Virus record (IMG/VR): IMGVR_UViG_3300025012_000028
Span: 150,554-214,553 of that record
Reading direction: 5' to 3' (one strand)
Length of the DNA stretch: 64,000 nt
The position numbers and the translations under genes are program-made. Under the pieces are notes generated by a model. The model was given only the letters and a program-made list of their open reading frames with translations. It did no database searches and was not told where the DNA came from. This document shows, piece after piece, positions 1 to 64,000 of the stretch (position 1 is the first letter of the stretch; the number at the start of each line of letters is the position of its first letter).

Positions 1-274
1 GTATTTCCTGTTCTTTCTTGGGTTTGGTACAATTCCAAGGGATATACTTTCCCTTGCCCTTGTTGTCAATCTCAGGCAAACCATGATACAAACAATCATA
101 ATGCATACGATCATCCATTGGTTTGCTTAATTCACACGCAAGGAAAACCAATGACTGGTCGTTACTCATAATCTTACCCATCATCCATTGTGAATAACCT
201 GACAACTCTTCATTGGAAAGGTGCGGCTTCTTGGTAAAACACATCTTCATTACATCGAATGGTGAAAGTGACAT
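1..274 (-). CDS. gp62: Clamp loader small subunit (T4 gp62-like), runs off window
   Basis: Hand translation from ATG 274: MSLSPFDVMKMCFTKK...YSQWMMGKIMSND...MHYDCLYHGLP...KYIPW; downstream of gp45-gp44 as in T4. Confidence 0.7.
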   Translation of the reverse strand, partial: MSLSPFDVMKMCFTKKPHLSNEELSGYSQWMMGKIMSNDQSLVFLACELSKPMDDRMHYDCLYHGLPEIDNKGKGKYIPWNCTKPKKEQEI

Positions 275-537
275 TATTCATCCCCAAATATGATGGTACT
301 GATTTGACTTCTAATAATGATTTGATTTTGGTTTTTTCTACCACTGTCCTCAAAACTTAATTTAAAAGTGGCGGGTCCAGTTGGATTGTAGAACCATTCA
401 AAAAACTTTTGAAATGATTCCTTATCAGGACTATTCCAATAATATCTCTTACCACCCACCATATCCACAATCAAATAGAAAGAAACCTTTTCTTCAACAG
501 GTTCGGTTTCTTTTGTCTCTTTTCTCCACCAATACAT
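274..537 (-). CDS. Hypothetical protein
   Basis: ORF track; GGAGG RBS, coupled to neighbours. Confidence 0.6.
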   Translation of the reverse strand: MYWWRKETKETEPVEEKVSFYLIVDMVGGKRYYWNSPDKESFQKFFEWFYNPTGPATFKLSFEDSGRKNQNQIIIRSQISTIIFGDE

Positions 538-822
538 TCAAGCCTCCAAATAATACAATTTATTTTTCAACCACCGATTTTCTTCTTCGTAGAATTTTAT
601 TTCTTTATGAGTATCGTCTATTTTTTGTTCTAAATCATAATTTTTATCGGTAAGGGTTCTTATGTCATATTCCGTCCATTTTAGTTCTTCTTCTACATCT
701 TCTTTATTTCCCAAACACCAATTTAAAAGCTGATGAATAATTTCGTATGGGTCTTCGTCCCGGTATCTCCCACAATTCCAACGGTGTTCAAACTCTATGA
801 TAGTGTTTCCTATAATTTCCAT
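538..822 (-). CDS. Hypothetical coiled-coil protein
   Basis: ORF track; start at MEIIG after GAGGAG RBS. Confidence 0.6.
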   Translation of the reverse strand: MEIIGNTIIEFEHRWNCGRYRDEDPYEIIHQLLNWCLGNKEDVEEELKWTEYDIRTLTDKNYDLEQKIDDTHKEIKFYEEENRWLKNKLYYLEA

Positions 823-844
823 AATTTCTCCTCGACAATAATTC

Positions 845-873
845 ATCATACCGCAATTTTTGATGGTGGTCTA
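845..873 (-). promoter_or_regulatory. sigma70-like early promoter TAGACC-17-TATGAT
   Basis: Motif with 17-nt spacer upstream of the 822 start. Confidence 0.5.
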
Positions 874-883
874 TTTTTATTTT

Positions 884-891
884 TATAAATA
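884..891 (+). promoter_or_regulatory. T4-type late promoter TATAAATA
   Basis: Exact consensus upstream of the + strand membrane gene. Confidence 0.7.
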
Positions 892-939
892 AAGTTGATG
901 AATGACAATTCATCCCTATCCCACTCCCAAGAGGTCCAC

Positions 940-1431
940 ATGGAAAATGATGAATTGTTCCAAATTAAAACTGATATAGCAGACCTGAGAGCTAATGTGA
1001 ATACAATCAAATCTGACATTTCAGAGATGAAACATAGTGTTTCAGGTGCTATGGAAAAGATATCCGATTCGTCGGTTCGAATGGCAACAGTTTTGGAAAA
1101 GTTAAATCATAACATTGAAGAACATAAAATCATTCATAAACGCATCGATGATCAAAAAATTAATATAGAATATATTGAAGATGATGTAGAAACTCTCAAA
1201 ACTACATGTAAAATTTGTCAAGAAACCACAAAGATCAGATCACAGACTGAGCAAAATTCCCCTTGGACACTAGCAAAAAATAAAGCCATTGAGTATCTAA
1301 CCATCGGTATTGTTTTGTTAATTTTCTTTATTATGTATATTAATTTGGATCGCTTCGTTAAGAGTTATTTTCCGGTTGCTGATTTACCGGAACAGACAGA
1401 TGTGAATCAACACCACAAACCTAAAAGGTAA
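940..1431 (+). CDS. Late coiled-coil protein with C-terminal TM helix (possibly lysis-related)
   Basis: GAGGT RBS before ATG 940; heptad pattern then YLTIGIVLLIFFIMYI; late promoter. Confidence 0.6.
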   Translation: MENDELFQIKTDIADLRANVNTIKSDISEMKHSVSGAMEKISDSSVRMATVLEKLNHNIEEHKIIHKRIDDQKINIEYIEDDVETLKTTCKICQETTKIRSQTEQNSPWTLAKNKAIEYLTIGIVLLIFFIMYINLDRFVKSYFPVADLPEQTDVNQHHKPKR

Positions 1432-1470
1432 GAAAGCTGGTTAGAATTTTCTAACCAGCTTTTCTTTTTT
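1431..1470. terminator. Bidirectional intrinsic terminator
   Basis: aaagctggttagaa/ttctaaccagcttt inverted repeat with T tract between convergent genes. Confidence 0.8.
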
Positions 1471-2434
1471 ATCTCCACTTCGCCTCTTTCATCAGAGTGA
1501 CGGCACAACATACACACGCCAATTCTTTATCATTACTCATTCCTGCTTTCCACTGCCAATCCCCGATGGTCAGAATAACGTCTGGTTTGGACTCATCTTT
1601 CAGATGTGGTTCTATCACATGATAAAGAACAGAAAAGAAGTTCATGAAATCCACTTCAGAAATAATCTTCCTGACACTATTGAACTTCTTGTTCTTCATC
1701 TCTTCAACTAGATCCTCTATCTTGGACGAATCGGAAGCGGAAAGAATCTTTTCGTCCACACACCCATTCATCTTGACCAACATCTGAAGCTTGTTCAGAG
1801 TTTTGCGGAAATCAGGATAGTGTTTCTGAACGAACTCAGCCAGTACCTTCTTTTCGTATGGTACTTTCTCGTTGTCCAGAATCCAACACAACCTTTTGAA
1901 GTAAGCTTTCATCATGCTTACAGATTCTTCTGTTGCGAAATTGAAATTGATATGTCTACCACAACGAGACTGTAAAGCTTCATTGATCCTAGAAACGTTA
2001 TTGGTAGTGAAGATAAACCGACAGTTCTTCTCCGCAACTTCAATCAGAGATTTCAGAGCGTTCTGAGCACCAGCACCATTGACATTATCAGTAAGACATT
2101 CGGCCTCATCTAAAATTACAACTTTCTTAGCTTGTTCCAAAGAAAAAGTTGTGGCAAACTGCTCAACCTGATTCCTAATAACTTCGATTTTATTATCTTT
2201 GGATGCGTTAATGTAAAGATATTCCGCCCCCACATCACTACACAGAGCGCGAGCTACAGATGTTTTACCCCTTCCCGCCGTACCGGAAAGTAGCATGTTA
2301 TCTATCTCACCGGACGCCACCATATCCAGAAAGTATTTCTTTTCCTTTTCGGGAAGAATCAGATCCTTTACAGTCATGGGCTGATATTTATATTCCCACA
2401 AAGAAGAAGTTCCAATTGATTGCATTTCACTCAT
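1469..2434 (-). CDS. gp44: Clamp loader large subunit (RFC/AAA+)
   Basis: LWEYKYQP, Walker A GTAGRGKT, ILDEAE, LQSRC, PDFRK. Confidence 0.95.
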   Translation of the reverse strand: MSEMQSIGTSSLWEYKYQPMTVKDLILPEKEKKYFLDMVASGEIDNMLLSGTAGRGKTSVARALCSDVGAEYLYINASKDNKIEVIRNQVEQFATTFSLEQAKKVVILDEAECLTDNVNGAGAQNALKSLIEVAEKNCRFIFTTNNVSRINEALQSRCGRHINFNFATEESVSMMKAYFKRLCWILDNEKVPYEKKVLAEFVQKHYPDFRKTLNKLQMLVKMNGCVDEKILSASDSSKIEDLVEEMKNKKFNSVRKIISEVDFMNFFSVLYHVIEPHLKDESKPDVILTIGDWQWKAGMSNDKELACVCCAVTLMKEAKWR

Positions 2435-2631
2435 TATTCAGCACCCTCTTCCATAATTCTCTTCCTAGTCTCGGTCCACTCGACAATCTCGATGCCGTTG
2501 ACACAAACAATACTATTATCTGGACCCATCAGACCCAAACAGTATTCTCCCTCTTTCATATCGGTTCCGTAAAATTCCCAACCGGTAGGATATCCGTGTT
2601 TATCGAAGGTTCCAATTTTAGAAATTTTCAT
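2434..2631 (-). CDS. Hypothetical protein
   Basis: ORF track, overlapping start/stop. Confidence 0.55.
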   Translation of the reverse strand: MKISKIGTFDKHGYPTGWEFYGTDMKEGEYCLGLMGPDNSIVCVNGIEIVEWTETRKRIMEEGAE

Positions 2632-2879
2632 GAATTAATAATCTCCCTCACCTTTTTAAAAGTTGGTAAATCACACATTTTGTTCCACTCTTCAGGAGTA
2701 GTGCAACAAAGATACATTTCATATTCCCACTTCCTCAGATATTCCTTCTGCGCTTCCAAGGAAAGCATTTCAAATTCCCACGATGAAAGATATTCAAAGG
2801 ATGTGGGTTCGTCGGGGAAGTGAACGAATCTCACTTCCCCGCCAATTGATCTGACTTCTCTAAACACTTTGAGCACCAA
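2628..2879 (-). CDS. Hypothetical protein
   Basis: ORF track. Confidence 0.5.
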   Translation of the reverse strand: MVLKVFREVRSIGGEVRFVHFPDEPTSFEYLSSWEFEMLSLEAQKEYLRKWEYEMYLCCTTPEEWNKMCDLPTFKKVREIINS

Positions 2880-3594
2880 TGAAGTATTTCAGATCGACAT
2901 TAGCAGCTTCCCACTTGGTAATACCCTGAGAGCAAACCTGAACCCTGAAATCATCGTTAATCAGTTTGAGTTCTTCGACCTTAACCGCCATTACTTTGGG
3001 AAGTTCATTCTTGGTGATATCTTCCGATTTAATTTCCAGTTCCCAGTTGTTGGTGTTACCTTCAAGTTCATTGCCAGCAGTCACACGAATGGTATCGGGA
3101 GTAGTTTCGAAGAACACAAATTTAGCAGGAAGGATGTTTGCCATCTTCAGGAGCATAGCAAGCTTCTCAGCAGAGAAAACAAAATCAAGTTCGCTGGTAG
3201 CCTTGTCGAAATTGTTTTCAATGCGGTAACGACCACTGGCCTGATCGAAAGGATCGATGGTATTGCCTTTGACTACCTGAAAGTATTTCAGCATTTCAAT
3301 TGGGGAAAGGCCATACCTCACCTTAGAATTTCCTTCGCTGACAGTGAGGAATTTATCCTGAACTTCAATGAAGGGCGTCTTATAAGCTTTGTGGATGGAC
3401 AGGAGACTTGAGATTTCATAGATACCAAAACGTTCAAATTCGAAAGTTTCCTTGGGGCGATAGATCGCAACAAGAGAATCCGCATTAGACCTAACATAGA
3501 ATTTGTCTTTGTCGAGGATTACGTTCTGGTGAACTGTACTGAAATTCTGAAGAATGGACACGTCGGTACTGCTGAATTGAAATTTACTTCCCAT
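2860..3594 (-). CDS. gp45: Sliding clamp
   Basis: ILQNFSTVHQNV, FGIYEISSLLS, LKYFIG; 244 aa; upstream of gp44. Confidence 0.85.
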   Translation of the reverse strand: MGSKFQFSSTDVSILQNFSTVHQNVILDKDKFYVRSNADSLVAIYRPKETFEFERFGIYEISSLLSIHKAYKTPFIEVQDKFLTVSEGNSKVRYGLSPIEMLKYFQVVKGNTIDPFDQASGRYRIENNFDKATSELDFVFSAEKLAMLLKMANILPAKFVFFETTPDTIRVTAGNELEGNTNNWELEIKSEDITKNELPKVMAVKVEELKLINDDFRVQVCSQGITKWEAANVDLKYFIGAQSV

Positions 3595-3627
3595 TAATTA
3601 GTTCCTTCTTTCCTTAATTTAGTTTGT

Positions 3628-3662
3628 GAATTCATCCTACAAGGGAATTCTTTATTTGTCTA
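3628..3662 (-). promoter_or_regulatory. sigma70-like promoter TAGACA-17-TAGGAT, -10 flanked by short IR
   Basis: Motif upstream of gp45. Confidence 0.55.
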
Positions 3663-4173
3663 ATAATTTATTCACGCCGGAAAAACATTTTAAAATCTTT
3701 GTTGGCGGTTCGGATTTCTTCAACATCTTCCTCTTCATGTTCGTCACAATGAACCCACACCCATTTATATCCAATGAGAGTTTTCTCACAACCACAAGGC
3801 AAAACTTCAGTTTCCATTAATACCAAAACTCCTTTTTACTTGATCTTCGTTTTTATTGATGTACCTGAGATGATTTTTCATTTGCTCCATCACTTCATTC
3901 CTATCAGAATATTCAACATCTGAACGGCTCATTATCCACGGACCATACGAAACTCGAACAGTCCATAAAAGTTTACCATTTGCAGGTTCTACAAACCACG
4001 CACTGAAAGTCTTCATTCGTATTCCTCTCTTGTTAGTATTTGTTGACACTCACTGCAAAACCCCCAGATACGGAAAACATCTCTCTCGTTCTTATCCCTG
4101 AAATCTTCCACACGAATATCTTCCAGACATCTAGAGCAATATTCCTGTGTTCCAAAATCACTTTCTATTTCAC

Positions 4174-4365
4174 TCACCGCTTTCTCCCAAAATAATAATT
4201 CAATTCTAATATCTGTTTACCCAAAGTATTAGGTGTCTTTCCTAATCCTTTACATGCCCAACACACTTCAGACACTTCCACCGATATACCGATCTTTGAA
4301 AGTAAGAAGCCTTCACCTTTACATTTCTCACATGTTTCTGTGATAAATTGATTTTCCATTTTCAT
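4174..4365 (-). CDS. Small DnaJ-type Zn-finger protein
   Basis: CEKCKGEG and CWACKGLG. Confidence 0.6.
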   Translation of the reverse strand: MKMENQFITETCEKCKGEGFLLSKIGISVEVSEVCWACKGLGKTPNTLGKQILELNYYFGRKR

Positions 4366-4652
4366 ATCATCTCACCGATCATATAATTTGGAATTATTTC
4401 TATATCCCTGACAAACCCACCAACATTAATTTCGGGTAATTGTTGACTATATTTGAATGCTTCGGATTTTGAATCTATTTTGAAAATAATATTATCTCTT
4501 GCCTGTTTTGTTTCTAAACTTTTAAATTCAAATCTCCCATCTATCTTACATAAAACAAACGTCTCATTTAACCACTTATACCCAAGAGCAAACCACTTAT
4601 CATAACGCAAATCTTTGATGAATGAGCCAACGGTTCTTCCACGTTTATGCAT
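4362..4652 (-). CDS. Hypothetical protein
   Basis: ORF track with RBS. Confidence 0.55.
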   Translation of the reverse strand: MHKRGRTVGSFIKDLRYDKWFALGYKWLNETFVLCKIDGRFEFKSLETKQARDNIIFKIDSKSEAFKYSQQLPEINVGGFVRDIEIIPNYMIGEMI

Positions 4653-4664
4653 TGAATGACTCCA

Positions 4665-4889
4665 TTACATTTCAATTTTGGGTTGGTTTGCATTGCGCTG
4701 AACAGACTTATTATAAGCCTTGATAACCTTCCTGCTCCTTGCCTTGGCAATACGTATTGCCTTGCCCCTAGAACAGCTATTCTCGACCATCAGACGTGAT
4801 ATAATATCATCGAATCTGGTCTTTTGTTGATCCAAAAATTGCTGTTCATCATCATTTGAAATCATTGAATGTGCTGGTGCTTCCGTCAT
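4665..4889 (-). CDS. Hypothetical protein
   Basis: ORF track, AGGAGA RBS. Confidence 0.55.
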   Translation of the reverse strand: MTEAPAHSMISNDDEQQFLDQQKTRFDDIISRLMVENSCSRGKAIRIAKARSRKVIKAYNKSVQRNANQPKIEM

Positions 4890-4899
4890 ATCATCTCCT

Positions 4900-5328
4900 T
4901 TATTTTCCGGTGTATTTTATTTCATGAACTTTCACACCACAATTCTTGGCACGTTTAACCATATCATTACTTCCCGGTGTACCAGTTTTACTCTTCCTGA
5001 TATCGTTGATGATAATGGCATGAGTCGATTTTTCTGCCATCACTTGGTTTCTATTGAAACCAGCAAGGCAATTATATTCTTTTCCATTGCGAGTTTTGAT
5101 CTTACAGATAGGAACAGTGAGGTCATTCCAATCGGCGGGGTTCTCATCGACTTTGAAATTATTTTCTATTGCCCAACGGAAAGCGATATCATCGACACCT
5201 TCCGGTGCCATTCCATCAACAATACATTCGATAAGATTTCTCTTGGGGAGGATTAACTTGTTGAGGGTTCTGTAAATAAAACCAACATCAGTAATCGACC
5301 TACTACCAGCAATCAACAGGCGAATCAT
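4900..5328 (-). CDS. SLOG-fold protein (YspA/DUF2493-like)
   Basis: IAGSR, GMAPEGVD, ADW, AGFNRNQVM, PGSNDMV. Confidence 0.8.
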   Translation of the reverse strand: MIRLLIAGSRSITDVGFIYRTLNKLILPKRNLIECIVDGMAPEGVDDIAFRWAIENNFKVDENPADWNDLTVPICKIKTRNGKEYNCLAGFNRNQVMAEKSTHAIIINDIRKSKTGTPGSNDMVKRAKNCGVKVHEIKYTGK

Positions 5329-5354
5329 TGTAAATCCTCATAACTCAATTTATT

Positions 5355-5861
5355 TCAAATAAAAAACTTGTTGCTGATTTCTACCGTGACTTTCTTGGGT
5401 CTGCCACGTTTCTTCTTTTCACCCGGAATATCGGTGGTAGGTTTCACCACATTTTCTTCTGGTAGTTTTGCTTTCCTACCACGTTTTGATATTTCCTTTT
5501 TAATCATCCTAGCAGTCTTTTTGTCTTCGCGCAATTTCTTTTTTTCAGTTTTTAATAATTCTTTTTCTGCTTTCTTCTGATCCTTGATTTTCTTCTTATT
5601 AAGTTTCTCCAATTCCAAAACTTTCTTTTCAGTTTCGCGCTCTTTTTTAGAGAGTGCCTTTTGTTTGCGCACAATAGAATCAGGAAGTGGGAACAGAGGA
5701 ACCCCGTATTTCTCTAGATAAAAATCCGGAATGGGTTCTTCTTGAAGTCGTTCATAATTTTTGGTATAGGTCGAACATTTGATTTTATCACAGGTTGGAC
5801 AAGAGAAGATACACACCACATGCGGAACCCTCGCTGATTTCAAATCACAAAAAACGTACAT
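5355..5861 (-). CDS. Basic putative DNA-binding protein with Cys-rich N-terminus and AT-hook
   Basis: CIFSCPTC..KC; Lys-rich coil; KKKRGRPKK. Confidence 0.55.
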   Translation of the reverse strand: MYVFCDLKSARVPHVVCIFSCPTCDKIKCSTYTKNYERLQEEPIPDFYLEKYGVPLFPLPDSIVRKQKALSKKERETEKKVLELEKLNKKKIKDQKKAEKELLKTEKKKLREDKKTARMIKKEISKRGRKAKLPEENVVKPTTDIPGEKKKRGRPKKVTVEISNKFFI

Positions 5862-6131
5862 CTATTTCTCCTGAGTAATCTTCAAAGAATCACTGAACAT
5901 TCCAGTCAACTTATAAACATAATTCTTGCGTTTCCATCCGTTTGCGAATTCCCTGATGATTCTTCTATTTATTGTACAATCATCATCCCAAAAATAATCT
6001 TCCTTATATTCACCAGAACATACTGGACATTCCTTATGAATATAATCACTGAAGATGGTCAGTTTGTAAAGCTTACCCGTACCACCACAACATTTGCAGG
6101 ATGGTTTTAATTTCTTAAACCAGTTGAACAC
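5862..6131 (-). CDS. Small Zn-finger protein
   Basis: CKCCGGTG, CPVCSG. Confidence 0.5.
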   Translation of the reverse strand: MFNWFKKLKPSCKCCGGTGKLYKLTIFSDYIHKECPVCSGEYKEDYFWDDDCTINRRIIREFANGWKRKNYVYKLTGMFSDSLKITQEK

Positions 6132-6139
6132 AATAACTC

Positions 6140-6367
6140 CTAACTTTTCGAAAAAGTATGAACAATCTTTGTAAATTTGATATTGCGTGATTCAATTATC
6201 CCATCGATATATTTAATAGCTGCTTCTTCTGTGCTAAAACAAACTTCGCCCAGACAATCCATACATACGCAGGTATACCAACTTTTCCAGAACAGAAACC
6301 ATTTATATTGAGGGACAAATGAAATCGTTTCCCCATTTCTCTTATGTTCTATAATTCTATATTTCAT
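6140..6367 (-). CDS. Hypothetical protein
   Basis: ORF track. Confidence 0.55.
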   Translation of the reverse strand: MKYRIIEHKRNGETISFVPQYKWFLFWKSWYTCVCMDCLGEVCFSTEEAAIKYIDGIIESRNIKFTKIVHTFSKS

Positions 6368-6658
6368 TTACACAACCCCCAAATAATTTAATAAACGCTC
6401 TGCCACGTTATCAGCATCCATTTTATAAAGCTTTCTTATACCCATGCCACTCACAATAAAATTTCCACAACCCTCAAATGCGGTCATGGTACAGGCAATA
6501 CCTTCACCATCATCAATGGTCATTCGTGATCCATTGAATACCCGATGTTGTACTGTCACCACAAGTCCCTTATCCCGCAAGATTTCAGCAACCCGATCAA
6601 ATATAGGTTCGAAGGTCCAATATCGAATATGTGCTGGTCTGAGAGGCCAACGAGACAT
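6368..6658 (-). CDS. Hypothetical protein
   Basis: ORF track. Confidence 0.55.
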   Translation of the reverse strand: MSRWPLRPAHIRYWTFEPIFDRVAEILRDKGLVVTVQHRVFNGSRMTIDDGEGIACTMTAFEGCGNFIVSGMGIRKLYKMDADNVAERLLNYLGVV

Positions 6659-6661
6659 ATA

Positions 6662-6952
6662 TTATCCTTCCACCACGAAGATTTTTCTTGCGGCACGAAT
6701 TTCTTTAACCCTATTTACATCGAAGGAACGATATTGTTTTTTACTCATTTCAAATACCGTCACAATGTTATCAGGAGATGCAGCTTTGTTCTTGGAAGGA
6801 TTTTGGACCAGATGTTTATAAACTCCCCTGCGGCAATTCATCTTGCGTTCCGAACCGTCCTTTTTCTCAAAATGTACAGAAAAAATAGCACTCTTGGGGA
6901 TCATACACAGGATCATCTCAACTTCTTCTTTCGAAATGGATATTTTTCTCAT
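6662..6952 (-). CDS. SH3/WYL-like beta-barrel phage protein (DUF2693-like)
   Basis: FSVHFEKKDGSERKM, VFEM.KKQYRSF. Confidence 0.7.
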   Translation of the reverse strand: MRKISISKEEVEMILCMIPKSAIFSVHFEKKDGSERKMNCRRGVYKHLVQNPSKNKAASPDNIVTVFEMSKKQYRSFDVNRVKEIRAARKIFVVEG

Positions 6953-6954
6953 AA

Positions 6955-7019
6955 AAATTCCTCCTAGAGTATGATTCGAAATCTAGGAGGAATTTACCAC
7001 GGAATTAATTATTTGTCAA
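6955..7019 (-). promoter_or_regulatory. sigma70-like promoter TTGACA-17-TAAATT overlapping 14-bp IR that contains the RBS
   Basis: -35 at 7014-7019, -10 at 6991-6996; aaattcctcctaga/tctaggaggaattt. Confidence 0.75.
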
Positions 7020-7035
7020 GAAATAATTTTCGAAA

Positions 7036-7043
7036 TATAAATA
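7036..7043 (+). promoter_or_regulatory. T4-type late promoter TATAAATA
   Basis: Exact consensus upstream of endonuclease gene. Confidence 0.7.
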
Positions 7044-7141
7044 GAAGTGGCAAGTAAGATTTTTTAGCGGGAACTAAAAAATCGGTCAACGGAGAGTGTG
7101 TTGATTGTCCTTGCTCATTCTATTTATCTTCAAGGAGAGTC

Positions 7142-8023
7142 ATGTCTAGAAAACTCACAAATGAAATCATCGATGAACGTCTACTAGGAAGAAAAATTAT
7201 CAGAATTGGTGACTATAAAACTGCATTAACCAAAATATCATGGAAATGTTTGAAGGATGGTTATGTTTGGAACGCAACACCACACGATATAAATTCAGGA
7301 TATGGATGTCCTGCTTGTGCCAATAAAATACCAATTACGAATGAAACAATAGACATCAAATTACAAAACAGATCTATTGTCCGAATTGGCGATTGTATTG
7401 GACAGAACAATAAAATTTTATTCTGTTGTCAAATATGTGATTATCAATGGGTCACAACACCGAAAAGTATTTTACATGGAAATGGTTGTCCTGAGTGTTC
7501 GGGTAAAGTACCATTAACAAATGAAAGAATCGATAATAAATTATCAAATAGACCAATAAAAAGAATTGGTAATTGTACCGAGGGCAATAAAATTAATATA
7601 GAATGGCAATGTCTTATAGAAACTTGTGGTTCTATATGGAAAGCTTCGCCGGGTAGTGTATTGAACAATTTCAGAGGATGTCCACATTGTAGGTACAAAA
7701 ATGAAAAACGTATATATGACTATTTAAGAGAACAGTATTCCCAATTAAATATTACTCCTCAATATAGAATACATATAAACAACAAACTTTTTGTGATAGA
7801 TTTCAACCTCAATGATATATTCATTGAATATCATGGCATTCAACATTACGAACCAGTTGAATATTTTGGTGGAAAGAAATCTTTTATCAAACAAATTAAA
7901 CGAGATTACTTACTGAGGGAATATTGTAGTGAAAATAAAATCAAACTTATAGAAATACCTCATTGGTTTACGAACGATGAACAATATGAATTGTTACAAT
8001 TTTCGTTAAAAACTTCGACATGA
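7142..8023 (+). mobile_element. Free-standing putative homing endonuclease: 3 Zn-ribbon repeats plus PD-(D/E)XK/Vsr-like domain
   Basis: Three C..C-W.A.P...GCP.C repeats; IDFNL..IFIEYHGIQHY, RD...YC..NKIKLIEI. Confidence 0.8.
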
Positions 8024-9174
8024 TTCCTAGTAGGCCCATATGAAACCATAGCAATGTTTTTATTCTTGATAAATTCTCTCACATTTTGGGAAATAATTTG
8101 GCCTTCATCAATATATTTTATTGTTTCATCTTCCAATTGATCAACACAAGTCATACAAACTTTGTGGATTATACAAACACCTTTGTTGTTGTTTTCAAAT
8201 AAATCTTTTCTGATAGCTTTTCTAATCAAATCAAGGTTTAAAAAACTAAACCTTAAAGTTCCTTGCCATTGATTGGGAATGTTGGTGGCATCGATGATAT
8301 TGCAATAGGGTTTATCTACCAATTCCATTGGCAATGGTCCGTTACCGTGTCGAGTAGTATAAGTTCGCATAACATAGGTAACTTCAATTTCTTTTATATC
8401 CATTTCAACACTCAATTCTATTATATTATTCAACCCCGTCTTGGATCTTGTGACATACGGAAAGAATTCGTTATTTTCATCAAGAAGTAACCCTTGAGCA
8501 CCTTCGAAAATAACGTTTTTATATCTTTCACTTATATCTTTAGCAGACGATAAAATGATTATTCCTTTAAAGAATTCTAAATCTTTAATATACCGATTGA
8601 TCATATTTTCATTTTCCATCAGTGATTTATAATTATCTGGAATAGTTTGAATTTCCAACTTTTGGATTCGTTTATATGCATATTGTTTGATTTTTTTAAG
8701 TTCTTCATATTCGGAAGTTAAATTAAAAATTAGTCCATTTATGTCGTGTCGTTCGATAGTTTCCGAAATGCCCATTCCACAGGAACCATGACGATTACCG
8801 CCACGCATATCTTCCATCATTTGGTTGAGGATCATGTCATATGGAGTGGTCACTTTACAAGAAGGATCGACATACACAATGGGTTTAACCCCCTTGGAAA
8901 CAAGTTCCTCATACTCCTGTCGGAAAATGATGGGATTGACAATGAAATGTTTGGAAAGGAAAGTGGGCGAACCATTGAAGCTACCGCTTCCAAAATGGTG
9001 GAATACATGGCGAACTCCTTCAGGTGTCACTACGGTATGTCCTGCCTGTGCTCCACCGTTAAAACGTACCACCACGGCTTCCTCGTTGTACTTTGCAGAA
9101 AGGTAATCGACCTGTTTCCCTTTTGCACAATCCCCAAACCCCGAACCTATGACAGCAAATCCTTTCATACTCAA
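7960..9174 (-). CDS. purA: Adenylosuccinate synthetase-like protein (divergent family)
   Basis: GFGDCAKGK, RFNGGAQAGHTV, FEGAQGLLLD, FPYVT.S, Y.TRHG.GP. Confidence 0.85.
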   Translation of the reverse strand: MSMKGFAVIGSGFGDCAKGKQVDYLSAKYNEEAVVVRFNGGAQAGHTVVTPEGVRHVFHHFGSGSFNGSPTFLSKHFIVNPIIFRQEYEELVSKGVKPIVYVDPSCKVTTPYDMILNQMMEDMRGGNRHGSCGMGISETIERHDINGLIFNLTSEYEELKKIKQYAYKRIQKLEIQTIPDNYKSLMENENMINRYIKDLEFFKGIIILSSAKDISERYKNVIFEGAQGLLLDENNEFFPYVTRSKTGLNNIIELSVEMDIKEIEVTYVMRTYTTRHGNGPLPMELVDKPYCNIIDATNIPNQWQGTLRFSFLNLDLIRKAIRKDLFENNNKGVCIIHKVCMTCVDQLEDETIKYIDEGQIISQNVREFIKNKNIAMVSYGPTRNHVEVFNENCNNSYCSSFVNQ

Positions 9175-9413
9175 CCCTCCATTGTTTTTAATAGATTTTC
9201 AATATTCCACGAATGTCTGTGTGAACCCTGTTTTAGTGTAGCGCGGATCATCACCCTCTTTAACGATGATCCTTTCCTAATTTTTGTGGCACGAAACCGC
9301 ATCCACTTCCACAGATAAAAACGAATTATCCCAACTTTAAATGGAGTGCCGATACCTCCAAAATAATCGAATACTCGACCACCACTGCGATGAAGGTAAT
9401 AATCGTATTTCAT
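9171..9413 (-). CDS. Hypothetical protein
   Basis: ORF track, ATGA coupling to purA-like gene. Confidence 0.45.
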   Translation of the reverse strand: MKYDYYLHRSGGRVFDYFGGIGTPFKVGIIRFYLWKWMRFRATKIRKGSSLKRVMIRATLKQGSHRHSWNIENLLKTMEG

Positions 9414-9573
9414 TATTTCAACCTATTCATAAATGCCTGAAGTGCTGTCTTCAAATTAGCAGTTTCAAAAGAAACATCGGGCGCTTCGATTAAGAAAATT
9501 TCTTCTGTGATACTGTTTTTATTTTCTCTTTTATGAACGGCAGTTATACTAACCCTATATGTTTCTTCCATCT

Positions 9574-9900
9574 TTATTCCTCCATTAAAAATTTAGATTT
9601 TTCTAACCATTTGTTAATTTGATGCTCGGTGAACGCTATTGGGAGTTTACCTTTCCTATAATATTTTTTAAGATGATCTGGAACAACCCAACCTTTATTA
9701 TCTTCTCTTGCTGGAACCCAATACTCGGTTCTGTGATCGGGTAATGGTTTACAAGAAAAACCCATAAAATAAACCCTTGGGTGGTACTTCACGGCCCATT
9801 TACAATAGGCATCCACACCACCTTTCTTGTGGTCTATCACACCTATCAGGCGATAGACAACATCACCATAATAATCTGAATGGTGGATTTCTGTTTTCAT
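9574..9900 (-). CDS. Hypothetical protein
   Basis: ORF track; start MKTEIH after GGAGG. Confidence 0.5.
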   Translation of the reverse strand: MKTEIHHSDYYGDVVYRLIGVIDHKKGGVDAYCKWAVKYHPRVYFMGFSCKPLPDHRTEYWVPAREDNKGWVVPDHLKKYYRKGKLPIAFTEHQINKWLEKSKFLMEE

Positions 9901-10104
9901 TTTATTATCCCTCCGCAATTCGTTCAAAGTTCATCATATCAAATTTCATTTTGCGTCTACCCATTCTACCCAGACGTTTCAGATCTTTTTTGGGAGGAGC
10001 ACAACAGGAACATTTCCACCCACCAATCCCAATACAAAGATATTTCTCCCTCATACGTCTGGTGATCAAGATTGGTGATTTCATAATTCCTCCTCAGATA
10101 AATT

Positions 10105-10148
10105 AAAAGCCTGAATAAACTTATATCATTTATTCAGGCTTTTGTCAA
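10105..10148 (-). promoter_or_regulatory. Terminator hairpin with embedded promoter TTGACA-17-TATAAG
   Basis: 15-bp IR 10105-10119/10129-10143; -10 in loop. Confidence 0.8.
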
Positions 10149-10166
10149 GATTTATTTCTTATTAAT

Positions 10167-11090
10167 TTAGAACGTCACGATACCACCAGCAACGGTTCCA
10201 TTTGCCGCAAGGTCTTTGATCGCCTTGGAAACTACCACACCAGTCGTTCCATCCCACGAAGCAACCACGTCTGCAACATCGGCGCCCTCGGTTGCCTGAA
10301 TGATGGACACGATAACCTCAGACATCTTGCTTGCATCAGCAAGAGGAATTGCGTTCTGACCGAGAATTTTGCTCCACGAATCACGAACCCTGACACCATG
10401 ACTCATCATGTAGTTGCCCTGTTCCACCATCAGATGGAACACATGATACTTCCTCGATACCATCATCAACAGTTCTTCAGCAGAGAAAGCATCTTTTTCG
10501 GGTCGATACCCAAGATATTTCTCAATCAATCCTGCTTTAATGGGAGGAGGTACACATTCATCACCGGCAGTGAAGAGATAACCTTTTTTTCCACGCTTTT
10601 CAAAGCAGTCGATGGAAGTGTGCATTGCTGCGAAGTACCAAGGAAAAGTGTACGATTCCGATGAGTTACCACCGCCCCGACCTTCCAGATAAATCTTTTG
10701 AAGCTGTTCAGCAATGCGAATGTCTGCTTCAAACTGAGTCACAGACAGCGGAGCGACTTCGTACATCTCTGCATCACCGATTCCCATGAACATGATGTGC
10801 GGATCGGAAATTGGTTTGCGGTCATAAATTTCCGTTGCCAGAGTATTACAACCTTCACGGATCATCATACGCGCAAGAGAACCCATTGAACCGGTCTGAT
10901 CGATGCCAACAATCAGTGCCGTACTGTTGGGGTTATCTGCGCTATCCCTCGATTCCCTAACTGTGACACCCTTGGGATCGAGTTCATTTACCAGAGTTTT
11001 TGTTGTAAAAAGTCCGGCATCCGAAACACCTTTAACATTTGTGGAACTATAGGAGTCCCAACTGCTCCTGCTCCATGCACCAGATCCCAT
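10167..11090 (-). CDS. von Willebrand factor A (vWA) domain protein
   Basis: MIDAS DQTGSM, GIGD, EG.GGGN..ESY, AGDE. Confidence 0.85.
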   Translation of the reverse strand: MGSGAWSRSSWDSYSSTNVKGVSDAGLFTTKTLVNELDPKGVTVRESRDSADNPNSTALIVGIDQTGSMGSLARMMIREGCNTLATEIYDRKPISDPHIMFMGIGDAEMYEVAPLSVTQFEADIRIAEQLQKIYLEGRGGGNSSESYTFPWYFAAMHTSIDCFEKRGKKGYLFTAGDECVPPPIKAGLIEKYLGYRPEKDAFSAEELLMMVSRKYHVFHLMVEQGNYMMSHGVRVRDSWSKILGQNAIPLADASKMSEVIVSIIQATEGADVADVVASWDGTTGVVVSKAIKDLAANGTVAGGIVTF

Positions 11091-11745
11091 TTTCTTTCTC
11101 CTTTTTAGTTAATAGTTCATAGTAAACTTCATGAATTTTTGTTGCTACTTTATCAACATCACTCAATTCTCTATTGGAGAAACGCATTACAAACCACCCC
11201 AAAGATAATAAATATTCATCTCTAATTTTATCCAACTCAATATTATGAGATAAATTACCACTCCCATAATGATCAAGTTCAATATTTAATTTTACATCGG
11301 GGAAATAAAAATCCAAAATATAATACTTACGGCCATAATAAATCCGTTTGCTCCATTTTGGATTCATCATTTGAAAGATGCGATTTTGCCACAAAACTTC
11401 TTCATAATACGTTCTGCCATTATGTGTTTTTCGGTGGTCATTTATTTCTTTTAAATTATTGATGGCATGTGTCGAATATTTTTCTTTATTTTCTGGTTTA
11501 GCATTCGATATATCTCTAGCAATATCTCGTTTGATTACCAATTCTGGATCGTTATTGACCCTTGTGATATTTCGAATTGAATATTCAATTTGTTTCTGTG
11601 ATTTATTTCTTAACAATAATCGTTCTTTGGATAATTGTTTAATTAGTGAATTGTTTTTATTCCTCCAAATAGCCGCACATGATGTGCTACAATATTTTCT
11701 ATTTGGAGGAATAGATTTACCACAACCATTTTCACAAAACTTCAT
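11047..11745 (-). mobile_element. Putative homing endonuclease, Vsr/DUF559-like C-terminal domain
   Basis: YILDFYFP..KLNIELD, D..RDEYL...GW.VMRFSN; N-terminal C..GC..YCS..C. Confidence 0.75.
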
Positions 11746-11835
11746 TTACGCTACTTCTTCGGTTTTTTCGGTTGCTTCGACTTCAACAACTTCTTCGGCA
11801 ACATACTCTTCGATTTTCAGTGCGGGTGCGCCCAT
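11746..11835 (-). CDS. 29-aa acidic peptide MGAPALKIEEYVAEEVVEVEATEKTEEVA
   Basis: Hand translation; strong AAAGGAG RBS; TAA abuts next ATG. Confidence 0.55.
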   Translation of the reverse strand: MGAPALKIEEYVAEEVVEVEATEKTEEVA

Positions 11836-11851
11836 GTCGTTTCTCCTTTCG

Positions 11852-12235
11852 TTAGAGTGAGTTAAGATGAATTGCTACAGACGGTAATGAAATGAAACTG
11901 TTACCACCATTATTCTGAACCATCTTTGCTACTTTGGTCATAGCTTTGAATTTATGAGAACCAATTTCAAACCCCAAGAAACAGAAAATAGTTTTTTCAG
12001 GACGTTTGTTGCTATCATCAACAACTTCCGCCACGGAATAGATATTATCTTCTTCCGAAGTGATTACATAAAGGCAATAATCACATTCTTTGCGCTGCTT
12101 AAGTTCTTCCTCGTAAGCAGCGTCATTCCACGTTCCTTCAGGAAGTTGTGGGTTGAAATAATCAATACACAACATCTGAATTAATTCGTCCCGCCATATG
12201 GATTTGCCACACGTCCCACCCAGAAAAACTTTCAT
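11852..12235 (-). CDS. Nucleoside 2-deoxyribosyltransferase-like protein
   Basis: KVFLGGTC..S.WR, YFNP, YSVAE. Confidence 0.75.
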   Translation of the reverse strand: MKVFLGGTCGKSIWRDELIQMLCIDYFNPQLPEGTWNDAAYEEELKQRKECDYCLYVITSEEDNIYSVAEVVDDSNKRPEKTIFCFLGFEIGSHKFKAMTKVAKMVQNNGGNSFISLPSVAIHLNSL

Positions 12236-12335
12236 TGGTTTCTCTCCCGTTCATAATTTCTTTCCAATATTTCCATACGTGCTAAATGATACAGTTCTGC
12301 TCTTATTTTGTCAATATCTTTATCAAGTTTATTGA

Positions 12336-12569
12336 TTAATTGTTTTTTAAACTTCTCACATAGAGCCGCAAACTTCTTGCAGCATTAGACATTGATAAAC
12401 ATCCACCACTAACTTCTTCTACAAAAAGAGTGGAATTAACCACAAACCTTTTACCTCTCCAATTGAATCGGATGCTACTCGGATATAATTTAAGATCGCT
12501 GATAGTATTAGATTCGGGTAACTTGCTGTACACCGTTTCAATAATTTCTGCTAATGTTTTCTCACTCAT
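12336..12569 (-). CDS. Hypothetical protein
   Basis: ORF track. Confidence 0.5.
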   Translation of the reverse strand: MSEKTLAEIIETVYSKLPESNTISDLKLYPSSIRFNWRGKRFVVNSTLFVEEVSGGCLSMSNAARSLRLYVRSLKNN

Positions 12570-13578
12570 ACACATCCTCCCATTTCAAATCAAGATGGAT
12601 AAATTTTCTCTCACCATAACTCTCTTTTAGAATTTTGGTGTGCCAAGTTTCATATTCCTTGAACGGATCATCCCCCGCACCATATTCCAACCAGTTTTGG
12701 AAAGCTTTGGGAGCCTTGGCCTTCTCCAACAGTTTGCGCCCAAGTGCCTTAACAAATTCACCATCGGTGGTGCAGCTTGCCAGCTTGGATGCCCTGACAG
12801 TAGGAGGAACCGAATTATAAAGGTGTGATGGAACAGCAATCATCTTCTCACCGATATTGGTGGTGAACCACCACCCACCTAGAATTGCGACAGAGTGATA
12901 TTCGGGAGAAATGAAAATTGTTTCCAGAGAAATACTGTTATTAACTATACCATTAAATTTGAAATAACACAACAGATTATTTAATCTACTTTGCATCCAC
13001 GCCACGTGTTTGTCCCACGCCACTGGATAACCTTTGGAATTGTAATGATCATATACATCCTTTAATAGAAGTTGATCGGGTGTTTTGCTCACCACGATAA
13101 CGAACCTGCTATCTTTACATTTGAAGTTTTTCTTAATGGTGGGAAGGTATCTGCTGAACTCCTTTTTCATATCTTCGTTTGCATACTTAAAGGATTTCAC
13201 ATTTCGTAAGTAATTCTCATAGAACTTAATATGATCCTTATCCAGAACATATGCTATGACAGTTTTGGAAATGTACATCTCCCCCAATTCGAATTTATGT
13301 TTCTTCCTGAAACCAATTCGATAGGTGGTATTGTGTTCATCGGTGACGTAGACCACAAAAGGAATTTCCCATTTCCCCTGTTCGATCAGTTCAACCGACT
13401 TGGTGTACATGTCCTTAATGTGAACAAAAACATCGTTGGCATTGGATTCTTTATAACGATCAGGATGAAATTTCATGCTGAGAGTTTTGAATTCACTTTT
13501 AGCCACATCAATATCATTGCTGAAAATCTCACAGGGATTGACAATTTTTAATAGTTCGTTGGCTGTGAAATCTTTCAT
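12562..13578 (-). CDS. J-domain (HPD) fused to protein-kinase-like domain, probably a pseudokinase
   Basis: FKTLSMKFHPDR; HVAWMQSRL, IVNNSIS, ILGGWWF where HxD and DFG are expected. Confidence 0.7.
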   Translation of the reverse strand: MKDFTANELLKIVNPCEIFSNDIDVAKSEFKTLSMKFHPDRYKESNANDVFVHIKDMYTKSVELIEQGKWEIPFVVYVTDEHNTTYRIGFRKKHKFELGEMYISKTVIAYVLDKDHIKFYENYLRNVKSFKYANEDMKKEFSRYLPTIKKNFKCKDSRFVIVVSKTPDQLLLKDVYDHYNSKGYPVAWDKHVAWMQSRLNNLLCYFKFNGIVNNSISLETIFISPEYHSVAILGGWWFTTNIGEKMIAVPSHLYNSVPPTVRASKLASCTTDGEFVKALGRKLLEKAKAPKAFQNWLEYGAGDDPFKEYETWHTKILKESYGERKFIHLDLKWEDVYE

Positions 13579-13797
13579 TTAACTTGTCCTATATTGGATT
13601 TGGTTTTCTTCAAACACTTTAATCGCAGCTTCGAAATAATATTCCTGATCGAAGAGAAATATGAATTCTGAATATCCTATGTCCACCACATTCCTGATTA
13701 ATGGTTCGATCTTCCAGAAAACTTCAGCAGTCTCTTCCCACGAATCGTTCACATAAACAAGCTGAATGATCCATGTTTTAAAAACAGGCCATTCCAT
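13579..13797 (-). CDS. Hypothetical protein
   Basis: ORF track. Confidence 0.5.
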   Translation of the reverse strand: MEWPVFKTWIIQLVYVNDSWEETAEVFWKIEPLIRNVVDIGYSEFIFLFDQEYYFEAAIKVFEENQIQYRTS

Positions 13798-14258
13798 TAG
13801 GCAAGCCTCTTGGATTTGATTAAATCAATGAGTTTATATTCTGGAGACTCGGGTGGAAAATAGTATTGGGAATGAATATTACTATTTTCATCTATTTCTG
13901 AAATATTAAAGTAGTACCCATCATCAAATTTAACTGCATTAAAATATCTTTCTGGAACAATCACCCCACAACAAGTAATAATCCCACCAAGAGAATCTTC
14001 ATCTTCGTGGAACTTATCAAAGGGTAGATCCATAGAAGGGCATATTTCCCAAAGAAGATTAAATATATCCTCAATATCTTTTCGATTGCCCCCATTGAGG
14101 ATGATGATAGTTTTATCATGTCCTGCCCAACGATTATATCTTTTGCTTCTCGCACATTTCTGAGATAGATCACCCACAAGATGTGCCGTTTGTAGGCCAT
14201 GTTGAAGCGGCGAAAGATAAAAAATTACAAATGAATAAAGCCTGAGTTCTTCTTCCAT
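13797..14258 (-). CDS. Peptidyl-tRNA hydrolase 2-like protein
   Basis: LS..Q.GLQTAH, W...KTIIIL, F.E..LGG..T..G. Confidence 0.65.
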   Translation of the reverse strand: MEEELRLYSFVIFYLSPLQHGLQTAHLVGDLSQKCARSKRYNRWAGHDKTIIILNGGNRKDIEDIFNLLWEICPSMDLPFDKFHEDEDSLGGIITCCGVIVPERYFNAVKFDDGYYFNISEIDENSNIHSQYYFPPESPEYKLIDLIKSKRLA

Positions 14259-14277
14259 TTAATTTTCCTCCCAAAAT

Positions 14278-14321
14278 AAAAAACGTATCCGAACTTTACA
14301 TCCGAATACGTTTTTTGTCAA
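14278..14321 (-). promoter_or_regulatory. Terminator of late operon with embedded promoter TTGACA-17-TAAAGT
   Basis: IR aaaaaacgtatccgaa/tccgaatacgtttttt, -10 at loop, T tract follows on minus strand. Confidence 0.75.
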
Positions 14322-14339
14322 TATATTTTTAGATTAATT

Positions 14340-16076
14340 TTAATTAACCATATACCCAAATCCAGATTCATCTTTTAAAAAGTTCCTTGCGTCCAATTGT
14401 TCCCAACCGTCGAACCCGTAGTACGGCTGACTCGTTTTTATTTCAAATCCAATTCCATTTTCCAATTCAAAATCGGAATCAGTTAATAACAACATCACAG
14501 TTTTGAAATTCGTATATACTTTCATTGGTGCCTGATTCCATTTATTATCTACATCATTAATAAATGCCTCATCTTCTAGGTCGTTATATGTTTCCCCTCC
14601 AATTGTTATATCAAAACTTTTCAGCCCACCGTCTAAAGCAGACATCATTTCGTTATATCTGCCACCTTCAATACCTCTCTCCGCTGCCCATCTACATTGA
14701 GTATAAAGATCATCTCCCTCATCTTCCAAAAACTGGAACATATCATCTTCCCAATTTTCTTCATCCTCGTCCGGATATTCTTTTCTAATATACTCTTCAA
14801 CTTTCTTTTCGTCCAACATTTCATAACATTCTCTTATAGTATCATCACTCACTTCTATATCTGGGTCCGAATCTTGGTCTACTATCCATTTGGTTGTATC
14901 GTCACCATAATTTTCAACTAGGTCTTCTAAATCTCTGGCTTCATATATGACTGCAAATTCTTTCTTTTCATCCCACTCTAAAGAATGAAGATCTTTCGAA
15001 ATCCAGAGTTCATTCATTCTCTGCATAAATGAATCGGTTTTTCCTACTTTCTTATAATAATCCATCAAACCCATCAACTCGGGTCGTTGTTCAAATAAAT
15101 CTTCTTTAAATTCATCTGACAAATCTTCGGTACTAAAATCCGAATCTTGTCCATAAGAGGAACGTTCTATCCCTTTGATATAATAACTTTCGGTTCCCTT
15201 GGTTGATGTTACTTCTTTATGGAGCAGCAAATCCAGAATGTACTTGTGGTACTTCTCAACGGGTTTGGTATTTTGTTTGCCCTTCATTTGATATAAGATA
15301 TGATCATCACTACCCATCTCAAAAGTCAGATGGGGTTCCCATAACCACGTAGACGGTTCAGATTTGCGTTTGTTGAGGTATCGGAGGGAAAGTAAGGTAC
15401 TACCATGACTTCCAGTTCCGCAGTGTCCCATTGCCCTACTCTCGTTGCTACAGTAGTTGGTGTTGAGGTCTACCCAATACCAACCGTTCCCATACTCGAT
15501 TATAGGAAAACATCTTTTGTCTGGATAACCTTCTTCATGATCCAATGGTTGTTTGATATACTGAACTGTTCCATCTAACTCTGATGCCCATTCCTTTTCA
15601 ATCTTTTCCATATCGGCAAACACTTCTTCGGGGAATTTACCGGTAGGATTATAATCATCAATCTCTTTTAAGTGAAGATCCAGAAAGTGTTTATATTGAG
15701 TCAATGTTTTTCTAGGTAGAAAATCATTTTGCATTTTACTATCTAATATGTCGGGTCTATCCGCCAGATTAAATTTTTTACATTCGCTTTGTAAAAGTTT
15801 TTTGTAATATTGTTTTATGTTCTGTTCAGCAACTTTATCATCTAGAGTTAAATTGTCTAGTGTCCATGCCATATATATCTGCATTAATTTATTATACCAA
15901 ATAATTCTAAAATTCTTTTTTAAATACTCTGGCGATTGAAGAACATAAGATCTATAATATGTGTCGATTACCGGAGTAACTTTACCCAATTCCAAAACTT
16001 TGGTAAACATCTGCGAATAATCATATGCCTCAAGCAGCAGAGGAGCATGTAAAAAGGTTTTAAAAGAAATCATCAT
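14340..16076 (-). CDS. Putative internal head protein with PcfJ-like central domain
   Basis: Leader MISFKTFL...LLE; E..AMGHC, LLSLR, PHLTFE, QMKGKQN.KP; acidic C-terminus. Confidence 0.6.
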   Translation of the reverse strand: MMISFKTFLHAPLLLEAYDYSQMFTKVLELGKVTPVIDTYYRSYVLQSPEYLKKNFRIIWYNKLMQIYMAWTLDNLTLDDKVAEQNIKQYYKKLLQSECKKFNLADRPDILDSKMQNDFLPRKTLTQYKHFLDLHLKEIDDYNPTGKFPEEVFADMEKIEKEWASELDGTVQYIKQPLDHEEGYPDKRCFPIIEYGNGWYWVDLNTNYCSNESRAMGHCGTGSHGSTLLSLRYLNKRKSEPSTWLWEPHLTFEMGSDDHILYQMKGKQNTKPVEKYHKYILDLLLHKEVTSTKGTESYYIKGIERSSYGQDSDFSTEDLSDEFKEDLFEQRPELMGLMDYYKKVGKTDSFMQRMNELWISKDLHSLEWDEKKEFAVIYEARDLEDLVENYGDDTTKWIVDQDSDPDIEVSDDTIRECYEMLDEKKVEEYIRKEYPDEDEENWEDDMFQFLEDEGDDLYTQCRWAAERGIEGGRYNEMMSALDGGLKSFDITIGGETYNDLEDEAFINDVDNKWNQAPMKVYTNFKTVMLLLTDSDFELENGIGFEIKTSQPYYGFDGWEQLDARNFLKDESGFGYMVN

Positions 16077-16457
16077 TTACCTCAACGTCCCAAGTTTAAT
16101 AAAATCACCCGAATCTAACAGTTCGTGTACTCCGGTTCCATATTTCATCCCAGAATGTTTAACTGCATATTGACTTCCAGATTCCTCTTCACCTATAGTT
16201 TTTGTAAGATACATAGGGGAATCAAATTTAATATTCCAACTATAACCAGTCACCTGATAAACTTTACCAGTCTTATTTGATTTGAATCTATCACCCACTC
16301 CCAAGCGCCATCCTTGGTATGCCTCAATCTTTTCCATCATGTCTTTCACACCAAGCTTAATATCATCCCTCAATTTCTTATGAAACTCCCTTTCGGGTCT
16401 GGTGATAAGAGGAATGGGTTCTTTATCTTCGGTGATAAATTCTTTGAATGAAATCAT
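16077..16457 (-). CDS. Putative internal head protein
   Basis: Leader MISFKEFITE resembles T4 capsid-targeting sequence. Confidence 0.65.
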   Translation of the reverse strand: MISFKEFITEDKEPIPLITRPEREFHKKLRDDIKLGVKDMMEKIEAYQGWRLGVGDRFKSNKTGKVYQVTGYSWNIKFDSPMYLTKTIGEEESGSQYAVKHSGMKYGTGVHELLDSGDFIKLGTLR

Positions 16458-16483
16458 GGAGTTATCCTATATGAATTTTTTAT

Positions 16484-16512
16484 TTGACAATTACGGATTT
16501 CGGAGTTAAAAT
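16484..16512 (+). promoter_or_regulatory. sigma70-like promoter TTGACA-17-TAAAAT, antisense to late operon
   Basis: Near-consensus, intergenic, no credible + ORF downstream. Confidence 0.6.
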
Positions 16513-16571
16513 AATCTTGTCCGTTAGGACATAGACATCTACTGCCTTTTATTATAGGACAATGGACAATC

Positions 16572-17003
16572 CTAGAAATCATCATCTTCATCGGGAGGAA
16601 TGACTTCTACAACATCATATTTCTCACCAATATATTTATTTGAATATAAAAAGTCCTTCATATCTTCTACATCGACCCAACCTAATTTAAGATTGGTGGA
16701 AGTCAGAGTTATAATGCAGCTATACTTTTTAAATTTCTTCATTTCTCCAACAAAGTTAATTTCCAAACACAGAGGTTTTTCTAATTCAAATTTCCGCGCA
16801 ACATCTGTATGTAGAATGGTATCCCCGAAACCATAAACAATTTCACCATCCACAACAACTACTCTCATGATATCCCAACTCTTAACAACCTCTATGGATT
16901 TGATTTCATCAAAGGTGGGATTTTCGAATATAAGTTGTTCCTCACGCTTATACATGTAGGAATCTTTATAATTTTCGGATAAAAATTTTTTGAATGATAT
17001 CAA
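16572..17003 (-). CDS. Putative internal head protein
   Basis: TTG start with GAGG RBS; leader ISFKKFLSE. Confidence 0.6.
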   Translation of the reverse strand: MISFKKFLSENYKDSYMYKREEQLIFENPTFDEIKSIEVVKSWDIMRVVVVDGEIVYGFGDTILHTDVARKFELEKPLCLEINFVGEMKKFKKYSCIITLTSTNLKLGWVDVEDMKDFLYSNKYIGEKYDVVEVIPPDEDDDF

Positions 17004-17216
17004 TGGTTAGTTCCTCGAATGGTTATGTTTACCGTTAGAATGATAATCATTATTAAGGAGTCGTCTCAGTGCAAGATCAAAACGTCTAGCAAGTAAAAAA
17101 TCACACTCAGATATCGACTTGGCCTTTTCTCTTCTCAATCCTTCGATGATTAGTTGTTTCATAACACAATAACCTAAGATGGTAATAACAAAATTATCAT
17201 GTCAGTGGTGCTACTT

Positions 17217-20200
17217 TTATACTAGTGTTAATGTGGTACTCCGCACTGTGCCGTCCGAACCCTTGACTTTTACCGTCAAGGTAGTGTTGTCGGTCAACTC
17301 GAAAGTCATTTCCCCGTTTACTGTTGGTGTTGCCGACGTGAGGGGAAAAGCTGAAACGTAATCCGTTGTAGGGGTGTAGGCTGCTGTACCAAGGTTTGAT
17401 GATTTCACCAGCCCGTTTATTATAAACGTCGAATAAACCCCACCGTCATTAGTGAGTAGATAACCATCGCCGGTCCCTTGATCTTGTTCATACTGGTTAA
17501 TGATAGTTGCCATCATGATGATGCCATCATGAACTGAGACCAAGGAGCCAGAGCCGAACACTGTGGACCCACTTAGACCCGCCCCCGGTGTGGCTTCTCG
17601 TGCCTGAAAGATTGTGCCGACTGCATTGGACGTAGAAACATACCCGACTTGAAGCGGCGTAAAATCAGCATCGGTGTTATTTAGTATCTTATACCACCCT
17701 CCGACCTCAATATTCGTCAAGTTCGTATAAGAAATCGGCGTGCTGGCGAAAATGGCCCTCGATTGCCGTCCAATTCCCTGTTTTGATCTCAGATCGTCAC
17801 CATTGACCCTGAGATTAAGCATATAATAGTTACCAAGAACCACACCGTAACGAACTGCTGGTGTGCCGGAAACATACCCCCCATTGCCATCTACTGTCAT
17901 ATCGAGAGTGCTGGCATACATTCCATAACTAGAGTTGCCCAACCGGAATCCGTGTGAACCGTTCTCTTGTGCTTCTATTGTACCTTGGTGGTTCGCTCCG
18001 GTGAGAATTACCGCACCTTCAAAGTCATTAGCAGCAGTACCGAAATATGGAACAATATCGACAGATGAACCTGTGGTGGAGATGTTGAGCCGTCTAGAAA
18101 GAAAAACTTTGATGTCGGAATACTGAATATTCTTGTTTGCGAATCTCGCCGCCAAACCCCAGTGCATTGCACCGCCAATCTGGATTTTCGACAATTTGCT
18201 ATCGTTGGCCTTGCCGAGGTCCAGCCCCGAACCATCGACCCGCTGAACAATCAGCCCCTCAATTACTAGGTTGCTAGCGTACCCTTCATCGTTACTAACA
18301 ACCACGCCGTGACCACCACTCAACAGATGCGCTCCAGTGCCGGAATCGCGGATATCGTCGGCTGCGAACTCCTCGCGTAGGCCGTACACGCCTCCAGCGG
18401 CCCCCGATCTGTGTCCCGCGAAGAATTCAACTCTGGTGTCGGAAAGCGTCCGGGAATAAGTGTTGTCCACACCTTGGGCAATGTATATGCCGCTCCCCAC
18501 CGAGAACAACCCCCCACCAGCCTGACCATCGACCGTAAGCCCATGGATAGACCCGTACGCGCCGGTCCAGCGAATGACATAAAGCAAGGCGTCAGCGGCG
18601 TCATCTCCGGAAGGTTTGAATCGTATCTTACTGGACGCTGAACCATCCCCGATGAGATGCACTTTTGATTTCAACTCAACATCACGCCACCACGTAACCC
18701 CGCGCGGGACAAAAACGGAGCCGCCGTTTAGCGCGGCTTGCACATCAATCGCGGCTTGCGCGGCTGCCGAATCGTCCGAGCCGTCATATTTCGCGCCGAA
18801 CCATTTAACGTTGACCGCCCCGGTGTAATCCCTCAGCCATGCAGCCGAACCGTCGCCGCCTGTCGGCACAATGACGGTGCCGTTGTTGTCGGTGTAGGTG
18901 CCCGGTGAAGCACCTGAAACCCAACGGAAATGACCTCCCCCACCATCTCCTGCCGAAGTGTGATTCTCAAGGTATATAGATGGCACAGTGCCGTTCGTGA
19001 TGCCTCGTAACGCCGTGAGGTTTGTCACGACCAAGCCATCCATAGCATCTTGCACCGCCTTGACCGCTGCCGAGTTCGCCGCCGTGGTTGTGGAGTTAGA
19101 AGTAGTGGAGGATGAAAGCTCCGATGTTGATACAATATCCCCGAACTTTAAACCACCCACAACTTTCGATGGGTCGAAATTGTGTGGACCCACAAGTACC
19201 GGTTCTAGTGCTGCCGCCACATCAACTTCAGTAGTAGGAGGATATGTCTCTGAGTTAATTTTTCGGAAGGATAAGATTGTAGTTCGTGAAGCATTACCAT
19301 CTATCAAAAGATGTTGTGCATCGGGCGCTGCCGCAGCACCTATGGTGTCCTGTCTTGACATTCCCGAAATAATACTGTTACCTTCCCCACCTGAAATACG
19401 GTAGCTCCTGCCGGGAAACTCAGCAGACCTGTTAATGTTGGCTTCCACACCGGACCCACTCAGAGTTACGGCGTTAGCACCGTCCAACCAAAAACCTAGT
19501 CCGGCCTGTTCGATATATGTGCCGTTTATATTGACTGTAGTTGGACCATATAGATAGACCCCAAGGATAATATCTCGTACACTAGAACTAATAAAAGTAT
19601 GACCGTCACCACCATCTATAAATATTCCGGCATAACCACCTTGAAAAATTTTGACCTGATCATAGGTACAAAATGCACCAGTACCCACATAAAGTGATAT
19701 ATCATTGAGGTAACGTAGATGAACATTACGTACAGTCAAATTAGTAAGTATTTCTTGGGAGCTAACATGAATATCAATACCTTTATTCCCCGTGCCGACC
19801 CATTGACCCGGACCATCTATCCCAAAATTGGATAGATATACCCAATCTGTATCGACACCTAACAATGCTGGACCATCAAAGTCAGCCTTGATAAGTCCTG
19901 AGTCCAATGGTGACACACCGAAAATACGATGTCCGTCGCGCAGTGTAAGGGGTGCTGATATTTTACACCATGCCGGAAGTAGTATACTAGTTTCTGAGTC
20001 AAGTACAGCCTGTATTGCAGCTCTATCATCCGTTATACCGTCACATACAGCGCCTCTTGTTTTAACATTGACCGCATGTGTGTCTATCTGATCCTGCACC
20101 GCCTTGGTTAAAGAGTTAATTGAAGTTTTAACCGAATTACCATTTTGAACAATAGGTACTTTTTCTAAACCAGATAGTGGTATCGTAGCTTCATTAAATT

Positions 20201-20219
20201 CAGATATTTTCTTTGCCAT
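17217..20219 (-). CDS. Tailspike with two tandem pectate-lyase-like beta-helix modules
   Basis: KKIS head; VNVKTRGAVCDG.TDDRAAIQA and VNVKWFGAK.DG.DDSAAAQAA; tail-fibre repeat linker. Confidence 0.85.
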   Translation of the reverse strand: MAKKISEFNEATIPLSGLEKVPIVQNGNSVKTSINSLTKAVQDQIDTHAVNVKTRGAVCDGITDDRAAIQAVLDSETSILLPAWCKISAPLTLRDGHRIFGVSPLDSGLIKADFDGPALLGVDTDWVYLSNFGIDGPGQWVGTGNKGIDIHVSSQEILTNLTVRNVHLRYLNDISLYVGTGAFCTYDQVKIFQGGYAGIFIDGGDGHTFISSSVRDIILGVYLYGPTTVNINGTYIEQAGLGFWLDGANAVTLSGSGVEANINRSAEFPGRSYRISGGEGNSIISGMSRQDTIGAAAAPDAQHLLIDGNASRTTILSFRKINSETYPPTTEVDVAAALEPVLVGPHNFDPSKVVGGLKFGDIVSTSELSSSTTSNSTTTAANSAAVKAVQDAMDGLVVTNLTALRGITNGTVPSIYLENHTSAGDGGGGHFRWVSGASPGTYTDNNGTVIVPTGGDGSAAWLRDYTGAVNVKWFGAKYDGSDDSAAAQAAIDVQAALNGGSVFVPRGVTWWRDVELKSKVHLIGDGSASSKIRFKPSGDDAADALLYVIRWTGAYGSIHGLTVDGQAGGGLFSVGSGIYIAQGVDNTYSRTLSDTRVEFFAGHRSGAAGGVYGLREEFAADDIRDSGTGAHLLSGGHGVVVSNDEGYASNLVIEGLIVQRVDGSGLDLGKANDSKLSKIQIGGAMHWGLAARFANKNIQYSDIKVFLSRRLNISTTGSSVDIVPYFGTAANDFEGAVILTGANHQGTIEAQENGSHGFRLGNSSYGMYASTLDMTVDGNGGYVSGTPAVRYGVVLGNYYMLNLRVNGDDLRSKQGIGRQSRAIFASTPISYTNLTNIEVGGWYKILNNTDADFTPLQVGYVSTSNAVGTIFQAREATPGAGLSGSTVFGSGSLVSVHDGIIMMATIINQYEQDQGTGDGYLLTNDGGVYSTFIINGLVKSSNLGTAAYTPTTDYVSAFPLTSATPTVNGEMTFELTDNTTLTVKVKGSDGTVRSTTLTLV

Positions 20220-20819
20220 TTAGATAAACCCCTTTGAAGCAATAAAATATGCGTCCGTCAAATCCCATCTACCACTACTCATAGAGTATTTAGAAAATTC
20301 ATTTTGAATGTTTTCAGGAAGCTTACAAAAAGTTCTAAATTTTATGTTGGTAGATAAGATCAAATCAATATTATCTTTAGAAAATTGTAGTTTATCTTTT
20401 CTAGTCATTTCTTTATAACCGGCCTTTTCTTTGAGAGAAAGCAATTCTTTTTTTGTAAGACCTAACTCTTTATTCTCTACCTTGGAAAATAGTGGTGACC
20501 GCCATTCCATCACTTTAAAAACCTTCAAAGGTATAGTGGGAAAATCTTGTTTAATTTTGATACGCAAATACCAGTTCTGCCCCGCAATAAGATCCTTTTC
20601 GCCGGAAGGAGAATCATATGATAAATCTTCTAACGTCAACATATCCGGTTTGCAAAATGAAATGAAACTACAAATTTCATTTATATTATGAATTAATAGT
20701 GCTTCATCATTCAAATCTTTAGATGATGATTGAATGAGTTTATAATCAAACAAATTTTTATCTTCTAATAAACAAAGTCCAGAAGATCGTAATGACAAAT
20801 CTATACCTAAAATCCTCAT
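20220..20819 (-). CDS. ruvC: RuvC-like Holliday junction resolvase
   Basis: ILGIDLS..SSG, LTLED, DLTDAYFIA. Confidence 0.75.
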   Translation of the reverse strand: MRILGIDLSLRSSGLCLLEDKNLFDYKLIQSSSKDLNDEALLIHNINEICSFISFCKPDMLTLEDLSYDSPSGEKDLIAGQNWYLRIKIKQDFPTIPLKVFKVMEWRSPLFSKVENKELGLTKKELLSLKEKAGYKEMTRKDKLQFSKDNIDLILSTNIKFRTFCKLPENIQNEFSKYSMSSGRWDLTDAYFIASKGFI

Positions 20820-21373
20820 ACTCTTATGTCTACCATATTAAGTTTTATTTCCGTATCTACTTCTTCTGATAATACTTGATCAATCATATTGCATCTTACT
20901 GCCCATTTACTTTGTACATATGAGAAAATTGATCCGATCATTTCTTTAAATTCAACAAAAGATAGTTGTTGTGTATTATTATCTGCATCACGTATACTCA
21001 TAATTTGATCTGGATTTAATTGCCAAACCATCAAAAGTTTTACCCAATCTATTTGTGCTTCATTTGTAATATCTATATTAAATGTTTTGTTTGTAGATAA
21101 TTCAATTTGTAACTTATAAAGTAATGAATCGATATAATTGGTTTTAATGTTGACCACTTTTTTATTTTTTAAAATATTTAAAGGAACCGGACTGGGGATA
21201 AATGGTTCTTTAACTCCGTTCTTAAATATCCATTTACCTTGTTCAGAAATAAATGATCCCCAATCTTCATCAGATATATTTATTGCTTCTATTGGAATGT
21301 TCGTTGGATCATGTGTATCATCTGAAAAAAAAGCTTGTGGATGACCATCTTCATCAAAAATACCAAATTTCAT
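20816..21373 (-). CDS. Tail fibre assembly chaperone-like (DUF4376-like)
   Basis: FF...H..IP.EAI.ISDE.W; RDADN...LS; follows fibre gene. Confidence 0.7.
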   Translation of the reverse strand: MKFGIFDEDGHPQAFFSDDTHDPTNIPIEAINISDEDWGSFISEQGKWIFKNGVKEPFIPSPVPLNILKNKKVVNIKTNYIDSLLYKLQIELSTNKTFNIDITNEAQIDWVKLLMVWQLNPDQIMSIRDADNNTQQLSFVEFKEMIGSIFSYVQSKWAVRCNMIDQVLSEEVDTEIKLNMVDIRV

Positions 21374-21382
21374 AAAAACTCC

Positions 21383-22528
21383 TTAATACCCTATCGCAAA
21401 TATTGTTGCCCATGAATTTACTGTATCATTACCAGCAATTGATTGTCTTGTCACAACCACAGAACTTGTTGTGGGGGTTCCAATTATCTGGAATACAACG
21501 TCTCCACCTACTGTATATGAAGCTATCGAAGTTCCTACTATTGCAGTCAGACAAGCATTAGGAAAGGCAATAGGAAATGTGATTGTCTGTGCTGCCGATT
21601 CGCCCCCAGGTGTTACCTCCGCTGAAACACACCACTGTAATATAACACCGCTTGGAAGTTTCTGGTAACCAAAATTACCCACAACATCTTTCTGAAAATC
21701 TGTCAAATCGAGTGCATCAGATACCATTTGAAAATCTGAGATTGGTTTGCCATTAAAAAAATTAGCATCCAATCCAGATCCCACACCATCAACACTTTTA
21801 ATTTTTGTCAATAATGATGTTGGTGTATCAGCCAAAGCAATAGGAACCCAACTTGAACCATCACCAGTTATTTTCCACGAATATATGCCGATAGGATCAT
21901 AAAATGAATCATGAGAATACTTGACATTCTCTAAAAAGAAATGTTTATCCAATATATCAAATAATTCTAAACTTCCTTTTGATAACGAAAGTTTTTTGAT
22001 TGTAATTTCATTATCACCACTATAATTATTTTTAATCTTAAATGAAATATTGGAAAAGACTTCTGAGGTTTTAAATAAGAAATAATTATCGTATGATGTA
22101 ATTAAATCAGTGGGTGTAAAAGAAGTAGATAGAATACTGTTGTTAGATAAATTTATAAACCCAGAAGAGTTGGTAAGTTCAAATCCACAATTTTGTGATG
22201 CTTCTATACTTACAACAAGAAGATAAGTTGTAGATGGTTCTAACTTGTCTGTAATATCCTGTGAAATATATTGGTTTGTTGTTCCTGAAATAAAATTTAC
22301 CACAGAATAATATCCATCGATGTCAATATCAACAGAACCTGTGTCCGCTGCCACACTCCACCCAAAAGGTAGTGTATTACCATTTAAAAAGAATTTAAGT
22401 TTAGAGTTGATTAATAAATTTTGTAAAGAAGTTTTAGCCAAACCAGTAACTATTTGATTTAGATTATTTTTCAATCCAATTAATGATGTGGTCTGTGTGG
22501 ATAAATAATTCTCATTTATTTTTGACAT
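21383..22528 (-). CDS. Tail fibre protein
   Basis: LLTKIK.VDG.GSGLDA; C-terminal GYQKLPSGVILQW, ITFPIAFPN, FAIGY. Confidence 0.8.
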   Translation of the reverse strand: MSKINENYLSTQTTSLIGLKNNLNQIVTGLAKTSLQNLLINSKLKFFLNGNTLPFGWSVAADTGSVDIDIDGYYSVVNFISGTTNQYISQDITDKLEPSTTYLLVVSIEASQNCGFELTNSSGFINLSNNSILSTSFTPTDLITSYDNYFLFKTSEVFSNISFKIKNNYSGDNEITIKKLSLSKGSLELFDILDKHFFLENVKYSHDSFYDPIGIYSWKITGDGSSWVPIALADTPTSLLTKIKSVDGVGSGLDANFFNGKPISDFQMVSDALDLTDFQKDVVGNFGYQKLPSGVILQWCVSAEVTPGGESAAQTITFPIAFPNACLTAIVGTSIASYTVGGDVVFQIIGTPTTSSVVVTRQSIAGNDTVNSWATIFAIGY

Positions 22529-22538
22529 ATAATCCCCA

Positions 22539-24428
22539 TTAAATTATTAATGTAAATGATTCAACTGATGTAATGAATTTACGGTATAATGGTTGTTTGT
22601 TGGATAAATAAACAACTGTACCCAAATCCCATTGATGTGTAATAGGATTAAACAATCTATGTTCTATATCTTCTACATATGATATATCAGTACAGGTGAT
22701 TACTTCATTATCTATATTTAGATATTTAGGTTCGTGACATATTGCTATCTGTCTATATATCCCATCATAAATATCAAACAATTCGGAACTTTTGCCAAGT
22801 TGTACATCAACCATTATAGAAGTCATATCAAATTTTAAGGCATCTTCATAAGAAGAACAAAGAGCAAATTCGATTGATATATTGGTTGTTGATGGTTCAT
22901 GTAACATCACTTGTGGGTTAATTCTTGTGTCTGTGGTGGAAGGTATAATATCTATAGTTCCTAATGGTTTATCGACTCCAATATACATATTATTGTAGTC
23001 GATGGATGTGATTGTAAAGTAAGAAGATAAAGGGTAATATGTATTACTGGTTGTTTGTTTTCTAAACCTAATTTTATCTCCCACAATAAAATCGACAGAC
23101 CATAAATATAGACGCTTATCAGTGGAAAGATAAGGCGCACCATTTGGTTTTGGTCGGATATTGCCATACCTAATAATTCCTGAAGAGTTGAGAATATCGA
23201 TGGTGTGAATCTTTTTGGATGTGGTAGTAAAACCATAATCTTCAATATACTTTCGTTTTTCTTCTGAACTTCTTATCTCCCTCACAAACGAGAAGTTAGT
23301 ATATAAACTTCCATCTGTTGATGGATACTCTTTCTGTAACCGAATTAAGTTTTTTATATCGAAAAGACTAGCTTCAATATTACCATGTCTCAAATATGAA
23401 TTGGATAGGGATGGTGGAACAGCATCAGATACCGACGAAAAGTCATGAATTTTTTCATTGAAAATGGCTAAAGTATTATTGGGCGACTCGTAAGTTATTT
23501 TTAATGTAGCTTCTTGTGCCACAAAATCTTTGAAAGTGAAAATAATATATCTGATACCTTTCGAATCCACATTAAAGATATTATTGTTTATGTGTTTTAA
23601 ATATAAATTAGGTGAAATTTGTAAGTTGTTGGAATCGGCCAAATAAAAATAAAACCCAGAAGAGCTATTAGAAATATTAACATATTCCAAATATTCATTA
23701 TTAATCTTAGTAGTATTGATTGTCTCATCCAAACCAACTGTTCCAAATCCATTGTCAGACAATCCTTTGATCACCACTTCTCCCAATAAAGAAGTATACT
23801 TCACCAAATTTAAAACCTTCAAAGTATCAAACCTAGAAGAATGATTTGAGTCTGGGGGCGAACTCAATACTAACTTTACATTTTCTGTATATGAAATATA
23901 ATCTTCAGGTATTTCTTTAATCTTCACCATATTAGAAATTATGGGGTGAAGAGGATAAGTATCATTCTGATCCACAAAAATATAATATTTATTTCCATTT
24001 TCATTATTCAAAAACTCTGAATGGTTATATGGTAAACCTTTTATCGAACACCAACTATTATTCATATGAATTAGTGTTAGATTGACATCCTCTAATTCTT
24101 CAATAGAAGAATAATTATTCATATTTGAATTAAAATCGGATGTGGTAGATATTGTTTTATATATTCGGATCTTCGTAAATGATTGGGATATATCATAACC
24201 ACTACAATTCTTATCTACAAATAACCCATCAGTTTCGATTCCTGAAGCTAAAATGTCTGTGATGCTATCGACATTGGGTGGTAAAGAAATATTAATCAAA
24301 GCACAACTACCCCAAGCTTCTTCTGAACGTAGAAACGCAAGATAAAAATTTTCCTTTTCGAATTCTTTGAAAAGTAACTTAGTATTAGAATTTATATGCG
24401 ATCCAGAAATTTGATTATAGTTATTCAT
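22539..24428 (-). CDS. Baseplate wedge subunit, gp8-like (expanded)
   Basis: FYLAF.R..AW; YRQIAI..EP; G.VVY..NK.P..R...E...II. Confidence 0.6.
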   Translation of the reverse strand: MNNYNQISGSHINSNTKLLFKEFEKENFYLAFLRSEEAWGSCALINISLPPNVDSITDILASGIETDGLFVDKNCSGYDISQSFTKIRIYKTISTTSDFNSNMNNYSSIEELEDVNLTLIHMNNSWCSIKGLPYNHSEFLNNENGNKYYIFVDQNDTYPLHPIISNMVKIKEIPEDYISYTENVKLVLSSPPDSNHSSRFDTLKVLNLVKYTSLLGEVVIKGLSDNGFGTVGLDETINTTKINNEYLEYVNISNSSSGFYFYLADSNNLQISPNLYLKHINNNIFNVDSKGIRYIIFTFKDFVAQEATLKITYESPNNTLAIFNEKIHDFSSVSDAVPPSLSNSYLRHGNIEASLFDIKNLIRLQKEYPSTDGSLYTNFSFVREIRSSEEKRKYIEDYGFTTTSKKIHTIDILNSSGIIRYGNIRPKPNGAPYLSTDKRLYLWSVDFIVGDKIRFRKQTTSNTYYPLSSYFTITSIDYNNMYIGVDKPLGTIDIIPSTTDTRINPQVMLHEPSTTNISIEFALCSSYEDALKFDMTSIMVDVQLGKSSELFDIYDGIYRQIAICHEPKYLNIDNEVITCTDISYVEDIEHRLFNPITHQWDLGTVVYLSNKQPLYRKFITSVESFTLII

Positions 24429-24458
24429 TTAAACCTCAATATAAATATACTTTATTGT

Positions 24459-24466
24459 TATTTATA
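24459..24466 (-). promoter_or_regulatory. T4-type late promoter TATAAATA
   Basis: Exact consensus upstream of 24428 start. Confidence 0.75.
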
Positions 24467-24468
24467 AC

Positions 24469-24501
24469 AAAAAAACCTCCCATATCAATGGGAGGTTTTT
24501 T
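24469..24501. terminator. Intrinsic terminator (bidirectional)
   Basis: aaaaaaacctcccat-atca-atgggaggtttttt. Confidence 0.85.
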
Positions 24502-24521
24502 GAATTGTGGGGTTTTACAAA

Positions 24522-26855
24522 TTAAACCAATGTACCTTCTGATGTAAAAACAGGAGCTACATAGGACACGACACCACCAATAACGGTGTTGGTTGCGGTA
24601 GTATCTACAGTCACATTAGTTCCGGATATAGAGACTACTTTTTTTGATGTGGTTCCTCCAATCCCCGCTACAGTGATGAAGTTTCCAACAACAATACCGG
24701 ATGTACTATCTACCACGATCACATTGCTTCCTGCTGTGGTATTTCCTGTGGTATTTCCTGAGTTCAATGTTCCGGCAGTTCCAGCAGCAGTACATGTCCA
24801 TGCGCGTATTTGCCCCACTAAGGCGGGAGTTCGTACCACTCTATCATTAATTTTCCATGTGCCAGTAGTAGGAATTGCTGATTGATAAACTGTCCGATAT
24901 GCATTGGTAACTATAGTCGCATGACTTCCGCTGATAGATGATGCGATATTATTCAGTATGTAACTCTTACCAATACAATATATCACATCACTATAATTGC
25001 CTTTTAGAACATTATTGGTGATGATTGCGGTGGCATTAACGTCACCGCCCACTAACATAGAATATGAGTCATATGAATTGTTGGTGATTGTGTTACCATC
25101 AAATATTGACGTACCCGTCAAAGATGGGTTCAATACTACGGCACTATTGCCCCCATCAAAATGCGCCCCCATCACAGAACTATGCTCTGCATAAGCAATA
25201 TATAGAGTACGCTCGGTGTTTTTGAAGATACCACCTTGGATCTTGATATATGCGTTGGCCGATAATGATCTAAATCCGTTTCGCACTGTTGAGTTTAGAC
25301 CTACCTGTAAATTATGGAACTCCAACTTTTTATAGGTAGAATCGCTTTCTATCAACACCCCATATTCTGCATTATCCACTCTGACATTTGATATTATCAC
25401 GTTCTGTGTGGGGTAACCAACAAAGTAGAGTCCCTCTGTTCCTTTACCGACATAGACAGTCGGGGGGTCGGGTGGTACTGATGCGGGTGGAATAATTACT
25501 GTGGTGTCTGTGTAACCACTCCCACCATCATCGACAATGTAATTAACCACTTTATCACTTTCATCGCCCGTACCAAGCACAGCATGTATCTGTGCGATTC
25601 TTCCACCCGCTCCGTAAATGCGAACATTCGGCGCGGTAACATAACCCTCTCCTAACGTTACGGGCGTCACGGCAGTGACAGCATCACCTATTACCGTGGC
25701 AATTGCTGTAGCACCCGATCCACCACCATCATTTGCTAGGTAGCCAGAAATCCGCACGTTGTCGATAAAACCAACCACATTACCCGAAAACCGAATACCA
25801 TGTGTCGAGGTTGCTAACGTGTTTCGCATCCAACAATTGTTGATATTAAAGGTAGTTGTTTGGTAAGTGGTTGGGTCCATACCACCCACACTCATACAAT
25901 CCCTATAATGAGATCCATCAAATTTACATTCACTGATATTACAGTTTCTTGATTCCCACAAATAAATATTGGATCTAGGAGTACGTCCGAAATAACAGCG
26001 AGAAACATAAACATCGTTAGACATTGATGTAATGAACCCATACCCAACTCCAATGTCACCGGGAAGGTCTTTGATGATCATATCTACCATTTTAAATCCA
26101 TCTACTTTGTAGATATGAACTCCGGTCGTACCATTTGTTGTGGTAACTTCGGATATATTACCATCAATTGTTATTCCATATATGGCAATATTTTTGGTGA
26201 ACGACGATGGATCAGTATTTTCGTCCCAACTAATTGTGGTATCATTTCCTAAGAAGTACCTAGTAGTAGTATAACTCCCCGCCTCAAGTTTGAGTGTTGC
26301 ACCATAACCCATGATGGTGGTATTATCATATATGCGCAACAGATCACCACTGACAGTATAGGTTTTTCCTGATGTAAACTCCACTGTCTGTCCTGCTCCT
26401 GCCTTTAGTGCCTGAATTATTGCGGGGGCATCGTTAGTACCCTCACCTTTGGCACCAAACCACCCAACTTTAACTGTACCTTTTAATCCAGTTATATACC
26501 CTGTACCATCAAATTTTTGTTCGTCAGTCCATTTTGATGTACTGCCACCATAAAAAATGCTATGTGATCCATGAATTATCTTTGCTCCATTGAATGGAAG
26601 TAACTCGATGTTAGATTCAATTGATAGAGGAGCAGTAATTGGTAAATCTGTTTCATATACCAATGCAACTTTGGTTGTAGTTCCTATAGCACTGACTGCT
26701 GCGACTAAAGAACCATATTGAGCAACATTTACCCAAGGGTGAAGATCCTTCAATTTGGTATGGACGTTATCACCATCTTGAACTAACGGCAAAAGTTCTT
26801 CGCCAGTTAAGGAGGTCACGTTAGTAGTTTCTGAAATCTTCTTAGACATTATCAA
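24522..26855 (-). CDS. Tailspike, beta-helix
   Basis: KKIS head; VKVGWFGAKG.GTNDAPAI; beta-helix repeats; PTTGTW..DRV C-terminus. Confidence 0.85.
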   Translation of the reverse strand: MIMSKKISETTNVTSLTGEELLPLVQDGDNVHTKLKDLHPWVNVAQYGSLVAAVSAIGTTTKVALVYETDLPITAPLSIESNIELLPFNGAKIIHGSHSIFYGGSTSKWTDEQKFDGTGYITGLKGTVKVGWFGAKGEGTNDAPAIIQALKAGAGQTVEFTSGKTYTVSGDLLRIYDNTTIMGYGATLKLEAGSYTTTRYFLGNDTTISWDENTDPSSFTKNIAIYGITIDGNISEVTTTNGTTGVHIYKVDGFKMVDMIIKDLPGDIGVGYGFITSMSNDVYVSRCYFGRTPRSNIYLWESRNCNISECKFDGSHYRDCMSVGGMDPTTYQTTTFNINNCWMRNTLATSTHGIRFSGNVVGFIDNVRISGYLANDGGGSGATAIATVIGDAVTAVTPVTLGEGYVTAPNVRIYGAGGRIAQIHAVLGTGDESDKVVNYIVDDGGSGYTDTTVIIPPASVPPDPPTVYVGKGTEGLYFVGYPTQNVIISNVRVDNAEYGVLIESDSTYKKLEFHNLQVGLNSTVRNGFRSLSANAYIKIQGGIFKNTERTLYIAYAEHSSVMGAHFDGGNSAVVLNPSLTGTSIFDGNTITNNSYDSYSMLVGGDVNATAIITNNVLKGNYSDVIYCIGKSYILNNIASSISGSHATIVTNAYRTVYQSAIPTTGTWKINDRVVRTPALVGQIRAWTCTAAGTAGTLNSGNTTGNTTAGSNVIVVDSTSGIVVGNFITVAGIGGTTSKKVVSISGTNVTVDTTATNTVIGGVVSYVAPVFTSEGTLV

Positions 26856-26873
26856 TCCCTCTTAAAATATACT

Positions 26874-28625
26874 TTAGGTTTCATCTTCTAATATTATTTC
26901 GCCTGATTCTGTTGTCATCACATCACCATCTTCGGTTAAACATACACTTTGGAGAAAGGAGAAATCAGTTTCCAACATTAATTCTTCACCACTTATTTCA
27001 AAAATAAACGATCCATCATTTTCAGTTAACAAATAATTTTCAGACACAAACTCTTTTTGTATTGTATGAACAAAATCATTATTTATCAATGTGACCGAAA
27101 GAATGAACTCACCGGACAATAAAGATAAAGGAACTTCTGAGAAAAAGAGTGGATCGTTAGTCTGAAGTTCTTGAAACACATTTCCCGTATTTTTATTTAT
27201 GATCTTAAATAAATATTGTAATGCTACACCAGTCAGTAAATATTCCATACTGATATAATACATGTTTTCATTTTTGTTCATTATTTGAACTTTAAATTTA
27301 CTAGGTATATCTAGCAAAGATAATAGTTCAATATCATTATAATCATATTCAGTACTATAAATAGAAGGTTTGAAATTGATTCTATTATGTGTTTCAAAAT
27401 CCCCCACAGCAGCACCTTCATAATAATAAGGAACTGCTGTGGTTGTGCTAAGATTCTTATCCAGATATGAAACTGGATATTCTATCAATTGACCGATATT
27501 AGATTTGATGATGCTTTGTTCGTGTATCAGACCCATGATATTAATGTTGGGTAATATGGTAGAGGTATCAATGAAAATATATTCATCTCTCCACGAAACT
27601 GGATGGACAATATGCTTTATGTATTTTGTCCAATAAAACTTTGGTAGGTTGGATGTGATTCGGTATGTGAAATTCTTTTCACCTTCTTCCACTAAATAAA
27701 AATATCCACCCATTGCTTCACAAAACAGCCCGAATAAATTTTGTATGCCTACCAATACACCTTGTATAGAAGAGTGAAGCAGTTTGTGGTTATTAAATAA
27801 AAGTTTTTTTATTTCAATCACCAAATCTTGATTTGATGCTTGTTCTTCTAAAACAGTTATATAATTCTGATATCCATCCAAATATTGAGATATATATAAA
27901 GTCTCAAATTGTTTTGTAATATTTTCTTGGATTAATATTGGAGGTTCTATTTTTCCTTGGTGGTTGAGAGTGGGAGAAAATTGATAATTAAATTTATTTC
28001 CATTGAATATATCAGAAAAATTTTTCCGTTTGAATATGGGATTGATTGGGGCATTTGGAAAATTTATAACGAGTGACGTTTGATTTTCAGTGACAAAATC
28101 AAACGTCACTATATTTCGTTCATCGGACCACCCAAACATAATGTTAAAGTCGATATGAACCGAATAAATGGTTTGGTATTCGAAAATTGTTTTGGAGGAA
28201 ACCCCACCCTTTGGCCCACTCAATAAAGAAATATTTACAACACCACCCTCTATTTCGTTACATTGAAAAAGTAATTGAGTAGAATCTTTAATATTCTGTG
28301 GTATAAGTGTTTCTGTTTTTTTTCTATAAAGTTGAACTGCTAAATTTTCATTTTCACCTTCATATGAATAGAGAGTCTTATTTTTATTATTGGTTAAAAT
28401 AAACTGACTTAAAATGTCAGTTATGTTTGTAAATGTAGATAATATATAATTAACATCACCATATTGAGCTTCAAAGTATTGTGATTCTGCATCGTTCAAA
28501 AAAATGGAGAAAGAAAAATAATCTTCAACCAACAAATCTTTCGACAAGTCATTGTTAATTATTATTGTAAATTCTCTAAGGTTGTTTAAACTATCATATA
28601 AAGTAATCGGTACAGATATTGACAT
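26874..28625 (-). CDS. Baseplate protein (gp7-like position) with acidic LxTExG tail
   Basis: IKHIVHP motif; position between gp6 and gp8-like; C-terminal repeats. Confidence 0.5.
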   Translation of the reverse strand: MSISVPITLYDSLNNLREFTIIINNDLSKDLLVEDYFSFSIFLNDAESQYFEAQYGDVNYILSTFTNITDILSQFILTNNKNKTLYSYEGENENLAVQLYRKKTETLIPQNIKDSTQLLFQCNEIEGGVVNISLLSGPKGGVSSKTIFEYQTIYSVHIDFNIMFGWSDERNIVTFDFVTENQTSLVINFPNAPINPIFKRKNFSDIFNGNKFNYQFSPTLNHQGKIEPPILIQENITKQFETLYISQYLDGYQNYITVLEEQASNQDLVIEIKKLLFNNHKLLHSSIQGVLVGIQNLFGLFCEAMGGYFYLVEEGEKNFTYRITSNLPKFYWTKYIKHIVHPVSWRDEYIFIDTSTILPNINIMGLIHEQSIIKSNIGQLIEYPVSYLDKNLSTTTAVPYYYEGAAVGDFETHNRINFKPSIYSTEYDYNDIELLSLLDIPSKFKVQIMNKNENMYYISMEYLLTGVALQYLFKIINKNTGNVFQELQTNDPLFFSEVPLSLLSGEFILSVTLINNDFVHTIQKEFVSENYLLTENDGSFIFEISGEELMLETDFSFLQSVCLTEDGDVMTTESGEIILEDET

Positions 28626-28633
28626 AATTACCT

Positions 28634-29401
28634 TTAAATATCAGATTCCAGCATCTCAAGAAATGTTTTAGTTAGGTTGGGCATAAAATTATATTCTTCA
28701 AAATATTTTGGTTTGAACATATTCTTGTAAAATAAAGATGGATAATAATGATTGTCATTTAATAATATCGTTGTGGATGACTCTACTATCATATTATTTA
28801 TGATGAAAGGAAACTCAGAAGTTACGATACAATCACGCATTTCAACTTTAACTCCACTAATGACCACATCGAATAAAGGTGTCTCTTCATCATATAAAAA
28901 AATCTGTGACAAATTAAAATATGACCCACCATTGAGAAATTTATATAGTATTTCATACTCTTCTTGAGAAACCACGATTGGTATATTGTTCTGTGTATAA
29001 AAAGAAAATATTTGGTTATTATAATAATCGATCTTTATAATTTTCCCTTCCATCTTTTCTATTATTATTTGATCTGCCTCCTCCAAACCACTTTCATCTA
29101 ATGAAATTGATGAGAATTTATAATAATTAAATTTGCGCCATGTTATATTATCCAAGGAATAATAAAATGATACATCACCTACAAAATTGGACGAATACTC
29201 TAAATCAACAAACCGAATGGTTGAGGGTGCAGAAAGAAATAAAGTTAGATCGATATTTCTTACAACGGGTTCCGTGATAATTAGTTCTATTTCATCACGG
29301 AACCCATATTCACCTTCAATATTATCAACTTCGGTCATGTCCGCTGAGTATGTGGTGCAGTTTAATTTATTCTTTTGATTATAAACTAAATTAAGGATCA
29401 T
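28634..29401 (-). CDS. Probable baseplate structural protein
   Basis: In late operon; YYSLDNITW motif. Confidence 0.45.
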   Translation of the reverse strand: MILNLVYNQKNKLNCTTYSADMTEVDNIEGEYGFRDEIELIITEPVVRNIDLTLFLSAPSTIRFVDLEYSSNFVGDVSFYYSLDNITWRKFNYYKFSSISLDESGLEEADQIIIEKMEGKIIKIDYYNNQIFSFYTQNNIPIVVSQEEYEILYKFLNGGSYFNLSQIFLYDEETPLFDVVISGVKVEMRDCIVTSEFPFIINNMIVESSTTILLNDNHYYPSLFYKNMFKPKYFEEYNFMPNLTKTFLEMLESDI

Positions 29402-32400
29402 TATATTGTTTCCACTTCTCTAACATTGGTGATGATAAATTGATTGAATTTAGTATCGAACTCTGTTTTGTCTGTTTTAAACCGTATAATATCCATTTGT
29501 ATATCGCTTGAGTTGTAATTCTCATATTTGAAAATATCACTCAATGGTGTGATGCCTCTACTCTCTGTGATATCATCCAATCTCTCATTGATCTTGGGAA
29601 ATAAATTCAACACTCCATTGTAGTAGTCTAATTCACCTATAGAAACATTGTGATGTACATCTTCCACATATATCACCATCACGTTATCTGTTTTTTGATC
29701 TACCTTTAGGTCTGCATTAAAACCTTCATTATTGATTTCTATTTTATTTAGTTGATAAACATTTGCTGGTTTTGCTTTGACCCAATTGGTTCCAGTATAA
29801 ATTAAGAGGTCTTTATGTTTGAAAAGTTTATTACCATTATATAATGGTACAGATAACCTAGAATCGTTATTGAAGTTTCCCGAATCAACCACTTCAACCA
29901 TATCTCCAACGTTTGCCGTCTGTGCATCAGCAATTGGTGTTAAACCCAATACTGAGAATTTTTTCCATAAATCATCACCACCGATATATATAATTTGTTC
30001 ACCCGAATTATATTGTGTGGTATTTGTTTGTCCATTGAAGTTTTTGTTTGGTGCTACATCGGATGATATTATTTCAAATACATCACCCATCTCAATATTA
30101 ATAGGAAATTCTGAATTAGAATTTACAACATCAATGTTATTCTCATATATATCATCATCGAAAATTTTCCATTTGTCAGATCCAATATAAATTATATAGT
30201 CTCCACCATTGAGAAGGTTGTCTGATGGTGGATTAACAAACTTCGAAAGTTGATCTGTGATATCAATATCTGCGACGATTTTGAAAATTTGATAATAGTA
30301 TGGTGTTTCGGGTAATGATTCAATGTCTGAAGTTGGTTCGGCATGAACATAAACACGATCATAATTGAAGTATTCTTGGACCGATCCGACCTTGAATGAT
30401 GCACCAGTACCAGTACCAACATAAGCCTCTATTTCTAATTCTTGATTTGATAAAAACCCATATGCCGAATATAAAACCAACACGGAACTCACTTTACCAG
30501 TAGTTTCCAATGAGTTTACATTGAATGATGCACCAGTACCAGCACCAATATAGGATTGGACAGTCAACAATTCGTTAGTCGAAAATCCATAATCGGAAGT
30601 AGAAATTGCAATTGAATTGATACCGGCATTTCCAACAGAACCTACTTTAAAAGTTGCACCAGTACCAGTACCACCATATGTCTCCACAGTTAAAACTTCA
30701 TTTATTAAGAAATTATAATCGGAAGAAGATATTGAGATGCTAGCAATTCCAAAACCCCCGTTCACTGTTATATTTCCAGATATCAAATCACCATTCAAGT
30801 TTTTAAGAACAATATTTTCTCCATTAATATACCCCTCACCATCTGTCATCAATGTGATTGATGTACACTTATATGTGACGTTAATGGTTCCAGCTACCAC
30901 ATCATTGTCCGTATTCTTTAATATAATAGATTCGTTTGCAACATATCCACTACCTTTGAGATTGATGTTGATTCCATTACATTTGTATGATGCTGTAATG
31001 AGTCCAGATGTCAAATTCCCCGAAGCATTTTTAAACTCAATATTTTCGCCCGAAATATAACCAGTTCCACCAGTCACCACTTCTATTTCGGAACATTTAA
31101 TTCCTATTAAATCGTTAATATTTTCAACCAGATACCAACCAACTCCAACTAACTTGTTCTCATCGTTGTTATAGATCATCAGGTCGCCATTAAAAACTTT
31201 CTTGCTTGTGATCGATTCCCAAGTCAGATCATTCTTTATGCGATATAAATTATCGATTTTGTTGGTTTCTAATGATGGATAAGTCACCGAAACACCTTCA
31301 ACATCATGTATTTGATCGACTATCACCTTCACCAACATATCATTTTCTAATTTTTTTGGTAGAAGTTGGCTAGAGTCTACAGTTTTAGCGACAAAATTGA
31401 CTGTCGTGGTGTCCATAATTTCTTCATTATATACAACATAATCCGAACCACTAGTAAATATATCACCCTGCTCAAAGTTGGTATTGAGTAGATTAAGATT
31501 TAAACAAGATACAGTTCTTTTTATTTGACATTTGGTCAACCCATCTTCCCCAACAAACCCAAAATCATTTGGAAAATAATTGATACCATGAACTCTATCA
31601 TATACGAAATCGGTAAATAAGTAATAATCGCCCTCTTCATTCTGTGAAAAATCTATATTATTAAAATTGGAAGAGTCAATATACCCCCTGAACTTTTCAA
31701 TAGAATTTATTTCTAAAACTGCCACAATTTTATTATTCAGTTTGATGTTGGAATAAATCGCATTTACATTTTCAAAAGACCAATTTGTAATCTTTGAACT
31801 CATATTTACAACATCATAATTTCCCGATGTGATTGAGACATTAAACAAATCATTCCTACTATCAATCAAGAGTTGTGATGTATATGTGTTAGTTAACAAC
31901 TCCAACGAATAACTATTTACAGAATTGGTGATAATTTTAAAAGGACTTTTATCGTTTTCATTACCATAAAATTGGTATTTGGTTTCATCTATACCGAAAT
32001 AAAATAAAAGATCTTCCTTCTGTATCGAAGTAATAGTGGGTGAACCATCAACAACTTTTAAGGTCGCCACTTCTTTATCTATAATTATACCACCAATTTC
32101 ATATGAAAAAACTATTTTTCTATTGATCACTGAACCTTCAGCAACTTCGACCACTTTGACCACAACATTTCTTTTGAAAGAATCTTGATAATTATAAGTT
32201 TTAAAATAAAGAGAGTCGGAAACCAAAACCAAATCTATGATTTTAACATTTTTTATATCCCTATTATAAATATTTCTATGTAAAGAAGGGTTTATAAGGC
32301 CACCCGACCCCGAAAATAAAGAACAGTCAGAAGGTGCGATATTCGTTTGAAGATAATTCAACAAAACCAGTTTTGAAATGTACTGATCAATAAAAATTTC

Positions 32401-34128
32401 TGATAAGGAATCGGTGGTTTTATTTAAAATATTCCAATCTTCTGTGGGGAGTAGTTCAGTTTTAATAATGTCTATATTAGTTTTGATAAAATTGGTCGAT
32501 TCGACAAAATTCCCTGTAGTGTCCCTCACATCAACAACCGGAAGATATAAAGCATTAGTAGTGTTTGTAATTCCCGAAACTGTATTATTGTTGATGATGA
32601 ATGAATGAACAAACTTAAGCTTATAAGATTTGATTGATTCTAAATCGTTGATATCGGAAATTGTAGATTCTCTGAAAGGAATCTGTAAAGCATTATATTT
32701 GCCGTCGTAATAATCTTTTAATAATTTCTTAACTTGTATTTTTATTTTATTTTTGGTTGTAGTTGTTAAGTCCTTATCAATCTCAATGGTTGGAATAACA
32801 TCAACCATGAGATAATTAGGATTCCAAAAGTGACGTTTGGTGGCTGTTACAACTCTCGATTTGATTTTGGCAATTATCTCATTCTTTATATTGGATGATA
32901 TATAAATATTATTATCATTCAAGAATTCAGATATATTGAATGTTGGAGTTAGACAGAAATATATATTACCTAACTTAGAGTCATCTGGAAATAGTTCATC
33001 CCCACCGATGACAGAATAAGAACCAACACCATCCGTATTGGAAAGTTCAAATAGATAATCATAAGTTTTAGTTATACTTCCACCAGACGCATATACTTTC
33101 GGTGCGCTGAATTTAATGCTATCTAAGGATTCAACATCAGATCCTCCTGAAGATTTGTTATATATATTTTGATATAAAGTAGTTTCGAAGTTATTAATAT
33201 TGAAGTTGTTTCCTATTGACAACTTACTCACATCATAATAAACGTAAGTATTCGGTAAACCATCTTTGGTTAAAGATGGTGGAAGTGATGTTAAGTTCTC
33301 ATTGTTTGCAGCATAACCTTTCGTTTCGAAGTATTCACATATAATGACGTCTGTATCTGAGGGTACAGTCGCATTCACATTGGAATTACCAAATACAATC
33401 CTTGGAAAACCTTCTAAGGTAATATCTTCCTCAAGATAAAAAATCTTTGAAGAAAATATTTCATTGAAGTTTTTAATTAAAGACCATTTATAATCCAACA
33501 ATTCGTTGATGCGATAAGGCTGTTCTAATAAGTTATATTCTGCCAGTTTTGACATCGGTACTACGAAGAGAGAGAAATTTTCCTCATCCACATTTTTATT
33601 GTTAATGAGGAATGAAAAATTAGATTCTCCTGTTGGATAAGTAATATTATACTGAAATGATCCTTGGGATAGAAGGTATTCACCCTCCAACTCCGTAGGA
33701 TTACCATTGTACTTAAGTTCAATGGGTTGCATATTGAAGTATATGTTTCCAAAACTACCTTGGAAGGGCGAACGAGAATAGATGATCAACTTACTATTCT
33801 CGTTGAAGTTACTTCCATTGTAGACCAGTTTCCCGCTGAATTTTGCAGAGTAAGGACGTTTGGGTGTATAGTTAAGTTCCTTAGCCTTGGAAACCCCATT
33901 CTTTCGAATCTCCGTCGAATCCAGAAAGATGTTATTCGCCAAAAGAGAAGTATTAAACCCCTCGATCATGGCGATATACGACATACTATCAATAAAATAA
34001 CTTAGGTTACTAGAACTAAAATCGAATTGACCACCATTTAGCGTGGAGTCGGACGATTTCTGGTTAAAGTATTCGATTGTCTGTTTTTTAATGTCCTGAA
34101 ATTTTAAAAGATTGAGCGCCAATTTCAT
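29401..34128 (-). CDS. gp6: Baseplate wedge protein gp6, greatly extended
   Basis: L.FQDIK, FDF.SSNLS..ID.MSY, FLDS..IR..VS.AK.LNY.P, GGSD.ESLDSIK..AP. Confidence 0.85.
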   Translation of the reverse strand: MKLALNLLKFQDIKKQTIEYFNQKSSDSTLNGGQFDFSSSNLSYFIDSMSYIAMIEGFNTSLLANNIFLDSTEIRKNGVSKAKELNYTPKRPYSAKFSGKLVYNGSNFNENSKLIIYSRSPFQGSFGNIYFNMQPIELKYNGNPTELEGEYLLSQGSFQYNITYPTGESNFSFLINNKNVDEENFSLFVVPMSKLAEYNLLEQPYRINELLDYKWSLIKNFNEIFSSKIFYLEEDITLEGFPRIVFGNSNVNATVPSDTDVIICEYFETKGYAANNENLTSLPPSLTKDGLPNTYVYYDVSKLSIGNNFNINNFETTLYQNIYNKSSGGSDVESLDSIKFSAPKVYASGGSITKTYDYLFELSNTDGVGSYSVIGGDELFPDDSKLGNIYFCLTPTFNISEFLNDNNIYISSNIKNEIIAKIKSRVVTATKRHFWNPNYLMVDVIPTIEIDKDLTTTTKNKIKIQVKKLLKDYYDGKYNALQIPFRESTISDINDLESIKSYKLKFVHSFIINNNTVSGITNTTNALYLPVVDVRDTTGNFVESTNFIKTNIDIIKTELLPTEDWNILNKTTDSLSEIFIDQYISKLVLLNYLQTNIAPSDCSLFSGSGGLINPSLHRNIYNRDIKNVKIIDLVLVSDSLYFKTYNYQDSFKRNVVVKVVEVAEGSVINRKIVFSYEIGGIIIDKEVATLKVVDGSPTITSIQKEDLLFYFGIDETKYQFYGNENDKSPFKIITNSVNSYSLELLTNTYTSQLLIDSRNDLFNVSITSGNYDVVNMSSKITNWSFENVNAIYSNIKLNNKIVAVLEINSIEKFRGYIDSSNFNNIDFSQNEEGDYYLFTDFVYDRVHGINYFPNDFGFVGEDGLTKCQIKRTVSCLNLNLLNTNFEQGDIFTSGSDYVVYNEEIMDTTTVNFVAKTVDSSQLLPKKLENDMLVKVIVDQIHDVEGVSVTYPSLETNKIDNLYRIKNDLTWESITSKKVFNGDLMIYNNDENKLVGVGWYLVENINDLIGIKCSEIEVVTGGTGYISGENIEFKNASGNLTSGLITASYKCNGININLKGSGYVANESIILKNTDNDVVAGTINVTYKCTSITLMTDGEGYINGENIVLKNLNGDLISGNITVNGGFGIASISISSSDYNFLINEVLTVETYGGTGTGATFKVGSVGNAGINSIAISTSDYGFSTNELLTVQSYIGAGTGASFNVNSLETTGKVSSVLVLYSAYGFLSNQELEIEAYVGTGTGASFKVGSVQEYFNYDRVYVHAEPTSDIESLPETPYYYQIFKIVADIDITDQLSKFVNPPSDNLLNGGDYIIYIGSDKWKIFDDDIYENNIDVVNSNSEFPINIEMGDVFEIISSDVAPNKNFNGQTNTTQYNSGEQIIYIGGDDLWKKFSVLGLTPIADAQTANVGDMVEVVDSGNFNNDSRLSVPLYNGNKLFKHKDLLIYTGTNWVKAKPANVYQLNKIEINNEGFNADLKVDQKTDNVMVIYVEDVHHNVSIGELDYYNGVLNLFPKINERLDDITESRGITPLSDIFKYENYNSSDIQMDIIRFKTDKTEFDTKFNQFIITNVREVETI

Positions 34129-34160
34129 GTGGAGGTTACCTTATTTTGGTTGTTTGTATT

Positions 34161-34168
34161 TATTTATA
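34161..34168 (-). promoter_or_regulatory. T4-type late promoter TATAAATA
   Basis: Exact consensus upstream of gp6. Confidence 0.7.
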
Positions 34169-36266
34169 CTGTAGTTCCTGATCCATCTTTCCAGACTGTA
34201 CCATTCCATACTATGAGTTTATTTAATGTAGTATCAAAATGTTGTTGAAATGATGTTGGGTATATTGGTCGGTAATTTGTGGACGATGCGGGCAATATCA
34301 TTTGGTTGTAACCAATTAAGGTTGTGTCGGACACAAGTTTAATTCGTCCATGACTTTCATTTATAAGACTGTTATTTACGCCATCAACATCCCTAATATG
34401 AATTTCATATGCTCCACCAACAATTTTATATGAATTATCTTTAAATATACTACCCACAGCTTTTTCGGTATCTATGACCCTAGTTACATTTTTTACATCA
34501 AAAATATTATTGGTCACTTTCATATTAATTACTGTCAAGTGATTGGGGTGTGATCCGGTGATTGAAATACCTCTAGCATATATGAGATTGTCAGTAGTAT
34601 ATTCGTTCAAAATGCAGCTAAAAATATTATTGGATATAATTGTATTGATGCCATTATAATTTAAAATTCCGCCCAGTCGAAACACATTATTGGAAATGAT
34701 TGTATTTTTTGCACTATATATCTGAATACAATACTGTTCAGTATTTGAGACCGGATCAGAATTTGGTGTTGGTTCATTACTAAAATAGAGTATATTATTT
34801 GAGATGGTTGTATTATGTTCTATTGTGTTTTCATCCAATCCAGTAGCATCCCATTCTGCTTGTGTTGGTACATATTTCCAACTTCCATAACTAAATGAAC
34901 TGTATGATGTAGAATCAATACCAGTAAGGGAAAAATTATTGGAATCAATAACTAATATCACCGCACTTGCCCCATTAATTTGTGTCATACCCCAATTTGC
35001 GCTTGTGGTAATTTTTACGGTCTGACCAGTGGTGCGCCCATGACCCGTACTGTTTACGACCGCAGGGTTGGCGTTGGTAATGTTTTGAATGGTTGCGGTT
35101 GGTTGAAGTGGTTCGTCCCACAATTTATTGACAAATATATTAGCCACTTTATTATCGTAAATAATATTATTTGAAATTGTAACATGACCTACCATATCAT
35201 TTGGATAATCGTAAGACTCGCCAGCATTAATACCATAGTAATTGTCATGTATATGAGCACCAGTTATAGATAAGTTAAGTGCTCCTTGATGTACCCCAAT
35301 ACCAGAGTCGTGTATATTGTGGTGCCAGTGACCACCAATTATAGTAATTCCTATAACTTTACCTGAGTGCAATCCTTTCTTGCCGTTATGGTGTGAGTGA
35401 ACATTTATAAAAGAACAACCATCAGCACCAATAGGAACACCACACCCATTTCCAGTTATATTACGACACTCAACATTTTCGAGAGTACCGTTATCTGCAA
35501 GAAAGGAGACGCCATAATTGGCGTTGGCATTCCACAGCCAACTGCTATTGGTTCCGCCTGTTTCGGTCCAGTTACCATCAGCAGTCAGGCCGGATACTGT
35601 TGAACCTACCGCAGTTACAGAAATGACAGTAAAAGCAGAAGATGTAGCATCAAAAGGTAAACCTGTTATCGTACTAGTACCAGTTTTGATTGGTGCATAG
35701 TCCATAATTTTGATTATTGTATTTCCTGCACCAACTCCTTTTAAATTGACCCCCTCTTTATTGAGTGACACTTCATCCGAAATAATGTAAGTTTTACCCC
35801 TCAAAAGGACTTCACCCCGAACTACAGATTGAATTGCTTTATTAATCTCTATTTGGTCCGATACACCATCTATTCCCCACCACTCAGGTCGTGCCTCACT
35901 CAAATTCTGAATCAAACCCAATCCTTTGAAACAATCATCAGAACCCTTAAATAATCCATTAATAGTCACATCGTTACTATTATTTAAAGCCCCACCAGCC
36001 ATATATATATCTGCGTTTAATGTGGTCGGCACAACTGTCCATTCTTTATAGATAAAGAGAGTTTTATTTGAGGCTAGAGCAACGCTATCTGCCTCACTTA
36101 ACGTTTCAAATTCTAAATCACTTATCCACCCTACTCGACCATCCAACAGTACAATTTTATCATATAAATATAAAAAGTTTTCATCCATCTCATCCATCGT
36201 CAGCGGAATTAATGATTTAGTTATATCATCTTCTATTCTGTCGGTTGATCTAGTTCTTAATGTCAT
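34164..36266 (-). CDS. Tailspike, beta-helix
   Basis: PLT.DEMDENF attachment motif, PEWWG, ISNNI repeats. Confidence 0.85.
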   Translation of the reverse strand: MTLRTRSTDRIEDDITKSLIPLTMDEMDENFLYLYDKIVLLDGRVGWISDLEFETLSEADSVALASNKTLFIYKEWTVVPTTLNADIYMAGGALNNSNDVTINGLFKGSDDCFKGLGLIQNLSEARPEWWGIDGVSDQIEINKAIQSVVRGEVLLRGKTYIISDEVSLNKEGVNLKGVGAGNTIIKIMDYAPIKTGTSTITGLPFDATSSAFTVISVTAVGSTVSGLTADGNWTETGGTNSSWLWNANANYGVSFLADNGTLENVECRNITGNGCGVPIGADGCSFINVHSHHNGKKGLHSGKVIGITIIGGHWHHNIHDSGIGVHQGALNLSITGAHIHDNYYGINAGESYDYPNDMVGHVTISNNIIYDNKVANIFVNKLWDEPLQPTATIQNITNANPAVVNSTGHGRTTGQTVKITTSANWGMTQINGASAVILVIDSNNFSLTGIDSTSYSSFSYGSWKYVPTQAEWDATGLDENTIEHNTTISNNILYFSNEPTPNSDPVSNTEQYCIQIYSAKNTIISNNVFRLGGILNYNGINTIISNNIFSCILNEYTTDNLIYARGISITGSHPNHLTVINMKVTNNIFDVKNVTRVIDTEKAVGSIFKDNSYKIVGGAYEIHIRDVDGVNNSLINESHGRIKLVSDTTLIGYNQMILPASSTNYRPIYPTSFQQHFDTTLNKLIVWNGTVWKDGSGTTV

Positions 36267-36275
36267 TTTTTACTC

Positions 36276-36659
36276 CTATCTAATACTTTTAAAATCTATA
36301 ACCATTTCTTGATTAGAGTTTGTAAAATTAATTTCAAAATTCAAATAAATGATATATGTTTGTAGATCTTCATCACCAATTACTTGAACTTGTATATTAT
36401 TTATTCTGGGTTCATATCTTTTTAGTCCCATTTCGATATCTATCTTCATCATTGCTGCACTCAAATCATCAATAGGATCAAATAGATAACGATCCAAATC
36501 CAAACCTATTTCTGGGTTCATGGGAACTGTGAATGGTTGGGTTTGAAAAAGATTCATGATAGATTCTTTTACTGTTTGTTCGTTAGTGAGCATGGGAATA
36601 TCTTTAGTTCCCAATAAATCTCTACCCTTCTTAGAAATGTCATAGTAATAAATTGTCAT
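36276..36659 (-). CDS. gp25: Baseplate wedge subunit
   Basis: VKESIMNL..T...PMNPE.G..L..YLF.P, YEPRI. Confidence 0.9.
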   Translation of the reverse strand: MTIYYYDISKKGRDLLGTKDIPMLTNEQTVKESIMNLFQTQPFTVPMNPEIGLDLDRYLFDPIDDLSAAMMKIDIEMGLKRYEPRINNIQVQVIGDEDLQTYIIYLNFEINFTNSNQEMVIDFKSIR

Positions 36660-36683
36660 ATCGAACCTTATTTTAGTTTCTCT

Positions 36684-36691
36684 TATTTATA
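36684..36691 (-). promoter_or_regulatory. T4-type late promoter TATAAATA
   Basis: Exact consensus upstream of gp25, right after terminator. Confidence 0.8.
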
Positions 36692-36723
36692 AAAAGAAAA
36701 GCCCCCAAGATTTTCTTGGGGGC
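36691..36723 (-). terminator. Intrinsic terminator after gp32
   Basis: gcccccaag...cttgggggc stem plus T-rich tract on minus strand. Confidence 0.85.
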
Positions 36724-36752
36724 CAATTGCATTGCAAGGAGGTTCGGATTTG

Positions 36753-37733
36753 TTATTTGATTGCGTGTTTGAAGAATTCATCATCTTCATCTTCGGCTGA
36801 AGATGAAGTGCTGGTTGAAGTTTCAGGAGCAGCTTCAGAAGAAGTAGCCGTAGAATCAGAACCAAAATCAGGAATCTGATCATCTTCGCCGGAACCGAAG
36901 AAGTTATCAAGTCCCTCTCCGGTTTCGGGTTCTTCAGGTTCGCCACCACCCTCTTCTTCACGTTCTTCAATGGACATACCAAACACATGACCAACGAGAG
37001 CAATCACTTCATCGTTGGTAGGATATTTGGTTGGATCGATAAATTCATCCAGCAGAACTGATTTATCCATGACCGCATCAATTTTAGCTTCATCACCACC
37101 CATAAACGCTTTCTGGGGCATGAATCTAGATTCTGCATAGGAAGGGATAGACGTACCATTATCGAACTTTCCATTCTCCTTAGACGTAAGGAAGAAGTCT
37201 GCACCATCAAACAGATCGCAAGGAACGAATTCGATGAAATCCGGTGCTTCTTTATCCTTGTCGGTGGGGAACATTTTCTGTTTGTACTTGGCGATTACAG
37301 GTGCCATATCATAAAGAAAAGTTTTACCTTCATCATCGGGACGATCAGAATGTTTGATTACGTGAAGGTTGCAAACAAAATGCTCTTTCCTGCAAAGCTT
37401 CTTACCTTCTTTTTTGTCGGACTCAAAAGCGGATTCGTGATATTCCCAAGACTTCTTGCAGATCGGACATTCCTTTTCATACCCAAAGGTGTTGATGCAT
37501 TTTTTCCAATACTTCTTCTTCTCTTTTTTATCATTGGTGTAATCGAAAGAGTGATCCAGATACTTCACGAAAGGAGTACCATCGGGAGCCGGAAGGAAAC
37601 GGATCAGAGCGGAACAAACACCATCTTTGAAAACTGGACGCCAAAACCTTTCATCTTTGGTAAACCCTTTCTTTTCATCATCCTTCTTCAGCTTCTCTTT
37701 CACTTCGGTAAAATCGAATCGATATTTACTCAT
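36753..37733 (-). CDS. gp32: Single-stranded DNA-binding protein
   Basis: DERFW, IRFLPA, H.F, C..T.G...CPIC, GADF.L, SY.ES.F, acidic tail. Confidence 0.93.
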   Translation of the reverse strand: MSKYRFDFTEVKEKLKKDDEKKGFTKDERFWRPVFKDGVCSALIRFLPAPDGTPFVKYLDHSFDYTNDKKEKKKYWKKCINTFGYEKECPICKKSWEYHESAFESDKKEGKKLCRKEHFVCNLHVIKHSDRPDDEGKTFLYDMAPVIAKYKQKMFPTDKDKEAPDFIEFVPCDLFDGADFFLTSKENGKFDNGTSIPSYAESRFMPQKAFMGGDEAKIDAVMDKSVLLDEFIDPTKYPTNDEVIALVGHVFGMSIEEREEEGGGEPEEPETGEGLDNFFGSGEDDQIPDFGSDSTATSSEAAPETSTSTSSSAEDEDDEFFKHAIK

Positions 37734-37800
37734 CTTTACTTCTCCTTTTGTTACTGCACATTGGCAGTTTAAATTACTAGCGAAAGGCTAGTTTATAAAT

Positions 37801-38334
37801 TTAATTAGATGGAAAATTTAACCAAGCAAACTCACCATATTCTTTTAATACCGCATCATCATAAGCTTTTGCTGCTTCAAGTTCGGTCGCATAATGACCA
37901 ACATGTTTACCTTTACTTTTTATTTTTCCAGCTTCATCTACAAAAGTTATACTAATTCTGACTTTATATTTGTTGGGAGTTTTGTGGTGCTTGTAATAAC
38001 TCACTCCTTTATATTTAGATGTACAATCTTTTCCACTATACATTTTTTGTTTTCTTGTATTATATTGATTTTGTCTATCAGTAACCAATCTTAAATTAGA
38101 CTTTGTGTTATCTAACAAATTGTTATTAATGTGGTCTATTTCATTAACTGAATCATAAAAATTTAAAATAAACCTATGTAAATACACCTGTGGGGTGTTG
38201 CGCTCAATTGTGGCTCTAACATATCCTCTAGTGCTTACATACCATTTATGTCGATTAACTCTGTCGTAATCTTCATCGGAAACCAGTGTTACTTTACCTT
38301 TTCCATGTTTACCATTGAGTTTAATTTCTTTCAT
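37801..38334 (-). mobile_element. HNH-AP2 homing endonuclease
   Basis: LHRFI, DHINNN.LDN.KSNLR, SKYKGV, EAAKAYD.A...YGEFA.LNF. Confidence 0.9.
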
Positions 38335-38581
38335 ATAAATATGAAATCACTTCCTTCCTTTTTTCAAAATTGTTTTGAGATAAATCTATTTTGGTATATA
38401 AAACCACCATTTCTACCCACATCTCTTCGAGCGAATCAATGAAGGATTCTACCAAAGATATTGGAAACGACACGAAAGGAACTAAGATAATATATGTGAA
38501 GATTCCATAACAGACCCACAAATAATAATTCCAGAAAAGAAATTTAACAATATATTTCATTTTACTTTCCTTTGTTTCCAA
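38321..38581 (-). CDS. Hypothetical membrane protein
   Basis: Hydrophobic N-half. Confidence 0.45.
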   Translation of the reverse strand: METKESKMKYIVKFLFWNYYLWVCYGIFTYIILVPFVSFPISLVESFIDSLEEMWVEMVVLYTKIDLSQNNFEKRKEVISYLYERN

Positions 38582-38651
38582 AGTCTAATAATTTTTCTTA
38601 TGCGCGAAAAGAAAACACCATCAACTCTATCTGTTCCAAACCAGAATTCTT

Positions 38652-38876
38652 TCATTCAAAGAAATCTTTTAGAGAGTTTTCAATTTTATCTCTGGATAAA
38701 AATTTCTTAGCTTTGAATTCTGTTTTTACCTTTTCCAGTAAGATTGGATGAAGAAGTTCAACAACATCTTCGAAGTCGTAGATTCCCTTTTCTTCACATA
38801 GATTAATGATTGCTTCTATGTAGCCACCATCACGTAATGCTCTGGCTTCTATATCCATATTAAAATTATCAATCAT
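38652..38876 (-). CDS. gp33: Late transcription co-activator
   Basis: YIEAI..LCEE.GI, L...L.EKVK.E; between rnh and gp32 as in T4. Confidence 0.75.
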   Translation of the reverse strand: MIDNFNMDIEARALRDGGYIEAIINLCEEKGIYDFEDVVELLHPILLEKVKTEFKAKKFLSRDKIENSLKDFFE

Positions 38877-39126
38877 TCTGCTTCTCCTGCTGATCCATAT
38901 ACCAATCGTGTTGCTGTGCAACAGACTCCATTTCATCGAAATAAATTAAAGCACAATGCAAACGACAAATAAGATCTTTGACTTCTTCGGGAGAAAGATC
39001 ATAACCACTGACATATTGGTCATCGTTGGTTTTGATCATCAGACCAATCTTACCAATTTCCCACATGTTTTGAGCATCAATAAAACCTTCTATTTTTTTC
39101 CCTTCTTCATCTCTTTTTATAAACAT
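38869..39126 (-). CDS. Hypothetical protein
   Basis: ORF track. Confidence 0.5.
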   Translation of the reverse strand: MFIKRDEEGKKIEGFIDAQNMWEIGKIGLMIKTNDDQYVSGYDLSPEEVKDLICRLHCALIYFDEMESVAQQHDWYMDQQEKQND

Positions 39127-39422
39127 TCTTTCCCCGCTTCGTTAGTTCCACACATTTCAGGATAACCACAACATTCATCTATCGCTTGATCTTTATCATA
39201 ATACAAACAACATATAAATGTATCGGAACAGAATGGATGATCGTAAATTTTCCCATCATGTAACCACACAGAATTCTTCTTCCACTTAAATCCATTCCAA
39301 CATTTCTGTGAATCAAATTTGGGAATAGGAGTTGCGTTATCTACATGACCATCTTCGATATGATTGTGTTCATATTCCTTCCGGTCTGCGTTGTACTTAT
39401 ACCATATTGTGATAGGTTTCAT
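39117..39422 (-). CDS. Hypothetical protein
   Basis: ORF track. Confidence 0.5.
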   Translation of the reverse strand: MKPITIWYKYNADRKEYEHNHIEDGHVDNATPIPKFDSQKCWNGFKWKKNSVWLHDGKIYDHPFCSDTFICCLYYDKDQAIDECCGYPEMCGTNEAGKECL

Positions 39423-40382
39423 TTAGAAAAAGTCCTCTAATGTTTTGTCTTGCCATTCCTTCAATTCATTTTTAGTTTGGTGGTGCATATTGAGTGAAGT
39501 ATTTTTCATTTGTTCGGATAATTTAAAAGCCATCACTCGTTCACCAATAGCATTTAAACTATATTTCCTAAACAGTTTAATCAGATTCATTGCGTTATAG
39601 GTATATTTACCATCGTGGTTAGTCCATTCGGTTAAAATACTATCTACAATATAATCTGGAATTTCGTCAAAGTCTATTAATTTTTTATTGAATTCAAACC
39701 TTGCTTTCATTTCAGGATTGATTTGTAATTCTTCATCAAGTCTGGGAAGAAGTTTCAGAACAGTTTTTTCTCCGAGTCCACGTTTGACATTCTTAATATT
39801 ATCATCACCAGCAAGTAGAAAGTGAAGGGTTTTATATTCTTCCACGTTGGTCTGAGGAACAAAAATATTCTTGATAGGATTAAAAATATCAACCACATCA
39901 CATTGACATTGAACAAAGTCACCATCAGTCGAAATGATTCTACATGGTTTTTTCTCTGCTGCACATTTCTTAGCGAGGATAGCAATTATATCGTCTGCCT
40001 CACAATTAGGAACTTTCATTACATGGAAGTCGGAATTGTGTTTAAGACAGTCAACAATCTCATCGTTGATTTCGTTGATGGTATCCCAAGGAATGGTTTC
40101 GTCCTTGACCCTATCCCCTTTATAGGTCTGGAACCCTTGACCGTCCTTAGAGGCATATTCGGGGAAACCGGTACAGTTCTCTGAATAAAAGGCATGTCTC
40201 CAAGTAGGTTTGGAGTCGCAACACAATACCATAGGATTGTGCCTAGATGCCCCAAAACGCTCACTTAGATTCAGGATCATAGTAAGGGTTACGTGTGAAA
40301 GATAGTCGGGGTTTTCGATGATCTTAGCTTTGTTGGGGAAGATTCCCCGATTGAGGAGGTTATGCCAGTCCACCAGATTCAT
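39423..40382 (-). CDS. rnh: T4-type RNase H (5'-3' exonuclease)
   Basis: D...WR, YKG.R, EADDIIA, STDGDFVQ, GDDNI, N.KLIDF..IP. Confidence 0.9.
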   Translation of the reverse strand: MNLVDWHNLLNRGIFPNKAKIIENPDYLSHVTLTMILNLSERFGASRHNPMVLCCDSKPTWRHAFYSENCTGFPEYASKDGQGFQTYKGDRVKDETIPWDTINEINDEIVDCLKHNSDFHVMKVPNCEADDIIAILAKKCAAEKKPCRIISTDGDFVQCQCDVVDIFNPIKNIFVPQTNVEEYKTLHFLLAGDDNIKNVKRGLGEKTVLKLLPRLDEELQINPEMKARFEFNKKLIDFDEIPDYIVDSILTEWTNHDGKYTYNAMNLIKLFRKYSLNAIGERVMAFKLSEQMKNTSLNMHHQTKNELKEWQDKTLEDFF

Positions 40383-40529
40383 TTATTAGTTCCTTTATAA
40401 TAATCGTTATGCCACTCAGGACAGTTTTGGTTCCTCCCATACCCATAATATTGGGATATCGAGACAACTTCTAACCATTTGGTTATACCTTTCAATCTCA
40501 GAGGAAAAAATAAAAACTTAGTAACAGTT

Positions 40530-40784
40530 CTAATTTCTCCAATTGATGGGTGGGTAAATGTCATTTGTTAGTTCCTTTAATTCATTCTTGAATTTATCTT
40601 CATTTCTTTTTTCTTGGTTGGTTTTTTGTTTGAAATATTTACGTGGATTACCACACATAAAACAAGAACACGGAGTAGGAGTTTCAACAACCATTCCCAA
40701 TTCTTCTTTCGATAATACACGGTTCCAATGAGTCCGTCTATTATTTTTTAATCTTTCTATGTGGTGTCTGCGAATAGCTCTCAT
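40530..40784 (-). CDS. Conserved phage hypothetical protein
   Basis: TP.PCSC.MCGNPR motif. Confidence 0.6.
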   Translation of the reverse strand: MRAIRRHHIERLKNNRRTHWNRVLSKEELGMVVETPTPCSCFMCGNPRKYFKQKTNQEKRNEDKFKNELKELTNDIYPPINWRN

Positions 40785-40788
40785 AAAC

Positions 40789-40953
40789 TCACTTAATTAC
40801 AATTGGTTTAGTTTTGCTCGCCTCAACAAAAACCTTTTTCTTATCCTTGGTGTAGAACATAACCCCATTCTTATTGGTGGGGGATAACAGTCTCAATAAT
40901 TCAATTGATGTTAGATCAATAGCAACTGCTTCGATATTTGGAAGTTTGTTCAT
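40789..40953 (-). CDS. 54-aa hypothetical protein
   Basis: Hand translation MNKLPNIEAV...PIVIK; AGGAG RBS. Confidence 0.5.
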   Translation of the reverse strand: MNKLPNIEAVAIDLTSIELLRLLSPTNKNGVMFYTKDKKKVFVEASKTKPIVIK

Positions 40954-40990
40954 ATAGTTCTCCTTGGGGAAATTGTACTACTTATATTTA

Positions 40991-42373
40991 TCAATCCCCA
41001 AAATCAAATAACGCAATTGCTTCTTCACTGGCATCTCTTTTTTGTTGTTGTGCTTTCATTTGATCTTTGATGTGTAAAGGAATCTCTTGTTGATCGGCTG
41101 AAAGGTTGTGCATACGCATTTTATCATAATCAATTCCGATGGTATAAATCTTACCCTTGTTCTTTCCAAAACGAGTTTTCATGTTCTTGACAAGATACTT
41201 GCCTTGTTCTCTCAATTCGTCCGTCTGTATCAGCGCCCCTGCCCAATCCCCCGTCTGACTGATAGCATAAGCTTCACCAACATCTTCAAGGTCTGCTGCT
41301 TCTTTCTTTGCTTTAGCACCACGATTGAACTGTGCATTAGACAGCAGAGCATAGTTCATTTCCATTGCCAACGCTCTTTGTTCTTCTGCCACGTTCTTCA
41401 CATAGATCGGTGATCCTGCCTGAGAAGGGGGAAGTTTACTGGAAGCGAAGTTGTTGATACCATCAAGGATCACAACCACCGGAACAAAGTTCTGTTTCAG
41501 TTTCAGTTCCATCAACAGGTTTTTAACGTGAAGCGCACTGGCAGCACCAGTCGGAAATTCTTTGACCTTCAGCCGTCCATGTGCCTTGGAACAAAGTTCT
41601 TTAAATCTAGAATTGAAAAGGTTCTTATCCAAAGTTTTATTCAGACTATCCATTCCAATGTCCAACAGGTTTGCATCATTCTTTTTTAAAATCTCTTCTT
41701 CACTTTCCTCACCAGTAACATAAAGAACATCAATACCCAACCTTACTAAAGCAGATGCACAATGACAAAGAATAATAGTCTTACCCACATTGGTTGATGC
41801 CATAAATAGAAACATTGCTTTCCTGACAAGACCACCACCCATAGCAACATTGAGCAGTTCTATATCAAGAGGAATTTTATCATGTTCATTGAAATAATTG
41901 TCCCTGCGCTTTTCAGCATCATCAAAATAGTCATGACCAATTTCGACCACAAACTGAATTGCCATTGCTTCTTTGATCTTTTCTATCTTGGTTGCCTTAT
42001 CTGGCTTACCTTTCTCTAATGATTCGATGAAATCATAGGTTGCAATTTCAATTGCCCTGTTGCGAACCCATTCTTCAGTTTCATCTATTAGCAGTTGTTC
42101 ATCATCAATCAGGTCTGTTTTCCTGAGACTATTAAGTTTATCTTTGATGATCTGTGTATCTTCCACCGAAATATCTGTATCGGTATCAATGGTCAATTTT
42201 AAATTTGGGTATGTGGGAATCTTATTATATTTGTCTTGGTAATCTTTAATCTTTTTGAAAAGAAACTGATCCTCTTTGGCGGTGAAATAATCTCTCTTAA
42301 GGTGTGGGAAAACGATGCGATAAAAGTTGGAGGATTTAATCAAGTAAACAAAAATATTATCAATCAGCATCAA
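40991..42373 (-). CDS. gp41: Replicative helicase (DnaB-like)
   Basis: GHDYF, A.TNVGKT, KEFPTG, AEE.RALA.E, QFNR, KTRFG. Confidence 0.93.
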   Translation of the reverse strand: MMLIDNIFVYLIKSSNFYRIVFPHLKRDYFTAKEDQFLFKKIKDYQDKYNKIPTYPNLKLTIDTDTDISVEDTQIIKDKLNSLRKTDLIDDEQLLIDETEEWVRNRAIEIATYDFIESLEKGKPDKATKIEKIKEAMAIQFVVEIGHDYFDDAEKRRDNYFNEHDKIPLDIELLNVAMGGGLVRKAMFLFMASTNVGKTIILCHCASALVRLGIDVLYVTGEESEEEILKKNDANLLDIGMDSLNKTLDKNLFNSRFKELCSKAHGRLKVKEFPTGAASALHVKNLLMELKLKQNFVPVVVILDGINNFASSKLPPSQAGSPIYVKNVAEEQRALAMEMNYALLSNAQFNRGAKAKKEAADLEDVGEAYAISQTGDWAGALIQTDELREQGKYLVKNMKTRFGKNKGKIYTIGIDYDKMRMHNLSADQQEIPLHIKDQMKAQQQKRDASEEAIALFDFGD

Positions 42374-42426
42374 TTACTCCATAAACTAATAAAGTACCAA
42401 ATTCTATTAACGGTTCAATATTGTCT

Positions 42427-42816
42427 TTAGAAATCATGGAATCTCTCCTGTGCTATATCCACGACCAGCGCAACCGCAATCTCTTTAGAGACTTCCGACA
42501 CTATCTGTTTATATATTTCAAATTTATCGACATTCCCCGATAAACGGTCCACCTTTATCTGACCCTTTATTTCTTTTCCATTCAGGTTTACAATGTATCT
42601 ACAATTCCTTTTGAACGAAATATAATCATCATAAATATAACCACAAACGTTCAGAATGTTATTATTGATTTGAAATGAATCTAGAATGGAATTATAAGCT
42701 TTCTCTTTCATCTCTTCATAGAGTTTAATACTTTCATCCGTGGGAGCACGGTTGATTGTAACACTCTTTTCATATGGTATATAATCTGTTCTTGAGTTGT
42801 AATGTTTATCGAACAT
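42427..42816 (-). CDS. Hypothetical protein
   Basis: ORF track; RAPTDES motif. Confidence 0.55.
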   Translation of the reverse strand: MFDKHYNSRTDYIPYEKSVTINRAPTDESIKLYEEMKEKAYNSILDSFQINNNILNVCGYIYDDYISFKRNCRYIVNLNGKEIKGQIKVDRLSGNVDKFEIYKQIVSEVSKEIAVALVVDIAQERFHDF

Positions 42817-43440
42817 TTAGAAATGCTCCTCTTCTTCATTGGTAAAAGCTTCAACTGCCCTCGCCAGTTCGGGAGGATTGATAATATCTTCCATTCTCTT
42901 ACAAGAAGGGCAATTATCTTTATTGGGTTCTCCGTGATGGTTTTCACACCATGTCACATAACAACGAATTTCTTCAGGTATCCCATTCCAAATTTCATGC
43001 TTTTTAATTTGTGTAATCGGGAATATGAGCTTGGGCAATTCGGATCGACATAGCCCTTGCATTGAATTGTAGATGGTTTTAATTTCATCCAGAAACGAAA
43101 TTGCATCATCATTCATTACATAACCAATCGCAACCTCATCAACATCTTGAGGGATGATATAAGGCAACATTAAGAACAGAGGGGGATAAGACAGACACCA
43201 ATTATTATTACTGCACCTGACTGAGAAATCGATTGGTTCACCGATATATTCAAAGTTCCACTTCTCAAAAAACGGTCGTATTTTGGAGATTGCTTCTAGT
43301 TCTCGTTTGGTCTGTTCACCATTACCAACCAGATTTATATAACCCGCCTTGACTTTATGCCCTTCTTTTAAAAGACGCCAAATCAAATAGGTACTATCAA
43401 CACCACCACTCCAAAGAACAAATTTAGTTTTTTCTTTCAT
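42817..43440 (-). CDS. queC: QueC-like PP-loop ATPase
   Basis: LWSGGVDST; C-terminal WC...CPSC. Confidence 0.6.
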   Translation of the reverse strand: MKEKTKFVLWSGGVDSTYLIWRLLKEGHKVKAGYINLVGNGEQTKRELEAISKIRPFFEKWNFEYIGEPIDFSVRCSNNNWCLSYPPLFLMLPYIIPQDVDEVAIGYVMNDDAISFLDEIKTIYNSMQGLCRSELPKLIFPITQIKKHEIWNGIPEEIRCYVTWCENHHGEPNKDNCPSCKRMEDIINPPELARAVEAFTNEEEEHF

Positions 43441-43804
43441 TTTGATTGTCTTGCCTCTCTATATTGTTCTATGTATTTTTGATAATCTTCAAGGTTCTTA
43501 TTGTTGAGTTCAAATAACATATGAAAAGCATTACCCACTCTCAAAGGAGGACCAAGAGGAGGTTTTGAAATATCGATAATATTTTCTCCTTTAGGATCAA
43601 ATATTCTCAATTTCATTTCATCTTCCTTACTTCTTTACGTTTAACATCTCGTTTTTCTTTGGTATCATATAGACACGGTTTACCATCTTCCATTACATGG
43701 TGCCACGCTCCATCAACTAATACATCCAAACCATAACTAACTGTCATTGTGGTTGTATTCAACCAATCGTTCGTTTTTGTTCTCATATTTTCTCCTTAAA
43801 AATA

Positions 43805-43856
43805 AATAAGAGCTATCAATATGTTTCATGATAGCTCTTATTATTTCGGAAGTCTA
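43805..43856 (-). promoter_or_regulatory. Terminator hairpin overlapping promoter TAGACT-17-TATCAT
   Basis: 14-bp IR 43805-43818/43829-43842. Confidence 0.7.
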
Positions 43857-43873
43857 TTAATTTTTATGTGAGT

Positions 43874-44143
43874 TTACGCTAATCTGTCCAGAAGATATTT
43901 AGTTTTAATTTTCCCATATTTTTGGTATTCACCAATCATCTGTTTCATCAAATCCAACTTTTCCTGTTCTTCGGGAGTCATAGAATCGAACTTCACAATT
44001 GCCTTGGAAATCTTTTTGAACACGTCTGATATTACTCCTTCTGTTAGAGTTTTGTCGGATGTGATTCTTTTAATTTCTTTAAGGTAGAAATTTAAATCTT
44101 CAGTTTCAGTTAATAGATGTAAAGTCTTCTGGAAATTGTTCAT
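43874..44143 (-). CDS. Putative internal head protein
   Basis: Leader MNNFQKTLHLLTE. Confidence 0.55.
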   Translation of the reverse strand: MNNFQKTLHLLTETEDLNFYLKEIKRITSDKTLTEGVISDVFKKISKAIVKFDSMTPEEQEKLDLMKQMIGEYQKYGKIKTKYLLDRLA

Positions 44144-44485
44144 CTATTTTTCTTCCTTGGGAACTTTACCAACCTCAAAAATCCCCTCGTTGTCAGTTGC
44201 CGTGCTCAACTTGAAAGCTTTGATGATGTCAGCAGCTTTACACCCCTTCAGTGGTTTGCACATAGCTGCAAGCTTCTTGAGGGTACCATAACCGGCAGTT
44301 GGATTTTCTTTAATATAAGCCTTTTGAACATTTCTATATTGGTCGGCAGTAGCCCTTTCCTTGAACTTGAGAATGGTTTTACCATCGGGAAGCACAACCC
44401 CATTCTCTTCTCTTGATTCTACAATCACTTCTGTTTCTTTCGCTTCAGTAAGCGTCTTCAGAATTCGGTTAAAATTGTTTTCCAT
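44144..44485 (-). CDS. Putative internal head protein
   Basis: Leader MENNFNRILKTLTEA; own late promoter. Confidence 0.6.
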   Translation of the reverse strand: MENNFNRILKTLTEAKETEVIVESREENGVVLPDGKTILKFKERATADQYRNVQKAYIKENPTAGYGTLKKLAAMCKPLKGCKAADIIKAFKLSTATDNEGIFEVGKVPKEEK

Positions 44486-44510
44486 TTATGTTTCTCCTTG
44501 AAAGTTTATT

Positions 44511-44690
44511 TTATTTATAATACCAACTAATCTTTACTAATGATCCATCAACTTTATCTACAAAACTACCCAAGTAATCATCTTGTTGAAGCGTTCCAGA
44601 ACGTATGATAGGTTTGATGGAAATTGAATCTGGAGGTCGCACATTGACACAACCAGAAAGAAAAATACATATTAAAATCATTTTAAACAT
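44511..44690 (-). CDS. 59-aa late lipoprotein
   Basis: Hand translation MFKMILICIFLSG|CVNVRPP...ISWYYK; lipobox LSGC. Confidence 0.7.
   Translation of the reverse strand: MFKMILICIFLSGCVNVRPPDSISIKPIIRSGTLQQDDYLGSFVDKVDGSLVKISWYYK
44512..44519 (-). promoter_or_regulatory. T4-type late promoter TATAAATA
   Basis: Exact consensus upstream of 44485 start. Confidence 0.75.
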
Positions 44691-44730
44691 AGAAATCCCT
44701 CATTACGTTTATTTATAATGAGGGATTTCT
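44691..44730 (-). promoter_or_regulatory. 15-bp RBS-occluding hairpin with late promoter TATAAATA (44710-44717) in loop
   Basis: agaaatccctcatta-taaataaacg-taatgagggatttct-ATG on minus strand. Confidence 0.8.
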
Positions 44731-44734
44731 TTTC

Positions 44735-45940
44735 CTATTCTGTTACTTCTTCTACTTCAAGATCATCGGCAATCCCTTCGGAAGCTGAACAATAATTAAA
44801 CTTGGCTCTCATATAATCGGCCAATCCATGTTTCAAAAACTCTTCCCAAAATGCGGGAGTCATTTTCGCCTTGGTCATAAGATCATCTTTCTTATGAGCT
44901 AAGGAAGGTATTTTTTCAGGATTGATCTTATAGGAACTCTTTTCCTTCAGAAAGATTCCTTCTTCCTCATAACAGAATTCGAACAGACCGGAATAAGGTG
45001 TAAGCCCTTCTTCAAAATCAATATTGAACTTGATTTTAGTTTTCTCTTTTGCGGTCCTACATTTGACATTGGTGCTTGTGATCCTCGCCCCAATTACTTC
45101 ATCTTCTTTATCATTCTTAACCTGTGCTTTTGAGAAATCACTAATGATGGAGGAATTGTAAAGCGAACCTTCACCACCCGATATCACCTTACCACCATAC
45201 CCACCAATCTGAGAATATACATGGTTGATGGGAACGATAGGAACATTTTTGATACCAGCTTTGAGTGTTACTGTCCTGAACAATGCGCGGAGTGCCTGTT
45301 GCTTTGTCATATCCCTTGAATCAGTTCCAGTGGTTTTATCCGCAAGTTCTTTCTTCGAACTGATATTACCAATGGAGTCGATACCAATAAAAACTTTATC
45401 ATCGGGATCGAGTTCATCGATTATGTTGATCAGTTGTGTATTAAGTTCTTCAATGGTAGGAACCGGAATGAACAGCATGTTCTCAGTATCAATTCCACGT
45501 TTCTTCAGATCTTCTTTGGAGTTGTTGGACATCTCAGTTTCAAATAGAACGAAGAAGTATCCAAGGTCGCGCTGTGCGTGTTTAGCAGTCTCTAACATGA
45601 GATAAGTCTTACCGACCGAGTTCAGACCCGCCAATTGCCACACCCTACCAGACGGCATACCCTTATACGGATCGCCACTAATTTGAGCATTGAAAAGATA
45701 ATTACCAGTATTAATCCAGTCACGGATGGGATACTTATCTATTTCGTTGTCGCCCATTAACTGCGCGTACTCAGAACCAGACACATGTTTCAGACGTTCA
45801 CCAAAAGACATTGCTTTCTTTTTAGCTTTTTCTTCGGCAGAATTGTCTTTGAGAATTTTCTTCTCTTCTTTTGAGAGTTTGATGTTGTTTTCTAATTTGA
45901 TTTTAAGTTCTTTCAACACGTCTTCTGAAACAATAGCCAT
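44735..45940 (-). CDS. uvsX: RecA-like recombinase
   Basis: TG.Y.FNA.ISG, AGLNSVGKT, IDSIGN, DMT, INHVY, GG.G..Y. Confidence 0.92.
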   Translation of the reverse strand: MAIVSEDVLKELKIKLENNIKLSKEEKKILKDNSAEEKAKKKAMSFGERLKHVSGSEYAQLMGDNEIDKYPIRDWINTGNYLFNAQISGDPYKGMPSGRVWQLAGLNSVGKTYLMLETAKHAQRDLGYFFVLFETEMSNNSKEDLKKRGIDTENMLFIPVPTIEELNTQLINIIDELDPDDKVFIGIDSIGNISSKKELADKTTGTDSRDMTKQQALRALFRTVTLKAGIKNVPIVPINHVYSQIGGYGGKVISGGEGSLYNSSIISDFSKAQVKNDKEDEVIGARITSTNVKCRTAKEKTKIKFNIDFEEGLTPYSGLFEFCYEEEGIFLKEKSSYKINPEKIPSLAHKKDDLMTKAKMTPAFWEEFLKHGLADYMRAKFNYCSASEGIADDLEVEEVTE

Positions 45941-46162
45941 TCACACTTCTCCTTTAGTATTTCTCGTCAAGTAAAAAACCACACCGGTTGGTGCTGATAA
46001 TGGTTCTATTCCAACCAATTCTTTCGCATTTAAACTAGGATAAACTCTTTTGCCTAATAAAGTGAAGAATCGTTCTACAAATTTCTTATGGTACTTTTTC
46101 CTTATTCGTTTCTTTTTATGAGTGATGAATTTGAAATAATTTATGTGGCGGTTTCTTTTCAT
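45941..46162 (-). CDS. Small basic protein containing gp23 major-capsid-like segment
   Basis: KRVYPSLNAKELVGIEPLSAPTGVVFYL vs T4 gp23 RRAIPNLIAFDICGVQPMNSPTGQVF. Confidence 0.6.
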   Translation of the reverse strand: MKRNRHINYFKFITHKKKRIRKKYHKKFVERFFTLLGKRVYPSLNAKELVGIEPLSAPTGVVFYLTRNTKGEV

Positions 46163-46362
46163 TCGTCACAAACTCCCTTCCATGCATCATAAAGTTCATA
46201 CCAATCTTCTTTCAACTCATAATATCTAGGCGCAGTTTCCCCACCAAATTTTTCATTCAGGAACTTGACTATATGTTCCCCATAGAACTTTCCCACATTT
46301 TCAACAACCAGTTCATCACTGACAGAATCTCTATCGAAATTATCCTTTCCCACAATTTTCAT
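46159..46362 (-). CDS. Hypothetical protein
   Basis: ORF track. Confidence 0.6.
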   Translation of the reverse strand: MKIVGKDNFDRDSVSDELVVENVGKFYGEHIVKFLNEKFGGETAPRYYELKEDWYELYDAWKGVCDE

Positions 46363-46595
46363 TATTTCATTACTCCTTTGGTAAATGGAAAGATGAATTC
46401 TGAATGATATTCATCACTCAACTTTGTGGGTTTCTTGCCTATTTCTATATCAAACACTTGTGGAAGATGTCTAAATGAATCCCACATATCTGTTATAGAT
46501 AACAGAAATTGTTGAACCTCTTCGGTATTATTGAAAATTCTAATGGAGGTTTGATGAATTGTTCCTAAATGTCCAAATGGTGTGAGCATTAACAT
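46362..46595 (-). CDS. Hypothetical protein
   Basis: ORF track. Confidence 0.5.
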   Translation of the reverse strand: MLMLTPFGHLGTIHQTSIRIFNNTEEVQQFLLSITDMWDSFRHLPQVFDIEIGKKPTKLSDEYHSEFIFPFTKGVMK

Positions 46596-46795
46596 TATTT
46601 GTAATTCTCCAAATTATCTTTCATTTCCTGATGAAATATACTTCCACTCGCAATGTAAGTGGATTTGTTTGTGTCCAGATATTTATCCATCTCTCTGATC
46701 AGTTTTATTGCAGCATGTAGTCTTAATTGTGAATCTGTTGTGGTCATGGGAATGTATGGTGCATAAACATATCCCGGTTCAAAATCTGTTTTCAT
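46595..46795 (-). CDS. Small protein with gp23 C-terminal-like motif
   Basis: EPGYVYAPYIPM resembles gp23 (D/E)AG.(Y/F)Y(A/C)PY. Confidence 0.45.
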   Translation of the reverse strand: MKTDFEPGYVYAPYIPMTTTDSQLRLHAAIKLIREMDKYLDTNKSTYIASGSIFHQEMKDNLENYK

Positions 46796-47140
46796 TTAAA
46801 GATCCTCTTTTTCAAACATAAAAGTTTTGAATGGAGTTACCACGCTGCACCTTTCCTGTTCCAAGTTCTTCATCAGAATTTTGGCGAGTGTATATGCCTT
46901 TTCGTTGATGTTGTTGGCGGTATCTGGGAACCGAGGATAGTTGATTAGACCCACAATAATTCCCGGTTCATCACCTTCCACATAAACAAAATTGGTAAGA
47001 GTAATTGTAAGACCAAGTTTGACCTTATCACAATAATCCTTACACATTTTAAATGCCATTTCAAATGGCATCACCTTTTCCGAATAACCAGAACGCAGAC
47101 CCATATAAATTTTTACTTCATGTGTATTACATTTTTGCAT
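46796..47140 (-). CDS. Conserved phage hypothetical protein
   Basis: G.EPG..VGLINYPRFP motif. Confidence 0.65.
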   Translation of the reverse strand: MQKCNTHEVKIYMGLRSGYSEKVMPFEMAFKMCKDYCDKVKLGLTITLTNFVYVEGDEPGIIVGLINYPRFPDTANNINEKAYTLAKILMKNLEQERCSVVTPFKTFMFEKEDL

Positions 47141-47402
47141 TATCAGTTCCTTTATAGATTAGATTTAGAACTATATGATCAATGTGTTTACTAAGTGTGA
47201 TGATATCTTGAGCAAGTTTTTCTTCTTCGAATATATTACATTCTCTCCACAATACACATTTTTCTTTACCATCATAACCACAAAATCCACACCACTCATT
47301 GGTATCGTTGAGACATTCTTTTGAGGGCGGCATATGCCCAAAACATCGTTTAGGATATATACCGTTGGTAAGATTTTGAATGTCCTCTAAAGAATAGTTC
47401 AT
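47127..47402 (-). CDS. Hypothetical Cys-containing protein
   Basis: ORF track. Confidence 0.5.
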   Translation of the reverse strand: MNYSLEDIQNLTNGIYPKRCFGHMPPSKECLNDTNEWCGFCGYDGKEKCVLWRECNIFEEEKLAQDIITLSKHIDHIVLNLIYKGTDNAKM

Positions 47403-47572
47403 TACATATTCTCCATAAGAGTTTCACTTACACTTTCCTTATAAGATGCCATTACTTCATTCCTACCCCATCCAGTTTTAACTTGAAGCTTTTGAGCAAA
47501 CACTTCCTCAATTCGTTTAAGCAATTCTTTAGTGTTCATAAAAAATATCTCCTATAAATGTTAAATATCATA

Positions 47573-48859
47573 TCACGGAAAAACAGGATCGATTTTCGAT
47601 AAAATAGATTTAATTTGGTCAACTTCTTCTACACCATAATCGTGGTATTGTTCCATAAGATCGAATATGACACCACAAGATTGAAACGCCCATTTTCTAG
47701 AAAATGGGTATCCTTTCCCGTCGTTGTCGGAATCTACATATCTCCACACTTCCTGTAAAAAGGTTTTAAAATCCGTCTTAGAAGCGTTTCGTAAAATGCT
47801 TCGGTGATCGCCAATAAAAGTTAGTGTTGAGTTATGAGATGGTGGTACTAATCCAGTTCTCAAAAAGTTTAAAATTCTAGACATGTCAGATTTATCTCTG
47901 AATAACAATTCATTTATTTCGTCTAATGATCTGACAGCTTTAGTGAGATAGTCTTTATTGTTGAGTTTATCTATAACAGTAAAGGCATCTTTGGAAAGAA
48001 AGAACGCTTGCATAGGTTCGGATGGATGGATATAACCACGTCCCGATTTATCTGCAAAACCAGTATAGCCACAGGTTCTCAACACCCAATTCCACTTGGA
48101 TGAAACCACATTACCATATGACGCAGTAGCCACAAACATCGCCACAAAGCGCGACATCTGCCAAAAGGCCATGATAGGATTTTCTTCTTTCCTAGTCTCC
48201 AAACACACAGCAACCAAAACCATCCAACATTCAGAAACGAATTTATCGATCAATTTTGGATTTATAATATATTCATAATTTTCTGAAATGAAAAATTTAC
48301 TTTTGAAATTGTCCCTAAAATCCCTGTATATCTCATTGCTCGGATATTCATTGATCGTGAATAATCTCTGCAACAAACCATGCATGTCCATAAAACGATT
48401 TCCAGCTTCAAATTCTTTGGCGCGTTTCATGAAGATGTTTCTGAGAGTTCTGTAATCCGCATCATAATTATTACTGGTGTAGTTGGAATACATATCATTC
48501 ACAAACCCATCGGAGTCTTTCGCTTTCAGAACCCACATAAAAGGTCTATCAGCAGCGAAAGGAAGACCCCTTAAAGACTTCGTTCTGTCTACCTCATATT
48601 TCTCCCACGCCTCTACAAGTGGATAACAGTAAATGCCCAATGGTGTGTTGTAATTCGATCTAGGATTTATACCTATCTTTGTCTGACCTCTGTTCTTCTG
48701 TTTTAAATTTGATCGTTGATGATTAACCAAATCATCCGTAAACCCAATGTAAATGGTCGGATCGTTCTTATACTTCTTCAGATATTCGTATGCGGAAATC
48801 TTGGGATTAGAATCGGGGTGGGATCTTGCTTCAGCTATAAATTCCTTGAATCGTATCAT
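47573..48859 (-). CDS. Putative internal head protein, possible ADP-ribosyltransferase-like fold
   Basis: Leader MIRFKEFIAE; TPLGIYCYP, GY.G..D, EP.QA; late promoter 48947-48954. Confidence 0.6.
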   Translation of the reverse strand: MIRFKEFIAEARSHPDSNPKISAYEYLKKYKNDPTIYIGFTDDLVNHQRSNLKQKNRGQTKIGINPRSNYNTPLGIYCYPLVEAWEKYEVDRTKSLRGLPFAADRPFMWVLKAKDSDGFVNDMYSNYTSNNYDADYRTLRNIFMKRAKEFEAGNRFMDMHGLLQRLFTINEYPSNEIYRDFRDNFKSKFFISENYEYIINPKLIDKFVSECWMVLVAVCLETRKEENPIMAFWQMSRFVAMFVATASYGNVVSSKWNWVLRTCGYTGFADKSGRGYIHPSEPMQAFFLSKDAFTVIDKLNNKDYLTKAVRSLDEINELLFRDKSDMSRILNFLRTGLVPPSHNSTLTFIGDHRSILRNASKTDFKTFLQEVWRYVDSDNDGKGYPFSRKWAFQSCGVIFDLMEQYHDYGVEEVDQIKSILSKIDPVFP

Positions 48860-48946
48860 CACAATCCTTCCTGAAAACATTCATCACATTGTTCGTCTTC
48901 GATATGATCATGTTTGAAATATTCTCTACCACACACTTTACAGATG

Positions 48947-48954
48947 TATTTATA
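48947..48954 (-). promoter_or_regulatory. T4-type late promoter TATAAATA
   Basis: Exact consensus. Confidence 0.6.
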
Positions 48955-48965
48955 TATGTGTTTTT

Positions 48966-49229
48966 TCATTCCTCTTTGAGTTTAGAAACTTTAATGTTCC
49001 TGATATTGAAAGCACCATCCCCATCGATTCCAAAGGATTTCTTTTGATCGACATCCCCATCAGGATCTACGATAACCTCAAAAGAATGTCCACCATCACT
49101 ATTGCTCTTGATGTGCTCCAACATCCTCTGCAACGAGTTTTCACTATCACTTACCTGAATGGTGATGATGGTATCACCCTCCGATTTATACTCATTCAGA
49201 ATGTTCAAAATGTCTTGATACTTCTTCAT
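48966..49229 (-). CDS. Putative internal head protein
   Basis: Leader MKKYQDILNILNE; GGAGG RBS; late promoter 49255-49262. Confidence 0.6.
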   Translation of the reverse strand: MKKYQDILNILNEYKSEGDTIITIQVSDSENSLQRMLEHIKSNSDGGHSFEVIVDPDGDVDQKKSFGIDGDGAFNIRNIKVSKLKEE

Positions 49230-49254
49230 TATCTTCCTCCAACCATTTTAAATC

Positions 49255-49262
49255 TATTTATA
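49255..49262 (-). promoter_or_regulatory. T4-type late promoter TATAAATA
   Basis: Exact consensus. Confidence 0.7.
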
Positions 49263-49265
49263 AAC

Positions 49266-49754
49266 TTAATGGAATGTGCTGTTAGGAAGATCGATACCAC
49301 AGATTTTGCAATATCCTGTTTGTTCATCGATGATTGATCGTGGAACATACCGCTCACAAACGGGGCATTTAACAAACCCTCGATCAGTATGAATTTGTTC
49401 TTCAAATTTGGTATAAGCAGTCGGCCCGAAATAGAACTTTTTGTTCTTTTCATCTATGTAATTGTCTTCATGAATTGAAAGTTGGGATTGGAAATATAAA
49501 GAGAGGATGTGAGTGTACCACGCGACATCTTGGATGTTGTAGTTATTGACAGTAAAACTCAAAAGATACTGAACATCTGTCTGTTCATCTTTGGGGGGAA
49601 CTGCGAGGAGGATAAATCTTTTGGTGAAGTAGCATTGGTACTCTGCACCATTAAACTTGATTGGAACTATCTTGCCCTGTAAATCCTCCTTGCCCCGTTC
49701 AACCACTTCACAAATGTTCATCGCCTCTTTCAAATTCTCTTTGATAAATTCCAC
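49266..49754 (-). CDS. Hypothetical protein with C-terminal Zn ribbon
   Basis: CPVC...CKIC. Confidence 0.55.
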   Translation of the reverse strand: MEFIKENLKEAMNICEVVERGKEDLQGKIVPIKFNGAEYQCYFTKRFILLAVPPKDEQTDVQYLLSFTVNNYNIQDVAWYTHILSLYFQSQLSIHEDNYIDEKNKKFYFGPTAYTKFEEQIHTDRGFVKCPVCERYVPRSIIDEQTGYCKICGIDLPNSTFH

Positions 49755-49782
49755 GATATCTCCATTAAAAATAAAATAACAA

Positions 49783-49823
49783 AAAAGCTACACCACAATA
49801 TCATGAATGTAGCTTTTCGCCAA
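49783..49823 (-). promoter_or_regulatory. Terminator hairpin with embedded promoter TTGGCG-17-TATTGT
   Basis: aaaagctaca/tgtagctttt IR, -10 in loop. Confidence 0.6.
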
Positions 49824-49834
49824 AGGTTTTTTTG

Positions 49835-50074
49835 TTAAATGTTTTTTAAAAACACCGGGGTCTTTTCACCGGAACAATAAGTATATTCAGTTAAGAATTT
49901 ATCAATCTCCCTATCCACGATACTTTTCAGTTCCAATGATCCATCTTCCCTGAGTTCAAAAAAGTAAAGGGCAATATCACCCACCCGATATTCTCCATAG
50001 ATAGACTTACCCTTGAATTTAGAAAGGTCTATGATCGGAATGAACTGCTCAAGCTGTTCTTTGAAATAATTCAT
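49835..50074 (-). CDS. Hypothetical protein
   Basis: ORF track. Confidence 0.5.
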   Translation of the reverse strand: MNYFKEQLEQFIPIIDLSKFKGKSIYGEYRVGDIALYFFELREDGSLELKSIVDREIDKFLTEYTYCSGEKTPVFLKNI

Positions 50075-50349
50075 TTGTCTCTAAACTCCCTCGGTGCCAA
50101 CGGAAAGAAAGCCCAATGTGTTATTTTATCTGCCCAATATGTGTGGGGTGTTCCGCCAATATAACGCCATTCACCATTAGAACAATATTCCGCAAACCCC
50201 ACATTGGAAATTTCATTTGGTTCGGTATAGTCGGAAAAGTGTACCAACACATCTATAATGATATTAAATTGTCCTTGATTAGTATACTCTTCCAACGGAA
50301 GACAATCTTTGATACTGAACCATTCTATCTCTACTTTATCAGGTTCCAC
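50071..50349 (-). CDS. DUF551-like protein
   Basis: WFSIKD.LP...ITHW...P.AP. Confidence 0.65.
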   Translation of the reverse strand: MEPDKVEIEWFSIKDCLPLEEYTNQGQFNIIIDVLVHFSDYTEPNEISNVGFAEYCSNGEWRYIGGTPHTYWADKITHWAFFPLAPREFRDK

Positions 50350-52154
50350 ATCTGCTCCTCTGTTTTAATTTCCACACCAAGTTTCTGTGCTTTAGTATAT
50401 TTATTACTCTTGTCCCACGAATCTTCCGCACAGAAAAGAATGTCCAAATTCTTATTCACAGAGTCCACAATGGTAGCTCCCAATTCCACACACCTAGCTT
50501 CCAGCTTTGCTTTCTTCTGGGAGAAGCTACCAGTGAAGAGAACTTTCTTACCGGACAAGATACCATCTACAATAACAACTTCTTCTTTGGGTTCCGGTTT
50601 CTTGTAACGGACACTATTGATGATCCTTTCCTTTATGCCCCAATTGACATCAAAAGAAAGTTTAGCTTTCTCCAATGTACGCACACCAATCCCAGACGGA
50701 AGGGAAGTAGTATTGGGATTTTCAAATGTAATTTTCATACTCTCAAGACTACCTACATGGTTCAGTAGACTATCGAAAAGTGTGGTTCCCAAACCGTTGT
50801 ATGGCAGATGTCTCATGATGTTTTCAGCAGTTGTCTCATAGACTTTTTCCTGTAAAGCCACATGGAAGTCGTTTTGAGATTTGTAAGATACATCAGGACA
50901 CCACGAAAGTAAAGCGTCAAATGACGTGACATTCCAATTCAAGAGGGACGATTCAGACACGTTTTCAATCCCAATCGACTTAATGAACGATTCCACACGT
51001 TTGACCTCACCACACTCAAGGTTGGGGCATTGAAGATCAACACCGTCCCACCCAAGAACCTCACCACATTCAGGACACTTGTTAGGTAAGGCGACGGCAG
51101 AGGTTTCGATGATTTCGATAATTTTGGGGATCACACATCCACTTTTGATAATTCCAACCCTAGCCCCGATCCCAAGACCTCTATCTAAAATCCACTGCGC
51201 ATTGTTACCAGTGCAACGTGAAATCGTGCTGCCATCGATATCCACAGGATTCACAAGAGCGACCGGTTTCAGTTTCCTCTCTTTGCTCAAGTTCCATTCA
51301 TAACCCAAGATGGTAGTTTCTGTGAAATCCGAATTAACCTTGAAAGCACTTTTCCTTTCAGGAAGGAATTTATCATTTTCATTCTTCCACTCGGAATCAC
51401 TTATAACCAAACCATCAATGTCGTATTGTGCTTCGTCCTTTGAATTAAGATAATATGCCTCCATGCGATCAATGAGGCTTTCTCCAACACTAAATATACA
51501 ATGTTCAGGAGTTTGAAATCCCTGTACCTTGAGGAAATTGAACTGTTCAACCACATTCAGATTATCTGACAGAACTTGATAAGCAAATGCCTCGACCATA
51601 TGAATATTTTCGGAAACCACATCCCTATTCATAAGGCCAACGGTTCCGTTGCGGCGATTCTTGAAAGAAAGGTGTTCGTGACTGTTATCAGTAAGGGTGA
51701 ATTCACCACGGACATCAGTAGGCTCAAGATATGAAATGGTTTTTGGAATGGAAGGGATTTTCATTGCTTTGTCCGTCCAATCGACACCAGACTCCCCATC
51801 ACCACGACTCGTAACTTTCTTAAGATTGCCGTTACGGTATTCCGCATACCAACTACACCCATCAATTTTCAGAGAAGCAAAAAGGTTTTTAATGTTATTC
51901 TTTTTGATCCATTTCCAAAATTTATCAGGTTCGTCTGATTTGAGTTTTTCTAATGAACCGATAACATAATCAAATTTTACATCTCCTGATGTTTCAGTTA
52001 GAGATTCCTTAAACTCAATAAACTCGTCCCACTTAAGTTCTTTCTGAATCTCTTCCAGAAGAAGGTCATAGGCCGCATCCGAAACCAGTTCGTCGCCGTT
52101 CCGATACGCCTTGTTATATTTTACAGCCAGTTCCATTTTTTCTGCTATGTTCAT
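50331..52154 (-). CDS. ligA: NAD-dependent DNA ligase
   Basis: Y..G...VSD..YD, KIDG, SRGDG..G.D, RGE, DGLV, Zn finger CP.C, C-terminal BRCT. Confidence 0.92.
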   Translation of the reverse strand: MNIAEKMELAVKYNKAYRNGDELVSDAAYDLLLEEIQKELKWDEFIEFKESLTETSGDVKFDYVIGSLEKLKSDEPDKFWKWIKKNNIKNLFASLKIDGCSWYAEYRNGNLKKVTSRGDGESGVDWTDKAMKIPSIPKTISYLEPTDVRGEFTLTDNSHEHLSFKNRRNGTVGLMNRDVVSENIHMVEAFAYQVLSDNLNVVEQFNFLKVQGFQTPEHCIFSVGESLIDRMEAYYLNSKDEAQYDIDGLVISDSEWKNENDKFLPERKSAFKVNSDFTETTILGYEWNLSKERKLKPVALVNPVDIDGSTISRCTGNNAQWILDRGLGIGARVGIIKSGCVIPKIIEIIETSAVALPNKCPECGEVLGWDGVDLQCPNLECGEVKRVESFIKSIGIENVSESSLLNWNVTSFDALLSWCPDVSYKSQNDFHVALQEKVYETTAENIMRHLPYNGLGTTLFDSLLNHVGSLESMKITFENPNTTSLPSGIGVRTLEKAKLSFDVNWGIKERIINSVRYKKPEPKEEVVIVDGILSGKKVLFTGSFSQKKAKLEARCVELGATIVDSVNKNLDILFCAEDSWDKSNKYTKAQKLGVEIKTEEQMWNLIK

Positions 52155-52176
52155 ATCTTCTCCTCACTTCAAAATA

Positions 52177-52219
52177 AAAACTCATGATTACTTATACCAC
52201 ATAATCATGAGTTTTGCAA
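52177..52219 (-). promoter_or_regulatory. Terminator hairpin with embedded promoter TTGCAA-17-TATAAG
   Basis: 14-bp IR 52177-52190/52202-52215. Confidence 0.75.
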
Positions 52220-52413
52220 ATCATTTTTTTTTATTTTCGTTAAATCAAATCATCACCACTTTCATCCCAATACGGAACCTCGTAATCATCGGGAAAATGG
52301 ATGGATTCGACTTCGATCAATTCTCTGAGCATACTAATTGAAATGTGTCTCAGTTGATCCTCGTCCAGATCGTTAATCCACTCTTCTATTTTCCGTGATG
52401 TAAACATTTTCAT

Positions 52414-52770
52414 TTAATCTTCCTCCACGTCTATTGTCGATAAAAAGTAAAATGGTCGTTCGTATTCATTGCTAAAGCCAGTACCATCGATGGTAACAAT
52501 CTCTGCTAGTTTTTCTTCATATAGTTTGTTACACTCCATATCCACACGTTCGTAATCTTCATCACTACTATTATTATCTAGCCCCACATACCTGTTGATG
52601 CTTTTATCTCTAAATTCATCAATAATAAAATCCCCAAATCTTTTGGATTCTTCCTGACATTGTGTTAAACATTCGTTGGCGCGTTCTTCATTGAAGAAAG
52701 CTTTGGTAACATACTCATATCTATCTTCATAATCACCCAATACACCCATAATACAATAAACAGTTTTCAA
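52414..52770 (-). CDS. Hypothetical acidic protein
   Basis: ORF track. Confidence 0.55.
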   Translation of the reverse strand: MKTVYCIMGVLGDYEDRYEYVTKAFFNEERANECLTQCQEESKRFGDFIIDEFRDKSINRYVGLDNNSSDEDYERVDMECNKLYEEKLAEIVTIDGTGFSNEYERPFYFLSTIDVEED

Positions 52771-52771
52771 T

Positions 52772-53194
52772 TTAGTTGTTCTCCTTAATCATAAAATCAA
52801 ACCTTCGGATGGCATAATTATTAGTGACCATCGAACCACTTAAACTAGACATTGCCACAACAGAACTTCGTACCAGTTTATGTTCAATCAATGAAGCTAA
52901 CAATTTACCTTTTGGTGTTGGTAAAATTTGAAACTTACCAAAATATTTTTCTTTGTCTTTATGGATGTTGATTAACACATGGGAAACATTTATCAGATGA
53001 AGATCGAATTTTATTTCCTCTGGTGTATTGTATGCAGTTCCTAAACTTCTATTATTAGGAATGCAGTTCACCATATATTGATCTACCGCTTTATTTAATA
53101 TGTCTTCTGGATATATATTTCCATTTGGATCAGTATATTGTTTATGTTCCTCATTATATATGAACGTTGGAAATAACTGAAAGGTTTCAAACAT
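52772..53194 (-). CDS. Degenerate prohead protease (gp21) paralog
   Basis: NGNIYP..IL.KAV..Y, RSLG, INVSH, GK.QIL.TPKGK. Confidence 0.65.
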   Translation of the reverse strand: MFETFQLFPTFIYNEEHKQYTDPNGNIYPEDILNKAVDQYMVNCIPNNRSLGTAYNTPEEIKFDLHLINVSHVLINIHKDKEKYFGKFQILPTPKGKLLASLIEHKLVRSSVVAMSSLSGSMVTNNYAIRRFDFMIKENN

Positions 53195-54937
53195 CTATAT
53201 CTCCTCAATAGTGCTGAACCCACCCACTCTTTTTACAGAGTAATGGTTATCGATATACTTCACCGGAACATCGTTATGACTCATGATCATAGTACATTTT
53301 TTATTCTCGGCTGTAAATTCTTTTAGAATTTCGTAGAAAGTATTTTGCAGATTCTTGTCCAGACCTGTTCCCACTTCATCCAGAATCAACAAGTTGGAAG
53401 CACTCTGACTGTATTTTAAATTGCAGAAAGAGATGAACGCAAAGATGATTGCCAAATCGGAAATTCTTTTCTGACCTTCCGAAAGACTTTCATATTTGAA
53501 ATTCTCTTTGTGTCTGGTTAAGAATTCCTCATTCCATTCTTCATCAAACCGGAACAGAACATCTGCTCCAAATTTCTGAAGGTAAAGACTCAGGAACTTA
53601 TTGATACTAGGAAGATATTTCTTAACCACAAACGCTTTGATCTTATCGTCTGTCAGAAGTGTTCTACCATAGGCATAATGTTTTTTATCATATGCCTTAT
53701 CGTTATAATCTTTCTCAAGCTGTTTCTTTTGTTCGATATAACCTTTCAGCTTTGAATCATCAATCTTAATCTCTTGATCTTTCTCAACTTGAATTTGTTT
53801 CTTGAGATTTGCAATCTGTCTTGTGCCACTTGTTATGGCTTCCTGAAACCCTCGCTCCATATTGATATACTCTTGACACTTATCAATCTTGGGTTGGAAG
53901 GATCTTATCTCAGTTTCTTTTTGGGCCAGTTGTTCTTTGAGGATGGTTTGTTCTTTGAGAATGATAGTGTTATCAGCCGGTCTGTTCATCTCTTCTTCAA
54001 ACGCTTTTATCTTAGAACAAGTCCCACACGTCTTCTGAAGGAACTGAATCTTCTTTCCCTGATTTGCTCTTTCTGTTTCTTGTGCAGCAAGTGTGACATC
54101 GATGTTCTTTAATTTCTGTTCTATCTCACGATATTGATTCTTTAAAGTCTGTACTTCGTTGGATAATTCTGTTTTCTTGGTTTTATACTTTTGAATCTTC
54201 TCAACAGCCAATGTTTTTTTGTCAATTCCTTCTTGCAATTCAACTATTTGGGAATTGATTTCATCTATTTTTGCCGATGTTATTGCCGTTCTTTCATCCT
54301 TAAGCTGTTTCAGTCTTAGAAGGTGATCCTTCTCCTGAGTGATAAGAACATCGGTATAGTTCATATCTTTATTCAAGGAAGCAATCTCTTTGTCGAGAGC
54401 ATCAACTTTGAGTTTGGCAAGCTTGTTCATTGAGGTATACAGTTGAATGTTCAACATCGGCTCAACAACTTCACGCTTCTTGTCTTTGGTAAGTGTCAAG
54501 AAAGATGAATTCTTTGTCAGAGATTTGTAACTAACCTGCTCAAAAATGTTGGGAGTTGTTTTGAGATGATCCTGTTCAATAATTTCTTGATAAGATCGTG
54601 AAGATGATGGGACCGGAACTATCACATCATTTTTATACATACGAAGATAGTTCGGCTTAAGACCACGTTCAATCCTATAAGGAACAGAATTGATGTTGAA
54701 AAAATAATGGACCTCTGTTTCTTTTTTGTTGATGGAATTTATAAGATCTGGTAAATTGAATTTGCGGTATGGTTTACCAAAACACGCAAAATAAACCGCT
54801 TCAGTGATAGAACTTTTGCCCTCACCCGTTTCACCAGATAGTTTGTTCACACCCTGTTTAAAGTTAAACTCGGTCCAGTTGTTGCCATAACTTTGGAAGT
54901 TCCTGATCCTGATCTTTTCAGCTTCAATCATCAACAT
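53195..54937 (-). CDS. gp46: Recombination ATPase (Rad50/SbcC-like)
   Basis: NFQSYGN, GETGEGKS, FGKPYR, coiled coil with C..C hook, LSEGQ, LILDE. Confidence 0.93.
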   Translation of the reverse strand: MLMIEAEKIRIRNFQSYGNNWTEFNFKQGVNKLSGETGEGKSSITEAVYFACFGKPYRKFNLPDLINSINKKETEVHYFFNINSVPYRIERGLKPNYLRMYKNDVIVPVPSSSRSYQEIIEQDHLKTTPNIFEQVSYKSLTKNSSFLTLTKDKKREVVEPMLNIQLYTSMNKLAKLKVDALDKEIASLNKDMNYTDVLITQEKDHLLRLKQLKDERTAITSAKIDEINSQIVELQEGIDKKTLAVEKIQKYKTKKTELSNEVQTLKNQYREIEQKLKNIDVTLAAQETERANQGKKIQFLQKTCGTCSKIKAFEEEMNRPADNTIILKEQTILKEQLAQKETEIRSFQPKIDKCQEYINMERGFQEAITSGTRQIANLKKQIQVEKDQEIKIDDSKLKGYIEQKKQLEKDYNDKAYDKKHYAYGRTLLTDDKIKAFVVKKYLPSINKFLSLYLQKFGADVLFRFDEEWNEEFLTRHKENFKYESLSEGQKRISDLAIIFAFISFCNLKYSQSASNLLILDEVGTGLDKNLQNTFYEILKEFTAENKKCTMIMSHNDVPVKYIDNHYSVKRVGGFSTIEEI

Positions 54938-54955
54938 TCTCCATGTACAAAAATA

Positions 54956-54996
54956 AAAGGATAAATCAATCTACCACGATTTATCCTTTCAGTCTA
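54956..54996 (-). promoter_or_regulatory. Terminator hairpin with embedded promoter TAGACT-17-TAGATT
   Basis: 12-bp IR 54956-54967/54978-54989. Confidence 0.7.
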
Positions 54997-55018
54997 TTAA
55001 TTGATCAATTATTATTTT

Positions 55019-55201
55019 CTAATCGATTCCCAATTCTTTTCTGGCCCATGCTATATCTTCTTCATTTGGTTCTTCAAATCCACTTGTCGCTGTCACAAAG
55101 AACACATAAGCACTTATGGCTTTCTCTTTGTCAGAGATACCAAAATACCTGAACAACATATCCTCAAACGCTTTTAATTGATATTCGACATCTTCATTCA
55201 T
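55019..55201 (-). CDS. Hypothetical protein
   Basis: ORF track. Confidence 0.5.
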   Translation of the reverse strand: MNEDVEYQLKAFEDMLFRYFGISDKEKAISAYVFFVTATSGFEEPNEEDIAWARKELGID

Positions 55202-55461
55202 AATTCATCCTCATTATCACACTCATGATAACCCACAATTTCACAAATCTGTTCTAAGAAATCGGGAGTATTTAAAAGAATTTCATCTACCTGCCAAATA
55301 GATTCGGAGCAAGAAATGTGGTGGTCTTTGATATAAGCTTGACAAATAACCCAAAGAGTTTCATATCTTCTAAGTAAATCGTTCAGTTCTTTTTCTTGAA
55401 GTCTTAATCTAGTAATTCGATTAGCCAAACTTAAACAGATGGGTTCATTACACTGATTCAT
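55198..55461 (-). CDS. Hypothetical protein
   Basis: ORF track. Confidence 0.5.
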   Translation of the reverse strand: MNQCNEPICLSLANRITRLRLQEKELNDLLRRYETLWVICQAYIKDHHISCSESIWQVDEILLNTPDFLEQICEIVGYHECDNEDEL

Positions 55462-55812
55462 TTAAACTCCTTCCTTTTCCAGAAGCAAAGCTTCCTTATA
55501 TAGAATGTCAAAACACTCTTTCAGTTTATCAGGATCGATATCGGTTCCCATATCCAGTTCGTTGGTGTAAGCCGCAACCACTTCGATGGGAGAACTTTCT
55601 TGATTTACACTCTCTTCCATCTTATTCAGGTCAACAGATTCAAGGATTTCACATGCCTCAATGACCTCGACCTTATAATTGTTCTTAGATGAAGATAGCA
55701 TTGATTCAAGGAACTTGTCAAATTTTTTCTGTGATTTGCAATCCTTGATAATTATTTTTATGTAGTTATTTTTTACTAATTCAAGAGCTTCCTTCTCTGT
55801 AATTTTTCTCAT
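55462..55812 (-). CDS. gp47 C-terminal domain as separate gene
   Basis: YIKIII...FDKF, acidic linker, Y...L, LYKEA matches gp47 C-terminus. Confidence 0.65.
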   Translation of the reverse strand: MRKITEKEALELVKNNYIKIIIKDCKSQKKFDKFLESMLSSSKNNYKVEVIEACEILESVDLNKMEESVNQESSPIEVVAAYTNELDMGTDIDPDKLKECFDILYKEALLLEKEGV

Positions 55813-56039
55813 TTATTAAAGAACCTCTCTATTGTCTGCATTTCATTTTTAGCAGCATCCCACATATCCATCTTATCACAAAGCCAATTCTGCATTTTGA
55901 TAATTGAATCTCTAAGCTGATAAGGTACAATCAATGTATAATCAGAGTTATCTTCACTCCAATTACCACATATCATAGTTTTATTACTTTCGTGGGCATA
56001 CCATTTCGAATATAAGATACCTCTAAGATCATCAAACAT
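55809..56039 (-). CDS. Hypothetical protein inserted between gp47 halves
   Basis: ORF track, coupled at both ends. Confidence 0.55.
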   Translation of the reverse strand: MFDDLRGILYSKWYAHESNKTMICGNWSEDNSDYTLIVPYQLRDSIIKMQNWLCDKMDMWDAAKNEMQTIERFFNK

Positions 56040-56792
56040 TTATTCCCCCAGAACTGATAAACCGTCTTTTTCGCTGTAGAATATTTTCAAAAATTTGGGA
56101 CTAATTGTATTTGGTTGAAATTCTAAATCAAAGTTCTCACCGAGCGTAAAAAAACCCTTGGGTTCTAGAAAATCTCCGAAGTCCTTTTGATAGGGATTAC
56201 CGATATTAATTACATTTTTGTATTGGCTTTGGATATGCATATGACCATTCAAAACGTAGTGGTACTGTGCAAACGAATTTATTTCAAACCCGTCCTTACA
56301 ATCGATCCCTTTAGTGAATCTCATCCCCTTCATATCAGAATGTGTAAGACAAATATCTGCCGGTTTTAAGTCAACATCAGACAAATTTCCTGTGACCCAA
56401 GGAATTGCATAGAATGTATACTTACCAATCTCAAAAATGGTTGGTGTGTCGATATAAGTACAATATTTATACTCATTAAAATTTTCCACAAAGAAGTTAT
56501 GGCTAGTAGTATTCTTGTGGTAACAGGAGTGATTGCCCAACAGATATTTAATATTAACTTGATTCTGTTCAAACCAACCAAACATTCTCTGTTTTAGTTC
56601 TTGAAGAATATAAAGATCGATGTGATCGCGTTTGTCTGTAATATCTCCTAAAGATATTACATATTTGATGTTGTTTTTTAAAATAAATGGAAAGAGTTGT
56701 TTTTCGTAGAACTCCATTTGTGTTTCAAACACCAATTTATTACCATTATTACAACCCATATGTTCGTCTGTTAAAAATAAAATGTCGCCCAT
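56040..56792 (-). CDS. gp47: Recombination nuclease (Mre11/SbcD-like), catalytic domain
   Basis: TD.H.G, LGD..D.R, GNH, GH.H, GNPY...GD; start MGDIL after AAGGAG. Confidence 0.9.
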   Translation of the reverse strand: MGDILFLTDEHMGCNNGNKLVFETQMEFYEKQLFPFILKNNIKYVISLGDITDKRDHIDLYILQELKQRMFGWFEQNQVNIKYLLGNHSCYHKNTTSHNFFVENFNEYKYCTYIDTPTIFEIGKYTFYAIPWVTGNLSDVDLKPADICLTHSDMKGMRFTKGIDCKDGFEINSFAQYHYVLNGHMHIQSQYKNVINIGNPYQKDFGDFLEPKGFFTLGENFDLEFQPNTISPKFLKIFYSEKDGLSVLGE

Positions 56793-56796
56793 TCCT

Positions 56797-56855
56797 TCTC
56801 CTTTATATTTATTTATACAAACAAATCTCCTAAACATAAATAAATATAAAGGAGA
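56797..56855. repeat. Perfect 20-bp inverted repeat carrying both divergent RBSs and late-promoter motifs
   Basis: tctcctttatatttatttat / ataaataaatataaaggaga. Confidence 0.9.
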
Positions 56856-56861
56856 TTAAAA

Positions 56862-57647
56862 ATGATAATTTTGAAACCATATCCTTGTGAAACCTGTGGC
56901 AAAGAACGAAATTTTAAATTTAACACAAAAACTGAAAAAGTTTATATGTATAAATCTACTTGTCAGACATGCACTCTTATCGAACGAAATAAAAAACAAA
57001 ATTTTTCTCCACGAAAACATCCCATTGTAGATTATTTTGAATCTATAGATACCCAAGAGAAAGCATATATTTTTGGGTTTCTGTGGGCAGATGGGTGTAT
57101 GAGAGATGCCACACGTAAAAAGGGTGTAAATATTAAAAGTTTAATGTTAGGTATACACCCAAAAGACAAAGAAATTTTAGATTTCATCGTAGCTCATTTT
57201 GGTGGATCGTATAAAGACATCACCTTTCTTGATAAACGGTCTAATAAACGTTACAACAGATCACAGTGGCATTTAAACTCTAAGGAAGTTTATATGAATT
57301 TCATTGGCCTCAATTTCAGAAAAAATTCATTATCAGTTCCAAATCATCTATTCAATCATTTCCTTCGTGGACTTATAGATGGAGATGGATGTTTTCATGT
57401 TAGAAAAAATAAAACAAATTCGATAGAAATTAAGATTACATCAAATTATGACCAAGATTGGTCGTTCATTACTGATAGAATTGATTTCCCACACACAATT
57501 GCCAGATCTGAATATAATTCAGAAAAACGATCTAACTTACATATTTTGGGTGATAAAGTTCAATTTTTAACCTACCTATATAATGATGCTTCATTTTACT
57601 TAAAACGAAAATATAGATTGGCTGAAAAATTCATTATTCGTCCTTAA
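56862..57647 (+). mobile_element. LAGLIDADG homing endonuclease
   Basis: KAYIFGFLWADG and FLRGLIDGDG, LKRK. Confidence 0.9.
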
Positions 57648-57834
57648 GATCTATCTCTAGTTGTTCAACATAAGAACGTTTTGTGACAATCCAATCCTTT
57701 TCGGAATGTACCGAGCGGTATCCTTTTGCGCCATCTTCTAGTAACCGTTCATACCACTGTACTTCTTTTTGAAGTCGAGCTATTTCATTCCTCATATCCT
57801 GACGGGTGGGAAATTTCAATTCATTATAATCCAT
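57634..57834 (-). CDS. Hypothetical protein
   Basis: ORF track. Confidence 0.45.
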   Translation of the reverse strand: MDYNELKFPTRQDMRNEIARLQKEVQWYERLLEDGAKGYRSVHSEKDWIVTKRSYVEQLEIDLKDE

Positions 57835-57997
57835 TAATCTTCCTCTTCTCTCAGATGTTCCAGTAGCAATTGTGCCGGAAGACCTCTAGCAAAGGAACCA
57901 TCATCATGAGAAATTTCTAAAGGATGGATGGTACACATCGTCCATCCATGTCTCTCAAGAAGTTCTTCGTCCATTTTTATCAATCGATCAATAAATG

Positions 57998-58759
57998 TCA
58001 TTCCAATTCCTTCCTAAGTTTCTTCAGGATGTTCCGCTCTATTTCCATCACCCTTTGTTGAGAAATATTGAAATGATCTGCCAGTTCTCGCATGGTCATT
58101 TTATTCTCAGCAATAATTCGATTATAAACGATATACTGTTCTCTGTCATTTAAAATCGACAATGCTTTATTAATTTTTTCTTTTAAATTATTTTCTTCCT
58201 GATAAGCAATCAACATATCTTCTTGGTTGTCGCGTTCATCGGGAATGATATCTTTAAACGAATCCCCATCACCATCTATAATATCCTCTAATGAATGTTC
58301 ACCCTTCAGTCTTTCGGCCATTTCCTGAACCTTATCTTCTGCGACATCAGTATGTGAATCAGTATTGAAGAACAATTTCTTCTGAAGTTGGGTCGTTCCA
58401 ATCTTAACCAGACTCCATGAATGCATTATATAATCTTGGATGTGCGCTCTGATCCAAAATACCGCATATGAAATGAGACGAACACCTTTATGTGGATTGA
58501 ATTTCCTGACAGCTTTCATCAAACCAATATTGCCCTCTTGGATTAAATCGAGTATATTAAGGCCATATTCTTTATACTCAAGGGCAACCTTAAGGACGAA
58601 CCTCAAATTGGATTCTATGAGTATCCTTGCGGCTTCTAGGTTGTTATTTTCATATAAATCTATCGCAAGTCGTTTTTCCTCTTCATGTGTCAGAAGAGGG
58701 AACTTTCTAATTTCTTGTGTGTAAAGTTCAAAATTATCTATGGTGGTTATGTTGTTCAA
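57998..58759 (-). CDS. rpoH: sigma70-family sigma factor, RpoH (sigma32)-like
   Basis: PLLT.EEE, DLIQEGNIGLMKAV.KF.P..G.RL.SYA.FWI, RpoH box TTQ.QKKLFFN, region 4 HTH. Confidence 0.85.
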   Translation of the reverse strand: MNNITTIDNFELYTQEIRKFPLLTHEEEKRLAIDLYENNNLEAARILIESNLRFVLKVALEYKEYGLNILDLIQEGNIGLMKAVRKFNPHKGVRLISYAVFWIRAHIQDYIMHSWSLVKIGTTQLQKKLFFNTDSHTDVAEDKVQEMAERLKGEHSLEDIIDGDGDSFKDIIPDERDNQEDMLIAYQEENNLKEKINKALSILNDREQYIVYNRIIAENKMTMRELADHFNISQQRVMEIERNILKKLRKELE

Positions 58760-58782
58760 AAGTTACCTCCTTTAAATAAGGT

Positions 58783-58811
58783 TGTGCCAGAACATTCAAT
58801 GTTCTGGCACA
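58783..58811. promoter_or_regulatory. 29-bp palindrome upstream of sigma gene
   Basis: tgtgccagaacatt-c-aatgttctggcaca. Confidence 0.6.
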
Positions 58812-58827
58812 TGGGGTTTACAATCTC

Positions 58828-59445
58828 TTACATTTTCCTGCGTACCAGATGAACCATAAATTCATCGAATACACTACCAGCACTATGTTCTAGAACTCTC
58901 CATTCGTATTTTGAAACATCATAGATTTCATCACCCTCAACACATACTTCACCATCGTTGAGAAGACGGTAAACTGGTGTTTCAATTTTTCTACGAATTT
59001 GACAAGACCAATATTCTGGATAAGTTATATCCCAATAACATTCATCTAACGTTACCCATTCATCACGAATACTAAAATATTCATCTCCCTCTTTCAACAT
59101 TTCACCGATAGAAAGAAACCTGTACCCTTTTTCACATAAAAATTTAACAGGTTCTTCATCGCAGATAGTTTTGGGTTCGAAATATTTTTCCAGGATCTCC
59201 ATTAGAACTTCATCGATTGTAATGTTCATTTCATCTGCTTTTTCATAAAGGGCATCCATCAGTTTGTATGGAACTTCGCATGGGATTTCCACGCTCTCTT
59301 CGATCTTCAGACAGTCTTTGAAATAATACTTTTTGATGACACCGTAAGTGTCACCCACTTCGATGGTTAAGTTTAGTCCAACTTCCATAAAGTTGTTTAC
59401 CATTTTACCAACTTCAATCCACTCCCTCTTTTCACGAAAATCCAT
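58828..59445 (-). CDS. Hypothetical protein with two C-terminal repeats
   Basis: YR.L..GE...EGDE...W...RRK twice. Confidence 0.55.
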   Translation of the reverse strand: MDFREKREWIEVGKMVNNFMEVGLNLTIEVGDTYGVIKKYYFKDCLKIEESVEIPCEVPYKLMDALYEKADEMNITIDEVLMEILEKYFEPKTICDEEPVKFLCEKGYRFLSIGEMLKEGDEYFSIRDEWVTLDECYWDITYPEYWSCQIRRKIETPVYRLLNDGEVCVEGDEIYDVSKYEWRVLEHSAGSVFDEFMVHLVRRKM

Positions 59446-59456
59446 TTCATTTCTCC

Positions 59457-60422
59457 TTAATTTAATTTTTCGATAACTCCACGGCCACCACAACATTCAC
59501 ATTCTACCAGTTCTTTATTGATCATGTCAATTAATTCTTCCAGATAAACCTTAATATTATTTCGAAGATCTTCATAATTCTTACCTTCAAATTCCTTGGT
59601 TCTAGTATATCCTTTGTAAACTCCTTCCCTGCCCCCTCTATCGGGTGCAGTTTCAAAAACTTGAACATCCCTGTTGTGACGATACCGCACTTCGAATTTA
59701 GGTTTCTTGGGGCGCTTGCTGAAGAAATCCAAATTAACATCCACTTCATATACTTCTGGAACTGCCAATGGAATCATCTTCTGAACAACTAAACAAAACT
59801 CATAATCACTGGAAAGCCTTGCGACCTTTCTATCAATATTCTCCTGAAGATATTGACGAATGATCTTAAAACTTTCCGCCGAAGAAAGCTTACAGGGTTT
59901 GGTTGTCAGAAGAACCGGATGAGTGTTGAGTTGATCCAACAGATTATATTGCAGTTCAAATTTCTGATCTACAATCTTGAACTGATCCAGTTCTTCAATG
60001 ATGTTAAGTTCAAATGGAACATCTTCTAACGTCTCTTCGGTTGTGTCATACTGACATTCATAGAGGGATTGAAACGGACTTATATTGGGTGGAAAGAAGA
60101 ATGTAGTATATTCATCCTCACCATACTTTTTATATTCAATTATTGCAGGCAATACATTGGTTGGTGTAATTTCTTGATTCAATACCCATCTTCTATTAAT
60201 CATCTGAGGAGGAATTACTTTCTCAATCTTAGTTGGAAGCTTTGCAATTTCAAACCACTGAGATTTAAAGGTGGATAATGGTTGTTTTCCATCAAACAAA
60301 AGATCAGAAATGTTTGGGTAATTGACCCAAGATTTATTGCTAAGGTCAGCGGAAATATATACACAGGTCTTGGTTTTGATTGCAATCAATTGTAAGACTG
60401 AATTGGGTGTGAATTCTTTCAT
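59457..60422 (-). CDS. Hypothetical phage protein
   Basis: 321-aa ORF, C-terminal C.CC.G.G. Confidence 0.65.
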   Translation of the reverse strand: MKEFTPNSVLQLIAIKTKTCVYISADLSNKSWVNYPNISDLLFDGKQPLSTFKSQWFEIAKLPTKIEKVIPPQMINRRWVLNQEITPTNVLPAIIEYKKYGEDEYTTFFFPPNISPFQSLYECQYDTTEETLEDVPFELNIIEELDQFKIVDQKFELQYNLLDQLNTHPVLLTTKPCKLSSAESFKIIRQYLQENIDRKVARLSSDYEFCLVVQKMIPLAVPEVYEVDVNLDFFSKRPKKPKFEVRYRHNRDVQVFETAPDRGGREGVYKGYTRTKEFEGKNYEDLRNNIKVYLEELIDMINKELVECECCGGRGVIEKLN

Positions 60423-60436
60423 CTTCTCTCCTTCAA

Positions 60437-60479
60437 AAACGTGGAACCGAAACCCTTCTAAGATTTCAGTTCCACGTTT
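60437..60479 (-). terminator. Intrinsic terminator
   Basis: aaacgtggaac.../...gttccacgttt IR. Confidence 0.65.
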
Positions 60480-60486
60480 CGGGCAA

Positions 60487-61059
60487 TTAACGCTTCGGTT
60501 TCAGTTCCATAGCATCATCGACACCAGTCGTGAACGTTTCTTGCGTCTTGCTAGACATTACCATTTTCAGAGTGTCGAGATTGAATCTAGGGAACCCAAG
60601 CGAACTAAGAACCCAACCTTTAGGAAAATTATCGGGGTCGGTGTTGGTCTTGTAACCCGCAGTCATATCGAGAAGAACTTTCTGGTTCTGTTCGAAATCT
60701 TTACGTCCTGCCTCAACCCTGTTTACCACTTTGGTGAATGCAGTCTGATCATATGCCACGTTGTTTTCTTTAAGCCACTGGAACATTGCCTGTGATCCAT
60801 TCTTACCATACCTGCCCTGCATCGTTGCCCCAACAACTTCTTTGACAGAATCTTTCTGGATATCTGCCACCTGAAGCATTTCGACAATGCTATTGGTGAA
60901 GTTGCTATAGTTGTTCTGGTTCTGTTTGTACTGAGCCTGAAGTGCATTCTCAGTTTTTACTGCGTACTGTTTATATGAAACTACAGTACATCCACCAAAA
61001 CCCGCAACCACTACCAGACTTGCCATAATCACCGATACAATTACTTGCCATCTTTTCAT
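60487..61059 (-). CDS. LemA-like membrane-anchored protein
   Basis: N-terminal TM, helical body, FP..W. Confidence 0.55.
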   Translation of the reverse strand: MKRWQVIVSVIMASLVVVAGFGGCTVVSYKQYAVKTENALQAQYKQNQNNYSNFTNSIVEMLQVADIQKDSVKEVVGATMQGRYGKNGSQAMFQWLKENNVAYDQTAFTKVVNRVEAGRKDFEQNQKVLLDMTAGYKTNTDPDNFPKGWVLSSLGFPRFNLDTLKMVMSSKTQETFTTGVDDAMELKPKR

Positions 61060-62190
61060 TTACCATCTCCTTTTAGAATTGAATTTATTGTACCTAACAC
61101 GCCGCTTTAGAAAATCCCAATCATTGATAATTGCCGTACTACCAACACACATCAACAAACTTATGATCGAAGCAAATACTATCACCCAGATTGGCATATT
61201 GATCTGAGCCTTGAGGTATTCAAAATCTTTCATCGACTTGCGTTTAAAATTTTGCATCACATTCGAACTAACCAGTTCTATAAATTTATCGCTGGTGGTA
61301 ATCGTTTTCATGTCCATCAGTTCTTGTTCTAGCTGGACTTGAAATAGATTGTTATTGCAAAGAGCGAATACCTTTACCCAAGAAATTTCAGGATAATTCG
61401 GCGTACCAACAACAACCACTATATCATTTTTCTTGGCACCATTCCATTTCTTTCTTGCTGCATACGCATATTCTTTATCGGTATTTTTAGTAAAGAGAAG
61501 AATAATATTCGCTTCCCTTTGTGTACCCAACAACCTAAGAGCATTGGACAGATCCAGATTCCATTTGTTAATGTCCGTTAAAGGAACTCCGTTAGATATC
61601 ACCCTAACAATATAATGATAATCGTAAATGTTGCCGGGATAATCAGGAATACTGCTCATAAACTTTTCATAATCACCCTTAGAAACATTGAACAGTGATT
61701 CAGGAACCGCCTTGATGTAATTGGTATAAACATGTTGTGTCGCCATTGGATCATCTATTTTGGCCTTAGTCCATCGGGGAGGTTCAACAATCCCCTGCCT
61801 ATCCACACGATCAATGGTGATGGCATTATCAATCGAATCTTCCAATACCCAAATAAAATCTTCGGAGTGTTCATAACAAGTATCACAGACTGTAGTTGTG
61901 GTTTGATCCTTACCGGAACCAGATGTTACAGTTCTACAGTTGCAAGTATAAGAATGTTCACATGGTACGGACTTTTTATATTTTTTGACGATTCTACTAT
62001 TCCAAATCTCAAAATCCGATGTCTGAGAACGAAATGCCCAATACTGCAAACTACAACCAATGATGATGGTAATGACTGCTATAACACCGGCAATTCTATA
62101 ATCAATTTCTTGTTTAAACCACAAATGAGAGACGGAATACCAGACGATAGGAATGAGCAACAGCAGAAGAACCCAAGGATTAAAATGCAT
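61060..62190 (-). CDS. Membrane protein, 3 TM with large extracytoplasmic domain
   Basis: C.HSY.CNC...CDTCY.H; W.G.KKND.VVV; C-terminal TM. Confidence 0.65.
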   Translation of the reverse strand: MHFNPWVLLLLLIPIVWYSVSHLWFKQEIDYRIAGVIAVITIIIGCSLQYWAFRSQTSDFEIWNSRIVKKYKKSVPCEHSYTCNCRTVTSGSGKDQTTTTVCDTCYEHSEDFIWVLEDSIDNAITIDRVDRQGIVEPPRWTKAKIDDPMATQHVYTNYIKAVPESLFNVSKGDYEKFMSSIPDYPGNIYDYHYIVRVISNGVPLTDINKWNLDLSNALRLLGTQREANIILLFTKNTDKEYAYAARKKWNGAKKNDIVVVVGTPNYPEISWVKVFALCNNNLFQVQLEQELMDMKTITTSDKFIELVSSNVMQNFKRKSMKDFEYLKAQINMPIWVIVFASIISLLMCVGSTAIINDWDFLKRRVRYNKFNSKRRW

Positions 62191-62203
62191 TTATTTCCTC
62201 CAA

Positions 62204-62452
62204 TTAAAGTTTAATTCCGTTTTCGCGCCAAATAAAATCGCCAAATTTAGATTCAAATCTACATTTAAGACCCATCGAAGCACCCACGATACCAAACATA
62301 TTACAGGGGTTCTTTATATCTGAATAGGTATGTATTTCTCTATTTGCCAAAGATAAATAACGCTCCACAATCTTCTTATCTTCTATCGAAGAAGTATCGA
62401 TCAGACGTTTCATTTTCTGAAATGGAGTCATTGCGTCTTCGTAATTTATCAT
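62204..62452 (-). CDS. Hypothetical protein
   Basis: ORF track. Confidence 0.45.
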   Translation of the reverse strand: MINYEDAMTPFQKMKRLIDTSSIEDKKIVERYLSLANREIHTYSDIKNPCNMFGIVGASMGLKCRFESKFGDFIWRENGIKL

Positions 62453-62626
62453 TTCTGCACACAGAATGCTTTGATCTGTCTTGAGTGATTCATCAATATG
62501 TGTGCCGCGCTTTTACAACGGTCTATATCAAAGAACTCCTGTGTGGTTACTGGATAAAAATTTCCCGATGATGTGCCGGTGATGATCAAAATATAAATTA
62601 TGGCTGAAGACATTATTGTTCTCCTT

Positions 62627-62965
62627 TTAAGTTAAATAAACATTAATTTCATAACGACCAGTAGATTGTTTGTACCAATAAAGGGAAACCAAAACCTTGG
62701 GAACGTTTCCTTCTTCGTTGGCGATTTGAAGATAACAGGAACCTTCCACGCCACAGAAAACCCCCTCCCACGGTGTGCCATCTTCCTGAATCAAATGGTA
62801 GCCAATTTCATTGACGATTGCCTCAATATCGGCAATGGGAATGTGAGGATGATATACTTTGGAAAGAAGGTAGAAACCAGCACCAACTTTCTTTCTCTGA
62901 GCCTGTGTAATTTTAGGAACGATGGGAGTCGAATAGAGTCCTGTAATTTCTTTGATATAATTCAT
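62627..62965 (-). CDS. Hypothetical protein
   Basis: ORF track, AGGAG RBS. Confidence 0.6.
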   Translation of the reverse strand: MNYIKEITGLYSTPIVPKITQAQRKKVGAGFYLLSKVYHPHIPIADIEAIVNEIGYHLIQEDGTPWEGVFCGVEGSCYLQIANEEGNVPKVLVSLYWYKQSTGRYEINVYLT

Positions 62966-63234
62966 ATCTTAACTCCTTTCCGTTTATTTGAAATCCTTCT
63001 CTGTCTATCTTTACCTTTGTGGATTTCAGAACCCCTCATTCCTTCCAGAAATGAATAACGTTTTTCTTCCCATCCTTTTGAGTGGGGAAAACTTTCATCC
63101 CACAAATCCATAGCGCGATGTCCGTCAAATGATTCTAGGAGTTGGATAATTTCGGCTTGGAGTTTCTTGTGTGCATTCTTCAACTCTTTATACCGTTTCT
63201 TTAAATCTTCGTGTTGAAGTTCTAATGAAATCAT
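62962..63234 (-). CDS. Hypothetical protein
   Basis: ORF track, AGGAGG RBS. Confidence 0.55.
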   Translation of the reverse strand: MISLELQHEDLKKRYKELKNAHKKLQAEIIQLLESFDGHRAMDLWDESFPHSKGWEEKRYSFLEGMRGSEIHKGKDRQRRISNKRKGVKI

Positions 63235-63258
63235 AACTATCCTCCTTTAAATAAAAAA

Positions 63259-63306
63259 TTCCCCAAACCGTAGATAGAATATATCAGGGTTTGGGGAAAT
63301 TGTCAA
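63259..63306 (-). promoter_or_regulatory. Terminator hairpin with embedded promoter TTGACA-17-TATATT
   Basis: ttccccaaacc/ggtttggggaa IR, -10 in loop, T tract. Confidence 0.8.
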
Positions 63307-63323
63307 GATAATTTACAATTTAA

Positions 63324-63710
63324 TTATTTTTCGAATTTAGCCTTCAATTCTTCAAAAATTCTTAACTCATTTGCCTGTGCTTCTTCTATCTTCTTGCGCT
63401 CCCTTTCCAATCCATCTTCCAAAGCTTTGCGCTTTTCTTCTAAAATCTCAGAAGTAATTTTGGAACGGCATTCATCGGAATATATGAACTCGGTGGGCAT
63501 AGAACCATGATGTCGTTCATGACCACCATAACGCCAATATTCATCACCTTCAAAACATATTTCCGATACTCCTATATGAGTAATTTCACTAAAAAACTGA
63601 AACGAATATTCTTCTTTCACTTCAAAATATTCTTTAGCATAATCCCAAATGGCAGATTCAAGATCGGATTTAAGAGACAAATAGGTTTTTAGCTTTTTCT
63701 CATTATTCAT
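63324..63710 (-). CDS. Hypothetical protein
   Basis: Start MNNEKK after AGGAGG. Confidence 0.55.
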   Translation of the reverse strand: MNNEKKLKTYLSLKSDLESAIWDYAKEYFEVKEEYSFQFFSEITHIGVSEICFEGDEYWRYGGHERHHGSMPTEFIYSDECRSKITSEILEEKRKALEDGLERERKKIEEAQANELRIFEELKAKFEK

Positions 63711-63720
63711 TTGAGCCTCC

Positions 63721-64000
63721 TTAAGCTGCTTCAAATTCTTCGGTGTACTCGCCCTCTGCCTCTTCAGCATCTACAAACCCCATATCTTTTACAAGCCCCT
63801 CTAGGCACTTAAAGAGGAACCCCTTGTTTTTCTTGATCTTCACCTTCCCATCCAGACCTTCAATGCGAACACATACACCTTCCTTCGGATGTGAAGGATC
63901 GATAGGGTCGTGGTTTTCATCTTCAGTTAGACTTTCGATGCGCTCTTTCAGGAACGCGACCTGAGATACATCAGTAATAAGGTGACGTTCAAACTCCACA
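63721..64000 (-). CDS. RNA ligase (Rnl2-like) C-terminal part, truncated by window edge
   Basis: EGVCVR and K.K...F nucleotidyltransferase motifs, D.EE tail. Confidence 0.6.
   Translation of the reverse strand, partial: VEFERHLITDVSQVAFLKERIESLTEDENHDPIDPSHPKEGVCVRIEGLDGKVKIKKNKGFLFKCLEGLVKDMGFVDAEEAEGEYTEEFEAA

What the first reader, a model, noticed from the sequence alone, without database searches (positions are those of the whole stretch)
3628..63306. Recurring 'promoter inside a terminator' modules
Seen: at 10105, 14278, 49783, 52177, 54956 and 63259 (variants at 3628, 6955, 43805) a T(T/A)G-type -35 is followed by exactly 17 nt and a -10, often with extended TG. The spacer forms the 5' arm of a 10-16 bp inverted repeat, the -10 is in the loop, and the 3' arm ends in a U tract. 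The arm sequences differ at each site, so the geometry is conserved, not the sequence. Inference: read-through RNA terminates while newly initiated RNA lacks the 5' arm, giving a compact stop-and-restart insulator; cruciform extrusion could also gate the promoters.
Basis: partly seen in the sequence, partly recalled or inferred. Interest (0 to 1): 0.7.

Follow-up and report, generated by a model that had tools for sequence, protein, structure and literature searches.

The report
Phage promoters nested inside terminator hairpins
An uncultured T4-like giant phage from groundwater packs a start signal for transcription inside the hairpin of a stop signal between many of its early genes; the pattern is real and conserved, but it is a form of the 'PeSL' promoter-terminator cassettes already described in T4-like phages.

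Summary
On the minus (coding) strand, the six named sites and 43805 share one layout. A -35 hexamer is followed by exactly 17 nt that form the 5' arm of a 13-17 bp hairpin. A -10 hexamer sits wholly or mostly in the loop (TGn in 5 of the six named sites). Then come the 3' arm, a T tract, a Shine-Dalgarno and the start codon. All of this fits into 80-89 nt between genes.

Genome-wide (214.5 kb), 9 of 119 terminator-like hairpins carry such a promoter at p<0.01, against 1.2 expected. The arms differ between sites.

Site 6955 is shifted: the -10 lies at the stem base and the arms are anti-SD/SD. Site 3628 is not a terminator.

Relatives keep modules at syntenic places with compensatory arm changes. 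In a distant T4-like clade, nine versions of one module keep TTGACA-17-TAnAnT while 13 of 16 stem pairs covary.

No RNA data exist, so promoter and terminator activity are inferred.

These are PeSL-type elements (Arbiol 2010; Comeau 2014), in the subclass where the stem-loop overlaps the -10. Here they have long AT-rich stems, U tracts and non-repeated arms. The stop-and-restart reading is well supported by inference. Cruciform gating is not supported. Verdict: a new member of a known kind.

The parts
10097..10148 (-). Module 1. -35 TTGACA at 10148-10143; 17-nt spacer; TGa plus -10 TATAAG at 10125-10120. Hairpin 10143-10105 (16 bp, loop 7), then a T tract. ATG at 10084. The upstream gene stops at 10169-10167.
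   Evidence: flagged terminator-like; dG -19.8, z -7.1
14270..14321 (-). Module 2. -35 TTGACA at 14321-14316; 17 nt; -10 TAAAGT at 14298-14293. Hairpin 14316-14278 (17 bp with 2 G-U pairs, loop 5), then a T tract. ATG at 14258. The upstream 578-aa gene stops at 14342-14340.
   Evidence: flagged promoter-like; dG -18.6, z -5.0
43797..43856 (-). Hairpin 43842-43805 (14 bp, loop 10), then a T tract. ATG at 43786. The predicted start of transcription is in the loop.
   Evidence: p 0.014; dG -19.7, z -6.6
49774..49823 (-). Module 4. -35 TTGGCG at 49823-49818; 17 nt; TGa plus -10 TATTGT at 49800-49795. Hairpin 49818-49782 (13 bp, loop 11), then a T tract. GTG start at 49754. It has a syntenic counterpart in relative L001 (5745-5797).
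   Evidence: (p 0.006)
52169..52219 (-). Module 5, upstream of the NAD-dependent DNA ligase gene. -35 TTGCAA at 52219-52214; 17 nt; TGg plus -10 TATAAG at 52196-52191. Hairpin 52215-52177 (15 bp, loop 9), then a T tract. ATG at 52154. It has a syntenic counterpart in L001 (3538-3590) with 3 compensatory pair changes.
   Evidence: (p 0.012)
54946..54996 (-). Module 6, upstream of the gp46/SbcC-like gene. -35 TAGACT at 54996-54991; 17 nt; TGg plus -10 TAGATT at 54973-54968. Hairpin 54991-54954 (15 bp, loop 8), then a T tract. The gene starts at 54937/54934.
   Evidence: p 0.007; flagged terminator-like
63251..63306 (-). Module 7. -35 TTGACA at 63306-63301; 17 nt; TGa plus -10 TATATT at 63283-63278. 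Hairpin 63298-63259 (14 bp with 1 mismatch, loop 12), then T6. ATG at 63234. The upstream gene stops at 63326-63324.
   Evidence: best score; flagged promoter-like, 11 of 12 plus TG
6950..7019 (-). Shifted variant. -35 TTGACA at 7019-7014; 17 nt; TGg plus -10 TAAATT at 6996-6991, at the base of the stem. Hairpin 6995-6982 pairs with 6968-6955. The 5' arm holds CCTCCT (anti-SD) and the 3' arm holds AGGAGG (SD). T5 follows, then ATG at 6952. The predicted start near 6984 leaves only 3 nt of the 5' arm.
   Evidence: Same logic as the T4 e/soc/49/I-TevI leaders (PMC3014915).
3628..3662 (-). Promoter-like site TAGACA-17-TAGGAT around a 6-bp GAATTC palindrome. There is no T tract. It is not a member of the module class.

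Best explanation
These are composite early promoter/intrinsic terminator elements of a T4-superfamily phage. They belong to the class published as PeSL (promoter-early stem-loop), in the subclass where the stem-loop overlaps the -10.

Proposed mechanism:
1. RNA polymerase arriving from the upstream gene transcribes both arms. The RNA folds a 13-17 bp hairpin directly before a U tract, and most transcripts end there.
2. The same DNA carries a primary-sigma promoter: an AT-rich upstream region, a TTGACA-like -35, a 17-nt spacer that also encodes the 5' arm, TGn, and a -10 in the loop.
3. Polymerase starting there begins in the loop or the 3' arm. Its RNA lacks the 5' arm, cannot form the hairpin, reads through the U tract, and carries an unstructured 27-37 nt leader with a free Shine-Dalgarno.
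4. Each small early gene therefore gets its own dose of transcription in an intergenic space of only 65-89 nt.

Shown here: the geometry, its excess over chance, its conservation with compensatory changes, and the invariance of promoter-critical bases.

Inferred: that termination and initiation actually occur, and that the host's primary sigma factor reads the promoters.
For: Phage identity. The genome encodes gp46/SbcC-like, UvsX-like, DnaB/gp41-like and baseplate wedge proteins. Relatives carry gp23, gp32, UvsY, UvsW and gp25. The genome is a single 214.5-kb virus record from groundwater.

Excess over chance. 9 of 119 hairpins carry a promoter at this register against 1.19 expected. All spacers are 17 nt. 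All sites are on the coding strand.

Two classes of hairpin. Promoter-bearing hairpins have a median loop of 9 nt. Strong ordinary terminators have a median of 5 (p 2e-4).

Promoter features. The extended -10 TGn is present in 8 of 11 genome-wide (binomial 2e-8). The upstream AT-rich region and -35 match the phage's ~19 hairpin-free 17-nt-spacer promoters aligned.

RNA structure. A new RNA from the predicted start has dG 0.

Compactness. Stop-to-start distances are 65-89 nt.

Synteny. Relative L001 (gp46 63% identical) has modules at the two matching places, before the ligase gene and after the ligase plus small genes. In the ligase module 3 pairs changed on both sides, none on one side, and 14 of 15 pairs are kept.

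Other relatives. L003, L005, L006 and L007 also carry modules.

Distant clade. Nine versions of one module keep the -35 invariant, a 17-nt spacer and a TAnAnT -10, with 13 of 16 pairs compensatory and 97% of cells paired.

Published tests of the class. In RB49, one stem-loop cut lacZ expression about as much as rrnB T1, and one whole element gave about 13,000 Miller units (PMC2839356). My scan of RB49 found the same geometry upstream of alt, at L010:12374.
Against: No RNA-seq run holds this phage, so no 5' or 3' ends have been seen.

Two -10 hexamers are TATAAG, which lacks the -7 T. Three modules (49823, 52219, 54996) score only p 0.006-0.012.

The stems are AT-rich (3-6 G-C pairs) with long loops. 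This should weaken termination compared with the phage's own tetraloop terminators.

Some orthologues in the distant clade keep the hairpin but have no U tract. The conserved role of the hairpin therefore need not be intrinsic termination.

The phage encodes its own RpoH-like sigma factor, so which holoenzyme is used is not certain. However, the motifs fit sigma-70 and not sigma-32.
Confidence: 0.72

Rival explanations
1. The elements are mainly terminators. The hairpins are real, but several of the promoter-like hexamers (49823, 52219, 54996) are weak or decayed and contribute little initiation. In that case those sites stop transcription without restarting it.
For: TTGGCG/TATTGT, TTGCAA/TATAAG and TAGACT/TAGATT score p 0.006-0.012. 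The L001 orthologues have better hexamers (TTGACA/TAAAGT; TTTACA/TACTAT), which suggests decay in the window's copies.
Against: All three keep the exact 17-nt spacing and TGn. Core genes (ligase, gp46) lie directly downstream and would have no other nearby promoter.
Confidence: 0.12
2. The overlap is a by-product of compaction. Independent terminators and promoters were squeezed together by selection for short intergenic regions. The overlap has no regulatory meaning beyond saving about 25-35 nt per junction.
For: Intergenic distances are 65-89 nt. The same genome also has ordinary terminators followed by separate promoters, for example at G000 119483 and 77199. The spacer is the only sequence-free part of a promoter that can host an arm.
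Against: The arrangement persists over deep divergence at the same loci, with co-variation. This rival is not truly exclusive of the main explanation, because the parts would work the same way.
Confidence: 0.1
3. The hairpins act on RNA rather than as terminators. They could protect 3' ends, serve as nuclease processing sites, or sequester translation signals in read-through RNA.
For: Some distant-clade orthologues keep the hairpin without a U tract. At 6995-6955 and at L006:10758 the 3' arm holds the Shine-Dalgarno. T4 has precedents in e, soc, 49 and I-TevI.
Against: In the seven window modules the Shine-Dalgarno lies outside the hairpin. A run of 4-6 T ends or directly follows every stem.
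Confidence: 0.08
4. The control is at DNA level. Supercoiling extrudes a cruciform that exposes or hides the -10 and so gates the promoter.
For: The -10 lies between inverted repeats in AT-rich DNA. There is no direct evidence.
Against: Loops of 5-14 nt disfavour extrusion (general knowledge, not tested here). In the distant clade the -10 is inside the stem, yet the element is conserved. In RB49 the whole stem-loop sits in the spacer.
Confidence: 0.03
5. The elements are recombination cassettes. As proposed for PeSLs, the modules would be sites of exchange that shuffle the genes they flank, forming mini-circles.
For: This role was proposed for the family (PMC2839356, PMC4122927). Most flanking genes are ORFans.
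Against: The arms are unique (identity 0.32), so shared sequence between modules is only a few bases. Strain variants have identical modules, and their differences begin inside genes rather than at modules. The one clear deletion variant (52773 to 53196) is not bounded by modules.
Confidence: 0.05

Closest known systems
PeSL (promoter-early stem-loop) cassettes of T4-like phages: RB49/phi1 (Arbiol et al. 2010, PMC2839356); PST/T4 and nt-1/KVP40 (Comeau et al. 2014, PMC4122927)
   Same: Both occur in T4-superfamily phages, in the space between small early genes. The order of parts is the same: the upstream stop codon in AT-rich DNA, a sigma-70-type -35, 17 nt, a -10, a stable stem-loop, a Shine-Dalgarno and a start codon. 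The stem-loop is proposed to stop upstream transcription. One published subclass has the stem-loop overlapping the -10. I saw this geometry in RB49 at L010:12374, 14786 and 19937.
   Different: Most RB49 stem-loops are short G-run/C-run hairpins that lie wholly inside the spacer and have no U tract. In PST and nt-1 they lie upstream of the promoter. Here the stems are 13-17 bp and AT-rich, they span the -10, and they end in U tracts like classical intrinsic terminators. PeSLs are described as repeated, roughly 100-bp conserved motifs that recombine. Here the arms are unique and no module-bounded rearrangement was seen.
T4 leaders of genes e, soc, 49 and I-TevI, where a promoter lies inside the 5' strand of an inhibitory hairpin (reviewed by Uzan and Miller 2010, PMC3014915)
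   Same: The logic is the same. A long transcript forms the hairpin. A transcript started from the promoter inside it lacks the 5' strand and escapes. Window site 7019-6950 and L006:10758 also have the Shine-Dalgarno in the 3' arm.
   Different: In T4 the internal promoter is a late (TATAAATA) promoter, and the hairpin blocks translation rather than transcription. In the seven main modules here the promoter is sigma-70-type, the Shine-Dalgarno lies outside the hairpin, and a U tract follows the stem.
[quoted passage not shown] 2019, PMC6735719)
   Same: A terminator of one unit overlaps the promoter of the next on the same strand. The overlap is conserved over long times.
   Different: Those are bacterial chromosomal operons. 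The proposed effect there is that polymerase load on the terminator lowers initiation at the overlapped promoter. The exact register of hairpin and hexamers was not compared here.
Classical intrinsic (Rho-independent) terminators
   Same: A hairpin is followed by a U tract, often with an A tract upstream so that the element is symmetric.
   Different: Loops are 5-14 nt rather than 3-6, as in this phage's own ordinary terminators. The stems are AT-rich. A promoter is built into the structure.

Membership tests
PeSL composite promoter-terminator cassettes | Found in a T4-type phage genome, in intergenic space between co-directional genes | tested here: met
   T4-like core genes are present. Upstream stop codons and downstream start codons flank each module at 65-89 nt.
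PeSL composite promoter-terminator cassettes | Sigma-70-like promoter (TTGACA-N17-TATAAT type) with an AT-rich upstream region | tested here: met
   All spacers are 17 nt. Promoter scores reach p<0.01 in 9 hairpins, TGn is present in 8 of 11, and the upstream consensus is A-rich. This is a sequence match only.
PeSL composite promoter-terminator cassettes | Stable stem-loop at one of five positions relative to the promoter (here, overlapping the -10) | tested here: met
   dG is -12 to -21 kcal/mol, z is -4 to -7, and the -10 lies in the loop or at the arm end.
PeSL composite promoter-terminator cassettes | Shine-Dalgarno and start codon of the next gene at the 3' end | tested here: met
   GGAG-type motifs and starts lie 27-37 nt after the predicted transcription start in 10 of 11 modules.
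PeSL composite promoter-terminator cassettes | Copies are a repeated, sequence-conserved motif of about 100 bp | tested here: not met
   Mean pairwise identity of the arm columns is 0.32 (maximum 0.57). Only the functional consensus is shared.
PeSL composite promoter-terminator cassettes | Enriched in hyperplastic regions next to ORFans, and associated with indels between close relatives or with mini-circles | tested here: inconclusive
   Most neighbouring genes have no Pfam hit, but the ligase and gp46 genes are also served. Strain variants show identical modules, and no breakpoints lie at them.
PeSL composite promoter-terminator cassettes | Promoter and terminator activity in vivo | not testable with these tools
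   No RNA run holds the phage. Activity was shown only for RB49 elements of another subclass.
Intrinsic terminator | Hairpin immediately followed by a U tract on the transcribed strand | tested here: met
   The independent scan flags 10143 and 54991.
Intrinsic terminator | Release of transcripts at the U tract | not testable with these tools
   No Term-seq or RNA data are available.
T4 e/soc/49/I-TevI-type translational hairpin with an internal promoter | Shine-Dalgarno or start codon paired in the hairpin, with the promoter inside the 5' strand | tested here: not met
   This is met only at 7019-6950 and L006:10758. In the seven main modules the Shine-Dalgarno lies 3' of the hairpin.

The most novel reading that the evidence does not exclude
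The hairpin and the promoter may be one coupled machine rather than two overlapping signals. A polymerase that has just released its RNA at the U tract is sitting on the embedded promoter. It could be recaptured by sigma and restart without leaving the DNA. Output of the downstream gene would then be tied to the flow from upstream, a built-in recycling or ratio-setting device. Supporting this, the critical -10 bases stay fixed while their neighbours covary with the 3' arm across deeply diverged phages. That shows the two functions evolve as a unit.
Probability: 0.1. Interest if true: 0.6.

Novelty: new member of a known kind. Interest (0 to 1): 0.3.

Why it matters
The result extends PeSL-type promoter-terminator composites from cultured coliphages and vibriophages to uncultured environmental T4-like phages, including a 214-kb groundwater phage.

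It adds what the original papers lacked: comparative evidence. Compensatory arm changes occur at syntenic loci. In a second clade, 13 of 16 pairs covary beside an invariant -35, a fixed 17-nt spacing and fixed -10 key bases. Together these indicate that hairpin and promoter are jointly under selection.

It also shows a form built like a textbook intrinsic terminator with non-repeated arms. That separates the regulatory role of these elements from the recombination role proposed for PeSLs.

In practice, such modules are compact natural insulator parts of about 50 bp. They are also a caution for annotation, because terminator finders that require short loops, and promoter finders used alone, both miss them.

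Tried and rejected
- Megablast of 4.6 kb against the phage collection found no match.
- A ligase peptide scan of IMG/VR found no relatives.
- The RNA run search listed only three tiny SOLiD metatranscriptomes, none holding the stretch. No transcript evidence was possible.
- T4 itself (1-50 kb, both strands) has no promoter-in-hairpin module. Its best score was 6.2 and its terminators are tetraloops. The design is therefore not universal among T4-likes.
- I looked for strain-level evidence of module-mediated exchange. Laying DNA contigs on the stretch gave a weak joint from 49781 to 52758 (side 21, one contig). I set it aside as unreliable.
- Eight contigs encoding the identical ligase have identical modules. 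Their gene-call differences start inside the downstream ORFs, not at modules.
- The phage-encoded sigma factor is RpoH-like. The module hexamers do not fit the sigma-32 consensus (general knowledge), so I did not assign the promoters to it.
- My first loose scans were too noisy to use: hairpins with any pairing, RNAfold around every promoter-like site, and a crude gene caller.
- The covariation shuffle test on two sequences has little power (72 of 500). The argument there rests on all six arm substitutions being paired.

Full report
**What the window is.** The 64-kb window is the right end of a single 214,553-bp virus contig with 36.5% GC. It was assembled from groundwater metagenomes. Nearly all genes lie on the minus strand. 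They include gp46/SbcC-like, UvsX-like, DnaB/gp41-like, NAD-ligase and baseplate-wedge proteins. Relatives found through gp46 carry gp23, gp32, UvsY, UvsW and gp25. This is an uncultured jumbo member of the T4 superfamily. It has no close DNA relative in the phage collection.

**The observation.**
- the stop codon of the upstream gene;
- 11-22 nt of AT-rich DNA;
- a -35 hexamer (TTGACA three times, plus TTGGCG, TTGCAA and TAGACT);
- exactly 17 nt;
- a -10 hexamer, preceded by TGn in five of six;
- a T tract, a GGAG-type Shine-Dalgarno and the start codon.

The spacer, often with the last base of the -35, is the 5' arm of a 13-17 bp hairpin. The -10 lies wholly or mostly in the 5-12 nt loop. 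The 3' arm follows and runs into the T tract. ViennaRNA folds each as a single hairpin of -16 to -20 kcal/mol, with z-scores of -4.1 to -7.1, and no shuffle in 200 folds as well. Stop-to-start distances are only 80-89 nt at these sites and 65-89 nt genome-wide.

**Is it more than chance?** Counts of promoter-like or terminator-like sites alone are not above shuffles. The combination is. I listed every hairpin with a T tract and dG <= -9 on both strands of the whole genome (119 in all). For each I took the best sigma-70 weight-matrix score with the -10 placed over the loop. Nine reach p<0.01 against random genome positions, where 1.19 are expected (Poisson 4.5e-6). There is a clean gap to the next hairpins. 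All nine have a 17-nt spacer and lie on the coding strand. None is the mirror-strand reading of a hairpin.

With a slightly wider register the set is 11 genome-wide, seven of them in the window (the six plus 43856-43797). Promoter-bearing hairpins have a median loop of 9 nt, against 5 for the phage's strong ordinary terminators (p 2e-4). TGn is present in 8 of 11. The arms share no sequence: mean identity is 0.32.

**The three variants.**
- 43805 fits. The -10 is at the end of the 5' arm and the predicted start is in the loop.
- 6955 is a different register. The -10 sits at the stem base, the 5' arm contains CCUCCU, and the 3' arm contains the Shine-Dalgarno. T5 and the ATG follow.
- 3628 is only a promoter-like site around a GAATTC palindrome, with no T tract.

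**Context in the same genome.** About 35 other strong sigma-70-type promoters upstream of genes are not in hairpins. Many share a conserved spacer (TTGACT, an AT-rich run, gTGg, TAnnAT). Ordinary terminators with 3-6 nt loops also occur. Some are followed by a separate promoter. In the structural-gene region some are followed by the T4 late-promoter motif TATAAATA, which is enriched in the window (19 copies against 6.7 expected). The nested design is one of several used by this phage. It accounts for roughly half of the intergenic terminator-like hairpins on the coding strand of this window.

**Comparative evidence.** No RNA run holds this phage, so I looked for selection instead.

The closest relative with sequence, L001 (gp46 63% identical), has modules at the two syntenic places: directly before the ligase gene, and after the ligase plus a small ORF. 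Before the ligase, the -35 columns, the 17-nt spacing and TGg are kept. Fourteen of 15 stem pairs are kept. All six substitutions inside the arms form three compensatory pairs. The second pair of modules also has different arms that still pair.

More distant relatives (L003, L005, L006, L007; GC 30-51%) have further modules.

In 1.11 Mb from 87 loci of environmental T4-like phages, 2.0% of terminator-like hairpins carry a strong embedded promoter, against 0.1% at random positions.

One of these is a single orthologous locus in a distant clade, lying between a ClpP-like gene and a conserved 724-aa gene. Across nine distinct versions:
- the -35 is invariantly TTGACA;
- the spacer is always 17 nt;
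- the -10 is always TAnAnT, so the two bases most important for sigma-70 stay fixed;
- 13 of 16 stem pairs show changes on both sides, and 97% of cells pair.

The alignment for these counts was fitted to the structure, which favours pairing. However, RNAalifold on a plain MAFFT alignment of five sequences finds the same helix, with ten of its 31 predicted pairs compensatory.

In that clade the -10 lies at the end of the 5' arm, not in the loop. Some members also lack a U tract. What is common to all versions is that the predicted start lies 3' of the 5' arm.

**Mechanism.** The best-supported reading is stop-and-restart.
- Read-through RNA contains both arms, folds before the U tract and terminates.
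- RNA started at the embedded promoter begins in the loop or 3' arm. It is predicted to be unstructured (dG 0) and passes the U tract with a free ribosome site.
- At 7019-6950 and L006:10758 the same trick also frees the Shine-Dalgarno, which is paired in read-through RNA.

The geometry and the selection on both halves are shown. Termination, initiation and the identity of the sigma factor are inferred.

Caveats:
- Three of the six promoters are weak, and two have TATAAG.
- The stems are AT-rich with large loops.
- The phage encodes an RpoH-like sigma factor (window 57998-58759). The hexamers fit sigma-70, however, not sigma-32.
- The cruciform idea has no support. It is hard to reconcile with versions where the -10 is in the stem, or where the whole stem-loop is in the spacer, as in RB49.

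**Comparison with what is known.** The design is published. Arbiol et al. 2010 (PMC2839356) described PeSLs in RB49 and phi1. These are intergenic cassettes with a near-consensus sigma-70 promoter and a stem-loop that sits between the -35 and -10, overlaps either box, or lies just outside them. 'Between' and 'overlapping the -10' are the commonest positions. In that work a stem-loop cut lacZ expression about as much as rrnB T1, and a whole element drove about 13,000 Miller units. Comeau et al. 2014 (PMC4122927) extended PeSLs to PST/T4 and nt-1/KVP40, where the stem-loop lies upstream of the promoter, and suggested they occur in probably all T4-likes.

My own scans gave the following:
- Most RB49 elements carry a short G-run/C-run hairpin inside the spacer. 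A few have the -10 in the loop, and one, upstream of alt, looks just like the modules here.
- The first 50 kb of T4 has none of the nested kind.

The escape logic, a promoter inside the 5' strand of a hairpin, is also classical for T4 e, soc, 49 and I-TevI (PMC3014915). Terminator-promoter overlaps between bacterial operons were analysed by Brandis et al. 2019 (PMC6735719).

The present elements meet the structural definition of a PeSL. They differ in three ways:
- They are built like canonical intrinsic terminators, with long AT-rich stems and a U tract.
- Their arms are unique rather than repeated.
- They show no sign of module-bounded rearrangement among strain variants.

**Verdict.** The main interpretation is sound but was already proposed, and partly tested, for this family. 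The cruciform addition is unsupported. This is a new member of a known kind, in a distinct structural form. Its added value is strong covariation evidence and a wider phylogenetic range.

Noticed in passing
window 57998-58759 (-): The phage encodes a 253-aa sigma-70-family protein with regions 1.2, 2 and 4. Its best match is the RpoH (sigma-32) subfamily NF005143, above that model's cut-off. This hints at a proteobacterial host and at a phage-directed promoter class not yet identified. Relative L005 also encodes a sigma-70-family protein.
   Followed up: partly
window 59457-60422 (-): A 321-aa protein matches Pfam Gad1 (Gabija anti-defence 1) over its full length (E 4e-96). It lies next to the sigma factor gene.
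   Followed up: no
window, e.g. 24459-24466, 34161-34168, 36684-36691, 48947-48954 (-): The T4-type late promoter motif TATAAATA occurs 19 times against 6.7 expected. No shuffle in 100 reached 19. Several copies lie just after ordinary short-loop terminators and before structural genes.
   Followed up: partly
G000:C1, e.g. 40832, 62875, 68469, 88579, 94110 (+); 131170, 128457, 125151 (-): A second promoter family is not in hairpins and has a conserved spacer: TTGACT, an AT-rich run such as ttaatttaaaat, gTGg, then TAnnAT. It is followed by a Shine-Dalgarno and start about 15-30 nt later. There are about 19 or more copies, nearly all outside the window. This may be the sequence-repeated counterpart of RB49 PeSLs.
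   Followed up: partly
window 52773-53196: Contigs in two DNA runs join 52773 directly to 53196. This removes exactly the 140-aa ORF at 52772-53194, just downstream of gp46. It is a strain variant lacking one gene, and the deletion is not bounded by modules.
   Followed up: partly
G000:C1:48582-48650 (+), outside the window: A strong promoter (TTGACT-16-TGtTATTAT) is followed at once by a complete 14-bp, 3-nt-loop terminator hairpin with a T tract, and then by a Shine-Dalgarno and start. The predicted start of transcription lies at the 5' edge of the stem, so here the new RNA would still form most of the hairpin. It looks like an attenuator and is the opposite of the modules.
   Followed up: no
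window 16001-20000: GC rises to 45% against about 35% elsewhere. The rise falls within the 1000-aa tail-fibre/depolymerase-like gene at 17217-20219. This suggests recent acquisition or a distinct composition of the host-recognition gene.
   Followed up: no
L064:13264-13365, L050:5291-5393, L054:4934-5032: Some orthologues of the distant-clade module keep the promoter and the co-varying hairpin but have no U tract after the stem. The conserved role of the hairpin there may not be intrinsic termination.
   Followed up: partly

Follow-up and report, generated by a model that had tools for sequence, protein, structure and literature searches.

What does a jumbo phage do with a gene for a PurA-like enzyme whose substrate loops match neither adenylosuccinate synthetase nor its phage relative PurZ? 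The gene lies on the minus strand of a 64,000-nucleotide stretch (the window; positions 150,554 to 214,553 of IMG/VR record IMGVR_UViG_3300025012_000028). A sequence-only reading had proposed that the P-loop keeps the Asp that PurZ replaces with Ser, that the IMP-binding IGTT motif reads HGSC, that the aspartate-binding TTGRxRR loop is replaced, and that the nucleotide or amine substrate may therefore differ from IMP and aspartate, possibly giving a new modified nucleotide. We find that the gene encodes a divergent relative of the AMP-making enzyme PurA that scores far below both the PurA and the PurZ family cut-offs, and that it is the enzyme part of a widespread three-gene module that we found described nowhere. 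In bacteria the module often sits beside NAD/ADP-ribose-type regulators and, in some lineages, salvage genes, and thus it more likely serves nucleotide-cofactor metabolism than virion-DNA modification.

To verify the observation, we first examined the open reading frame itself. The ORF at 7960-9174 exists, but its start is most likely the ATG at 9168, because a GGAGG lies 7 nt upstream, the upstream ORF stops at 9171 and the database copy has 402 aa; the TTG at 9174 adds only two codons. The product matches PF00709 with 163 bits, although only over profile positions 1-279 of 416. An AlphaFold model (pLDDT 89, pTM 0.90) predicts the full adenylosuccinate-synthetase fold and matches known structures of that enzyme over the full length (TMq 0.70-0.76), despite about 20% identity. 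By contrast, the protein reaches 136 bits against the 402-bit equivalog cut-off of NF002223, 125 against 396 for TIGR00184, and 54 against 300 for the NCBIfam PurZ model NF038379.

The altered motifs are present as described, and the observation is confirmed. GDCAKGK (residues 14-20; 9115-9135), HGSCGMG (residues 129-135; 8770-8790) and TNIPNQWQGTLRF (residues 297-309; 8248-8286) align with G12-K18 (GDEGKGK), I126-R131 (IGTTGR) and the T300-R306 aspartate loop of E. coli PurA, respectively. In E. coli numbering, the catalytic Asp13, Lys16, His41 and Gln224 are kept (D15, K18, H46 and Q227 in the phage protein) and are 98-100% conserved in the subfamily to which the protein belongs; the His41 equivalent lies in GGAQAGHT (9034-9057). 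IMP is held in PurA by N38, T128/T129, R143′ and the V273 region. Here N38 is Gln (Q43; 98% of the subfamily), the HGSCGMG segment carries I126H, T128S, T129C and R131M (S131/C132 at the threonine positions), V273 is His (H276, in TRHGNGP at 8335-8355; 100% of module sequences) and the R143 column is variable. Across the subfamily, Cys129 is found in 77% with Val in the rest, R131 is replaced by hydrophobic residues and S240 by Arg. The TTGRRRR aspartate loop is remodelled in TNIPNQWQGTLRF, with no basic residue at the R303 and R305 columns and a conserved aromatic-Gln pair, although the alignment of this loop is uncertain. At the donor site, TCVDQ (8137-8151) takes the place of TKLDV; the guanine-specifying Asp333 equivalent (D345; 97%) and the S414 equivalent (S378) are kept whereas K331 is Cys (91%), a combination from which GTP use is predicted.

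The HGSC motif and the TN..QG..LRF loop are not peculiar to this phage. The H-G-S/T-C/V-G pattern occurs in 140 of 145 subfamily sequences, TRHG in 140 of 145 and the TN...QG pattern in 133 of 145, and the phage protein carries all of the subfamily motifs (GGAQAGH, HGSCG, TRHG, TN..QG.LRF and TCxDQ). Only the P-loop changes E14C and G15A are unusual within the subfamily, where these positions are E in 96% and G in 94%; the activity of this particular protein could thus be altered or weakened. The subfamily is found in at least 425 bacterial species across many phyla, in IMG/VR phages and in cultured phages of Mycobacterium (Bxz1-like), Rhizobium (TM30 types) and Vibrio (phiKT1024/Va1 types), where it is annotated as ‘adenylosuccinate synthetase’ or, wrongly, as the PurZ-type ‘2-aminooxy adenylosuccinate synthetase’. 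In all five of the five bacterial genomes tested, the gene is a second paralogue beside a full-scoring purA. In a quick IQ-TREE analysis (a more careful search did not finish, and one ‘canonical’ row, L173, was a spurious ORF to be ignored), canonical PurA and PurZ together split from all module sequences with an SH-aLRT of 99. A megablast search of the region against GenBank phages gave no match.

Two partner genes, which the sequence-only reading missed, lie 1 kb and 3.4 kb away in the same window and on the same strand. The first (10167-11090) encodes a 307-aa vWA-fold protein with an invariant MIDAS-like D-x-T-G-S (10887-10901), an invariant N-terminal MG..W and a conserved C-terminal tail; it corresponds to phrog_2971, has thousands of homologues and is covered by no Pfam model. 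The second (12562-13578) encodes a 338-aa J-domain protein (HPD at 13459-13467) fused to a kinase-like domain that lacks the catalytic Asp, that is, a pseudokinase. The J-domain and vWA proteins are 35-37% and 54-57% identical, respectively, to those of Clostridium drakei and Candidatus Competibacter. Between the vWA and PurA-like genes are three small co-oriented ORFs of 80, 52 and 117 aa (9171-9927), the last of which stops 2 nt before the PurA-like ATG; they have no assigned function and are absent from the compact bacterial versions of the module.

When loci were probed with the vWA gene, a PurA-like gene lay just downstream on the same strand in 73 of 73 bacterial and 75 of 76 viral loci with room for one, 148 of 149 in total. 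The J-domain/kinase-like gene lay upstream in 56 of 74 and 50 of 70 loci (about 74%), with HPD in 107 of 113. Iterating the J/kinase profile found no new members, and the roughly 25% of loci without it may carry diverged or different upstream genes; in three loci (L184, L070 and L076) an NrtR-like gene lies directly upstream of the vWA gene. In GenBank phages the vWA and PurA-like genes occur in the same Mycobacterium, Rhizobium and Vibrio phages (200+1, 10 and 6 records). Apparent vWA-PurA-like fusions (ORFs of 694-726 aa) are out-of-frame artefacts in GC-rich genomes. A predicted co-fold of the enzyme with the vWA protein scored 0.02, which counts neither for nor against binding. A PADLOC scan of the enzyme, the vWA and J proteins, an NDT-like protein and a phrog_3668 protein returned no hit, and the module is therefore not a catalogued defence system. 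Pfam gave weak hints to GAP1-N2 and TCAD9 (E 0.035 and 0.12). Literature searches on PurA homologues and PurA-like phage enzymes, on their association with vWA, kinase or J-domain proteins, and on NrtR with adenylosuccinate or von Willebrand proteins described no such module, and the Aravind-lab paper on conflict systems does not mention it.

The link to NAD/ADP-ribose rests on gene neighbourhood only. In 44 of 80 bacterial loci, across many phyla, an NrtR-like (ADP-ribose-responsive type) regulator lies within 6 kb and mostly directly adjacent, although about half of these loci come from one family, the Competibacteraceae, and NrtR-family regulators also control non-NAD pathways. Clostridium arrays run NrtR, PRPS-like, isochorismatase, NAMPT-like, PARG, J, vWA, PurA-like, all co-directional; the PRPS-like and NAMPT-like genes are of the same Pfam families as the pair in NARP1 (Adps + Namat), one of the phage NAD+ reconstitution pathways. 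Some phage loci carry NMNAT-Nudix and NAMPT genes next to the module, as in NARP2 (Nampt + Nmnat/Nudix). The module proteins nevertheless have no sequence relation to any NARP enzyme, and NARP3 (PnuC + NadR) is unrelated. The NAD/ADP-ribose association is weak in phages (8 of 80 viral loci), and no PF14572, PF04095, PF01467 or PF00293 hit, and hence no NAMPT, NMNAT, Nudix or PRPS-like gene, was found in the 214.5-kb record of this phage, which is about 90% complete. Other phage neighbours point elsewhere, to RNA-repair-type genes (R2K ATP-grasp, HAD_SAK_2, Rv2179c-like exonuclease, ligase) and to a ComF-like PRTase plus HAD.

Our preferred explanation, which remains tentative, is that the gene encodes the catalytic subunit of a module of J-domain pseudokinase, vWA/MIDAS protein and PurA-like enzyme. 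What the analysis establishes is the complete adenylosuccinate-synthetase fold, as modelled, the retention of the residues that carry out PurA chemistry (the Asp13 base, Lys16, the His41 acid and Gln224) and of the guanine-specifying Asp333, and the replacement of the residues that hold the 5′-phosphate and ribose of IMP, and of those that hold aspartate, by a different, equally conserved set (Gln38, His126, Cys129, Arg240, His273, an aromatic-Gln loop and Cys331). All activity is inferred: the enzyme would still use GTP to phosphorylate an oxygen of a bound heterocycle or ribosyl compound and then let a nitrogen nucleophile displace the phosphate, its substrate pair would not be IMP plus aspartate, it would work together with the vWA protein, and the J-domain pseudokinase probably recruits host DnaK/Hsp70. 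From gene neighbourhood only, and as a guess, the substrate is most likely an NAD+/ADP-ribose-derived or related purine nucleotide. The interpretation in the sequence-only reading is partly supported: a PurA-type enzyme that is not PurZ, with a different substrate pair as a fair inference, but not a new modified nucleotide for virion DNA.

Among the alternatives, the one that survives best, although we consider it unlikely, is that the module acts on RNA or on a protein rather than on a free nucleotide, for example by re-amination or tagging of a damaged base in tRNA, or by GTP-dependent modification or remodelling of a target protein held by the vWA MIDAS site and handed to DnaK by the J domain. 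Two of the three components are protein-interaction modules, the residues that bind the nucleotide 5′-phosphate are lost, and phage loci often carry RNA-repair-type genes nearby; NADAR and TROVE genes are near the module in phiKT1024, PARG in Clostridium, and an ART gene in one further locus (L182). However, those neighbours recur only within related phage groups, no nucleic-acid-binding domain is seen in any of the three proteins, and there is no direct evidence of complex formation.

Less likely still is a non-catalytic GTP-binding switch or a metal-handling GTPase, in which the new His/Cys/His/Cys set (H126, C129, H273 and C331), conserved in or near the old substrate pocket, would form a metal site, by analogy with vWA-partnered metal-insertion systems. 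The MIDAS-bearing partner and the atypical P-loop of the phage protein are compatible with this view, and in MoxR-vWA pairs and the CobS/CobT and BchI/BchD chelatases a nucleotide-hydrolysing enzyme is likewise genetically coupled to a vWA protein. Yet the NTPase in those systems is an AAA+ ATPase rather than a PurA-type enzyme, no AAA+/MoxR partner, metalloenzyme target or chelatase subunit recurs near the module, and Asp13/His41 and Gln224, needed only for chemistry on a bound substrate, stay at 98-100%.

An ordinary adenylosuccinate synthetase (EC 6.3.4.4; E. coli 1ADE/1CG0 type), boosting AMP synthesis from IMP and aspartate during infection as an auxiliary metabolic gene, is improbable. 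The PF00709 match, the predicted fold, the retained catalytic and guanine-specifying residues and the database annotation favour it, but the sub-cut-off scores, the replacement of the N38, T129, R131, V273, R303 and R305 equivalents, conservatively so across the subfamily, the full-scoring purA kept by bacterial carriers, a coupling to a vWA protein that has no counterpart in purine synthesis, and the absence of purB from the phage argue against it. Least likely is a PurZ-like role in making a non-canonical (deoxy)nucleotide for virion DNA: although this is a divergent PurA-family enzyme in a large phage, with altered substrate loops, pooled with PurZ in phrog_1211 and with NDT-like and SLOG genes nearby in the window, it has Asp where three PurZ/PurZ0 references (SH-Ab 15497, VP2 and Gisselle), 147 of 147 phage PurZ (PMC12884076) and phiVC8 (S14) have Ser, it has the long PurA-type architecture and lower structural similarity to PurZ (6FM1, 7ODX, 7VF6; TMq 0.51-0.63), the only DatZ-type hit in the phage (PF12917, 19.7 bits) is below cut-off, no MazG-type gene (PF03819) was found, the module is chromosomal in at least 425 bacterial species and often beside NrtR-like regulators, and no DNA polymerase, glycosylase, dNTPase or other DNA-modification partner recurs as a neighbour. 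PF04447 also gave no hit, but the control of that search did not register, and it counts neither for nor against this role. In PurZ/PurZ0 generally, Ser or Gly takes the place of Asp13.

If our reading holds, the module would maintain or repair a nucleotide-cofactor pool during infection, possibly as a counter-defence, and would not alter virion DNA. A bolder version, unlikely but not excluded, is that the vWA/PurA-like pair with its J-domain pseudokinase is a new GTP-driven enzyme system acting on NAD+ breakdown products or ADP-ribose adducts, a further route of NAD+/ADP-ribose recycling or repair that bacteria would control through NrtR-like regulators and that large phages, including Bxz1-like mycobacteriophages, would carry to counter NAD+-depleting immunity. 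The link to NrtR-like regulators and NAD+ reconstitution genes makes this a concrete hypothesis, testable within the current field of NAD+-centred phage-host conflict and in cultured, tractable phages. At the least, the result corrects a systematic misannotation. PurA-family enzymes are known for two reactions only, AMP synthesis and the PurZ step that creates Z-DNA; the subfamily described here is a third, large and sharply conserved branch, which keeps the catalytic machinery but has a rebuilt substrate pocket, and which is genetically locked to two partners that have no role in purine synthesis.

The region studied forms the last 64 kb of a 214,553-bp IMG/VR phage record that is about 90% complete, has 36% GC and carries nearly all of its genes on the minus strand. 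Because the region encodes baseplate-wedge and tail-fibre genes, a DnaB-like helicase and a UvsX-like recombinase, this is a large myovirus-like phage; it has no close DNA relative among GenBank phages. At positions 18001-20000, inside the 1000-aa tail-fibre/EPS-depolymerase-like gene (17217-20219), GC content jumps to 0.50 against a background of about 0.36, which may mark a horizontally acquired receptor-binding part.

The sequence-only reading had described a PurA-like enzyme at 7960-9174 with three altered motifs, and that observation holds: the ORF (minus strand) is real and all three motifs are present at verified coordinates. The likely start is the ATG at 9168, as a GGAGG lies 7 nt upstream, the preceding ORF stops at 9171 and the database copy of the protein has 402 aa. 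Aligned to E. coli PurA, GDCAKGK falls on G12-K18, HGSC falls on I126-T129, and the TN..QG.LRF stretch replaces the T300-R306 aspartate loop. PurZ and PurZ0 references, by contrast, have Ser at the Asp13 position, in agreement with the Ser reported in all 147 phage PurZ sequences (PMC12884076) and with S14 of phiVC8 PurZ.

To establish what the protein is, we compared it with curated families and with known structures. Pfam detects PF00709 (163 bits), but only over the N-terminal two thirds, and PHROGs places the protein in phrog_1211, whose label is the PurZ-type one. In NCBIfam it falls far below both cut-offs, scoring 136 bits against 402 for the PurA equivalogs and 54 bits against 300 for PurZ. 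An AlphaFold model built on 30 homologues is confident (pLDDT 89.3, pTM 0.90) and matches bacterial and eukaryotic adenylosuccinate synthetases over the whole length (TMq 0.70-0.76, about 20% identity), but matches PurZ, PurZ0 and the short archaeal type less well (TMq 0.51-0.63). Thus, by the model, the C-terminal part that Pfam failed to align is still the PurA C-terminal subdomain, and the sequence alignment agrees, with TCVDQ aligning to TKLDV and SYGPTR to STGPDR. RefSeq and PHROG-derived annotation nevertheless labels this PurA-like gene '2-aminooxy adenylosuccinate synthetase', the PurZ label, in phage records such as NC_070966.1, NC_054719.1 and PP083314.1, although it carries Asp13 and is not PurZ; this is a systematic misannotation in Bxz1-like, Rhizobium and Vibrio phages.

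The altered loops are a family signature. A word-based search returned more than 5,000 PF00709 proteins, of which the best 120 (42-57% identical, about 400 aa) all carry GGAQAGHT, HGSCG, TRHG.GP, TN.PN..QG.LRF and (T/S)C.DQ. In 145 sequences collected independently through the partner gene described below, several E. coli positions are kept (D13 98%, K16 98%, H41 98%, E221 100%, Q224 100%, T239 100% and D333 97%), whereas others are replaced by a conserved alternative: N38 to Q (98%), I126 to H (94%), T128 to S (88%), T129 to C (77%) or V, R131 to V/L/I, S240 to R (82%), V273 to H (100%) and K331 to C (91%). The R303 and R305 columns carry no basic residue, and an aromatic-Gln-Gly triplet is nearly invariant there, although the alignment of this loop is uncertain. 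In E. coli PurA, N38, T129 and R143' hold the 5'-phosphate of IMP, V273 contacts the ribose, and T300, T301, R303 and R305 hold aspartate. Thus, the chemistry-bearing residues and the GTP-base determinant survive, while both substrate sites are rebuilt. The P-loop of this phage protein (E14C, G15A) is the one feature that is unusual within the subfamily; however, Thr14 occurs in PurZ, Ala15 in PurZ0 and Ala14 in the mycobacteriophage copy, so these changes need not abolish activity. A quick maximum-likelihood tree, which did not come from a completed careful search and in which one spurious row should be ignored, splits canonical PurA plus PurZ from all module-linked sequences with an SH-aLRT of 99.

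Gene context provided the decisive finding. In Clostridium drakei and Candidatus Competibacter, the closest named homologues are preceded by two genes, one encoding a protein of about 340 aa with a weak DnaJ hit and the other a protein of about 305 aa with no Pfam hit. Both have homologues in the phage region, at 12562-13578 (minus strand; 35-37% identical) and at 10167-11090 (minus strand; 54-57% identical), the latter being more conserved than the enzyme itself. The same order holds in Mycobacterium phage NoodleTree (gp257 'serine/threonine kinase', gp258, gp260), and the pair formed by the second partner, a predicted vWA-fold protein (see below), and the PurA-like protein is also present in Rhizobium phage TM30 and Vibrio phage phiKT1024. 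To avoid circularity, we probed the collections with the 305-aa partner rather than with the enzyme. It is encoded by 425 species-representative bacterial genomes, a lower bound from a two-pattern scan, along with one archaeal MAG among the kept loci, and by 134 IMG/VR contigs. A complete J/vWA/PurA-like module sits on a 168-kb contig (CAZUBH010000002.1, locus L057) binned as a Thermoplasmatales archaeon MAG, which could reflect transfer to archaea or a binning error. Among the 160 loci kept, a PurA-like gene lies immediately downstream on the same strand in 73 of 73 bacterial and 75 of 76 viral loci that have room, and a profile of the first gene finds it upstream in 56 of 74 and 50 of 70 loci, respectively. 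In GenBank phages the 305-aa partner occurs in 218 records, including 200 from Mycobacterium plus 1 from Mycolicibacterium, 10 from Rhizobium and 6 from Vibrio, the same phage groups that hold the PurA-like gene. Five bacterial genomes with the module each hold exactly two PF00709 genes, a full-scoring purA (542-636 bits) and the module copy (127-178 bits).

The 307-aa partner of this phage has thousands of 'hypothetical' homologues and no Pfam family. Its structural model (pLDDT 81.5, pTM 0.85) hits only vWA domains, namely integrin beta-I, the pilus adhesin SpaC, Ku80, TFIIH p44 and ArnB, with E about 1e-5. Invariant features include a MIDAS-like D64-x-T66-G-S68, a GGGN..ES loop, the N-terminus MG..W (M-G-x-x-x-W/F in the alignment) and a disordered C-terminal tail ending in hydrophobic-basic-Phe/Leu. 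A free N-terminal Gly after Met removal is therefore possible, and such conserved termini suggest docking or even substrate roles. The 338-aa protein has a J domain, with HPD in 107 of 113 family members, followed by a kinase-like domain. Although the mycobacteriophage homologue passes the Pfam Pkinase cut-off, the catalytic-loop Asp is replaced (consensus H-N-x-I) and the DFG Asp is mostly Gly, so it is a pseudokinase.

In this phage the module is loosened. Three small ORFs sit between the vWA and enzyme genes, and two further genes sit between the J and vWA genes: a DUF559 (Vsr-like) endonuclease-type gene at 11047-11745 (minus strand), which overlaps the vWA start by 44 bp, and a nucleoside 2-deoxyribosyltransferase (NDT)-like gene (PF15891) at 11852-12235 (minus strand). 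An HNH-type homing endonuclease gene at 7142-8023 (plus strand; phrog_559, DUF4379 treble-clef repeats plus a CapR domain) converges on the enzyme gene and overlaps its 3' end by 64 bp, and a similar DUF4379/CapR gene lies near the module in a related phage contig (L182). Together with GIY-YIG genes inside the module in other viral loci (for example, locus L155), the DUF559 gene suggests that the phage versions of the module are a hotspot for mobile endonuclease insertion. A YspA-type SLOG protein (PF10686) is encoded 2.6 kb downstream at 4900-5328 (minus strand); both the NDT-like and SLOG families handle nucleotide N-glycosidic ligands, but they recur with the module in only 2 and 1 of the 160 loci, respectively. 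Just upstream of the J-domain gene, at 13797-14258 (minus strand), lies a gene for a 153-aa protein of phrog_3668 ('hydrolase') that has no Pfam, NCBIfam or PADLOC hit and was not found next to the module in the other loci.

Clustering of all neighbours of the 160 loci gave one recurrent fourth gene, encoding a Nudix plus NrtR-winged-helix regulator, whose best NCBIfam match is 'ADPR responsive transcriptional repressor' at 160 bits, below the cut-off. By BLAST, this NrtR-like gene lies within 6 kb in 44 of 80 bacterial loci, mostly directly adjacent and either divergent or co-directional. The 35 bacterial loci of the neighbour cluster span Competibacteraceae, Geobacter-type and Desulfobacterota MAGs, several Clostridia, Massilia, Pyrinomonadaceae and Alphaproteobacteria, and a further set adds Roseomonas/Teichococcus and Plasticicumulans. 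Divergent promoters in Competibacteraceae loci (L027, L029, L032, L033, L036, L040, L041, L056 and L058) carry conserved 18-21-bp palindromes, TTATTTG-N7-CAAATAA and TGTTATT-N4-AATAACA, in the intergenic region between the NrtR-like gene and the module; these are candidate operator sites for the regulator. In four Clostridium loci (three with PARG) the array reads NrtR, PRPS-like (PF14572), isochorismatase, NAMPT-like, microbial PARG, J, vWA, PurA-like, all on one strand, and PF14572 plus NAMPT-type Pfams are the annotation of the NARP1 pair Adps/Namat. Four viral loci carry NMNAT-Nudix and six carry NAMPT next to the module, and phiKT1024 has a NADAR gene about 2 kb upstream of the vWA gene. 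Against a link to NAD+ metabolism, the present phage has no NAMPT, NMNAT, Nudix, PRPS-like or PurB gene, the viral association is weak, and other phage neighbours are RNA-repair-type genes or a ComF-like PRTase with HAD.

Taken together, the analysis establishes a distinct, widespread PurA-family branch that is neither PurA nor PurZ by defining residues and curated scores, with conserved catalytic and GTP-base residues and a rebuilt substrate pocket. The branch is genetically locked to a vWA/MIDAS protein and usually to a J-domain pseudokinase, and in bacteria it is an extra paralogue, frequently beside NrtR-like regulators and sometimes inside NAD+ salvage/ADP-ribose clusters. We found no description of this module in PADLOC or in the open-access literature searched, although prior description elsewhere cannot be excluded. 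The interpretation offered by the sequence-only reading is borne out only in part: that the protein is not PurZ is upheld, and a substrate pair other than IMP and aspartate remains our inference, but the suggestion of a new modified nucleotide, in the sense of a modified base created for virion DNA, is not supported. What the enzyme does is likewise inferred rather than demonstrated: we infer that it performs GTP-dependent, PurA-type activation and substitution on a different substrate pair, that it works with its partners, and that the substrate belongs to NAD+/ADP-ribose-related nucleotide metabolism. In phages, by the same inference, it would support infection, possibly against NAD+-depleting immunity.

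What the first reader, a model, noticed from the sequence alone, without database searches (positions are those of the whole stretch)
7960..14258. Candidate uncharacterised system: vWA + J-domain pseudokinase + divergent adenylosuccinate-synthetase-like ligase (with NDT-like and Pth2-like genes)
Seen: one promoter (14293-14321) drives Pth2-like, J-domain/kinase-fold, NDT-like, an acidic peptide and a MIDAS vWA gene. A terminator/restart promoter at 10105-10148 then leads to the PurA-like gene. The kinase fold has NNSIS and GGW where HxD and DFG are expected, but the J-domain HPD is intact. Known: J-domains recruit DnaK, and vWA proteins act as chaperone/ATPase adaptors. Inference: this is a dedicated module that uses host Hsp70 and a PurA-fold C-N ligase to modify a nucleotide or protein, rather than simple AMP supply. 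From memory, a similar trio occurs in some bacterial genomes without a known function; I have not verified this.
Basis: partly seen in the sequence, partly recalled or inferred. Interest (0 to 1): 0.8.

Follow-up and report, generated by a model that had tools for sequence, protein, structure and literature searches.

The report
Conserved vWA / PurA-like / J-pseudokinase module
Three of the flagged phage genes (a J-domain pseudokinase, a metal-site vWA protein and a re-tooled adenylosuccinate-synthetase paralogue) form a gene cassette found in hundreds of large phages and many bacterial chromosomes, often beside ADP-ribose/NAD genes in bacteria, and I found no description of it.

Summary
Only three of them belong together. 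The vWA gene is followed by the PurA-like gene in 81 of 83 viral loci and in 72 of 78 bacterial loci that carry the vWA. In a reverse search, 78 of 80 PurA-like loci carry the vWA. A J-domain/kinase-fold gene lies just upstream in about 117 of 161 loci, including some 200 Bxz1-type mycobacteriophages. The Pth2-like, NDT-like and small genes are not conserved neighbours.

The PurA-like enzyme keeps the catalytic and guanine-binding residues. It has lost every aspartate-recognition residue and several IMP-phosphate contacts. It scores far below the NCBIfam cut-offs for PurA and PurZ. The kinase fold lacks its catalytic residues, but the HPD motif is near-invariant. The vWA protein has an intact MIDAS site and an almost invariant N-terminal Met-Gly.

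In 32 of 78 bacterial loci an NrtR-type ADP-ribose-sensing regulator is adjacent. Some loci also carry pncA-pncB-nadE, PARG or ADP-ribosylglycohydrolase genes.

Best reading: an Hsp70-coupled ligase module, tied to ADP-ribose/NAD metabolism, that joins a purine nucleotide to an amine other than aspartate. The chemistry is inferred, not shown. No description was found in the literature or in PADLOC.

The parts
12562..13578 (-). JK: J-domain (HPD at residues 38-40, about 13459-13467) fused to a protein-kinase fold that lacks the catalytic residues. The window copy reads NNS / GGW; the family consensus is HNG / GGW.
   Evidence: AlphaFold model pLDDT 96.8. Foldseek top hit is the J-PKAc chimera, then kinases including VRK3. 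In a 47-sequence alignment HPD is at least 90% conserved, and no conserved VAIK Lys, HRD Asp or DFG Asp is present. A homologue lies directly upstream of the vWA gene in about 117 of 161 loci.
10167..11090 (-). vWA/MIDAS protein. The MIDAS motif D64-Q-T66-G-S68 lies at about 10887-10901. The N-terminus is the invariant family motif M-G-x-[GSA]-x-[WFY].
   Evidence: Model pLDDT 92.8, matching integrin beta-I, SpaC and Ku80 vWA folds. M1, G2, D64, T66, S68, T158 and D177 are invariant in 43 sequences. The family has about 1,000 clusters at 50% identity with E<=1e-30. 140 of 150 representatives start with MG.
7960..9168 (-). PurA-like ligase, a neofunctionalised adenylosuccinate-synthetase paralogue. 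The P-loop GDCAKGK lies at about 9115-9135. The ORF finder starts the gene at TTG 9174; the ATG at 9168 is the likelier start.
   Evidence: PF00709 E 1e-47 over the N-terminal two thirds. Closest solved structure is E. coli PurA (E 1.5e-24), against PurZ 6FM1 at E 6e-4. Below all NCBIfam PurA and PurZ cut-offs. Residue table against E. coli PurA. Found downstream of the vWA gene in 81 of 83 viral loci and 72 of 78 bacterial loci carrying the vWA. The reverse search gives 78 of 80.
14293..14321 (-). Promoter-like site (TTGACA-17-TAAAGT) overlapped by a 17-bp hairpin, upstream of the Pth2-like...JK block.
   Evidence: Hairpin -18.6 kcal/mol, z -5.7.
12286..12314 (-). Second promoter-like site of the same TTGACAAAA type (TTGACA-17-TATCAT, 11 of 12 matches), with no hairpin. 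It lies upstream of NDT-like, DUF559 and vWA.
10105..10148 (-). Promoter-like site (TTGACA-17-TATAAG) overlapped by a 16-bp hairpin followed by a short T run. It acts as a terminator/restart cassette between the vWA gene and the small-ORF...PurA-like block.
   Evidence: Hairpin -19.8 kcal/mol, z -6.6.

Best explanation
The real unit is a conserved cassette. Its obligate core is a vWA/MIDAS protein followed by a PurA-paralogue ligase. A third partner precedes the pair, and it is usually a J-domain pseudokinase (JK).

Shown here:
- The three genes are syntenic across unrelated large phages and across bacterial chromosomes of many phyla.
- In bacteria the cassette very often sits beside, or in one operon with, an NrtR-type Nudix/winged-helix regulator. 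NrtR is the ADP-ribose-responsive regulator of NAD metabolism.
- Some bacterial loci also carry pncA-pncB-nadE, microbial PARG or ADP-ribosylglycohydrolase genes.

Inferred mechanism:
1. The ligase still binds GTP and activates a 6-oxopurine nucleotide as PurA does. D13, K16, H41, Q224, T239 and D333 are kept.
2. Its aspartate pocket has been rebuilt. R303 is deleted. R131 and R305 are hydrophobic. T301 is Gln, V273 is His and T300 is aromatic. It therefore joins the purine C6 to a different, non-dicarboxylate amine.
3. The vWA protein is the ligase's obligatory partner, acting as adaptor, activator or substrate through its MIDAS site and its invariant N-terminal Gly.
4. JK uses its HPD J-domain to bring host DnaK/Hsp70 to the complex or its client. 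The dead kinase fold serves as a binding scaffold.
5. In bacteria the cassette is switched on when ADP-ribose accumulates, that is, when NAD+ is being cleaved or proteins are being ADP-ribosylated.
6. Phages carry it to run the same reaction during infection. The likely purpose is to cope with NAD+/ADP-ribose-centred host immunity or nucleotide stress. Making ordinary AMP is unlikely to be the purpose.

In this particular phage the cassette has been pulled apart by a homing-endonuclease-like gene, an NDT-like gene, small ORFs and promoter/hairpin cassettes.
For: Synteny:
- vWA in 161 loci, PurA-like in 149, JK in 117.
- reverse search, 78 of 80.
- cultured phages, namely Rhizobium RHph_TM30, Vibrio phiKT1024/Va1 and about 200 Bxz1-like mycobacteriophages.

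Active site:
- residue frequencies in 135 non-identical family members against E. coli PurA.
- nearer to PurA than to PurZ, but far below both curated cut-offs.

Folds and motifs.

NAD/ADP-ribose context:
- NrtR-like gene in 32 of 78 bacterial loci.
- Geomonas, nadE<-pncB<-pncA | nrtR->JK->vWA->PurA-like.
- Competibacter.
- Actinomadura, nrtR-JK-vWA-PurA-like in one operon.
- Lachnospiraceae, with PARG and a Nudix-NrtR fusion directly downstream.
- ADP-ribosylglycohydrolase.
- NMNAT-like or NADAR genes near the cassette in 11 viral loci.

The roles of the E. coli PurA residues (D13 base, H41 acid, T300/T301/R303/V273 for L-Asp, T128/T129/N38/R143 for the IMP phosphate, K331/D333/S414 for guanine) come from the Honzatko/Fromm structural and mutagenesis literature and are recalled from memory.
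Against: - No biochemical, genetic or expression data exist for any member.
- The substrate pair is unknown. The amine could be ammonia, a small amine or a protein.
- The NAD/ADP-ribose link is strong in bacteria but weak in phages (11 of 83 loci). It is absent from this window, where BLAST found no NAD-salvage gene.
- NrtR-family regulators also control non-NAD pathways, for example AraR.
- Many of the 32 NrtR-linked loci come from one family, the Competibacteraceae. The number of independent lineages is nearer 8-10.
- JK is missing from many phage versions, so Hsp70 recruitment cannot be essential to the core chemistry.
- S240->Arg in 89 of 135 members could replace the lost R143. IMP may therefore still be the nucleotide substrate.
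- No structure of the complex could be predicted here.
Confidence: 0.45

Rival explanations
1. Conflict-system reading. The cassette is an anti-phage defence, or in phages a counter-defence, of the NAD+/ADP-ribose type. It is held off by a Nudix-family repressor and induced by ADP-ribose. The PurA-like enzyme is the effector: it makes a toxic or signalling purine derivative, or drains GTP/IMP. The vWA protein and JK/Hsp70 sense or handle ADP-ribosylated, misfolded targets.
For: - The cassette sits in variable genomic surroundings in bacteria and occurs in both phages and hosts.
- It is adjacent to NrtR-like repressors, PARG and ARH genes.
- It parallels the ARG-centred systems with a Nudix transcription factor and a vWA 'chaperone' that Iyer et al. 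2022 predicted to counter viral ADP-ribosylation (PMC9503650, section 3.8).
- The third partner is displaced by an unrelated Met-rich protein, which is typical of conflict systems.
Against: - No PADLOC model matches any of the three proteins.
- The neighbours are mostly housekeeping or salvage genes, not defence islands.
- No nuclease or membrane effector is present.
- The family is moderately conserved (33-45% mean column identity), not rapidly evolving.
Confidence: 0.2
2. Ordinary auxiliary metabolic gene. The PurA-like protein is a divergent but true adenylosuccinate synthetase that boosts AMP/ATP, and hence NAD, supply. The vWA and JK proteins merely fold or stabilise it, PurA being an aggregation-prone enzyme.
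For: - The PF00709 match is clear and the catalytic D13, H41, K16 and Q224 are kept.
- GenBank annotators call it adenylosuccinate synthetase.
- Rebuilding NAD needs adenylate, which would explain control by NrtR.
Against: - All residues known to recognise L-Asp are replaced by other invariant residues in 135 of 135 or nearly all members. R303 is deleted in all.
- It scores 136 bits against the 402-bit PurA equivalog cut-off.
- The bacteria that carry it must also have a housekeeping purA (inference).
- A folding helper would not be expected to stay syntenic across phyla and phages.
Confidence: 0.1
3. PurZ-like, DNA-base pathway. The enzyme makes a non-canonical (deoxy)purine nucleotide, such as 2-aminoadenine or an N6-substituted dA, for hypermodified phage DNA.
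For: - PHROG 1211, the family that also holds PurZ, matches at E 5e-68.
- The enzyme occurs in large phages.
- The changed amine pocket would suit an N6 substituent other than succinate.
Against: - PurZ model score is 54 bits against a 300-bit cut-off.
- PDB PurZ matches at E 6e-4, against 1e-24 for E. coli PurA.
- The same cassette lies in bacterial chromosomes under NrtR-type regulators, where DNA hypermodification is implausible.
- No MazZ, DatZ or DpoZ partner appeared among the conserved neighbours.
Confidence: 0.07
4. The apparent module is a chance neighbourhood of unrelated early genes.
For: In this window the three genes are separated by unrelated genes and by three promoter-like sites.
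Against: The order JK -> vWA -> PurA-like is kept in well over 100 loci from different phyla and phage groups, while all other neighbours vary.
Confidence: 0.01

Closest known systems
Adenylosuccinate synthetase PurA (EC 6.3.4.4)
   Same: Same fold and Pfam family. The P-loop Asp/Lys, catalytic His, Gln224, Thr239 and the guanine-specifying Asp333 are retained. GTP-driven activation of a 6-oxopurine is therefore the likely chemistry.
   Different: The L-Asp pocket is rebuilt: R303 deleted, T301->Gln, V273->His, T300->aromatic, R131 and R305->hydrophobic. The IMP-phosphate contacts are changed: N38->Gln, T129->Cys, R143 lost. It scores far below the curated PurA cut-offs. It is always paired with a vWA gene.
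PurZ (N6-succino-2-amino-2'-deoxyadenylate synthase of Z-genome phages)
   Same: A phage-borne PurA paralogue with changed substrate choice, in the same PHROG.
   Different: The sequence relationship is much weaker than to bacterial PurA. There is no Z-cluster context. The cassette is also present in bacterial chromosomes.
MoxR-vWA chaperone pairs (CbbQ/CbbO, NorQ/NorD, RavA/ViaA, CobS/CobT); recalled from memory
   Same: A MIDAS-bearing vWA adaptor is coupled to an ATP-driven remodelling machine and to a specific enzyme client.
   Different: No AAA+ MoxR gene is present. The ATPase would be host Hsp70, recruited through a J-domain. The client or partner is a PurA paralogue.
TerY-P triad (vWA + Ser/Thr kinase + PP2C phosphatase; Anantharaman et al. 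2012, Gao et al. 2020); recalled from memory
   Same: A vWA protein genomically coupled to a kinase-fold protein in a three-gene cassette found in conflict contexts.
   Different: There is no phosphatase. The kinase is catalytically dead and carries a J-domain. The third gene is a ligase. No PADLOC hit.
ARG-centred, Nudix/WYL-regulated systems predicted to counter viral ADP-ribosylation (Iyer et al. 2022, PMC9503650, section 3.8)
   Same: An NrtR-like Nudix transcription factor, a vWA 'peptide-binding chaperone', and occasional PARG, ARH or NADAR neighbours, with the partners displaced in some lineages.
   Different: The core enzyme here is a PurA paralogue. It is not an ADP-ribosylglycohydrolase plus phosphatase. 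That paper mentions neither PurA nor J-domains.
Phage J-domain proteins that hijack DnaK (e.g. Rki of phage RB43); recalled from memory
   Same: A phage-encoded J-domain with an intact HPD motif.
   Different: Here the J-domain is fused to a pseudokinase and embedded in a three-gene cassette that is shared with bacteria.

Membership tests
PurA (adenylosuccinate synthetase) | PF00709 fold/domain | tested here: met
   E 1e-47, but only profile positions 1-279 of 416. E. coli PurA is the best PDB hit, E 1.5e-24.
PurA (adenylosuccinate synthetase) | Catalytic and GTP residues D13, K16, H41, Q224, D333 | tested here: met
   Kept in 120-135 of 135 family members and in the window protein.
PurA (adenylosuccinate synthetase) | L-aspartate recognition residues T300, T301, R303, V273 (plus R131 and R305) | tested here: not met
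   Replaced by aromatic, Gln (135/135), a deletion (135/135), His (135/135), and hydrophobic residues.
PurA (adenylosuccinate synthetase) | IMP 5'-phosphate contacts N38, T129, R143', T239 | tested here: inconclusive
   T239 is kept. N38->Gln, T129->Cys or Val, and R143 is not conserved. S240->Arg (89/135) might compensate.
PurA (adenylosuccinate synthetase) | Reaches the curated equivalog score (NCBIfam NF002223 / TIGR00184) | tested here: not met
   136 bits against 402, and 125 against 396.
PurA (adenylosuccinate synthetase) | IMP + L-Asp + GTP -> adenylosuccinate activity, or purA complementation | not testable with these tools
   Needs an enzyme assay or genetics.
PurZ | Reaches the NCBIfam NF038379 cut-off | tested here: not met
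   54 bits against 300. PDB PurZ 6FM1 matches at E 6e-4.
PurZ | Genomic partners mazZ, datZ, dpoZ | tested here: inconclusive
   No such family appears among the conserved neighbours of 161 loci. The window was not searched specifically with MazZ or DatZ models.
J-domain (Hsp40) proteins | HPD tripeptide between helices II and III of a J-domain fold | tested here: met
   H38, P39 and D40 are each at least 90% conserved in the 47-sequence alignment, and every full-length sequence printed has HPD. The model has N-terminal helices, and the top Foldseek hit is the J-PKAc chimera. The Pfam DnaJ hit is sub-threshold: 18.8 bits against 27.8.
J-domain (Hsp40) proteins | Stimulates Hsp70 ATPase | not testable with these tools
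   Needs a biochemical assay.
Active eukaryotic-like protein kinases | Kinase fold | tested here: met
   More than 1,400 Foldseek matches at E<=1e-3, mostly kinases.
Active eukaryotic-like protein kinases | VAIK Lys, HRD Asp, DFG Asp | tested here: not met
   The family reads H-N-G and G-G-W, and the window reads N-N-S and G-G-W. No conserved Lys, Glu or Asp is found at these positions. The mycobacteriophage version keeps only the Asn and a DFG-like Asp (HGAITPDN, LIDW).
vWA / MIDAS domain | vWA Rossmann-like fold with the DxSxS...T...D metal site | tested here: met
   Foldseek matches to integrin beta-I, SpaC and Ku80 vWA domains. D64, T66, S68, T158 and D177 are invariant. There is no Pfam VWA hit, so the sequence is divergent.
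TerY-P triad / known defence systems | PP2C phosphatase partner; match to PADLOC models | tested here: not met
   No phosphatase appears among the conserved neighbours. There are no PADLOC hits for six module proteins.
MoxR-vWA chaperone systems | Adjacent AAA+ MoxR ATPase | tested here: not met
   Not among the conserved neighbour clusters.
ARG-centred ADPr-countering systems (Iyer et al. 2022) | ADP-ribosylglycohydrolase core plus phosphatase, with a Nudix or WYL transcription factor | tested here: not met
   A Nudix-NrtR transcription factor is present in 32 of 78 bacterial loci. ARH is present in only 3 and PARG in 1, and no phosphatase is conserved.

The most novel reading that the evidence does not exclude
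The PurA paralogue is a protein-modifying enzyme. It uses GTP to activate IMP (or a related 6-oxopurine nucleotide) and joins C6 to the free alpha-amine of the invariant N-terminal glycine of its vWA partner, exposed after Met removal. The product would be a protein carrying an N6-linked adenylate, a kind of modification not known before. The Hsp70/J-pseudokinase then delivers or remodels the tagged vWA protein, in a pathway that responds to ADP-ribose.

Three observations would be explained together:
- The pocket for the two aspartate carboxylates is lost.
- The vWA -> ligase gene order is strict.
- Met-Gly-x-small-x-aromatic is near-invariant at the vWA N-terminus: 140 of 142 and 140 of 150.
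Probability: 0.12. Interest if true: 0.9.

Novelty: new variant of a known kind. Interest (0 to 1): 0.72.

Why it matters
- The finding defines a widespread cassette that the searches found undescribed. The vWA family alone has about 1,000 clusters at 50% identity, and the cassette is present in model mycobacteriophages such as Bxz1.
- The ligase is annotated everywhere as 'adenylosuccinate synthetase' or 'PurZ-like'. It fails the defining features of both.
- It would be a third functional branch of the PurA fold, with a new amine substrate.
- It would be the first case of a vWA adaptor working with a J-domain/Hsp70 where the described systems use a MoxR ATPase.
- It would add a component to the NAD+/ADP-ribose arms race between phages and bacteria.
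- Cultured carriers exist (Bxz1-type phages on M. smegmatis, Vibrio and Rhizobium phages, Geomonas, Hymenobacter, Actinomadura), so the questions can be tested directly.

Tried and rejected
- Nucleotide search of the region against GenBank phages. Megablast found nothing. Distant blastn found only a 190-nt patch of the vWA gene.
- Pth2-like, NDT-like, p72, p79, p117, s52, s80, p578 and p126 as module members. None recurs in other loci.
- PADLOC: no hits.
- Eight full-text literature searches combining adenylosuccinate/PurA with vWA, J-domain, DnaJ, defence, NrtR or NADAR, plus one for PurA residue roles. No paper describes the trio. The one hit (PMC9503650) describes a different ARG-centred system.
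- ABC ATPase neighbours. These turned out to be a mix of ABC-F and MacB-type genes at varying distance and strand, so they were not treated as linked.
- NAD-salvage or ADP-ribose genes inside this window. BLAST with seeds from related loci found none.
- Profile of the vWA family against PDB sequences: nothing.
- PDB sequence searches for the Pth2-like and NDT-like proteins: nothing useful.
It was repeated without those rows.
- Read mapping was not attempted. Only DNA runs of the source groundwater metagenome hold the sequence.

Full report
**What is in the window.** The window is part of a 214.5-kb phage contig from a groundwater metagenome (IMGVR_UViG_3300025012_000028). It also carries tail-fibre genes, a DnaB-like helicase, an SbcC-like nuclease and an NAD-dependent DNA ligase. 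Between 7.9 and 14.3 kb all genes of interest lie on the minus strand, in this order of transcription:
- Pth2-like, 13797-14258
- p72
- J-domain/kinase-fold protein 'JK', 12562-13578
- p79
- NDT-like, 11852-12235
- DUF559 endonuclease-like gene, 11047-11745
- vWA protein, 10167-11090
- four small ORFs
- PurA-like gene, 7960-9168 (the ORF finder extends it to 9174)

Pfam recognises only the PurA domain (N-terminal two thirds), DUF559, the NDT-like domain and a sub-threshold DnaJ match. PHROGs adds the PurA/PurZ family 1211, an unnamed vWA family, a weak 'kinase' hit and a 'hydrolase'.

**Regulatory signals.** Both hairpins fold far better than shuffled sequence, with z = -5.7 and -6.6. A third site of the same TTGACAAAA type lies at 12314-12286. 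These are the only three copies of that motif in the 64 kb. JK, vWA and PurA-like therefore fall in three predicted transcription units, not one or two. Generic sigma-70-like matches in the region are no more frequent than in shuffled sequence.

**Which genes belong together.** A profile of the vWA protein retrieved 83 viral loci, counting the window itself and two GenBank phage loci. In 81 of them a PurA-like gene follows the vWA gene; the other two contigs end just after the vWA gene. An HMM finds a JK homologue directly upstream in about 50 of them. None of the other window genes recurs. In the 80 loci kept, 78 have the vWA, 72 the PurA-like gene and 68 JK, in the same order. In the reverse test, 78 of the 80 best PurA-like loci in viral contigs carry the vWA gene, but only 19 carry JK.

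Among cultured phages the pair or trio is present in Rhizobium phages of the RHph_TM30 group, in Vibrio phages phiKT1024 and Va1, and in about 200 cluster-C mycobacteriophages of the Bxz1 type. In those it is annotated 'kinase', 'hypothetical protein' and 'PurA-like adenylosuccinate synthetase'. The vWA family has about 1,000 representatives at 50% identity with E<=1e-30.

The obligate core is therefore vWA -> PurA-like. JK is the commonest third partner. In JK-less phages an unrelated protein of 190-260 aa, with a Met/Gly-rich and acidic tail, occupies the same position. It has no Pfam match.

**The three proteins.**

*JK.* The AlphaFold model built from 47 sequences is very confident (pLDDT 96.8). 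Its best PDB match is the DNAJB1-PKA 'J-PKAc' chimera, followed by many kinases, including VRK3. HPD is near-invariant. The family shows H-N-G where HRD is expected and G-G-W where DFG is expected, and it has no conserved beta3 Lys. The window copy is further degenerate, reading N-N-S. The mycobacteriophage version keeps only the catalytic-loop Asn and a DFG-like Asp.

*vWA.* The model (pLDDT 92.8) matches integrin beta-I, SpaC and Ku80 vWA domains. The MIDAS residues are invariant. The protein's N-terminus is strikingly fixed as M-G-x-[GSA]-x-[WFY]. This holds in 140 of 142 non-identical locus sequences, including both copies where the gene is tandemly duplicated, and in 140 of 150 independent cluster representatives.

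*PurA-like.* The closest solved structure by sequence is E. coli PurA (E 1.5e-24), not PurZ (E 6e-4). It scores 136 bits against a 402-bit PurA cut-off and 54 bits against a 300-bit PurZ cut-off. I aligned 135 non-identical family members to E. coli PurA, fetched.
- Kept: the catalytic base D13, K16, the acid H41, Q224, T239 and the guanine-specifying D333.
- Lost from the aspartate site: R303 is deleted in all members, T301 is always Gln, V273 is always His, T300 is aromatic, and R131 and R305 are hydrophobic.
- Changed at the IMP-phosphate site: N38 is Gln, T129 is Cys or Val, and R143 is not conserved, although S240 is Arg in two thirds of members.

The residue roles are from the E. coli PurA structural and mutagenesis literature as I recall it. 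I infer that the GTP-dependent activation chemistry is retained while the amine substrate is no longer aspartate.

**Genomic context in bacteria.** The cassette is chromosomal and is not in prophages in the four carriers read in detail: Geomonas, Competibacter, Hymenobacter and Actinomadura. One bacterial locus, Clostridiales bacterium CCNA10 (L123), shares its flanking gene clusters with viral contigs and is probably a prophage. The only strongly recurrent neighbour is an NrtR-type regulator (NUDIX + NrtR winged helix). It is present in 32 of 78 loci spanning Desulfobacterota, Gamma- and Alphaproteobacteria, Bacillota, Bacteroidota and Actinomycetota.
- In Geomonas the arrangement is nadE<-pncB<-pncA | nrtR->JK->vWA->PurA-like.
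- In Actinomadura nrtR heads the same operon.
- In a Lachnospiraceae contig the trio is followed by a microbial PARG and by a radical-SAM/Nudix/NrtR-WHD fusion.
- ADP-ribosylglycohydrolase follows the trio in three loci.
- In phages, NMNAT(-Nudix) or NADAR genes lie within 8 kb in 11 of 83 loci.

NrtR is known as an ADP-ribose-responsive repressor of NAD metabolism (cited in PMC9503650). The cassette is therefore probably induced when NAD+ is being consumed. This window itself carries no recognisable NAD-salvage gene.

**Comparison with what is known.** Full-text searches found no paper that links a PurA homologue with a vWA or J-domain protein. The nearest description is the set of ARG-centred systems with Nudix/WYL regulators and vWA 'chaperones' that Iyer et al. 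2022 predicted to counter viral ADP-ribosylation. That paper mentions neither PurA nor J-domains. PADLOC has no model for any component. The cassette resembles MoxR-vWA chaperone pairs and the TerY-P triad in logic. It lacks their defining ATPase or phosphatase.

**Mechanism and confidence.** Three things are shown: the synteny, the folds and motifs, and the NrtR/ADP-ribose association in bacteria. The rest is inferred:
- The ligase joins a GTP-activated 6-oxopurine nucleotide to a non-aspartate amine.
- The vWA protein is its obligatory adaptor, activator or substrate.
- JK brings in DnaK.
- Phages use the module during infection in the context of NAD+/ADP-ribose conflicts.

I put about 0.45 on this general picture. 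The rivals are a defence/counter-defence effector system (0.2), a plain AMP-supply enzyme with helpers (0.1) and a DNA-base pathway (0.07).

The most novel reading not excluded is that the ligase attaches the nucleotide to the invariant N-terminal glycine of the vWA protein (0.12). That reading would explain the lost carboxylate pocket, the strict gene order and the fixed N-terminus together.

**Verdict.** It is wrong to include the Pth2-like and NDT-like genes. The finding is a real, widespread module that the searches found undescribed, and its chemistry is unknown.

Noticed in passing
window 11073-11090 (vWA codons 1-6); families in L001-L163 and P0001-P0150: The vWA protein's N-terminus is almost invariant as Met-Gly-x-[Gly/Ser/Ala]-x-[Trp/Phe/Tyr], with a second aromatic at position 11. 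This holds across phages and bacteria whose proteins are only 35-60% identical. No explanation accounts for it so far.
   Followed up: partly
L001:4699-5526, L002:5057-5770, L029:7151-7807, L213:2468-3085 and about 60 other viral loci: Phage versions that lack the J-pseudokinase carry an unrelated 190-260 aa protein directly upstream of the vWA gene. It has a conserved N-terminal half, a Met/Gly-rich low-complexity stretch and an acidic tail. It has no Pfam match. The ESM Atlas finds only viral hypothetical proteins.
   Followed up: partly
window 14293-14321, 12286-12314, 10105-10148 (minus strand): The only three TTGACAAAA-type promoter-like sites in the 64 kb lie here. Two are overlapped by strong 16-17 bp hairpins. 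They resemble the promoter-early stem-loop cassettes reported to flank shuffled early-gene modules in T4-type phages (recalled from memory).
   Followed up: partly
window 11047-11745 (-) and 7142-8023 (+): Two mobile-endonuclease-like genes interrupt or abut the module. A DUF559 protein overlaps the vWA start by 44 nt. A plus-strand protein with three DUF4379 treble-clef fingers and CapR homology overlaps the 3' end of the PurA-like gene by 64 nt.
   Followed up: partly
L120, L141, L142, L147, L150: Some bacterial cassettes carry two tandem vWA paralogues between JK and the ligase. Both keep the Met-Gly N-terminus.
   Followed up: no
L174:2538-3668 (Mycobacterium phage NoodleTree gene 257): The Bxz1-type JK passes the Pfam Pkinase threshold. 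It keeps the catalytic-loop Asn and a DFG-like Asp (HGAITPDN ... LIDW) but lacks the HRD Asp. It may still bind nucleotide, unlike the window copy.
   Followed up: no
L173:12052-14259: A 735-aa fusion of a radical-SAM/HemN-like domain with a Nudix domain and an NrtR winged helix lies directly after the trio and a microbial PARG gene in a Lachnospiraceae contig.
   Followed up: no
window 50331-52154 (-): The phage encodes an NAD-dependent DNA ligase, so it consumes NAD+ itself. BLAST with seeds found no NAD-salvage genes in the window.
   Followed up: no
window 18001-20000: G+C rises to 0.50, against about 0.36 elsewhere. The rise falls inside a 1000-aa tail-fibre / EPS-depolymerase-like gene (17217-20219).
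   Followed up: no
window 6662-6952 (-): A 96-aa protein just downstream of the region matches the WYL_2 Sm-like domain. This ligand-sensing fold is often seen in conflict systems.
   Followed up: no
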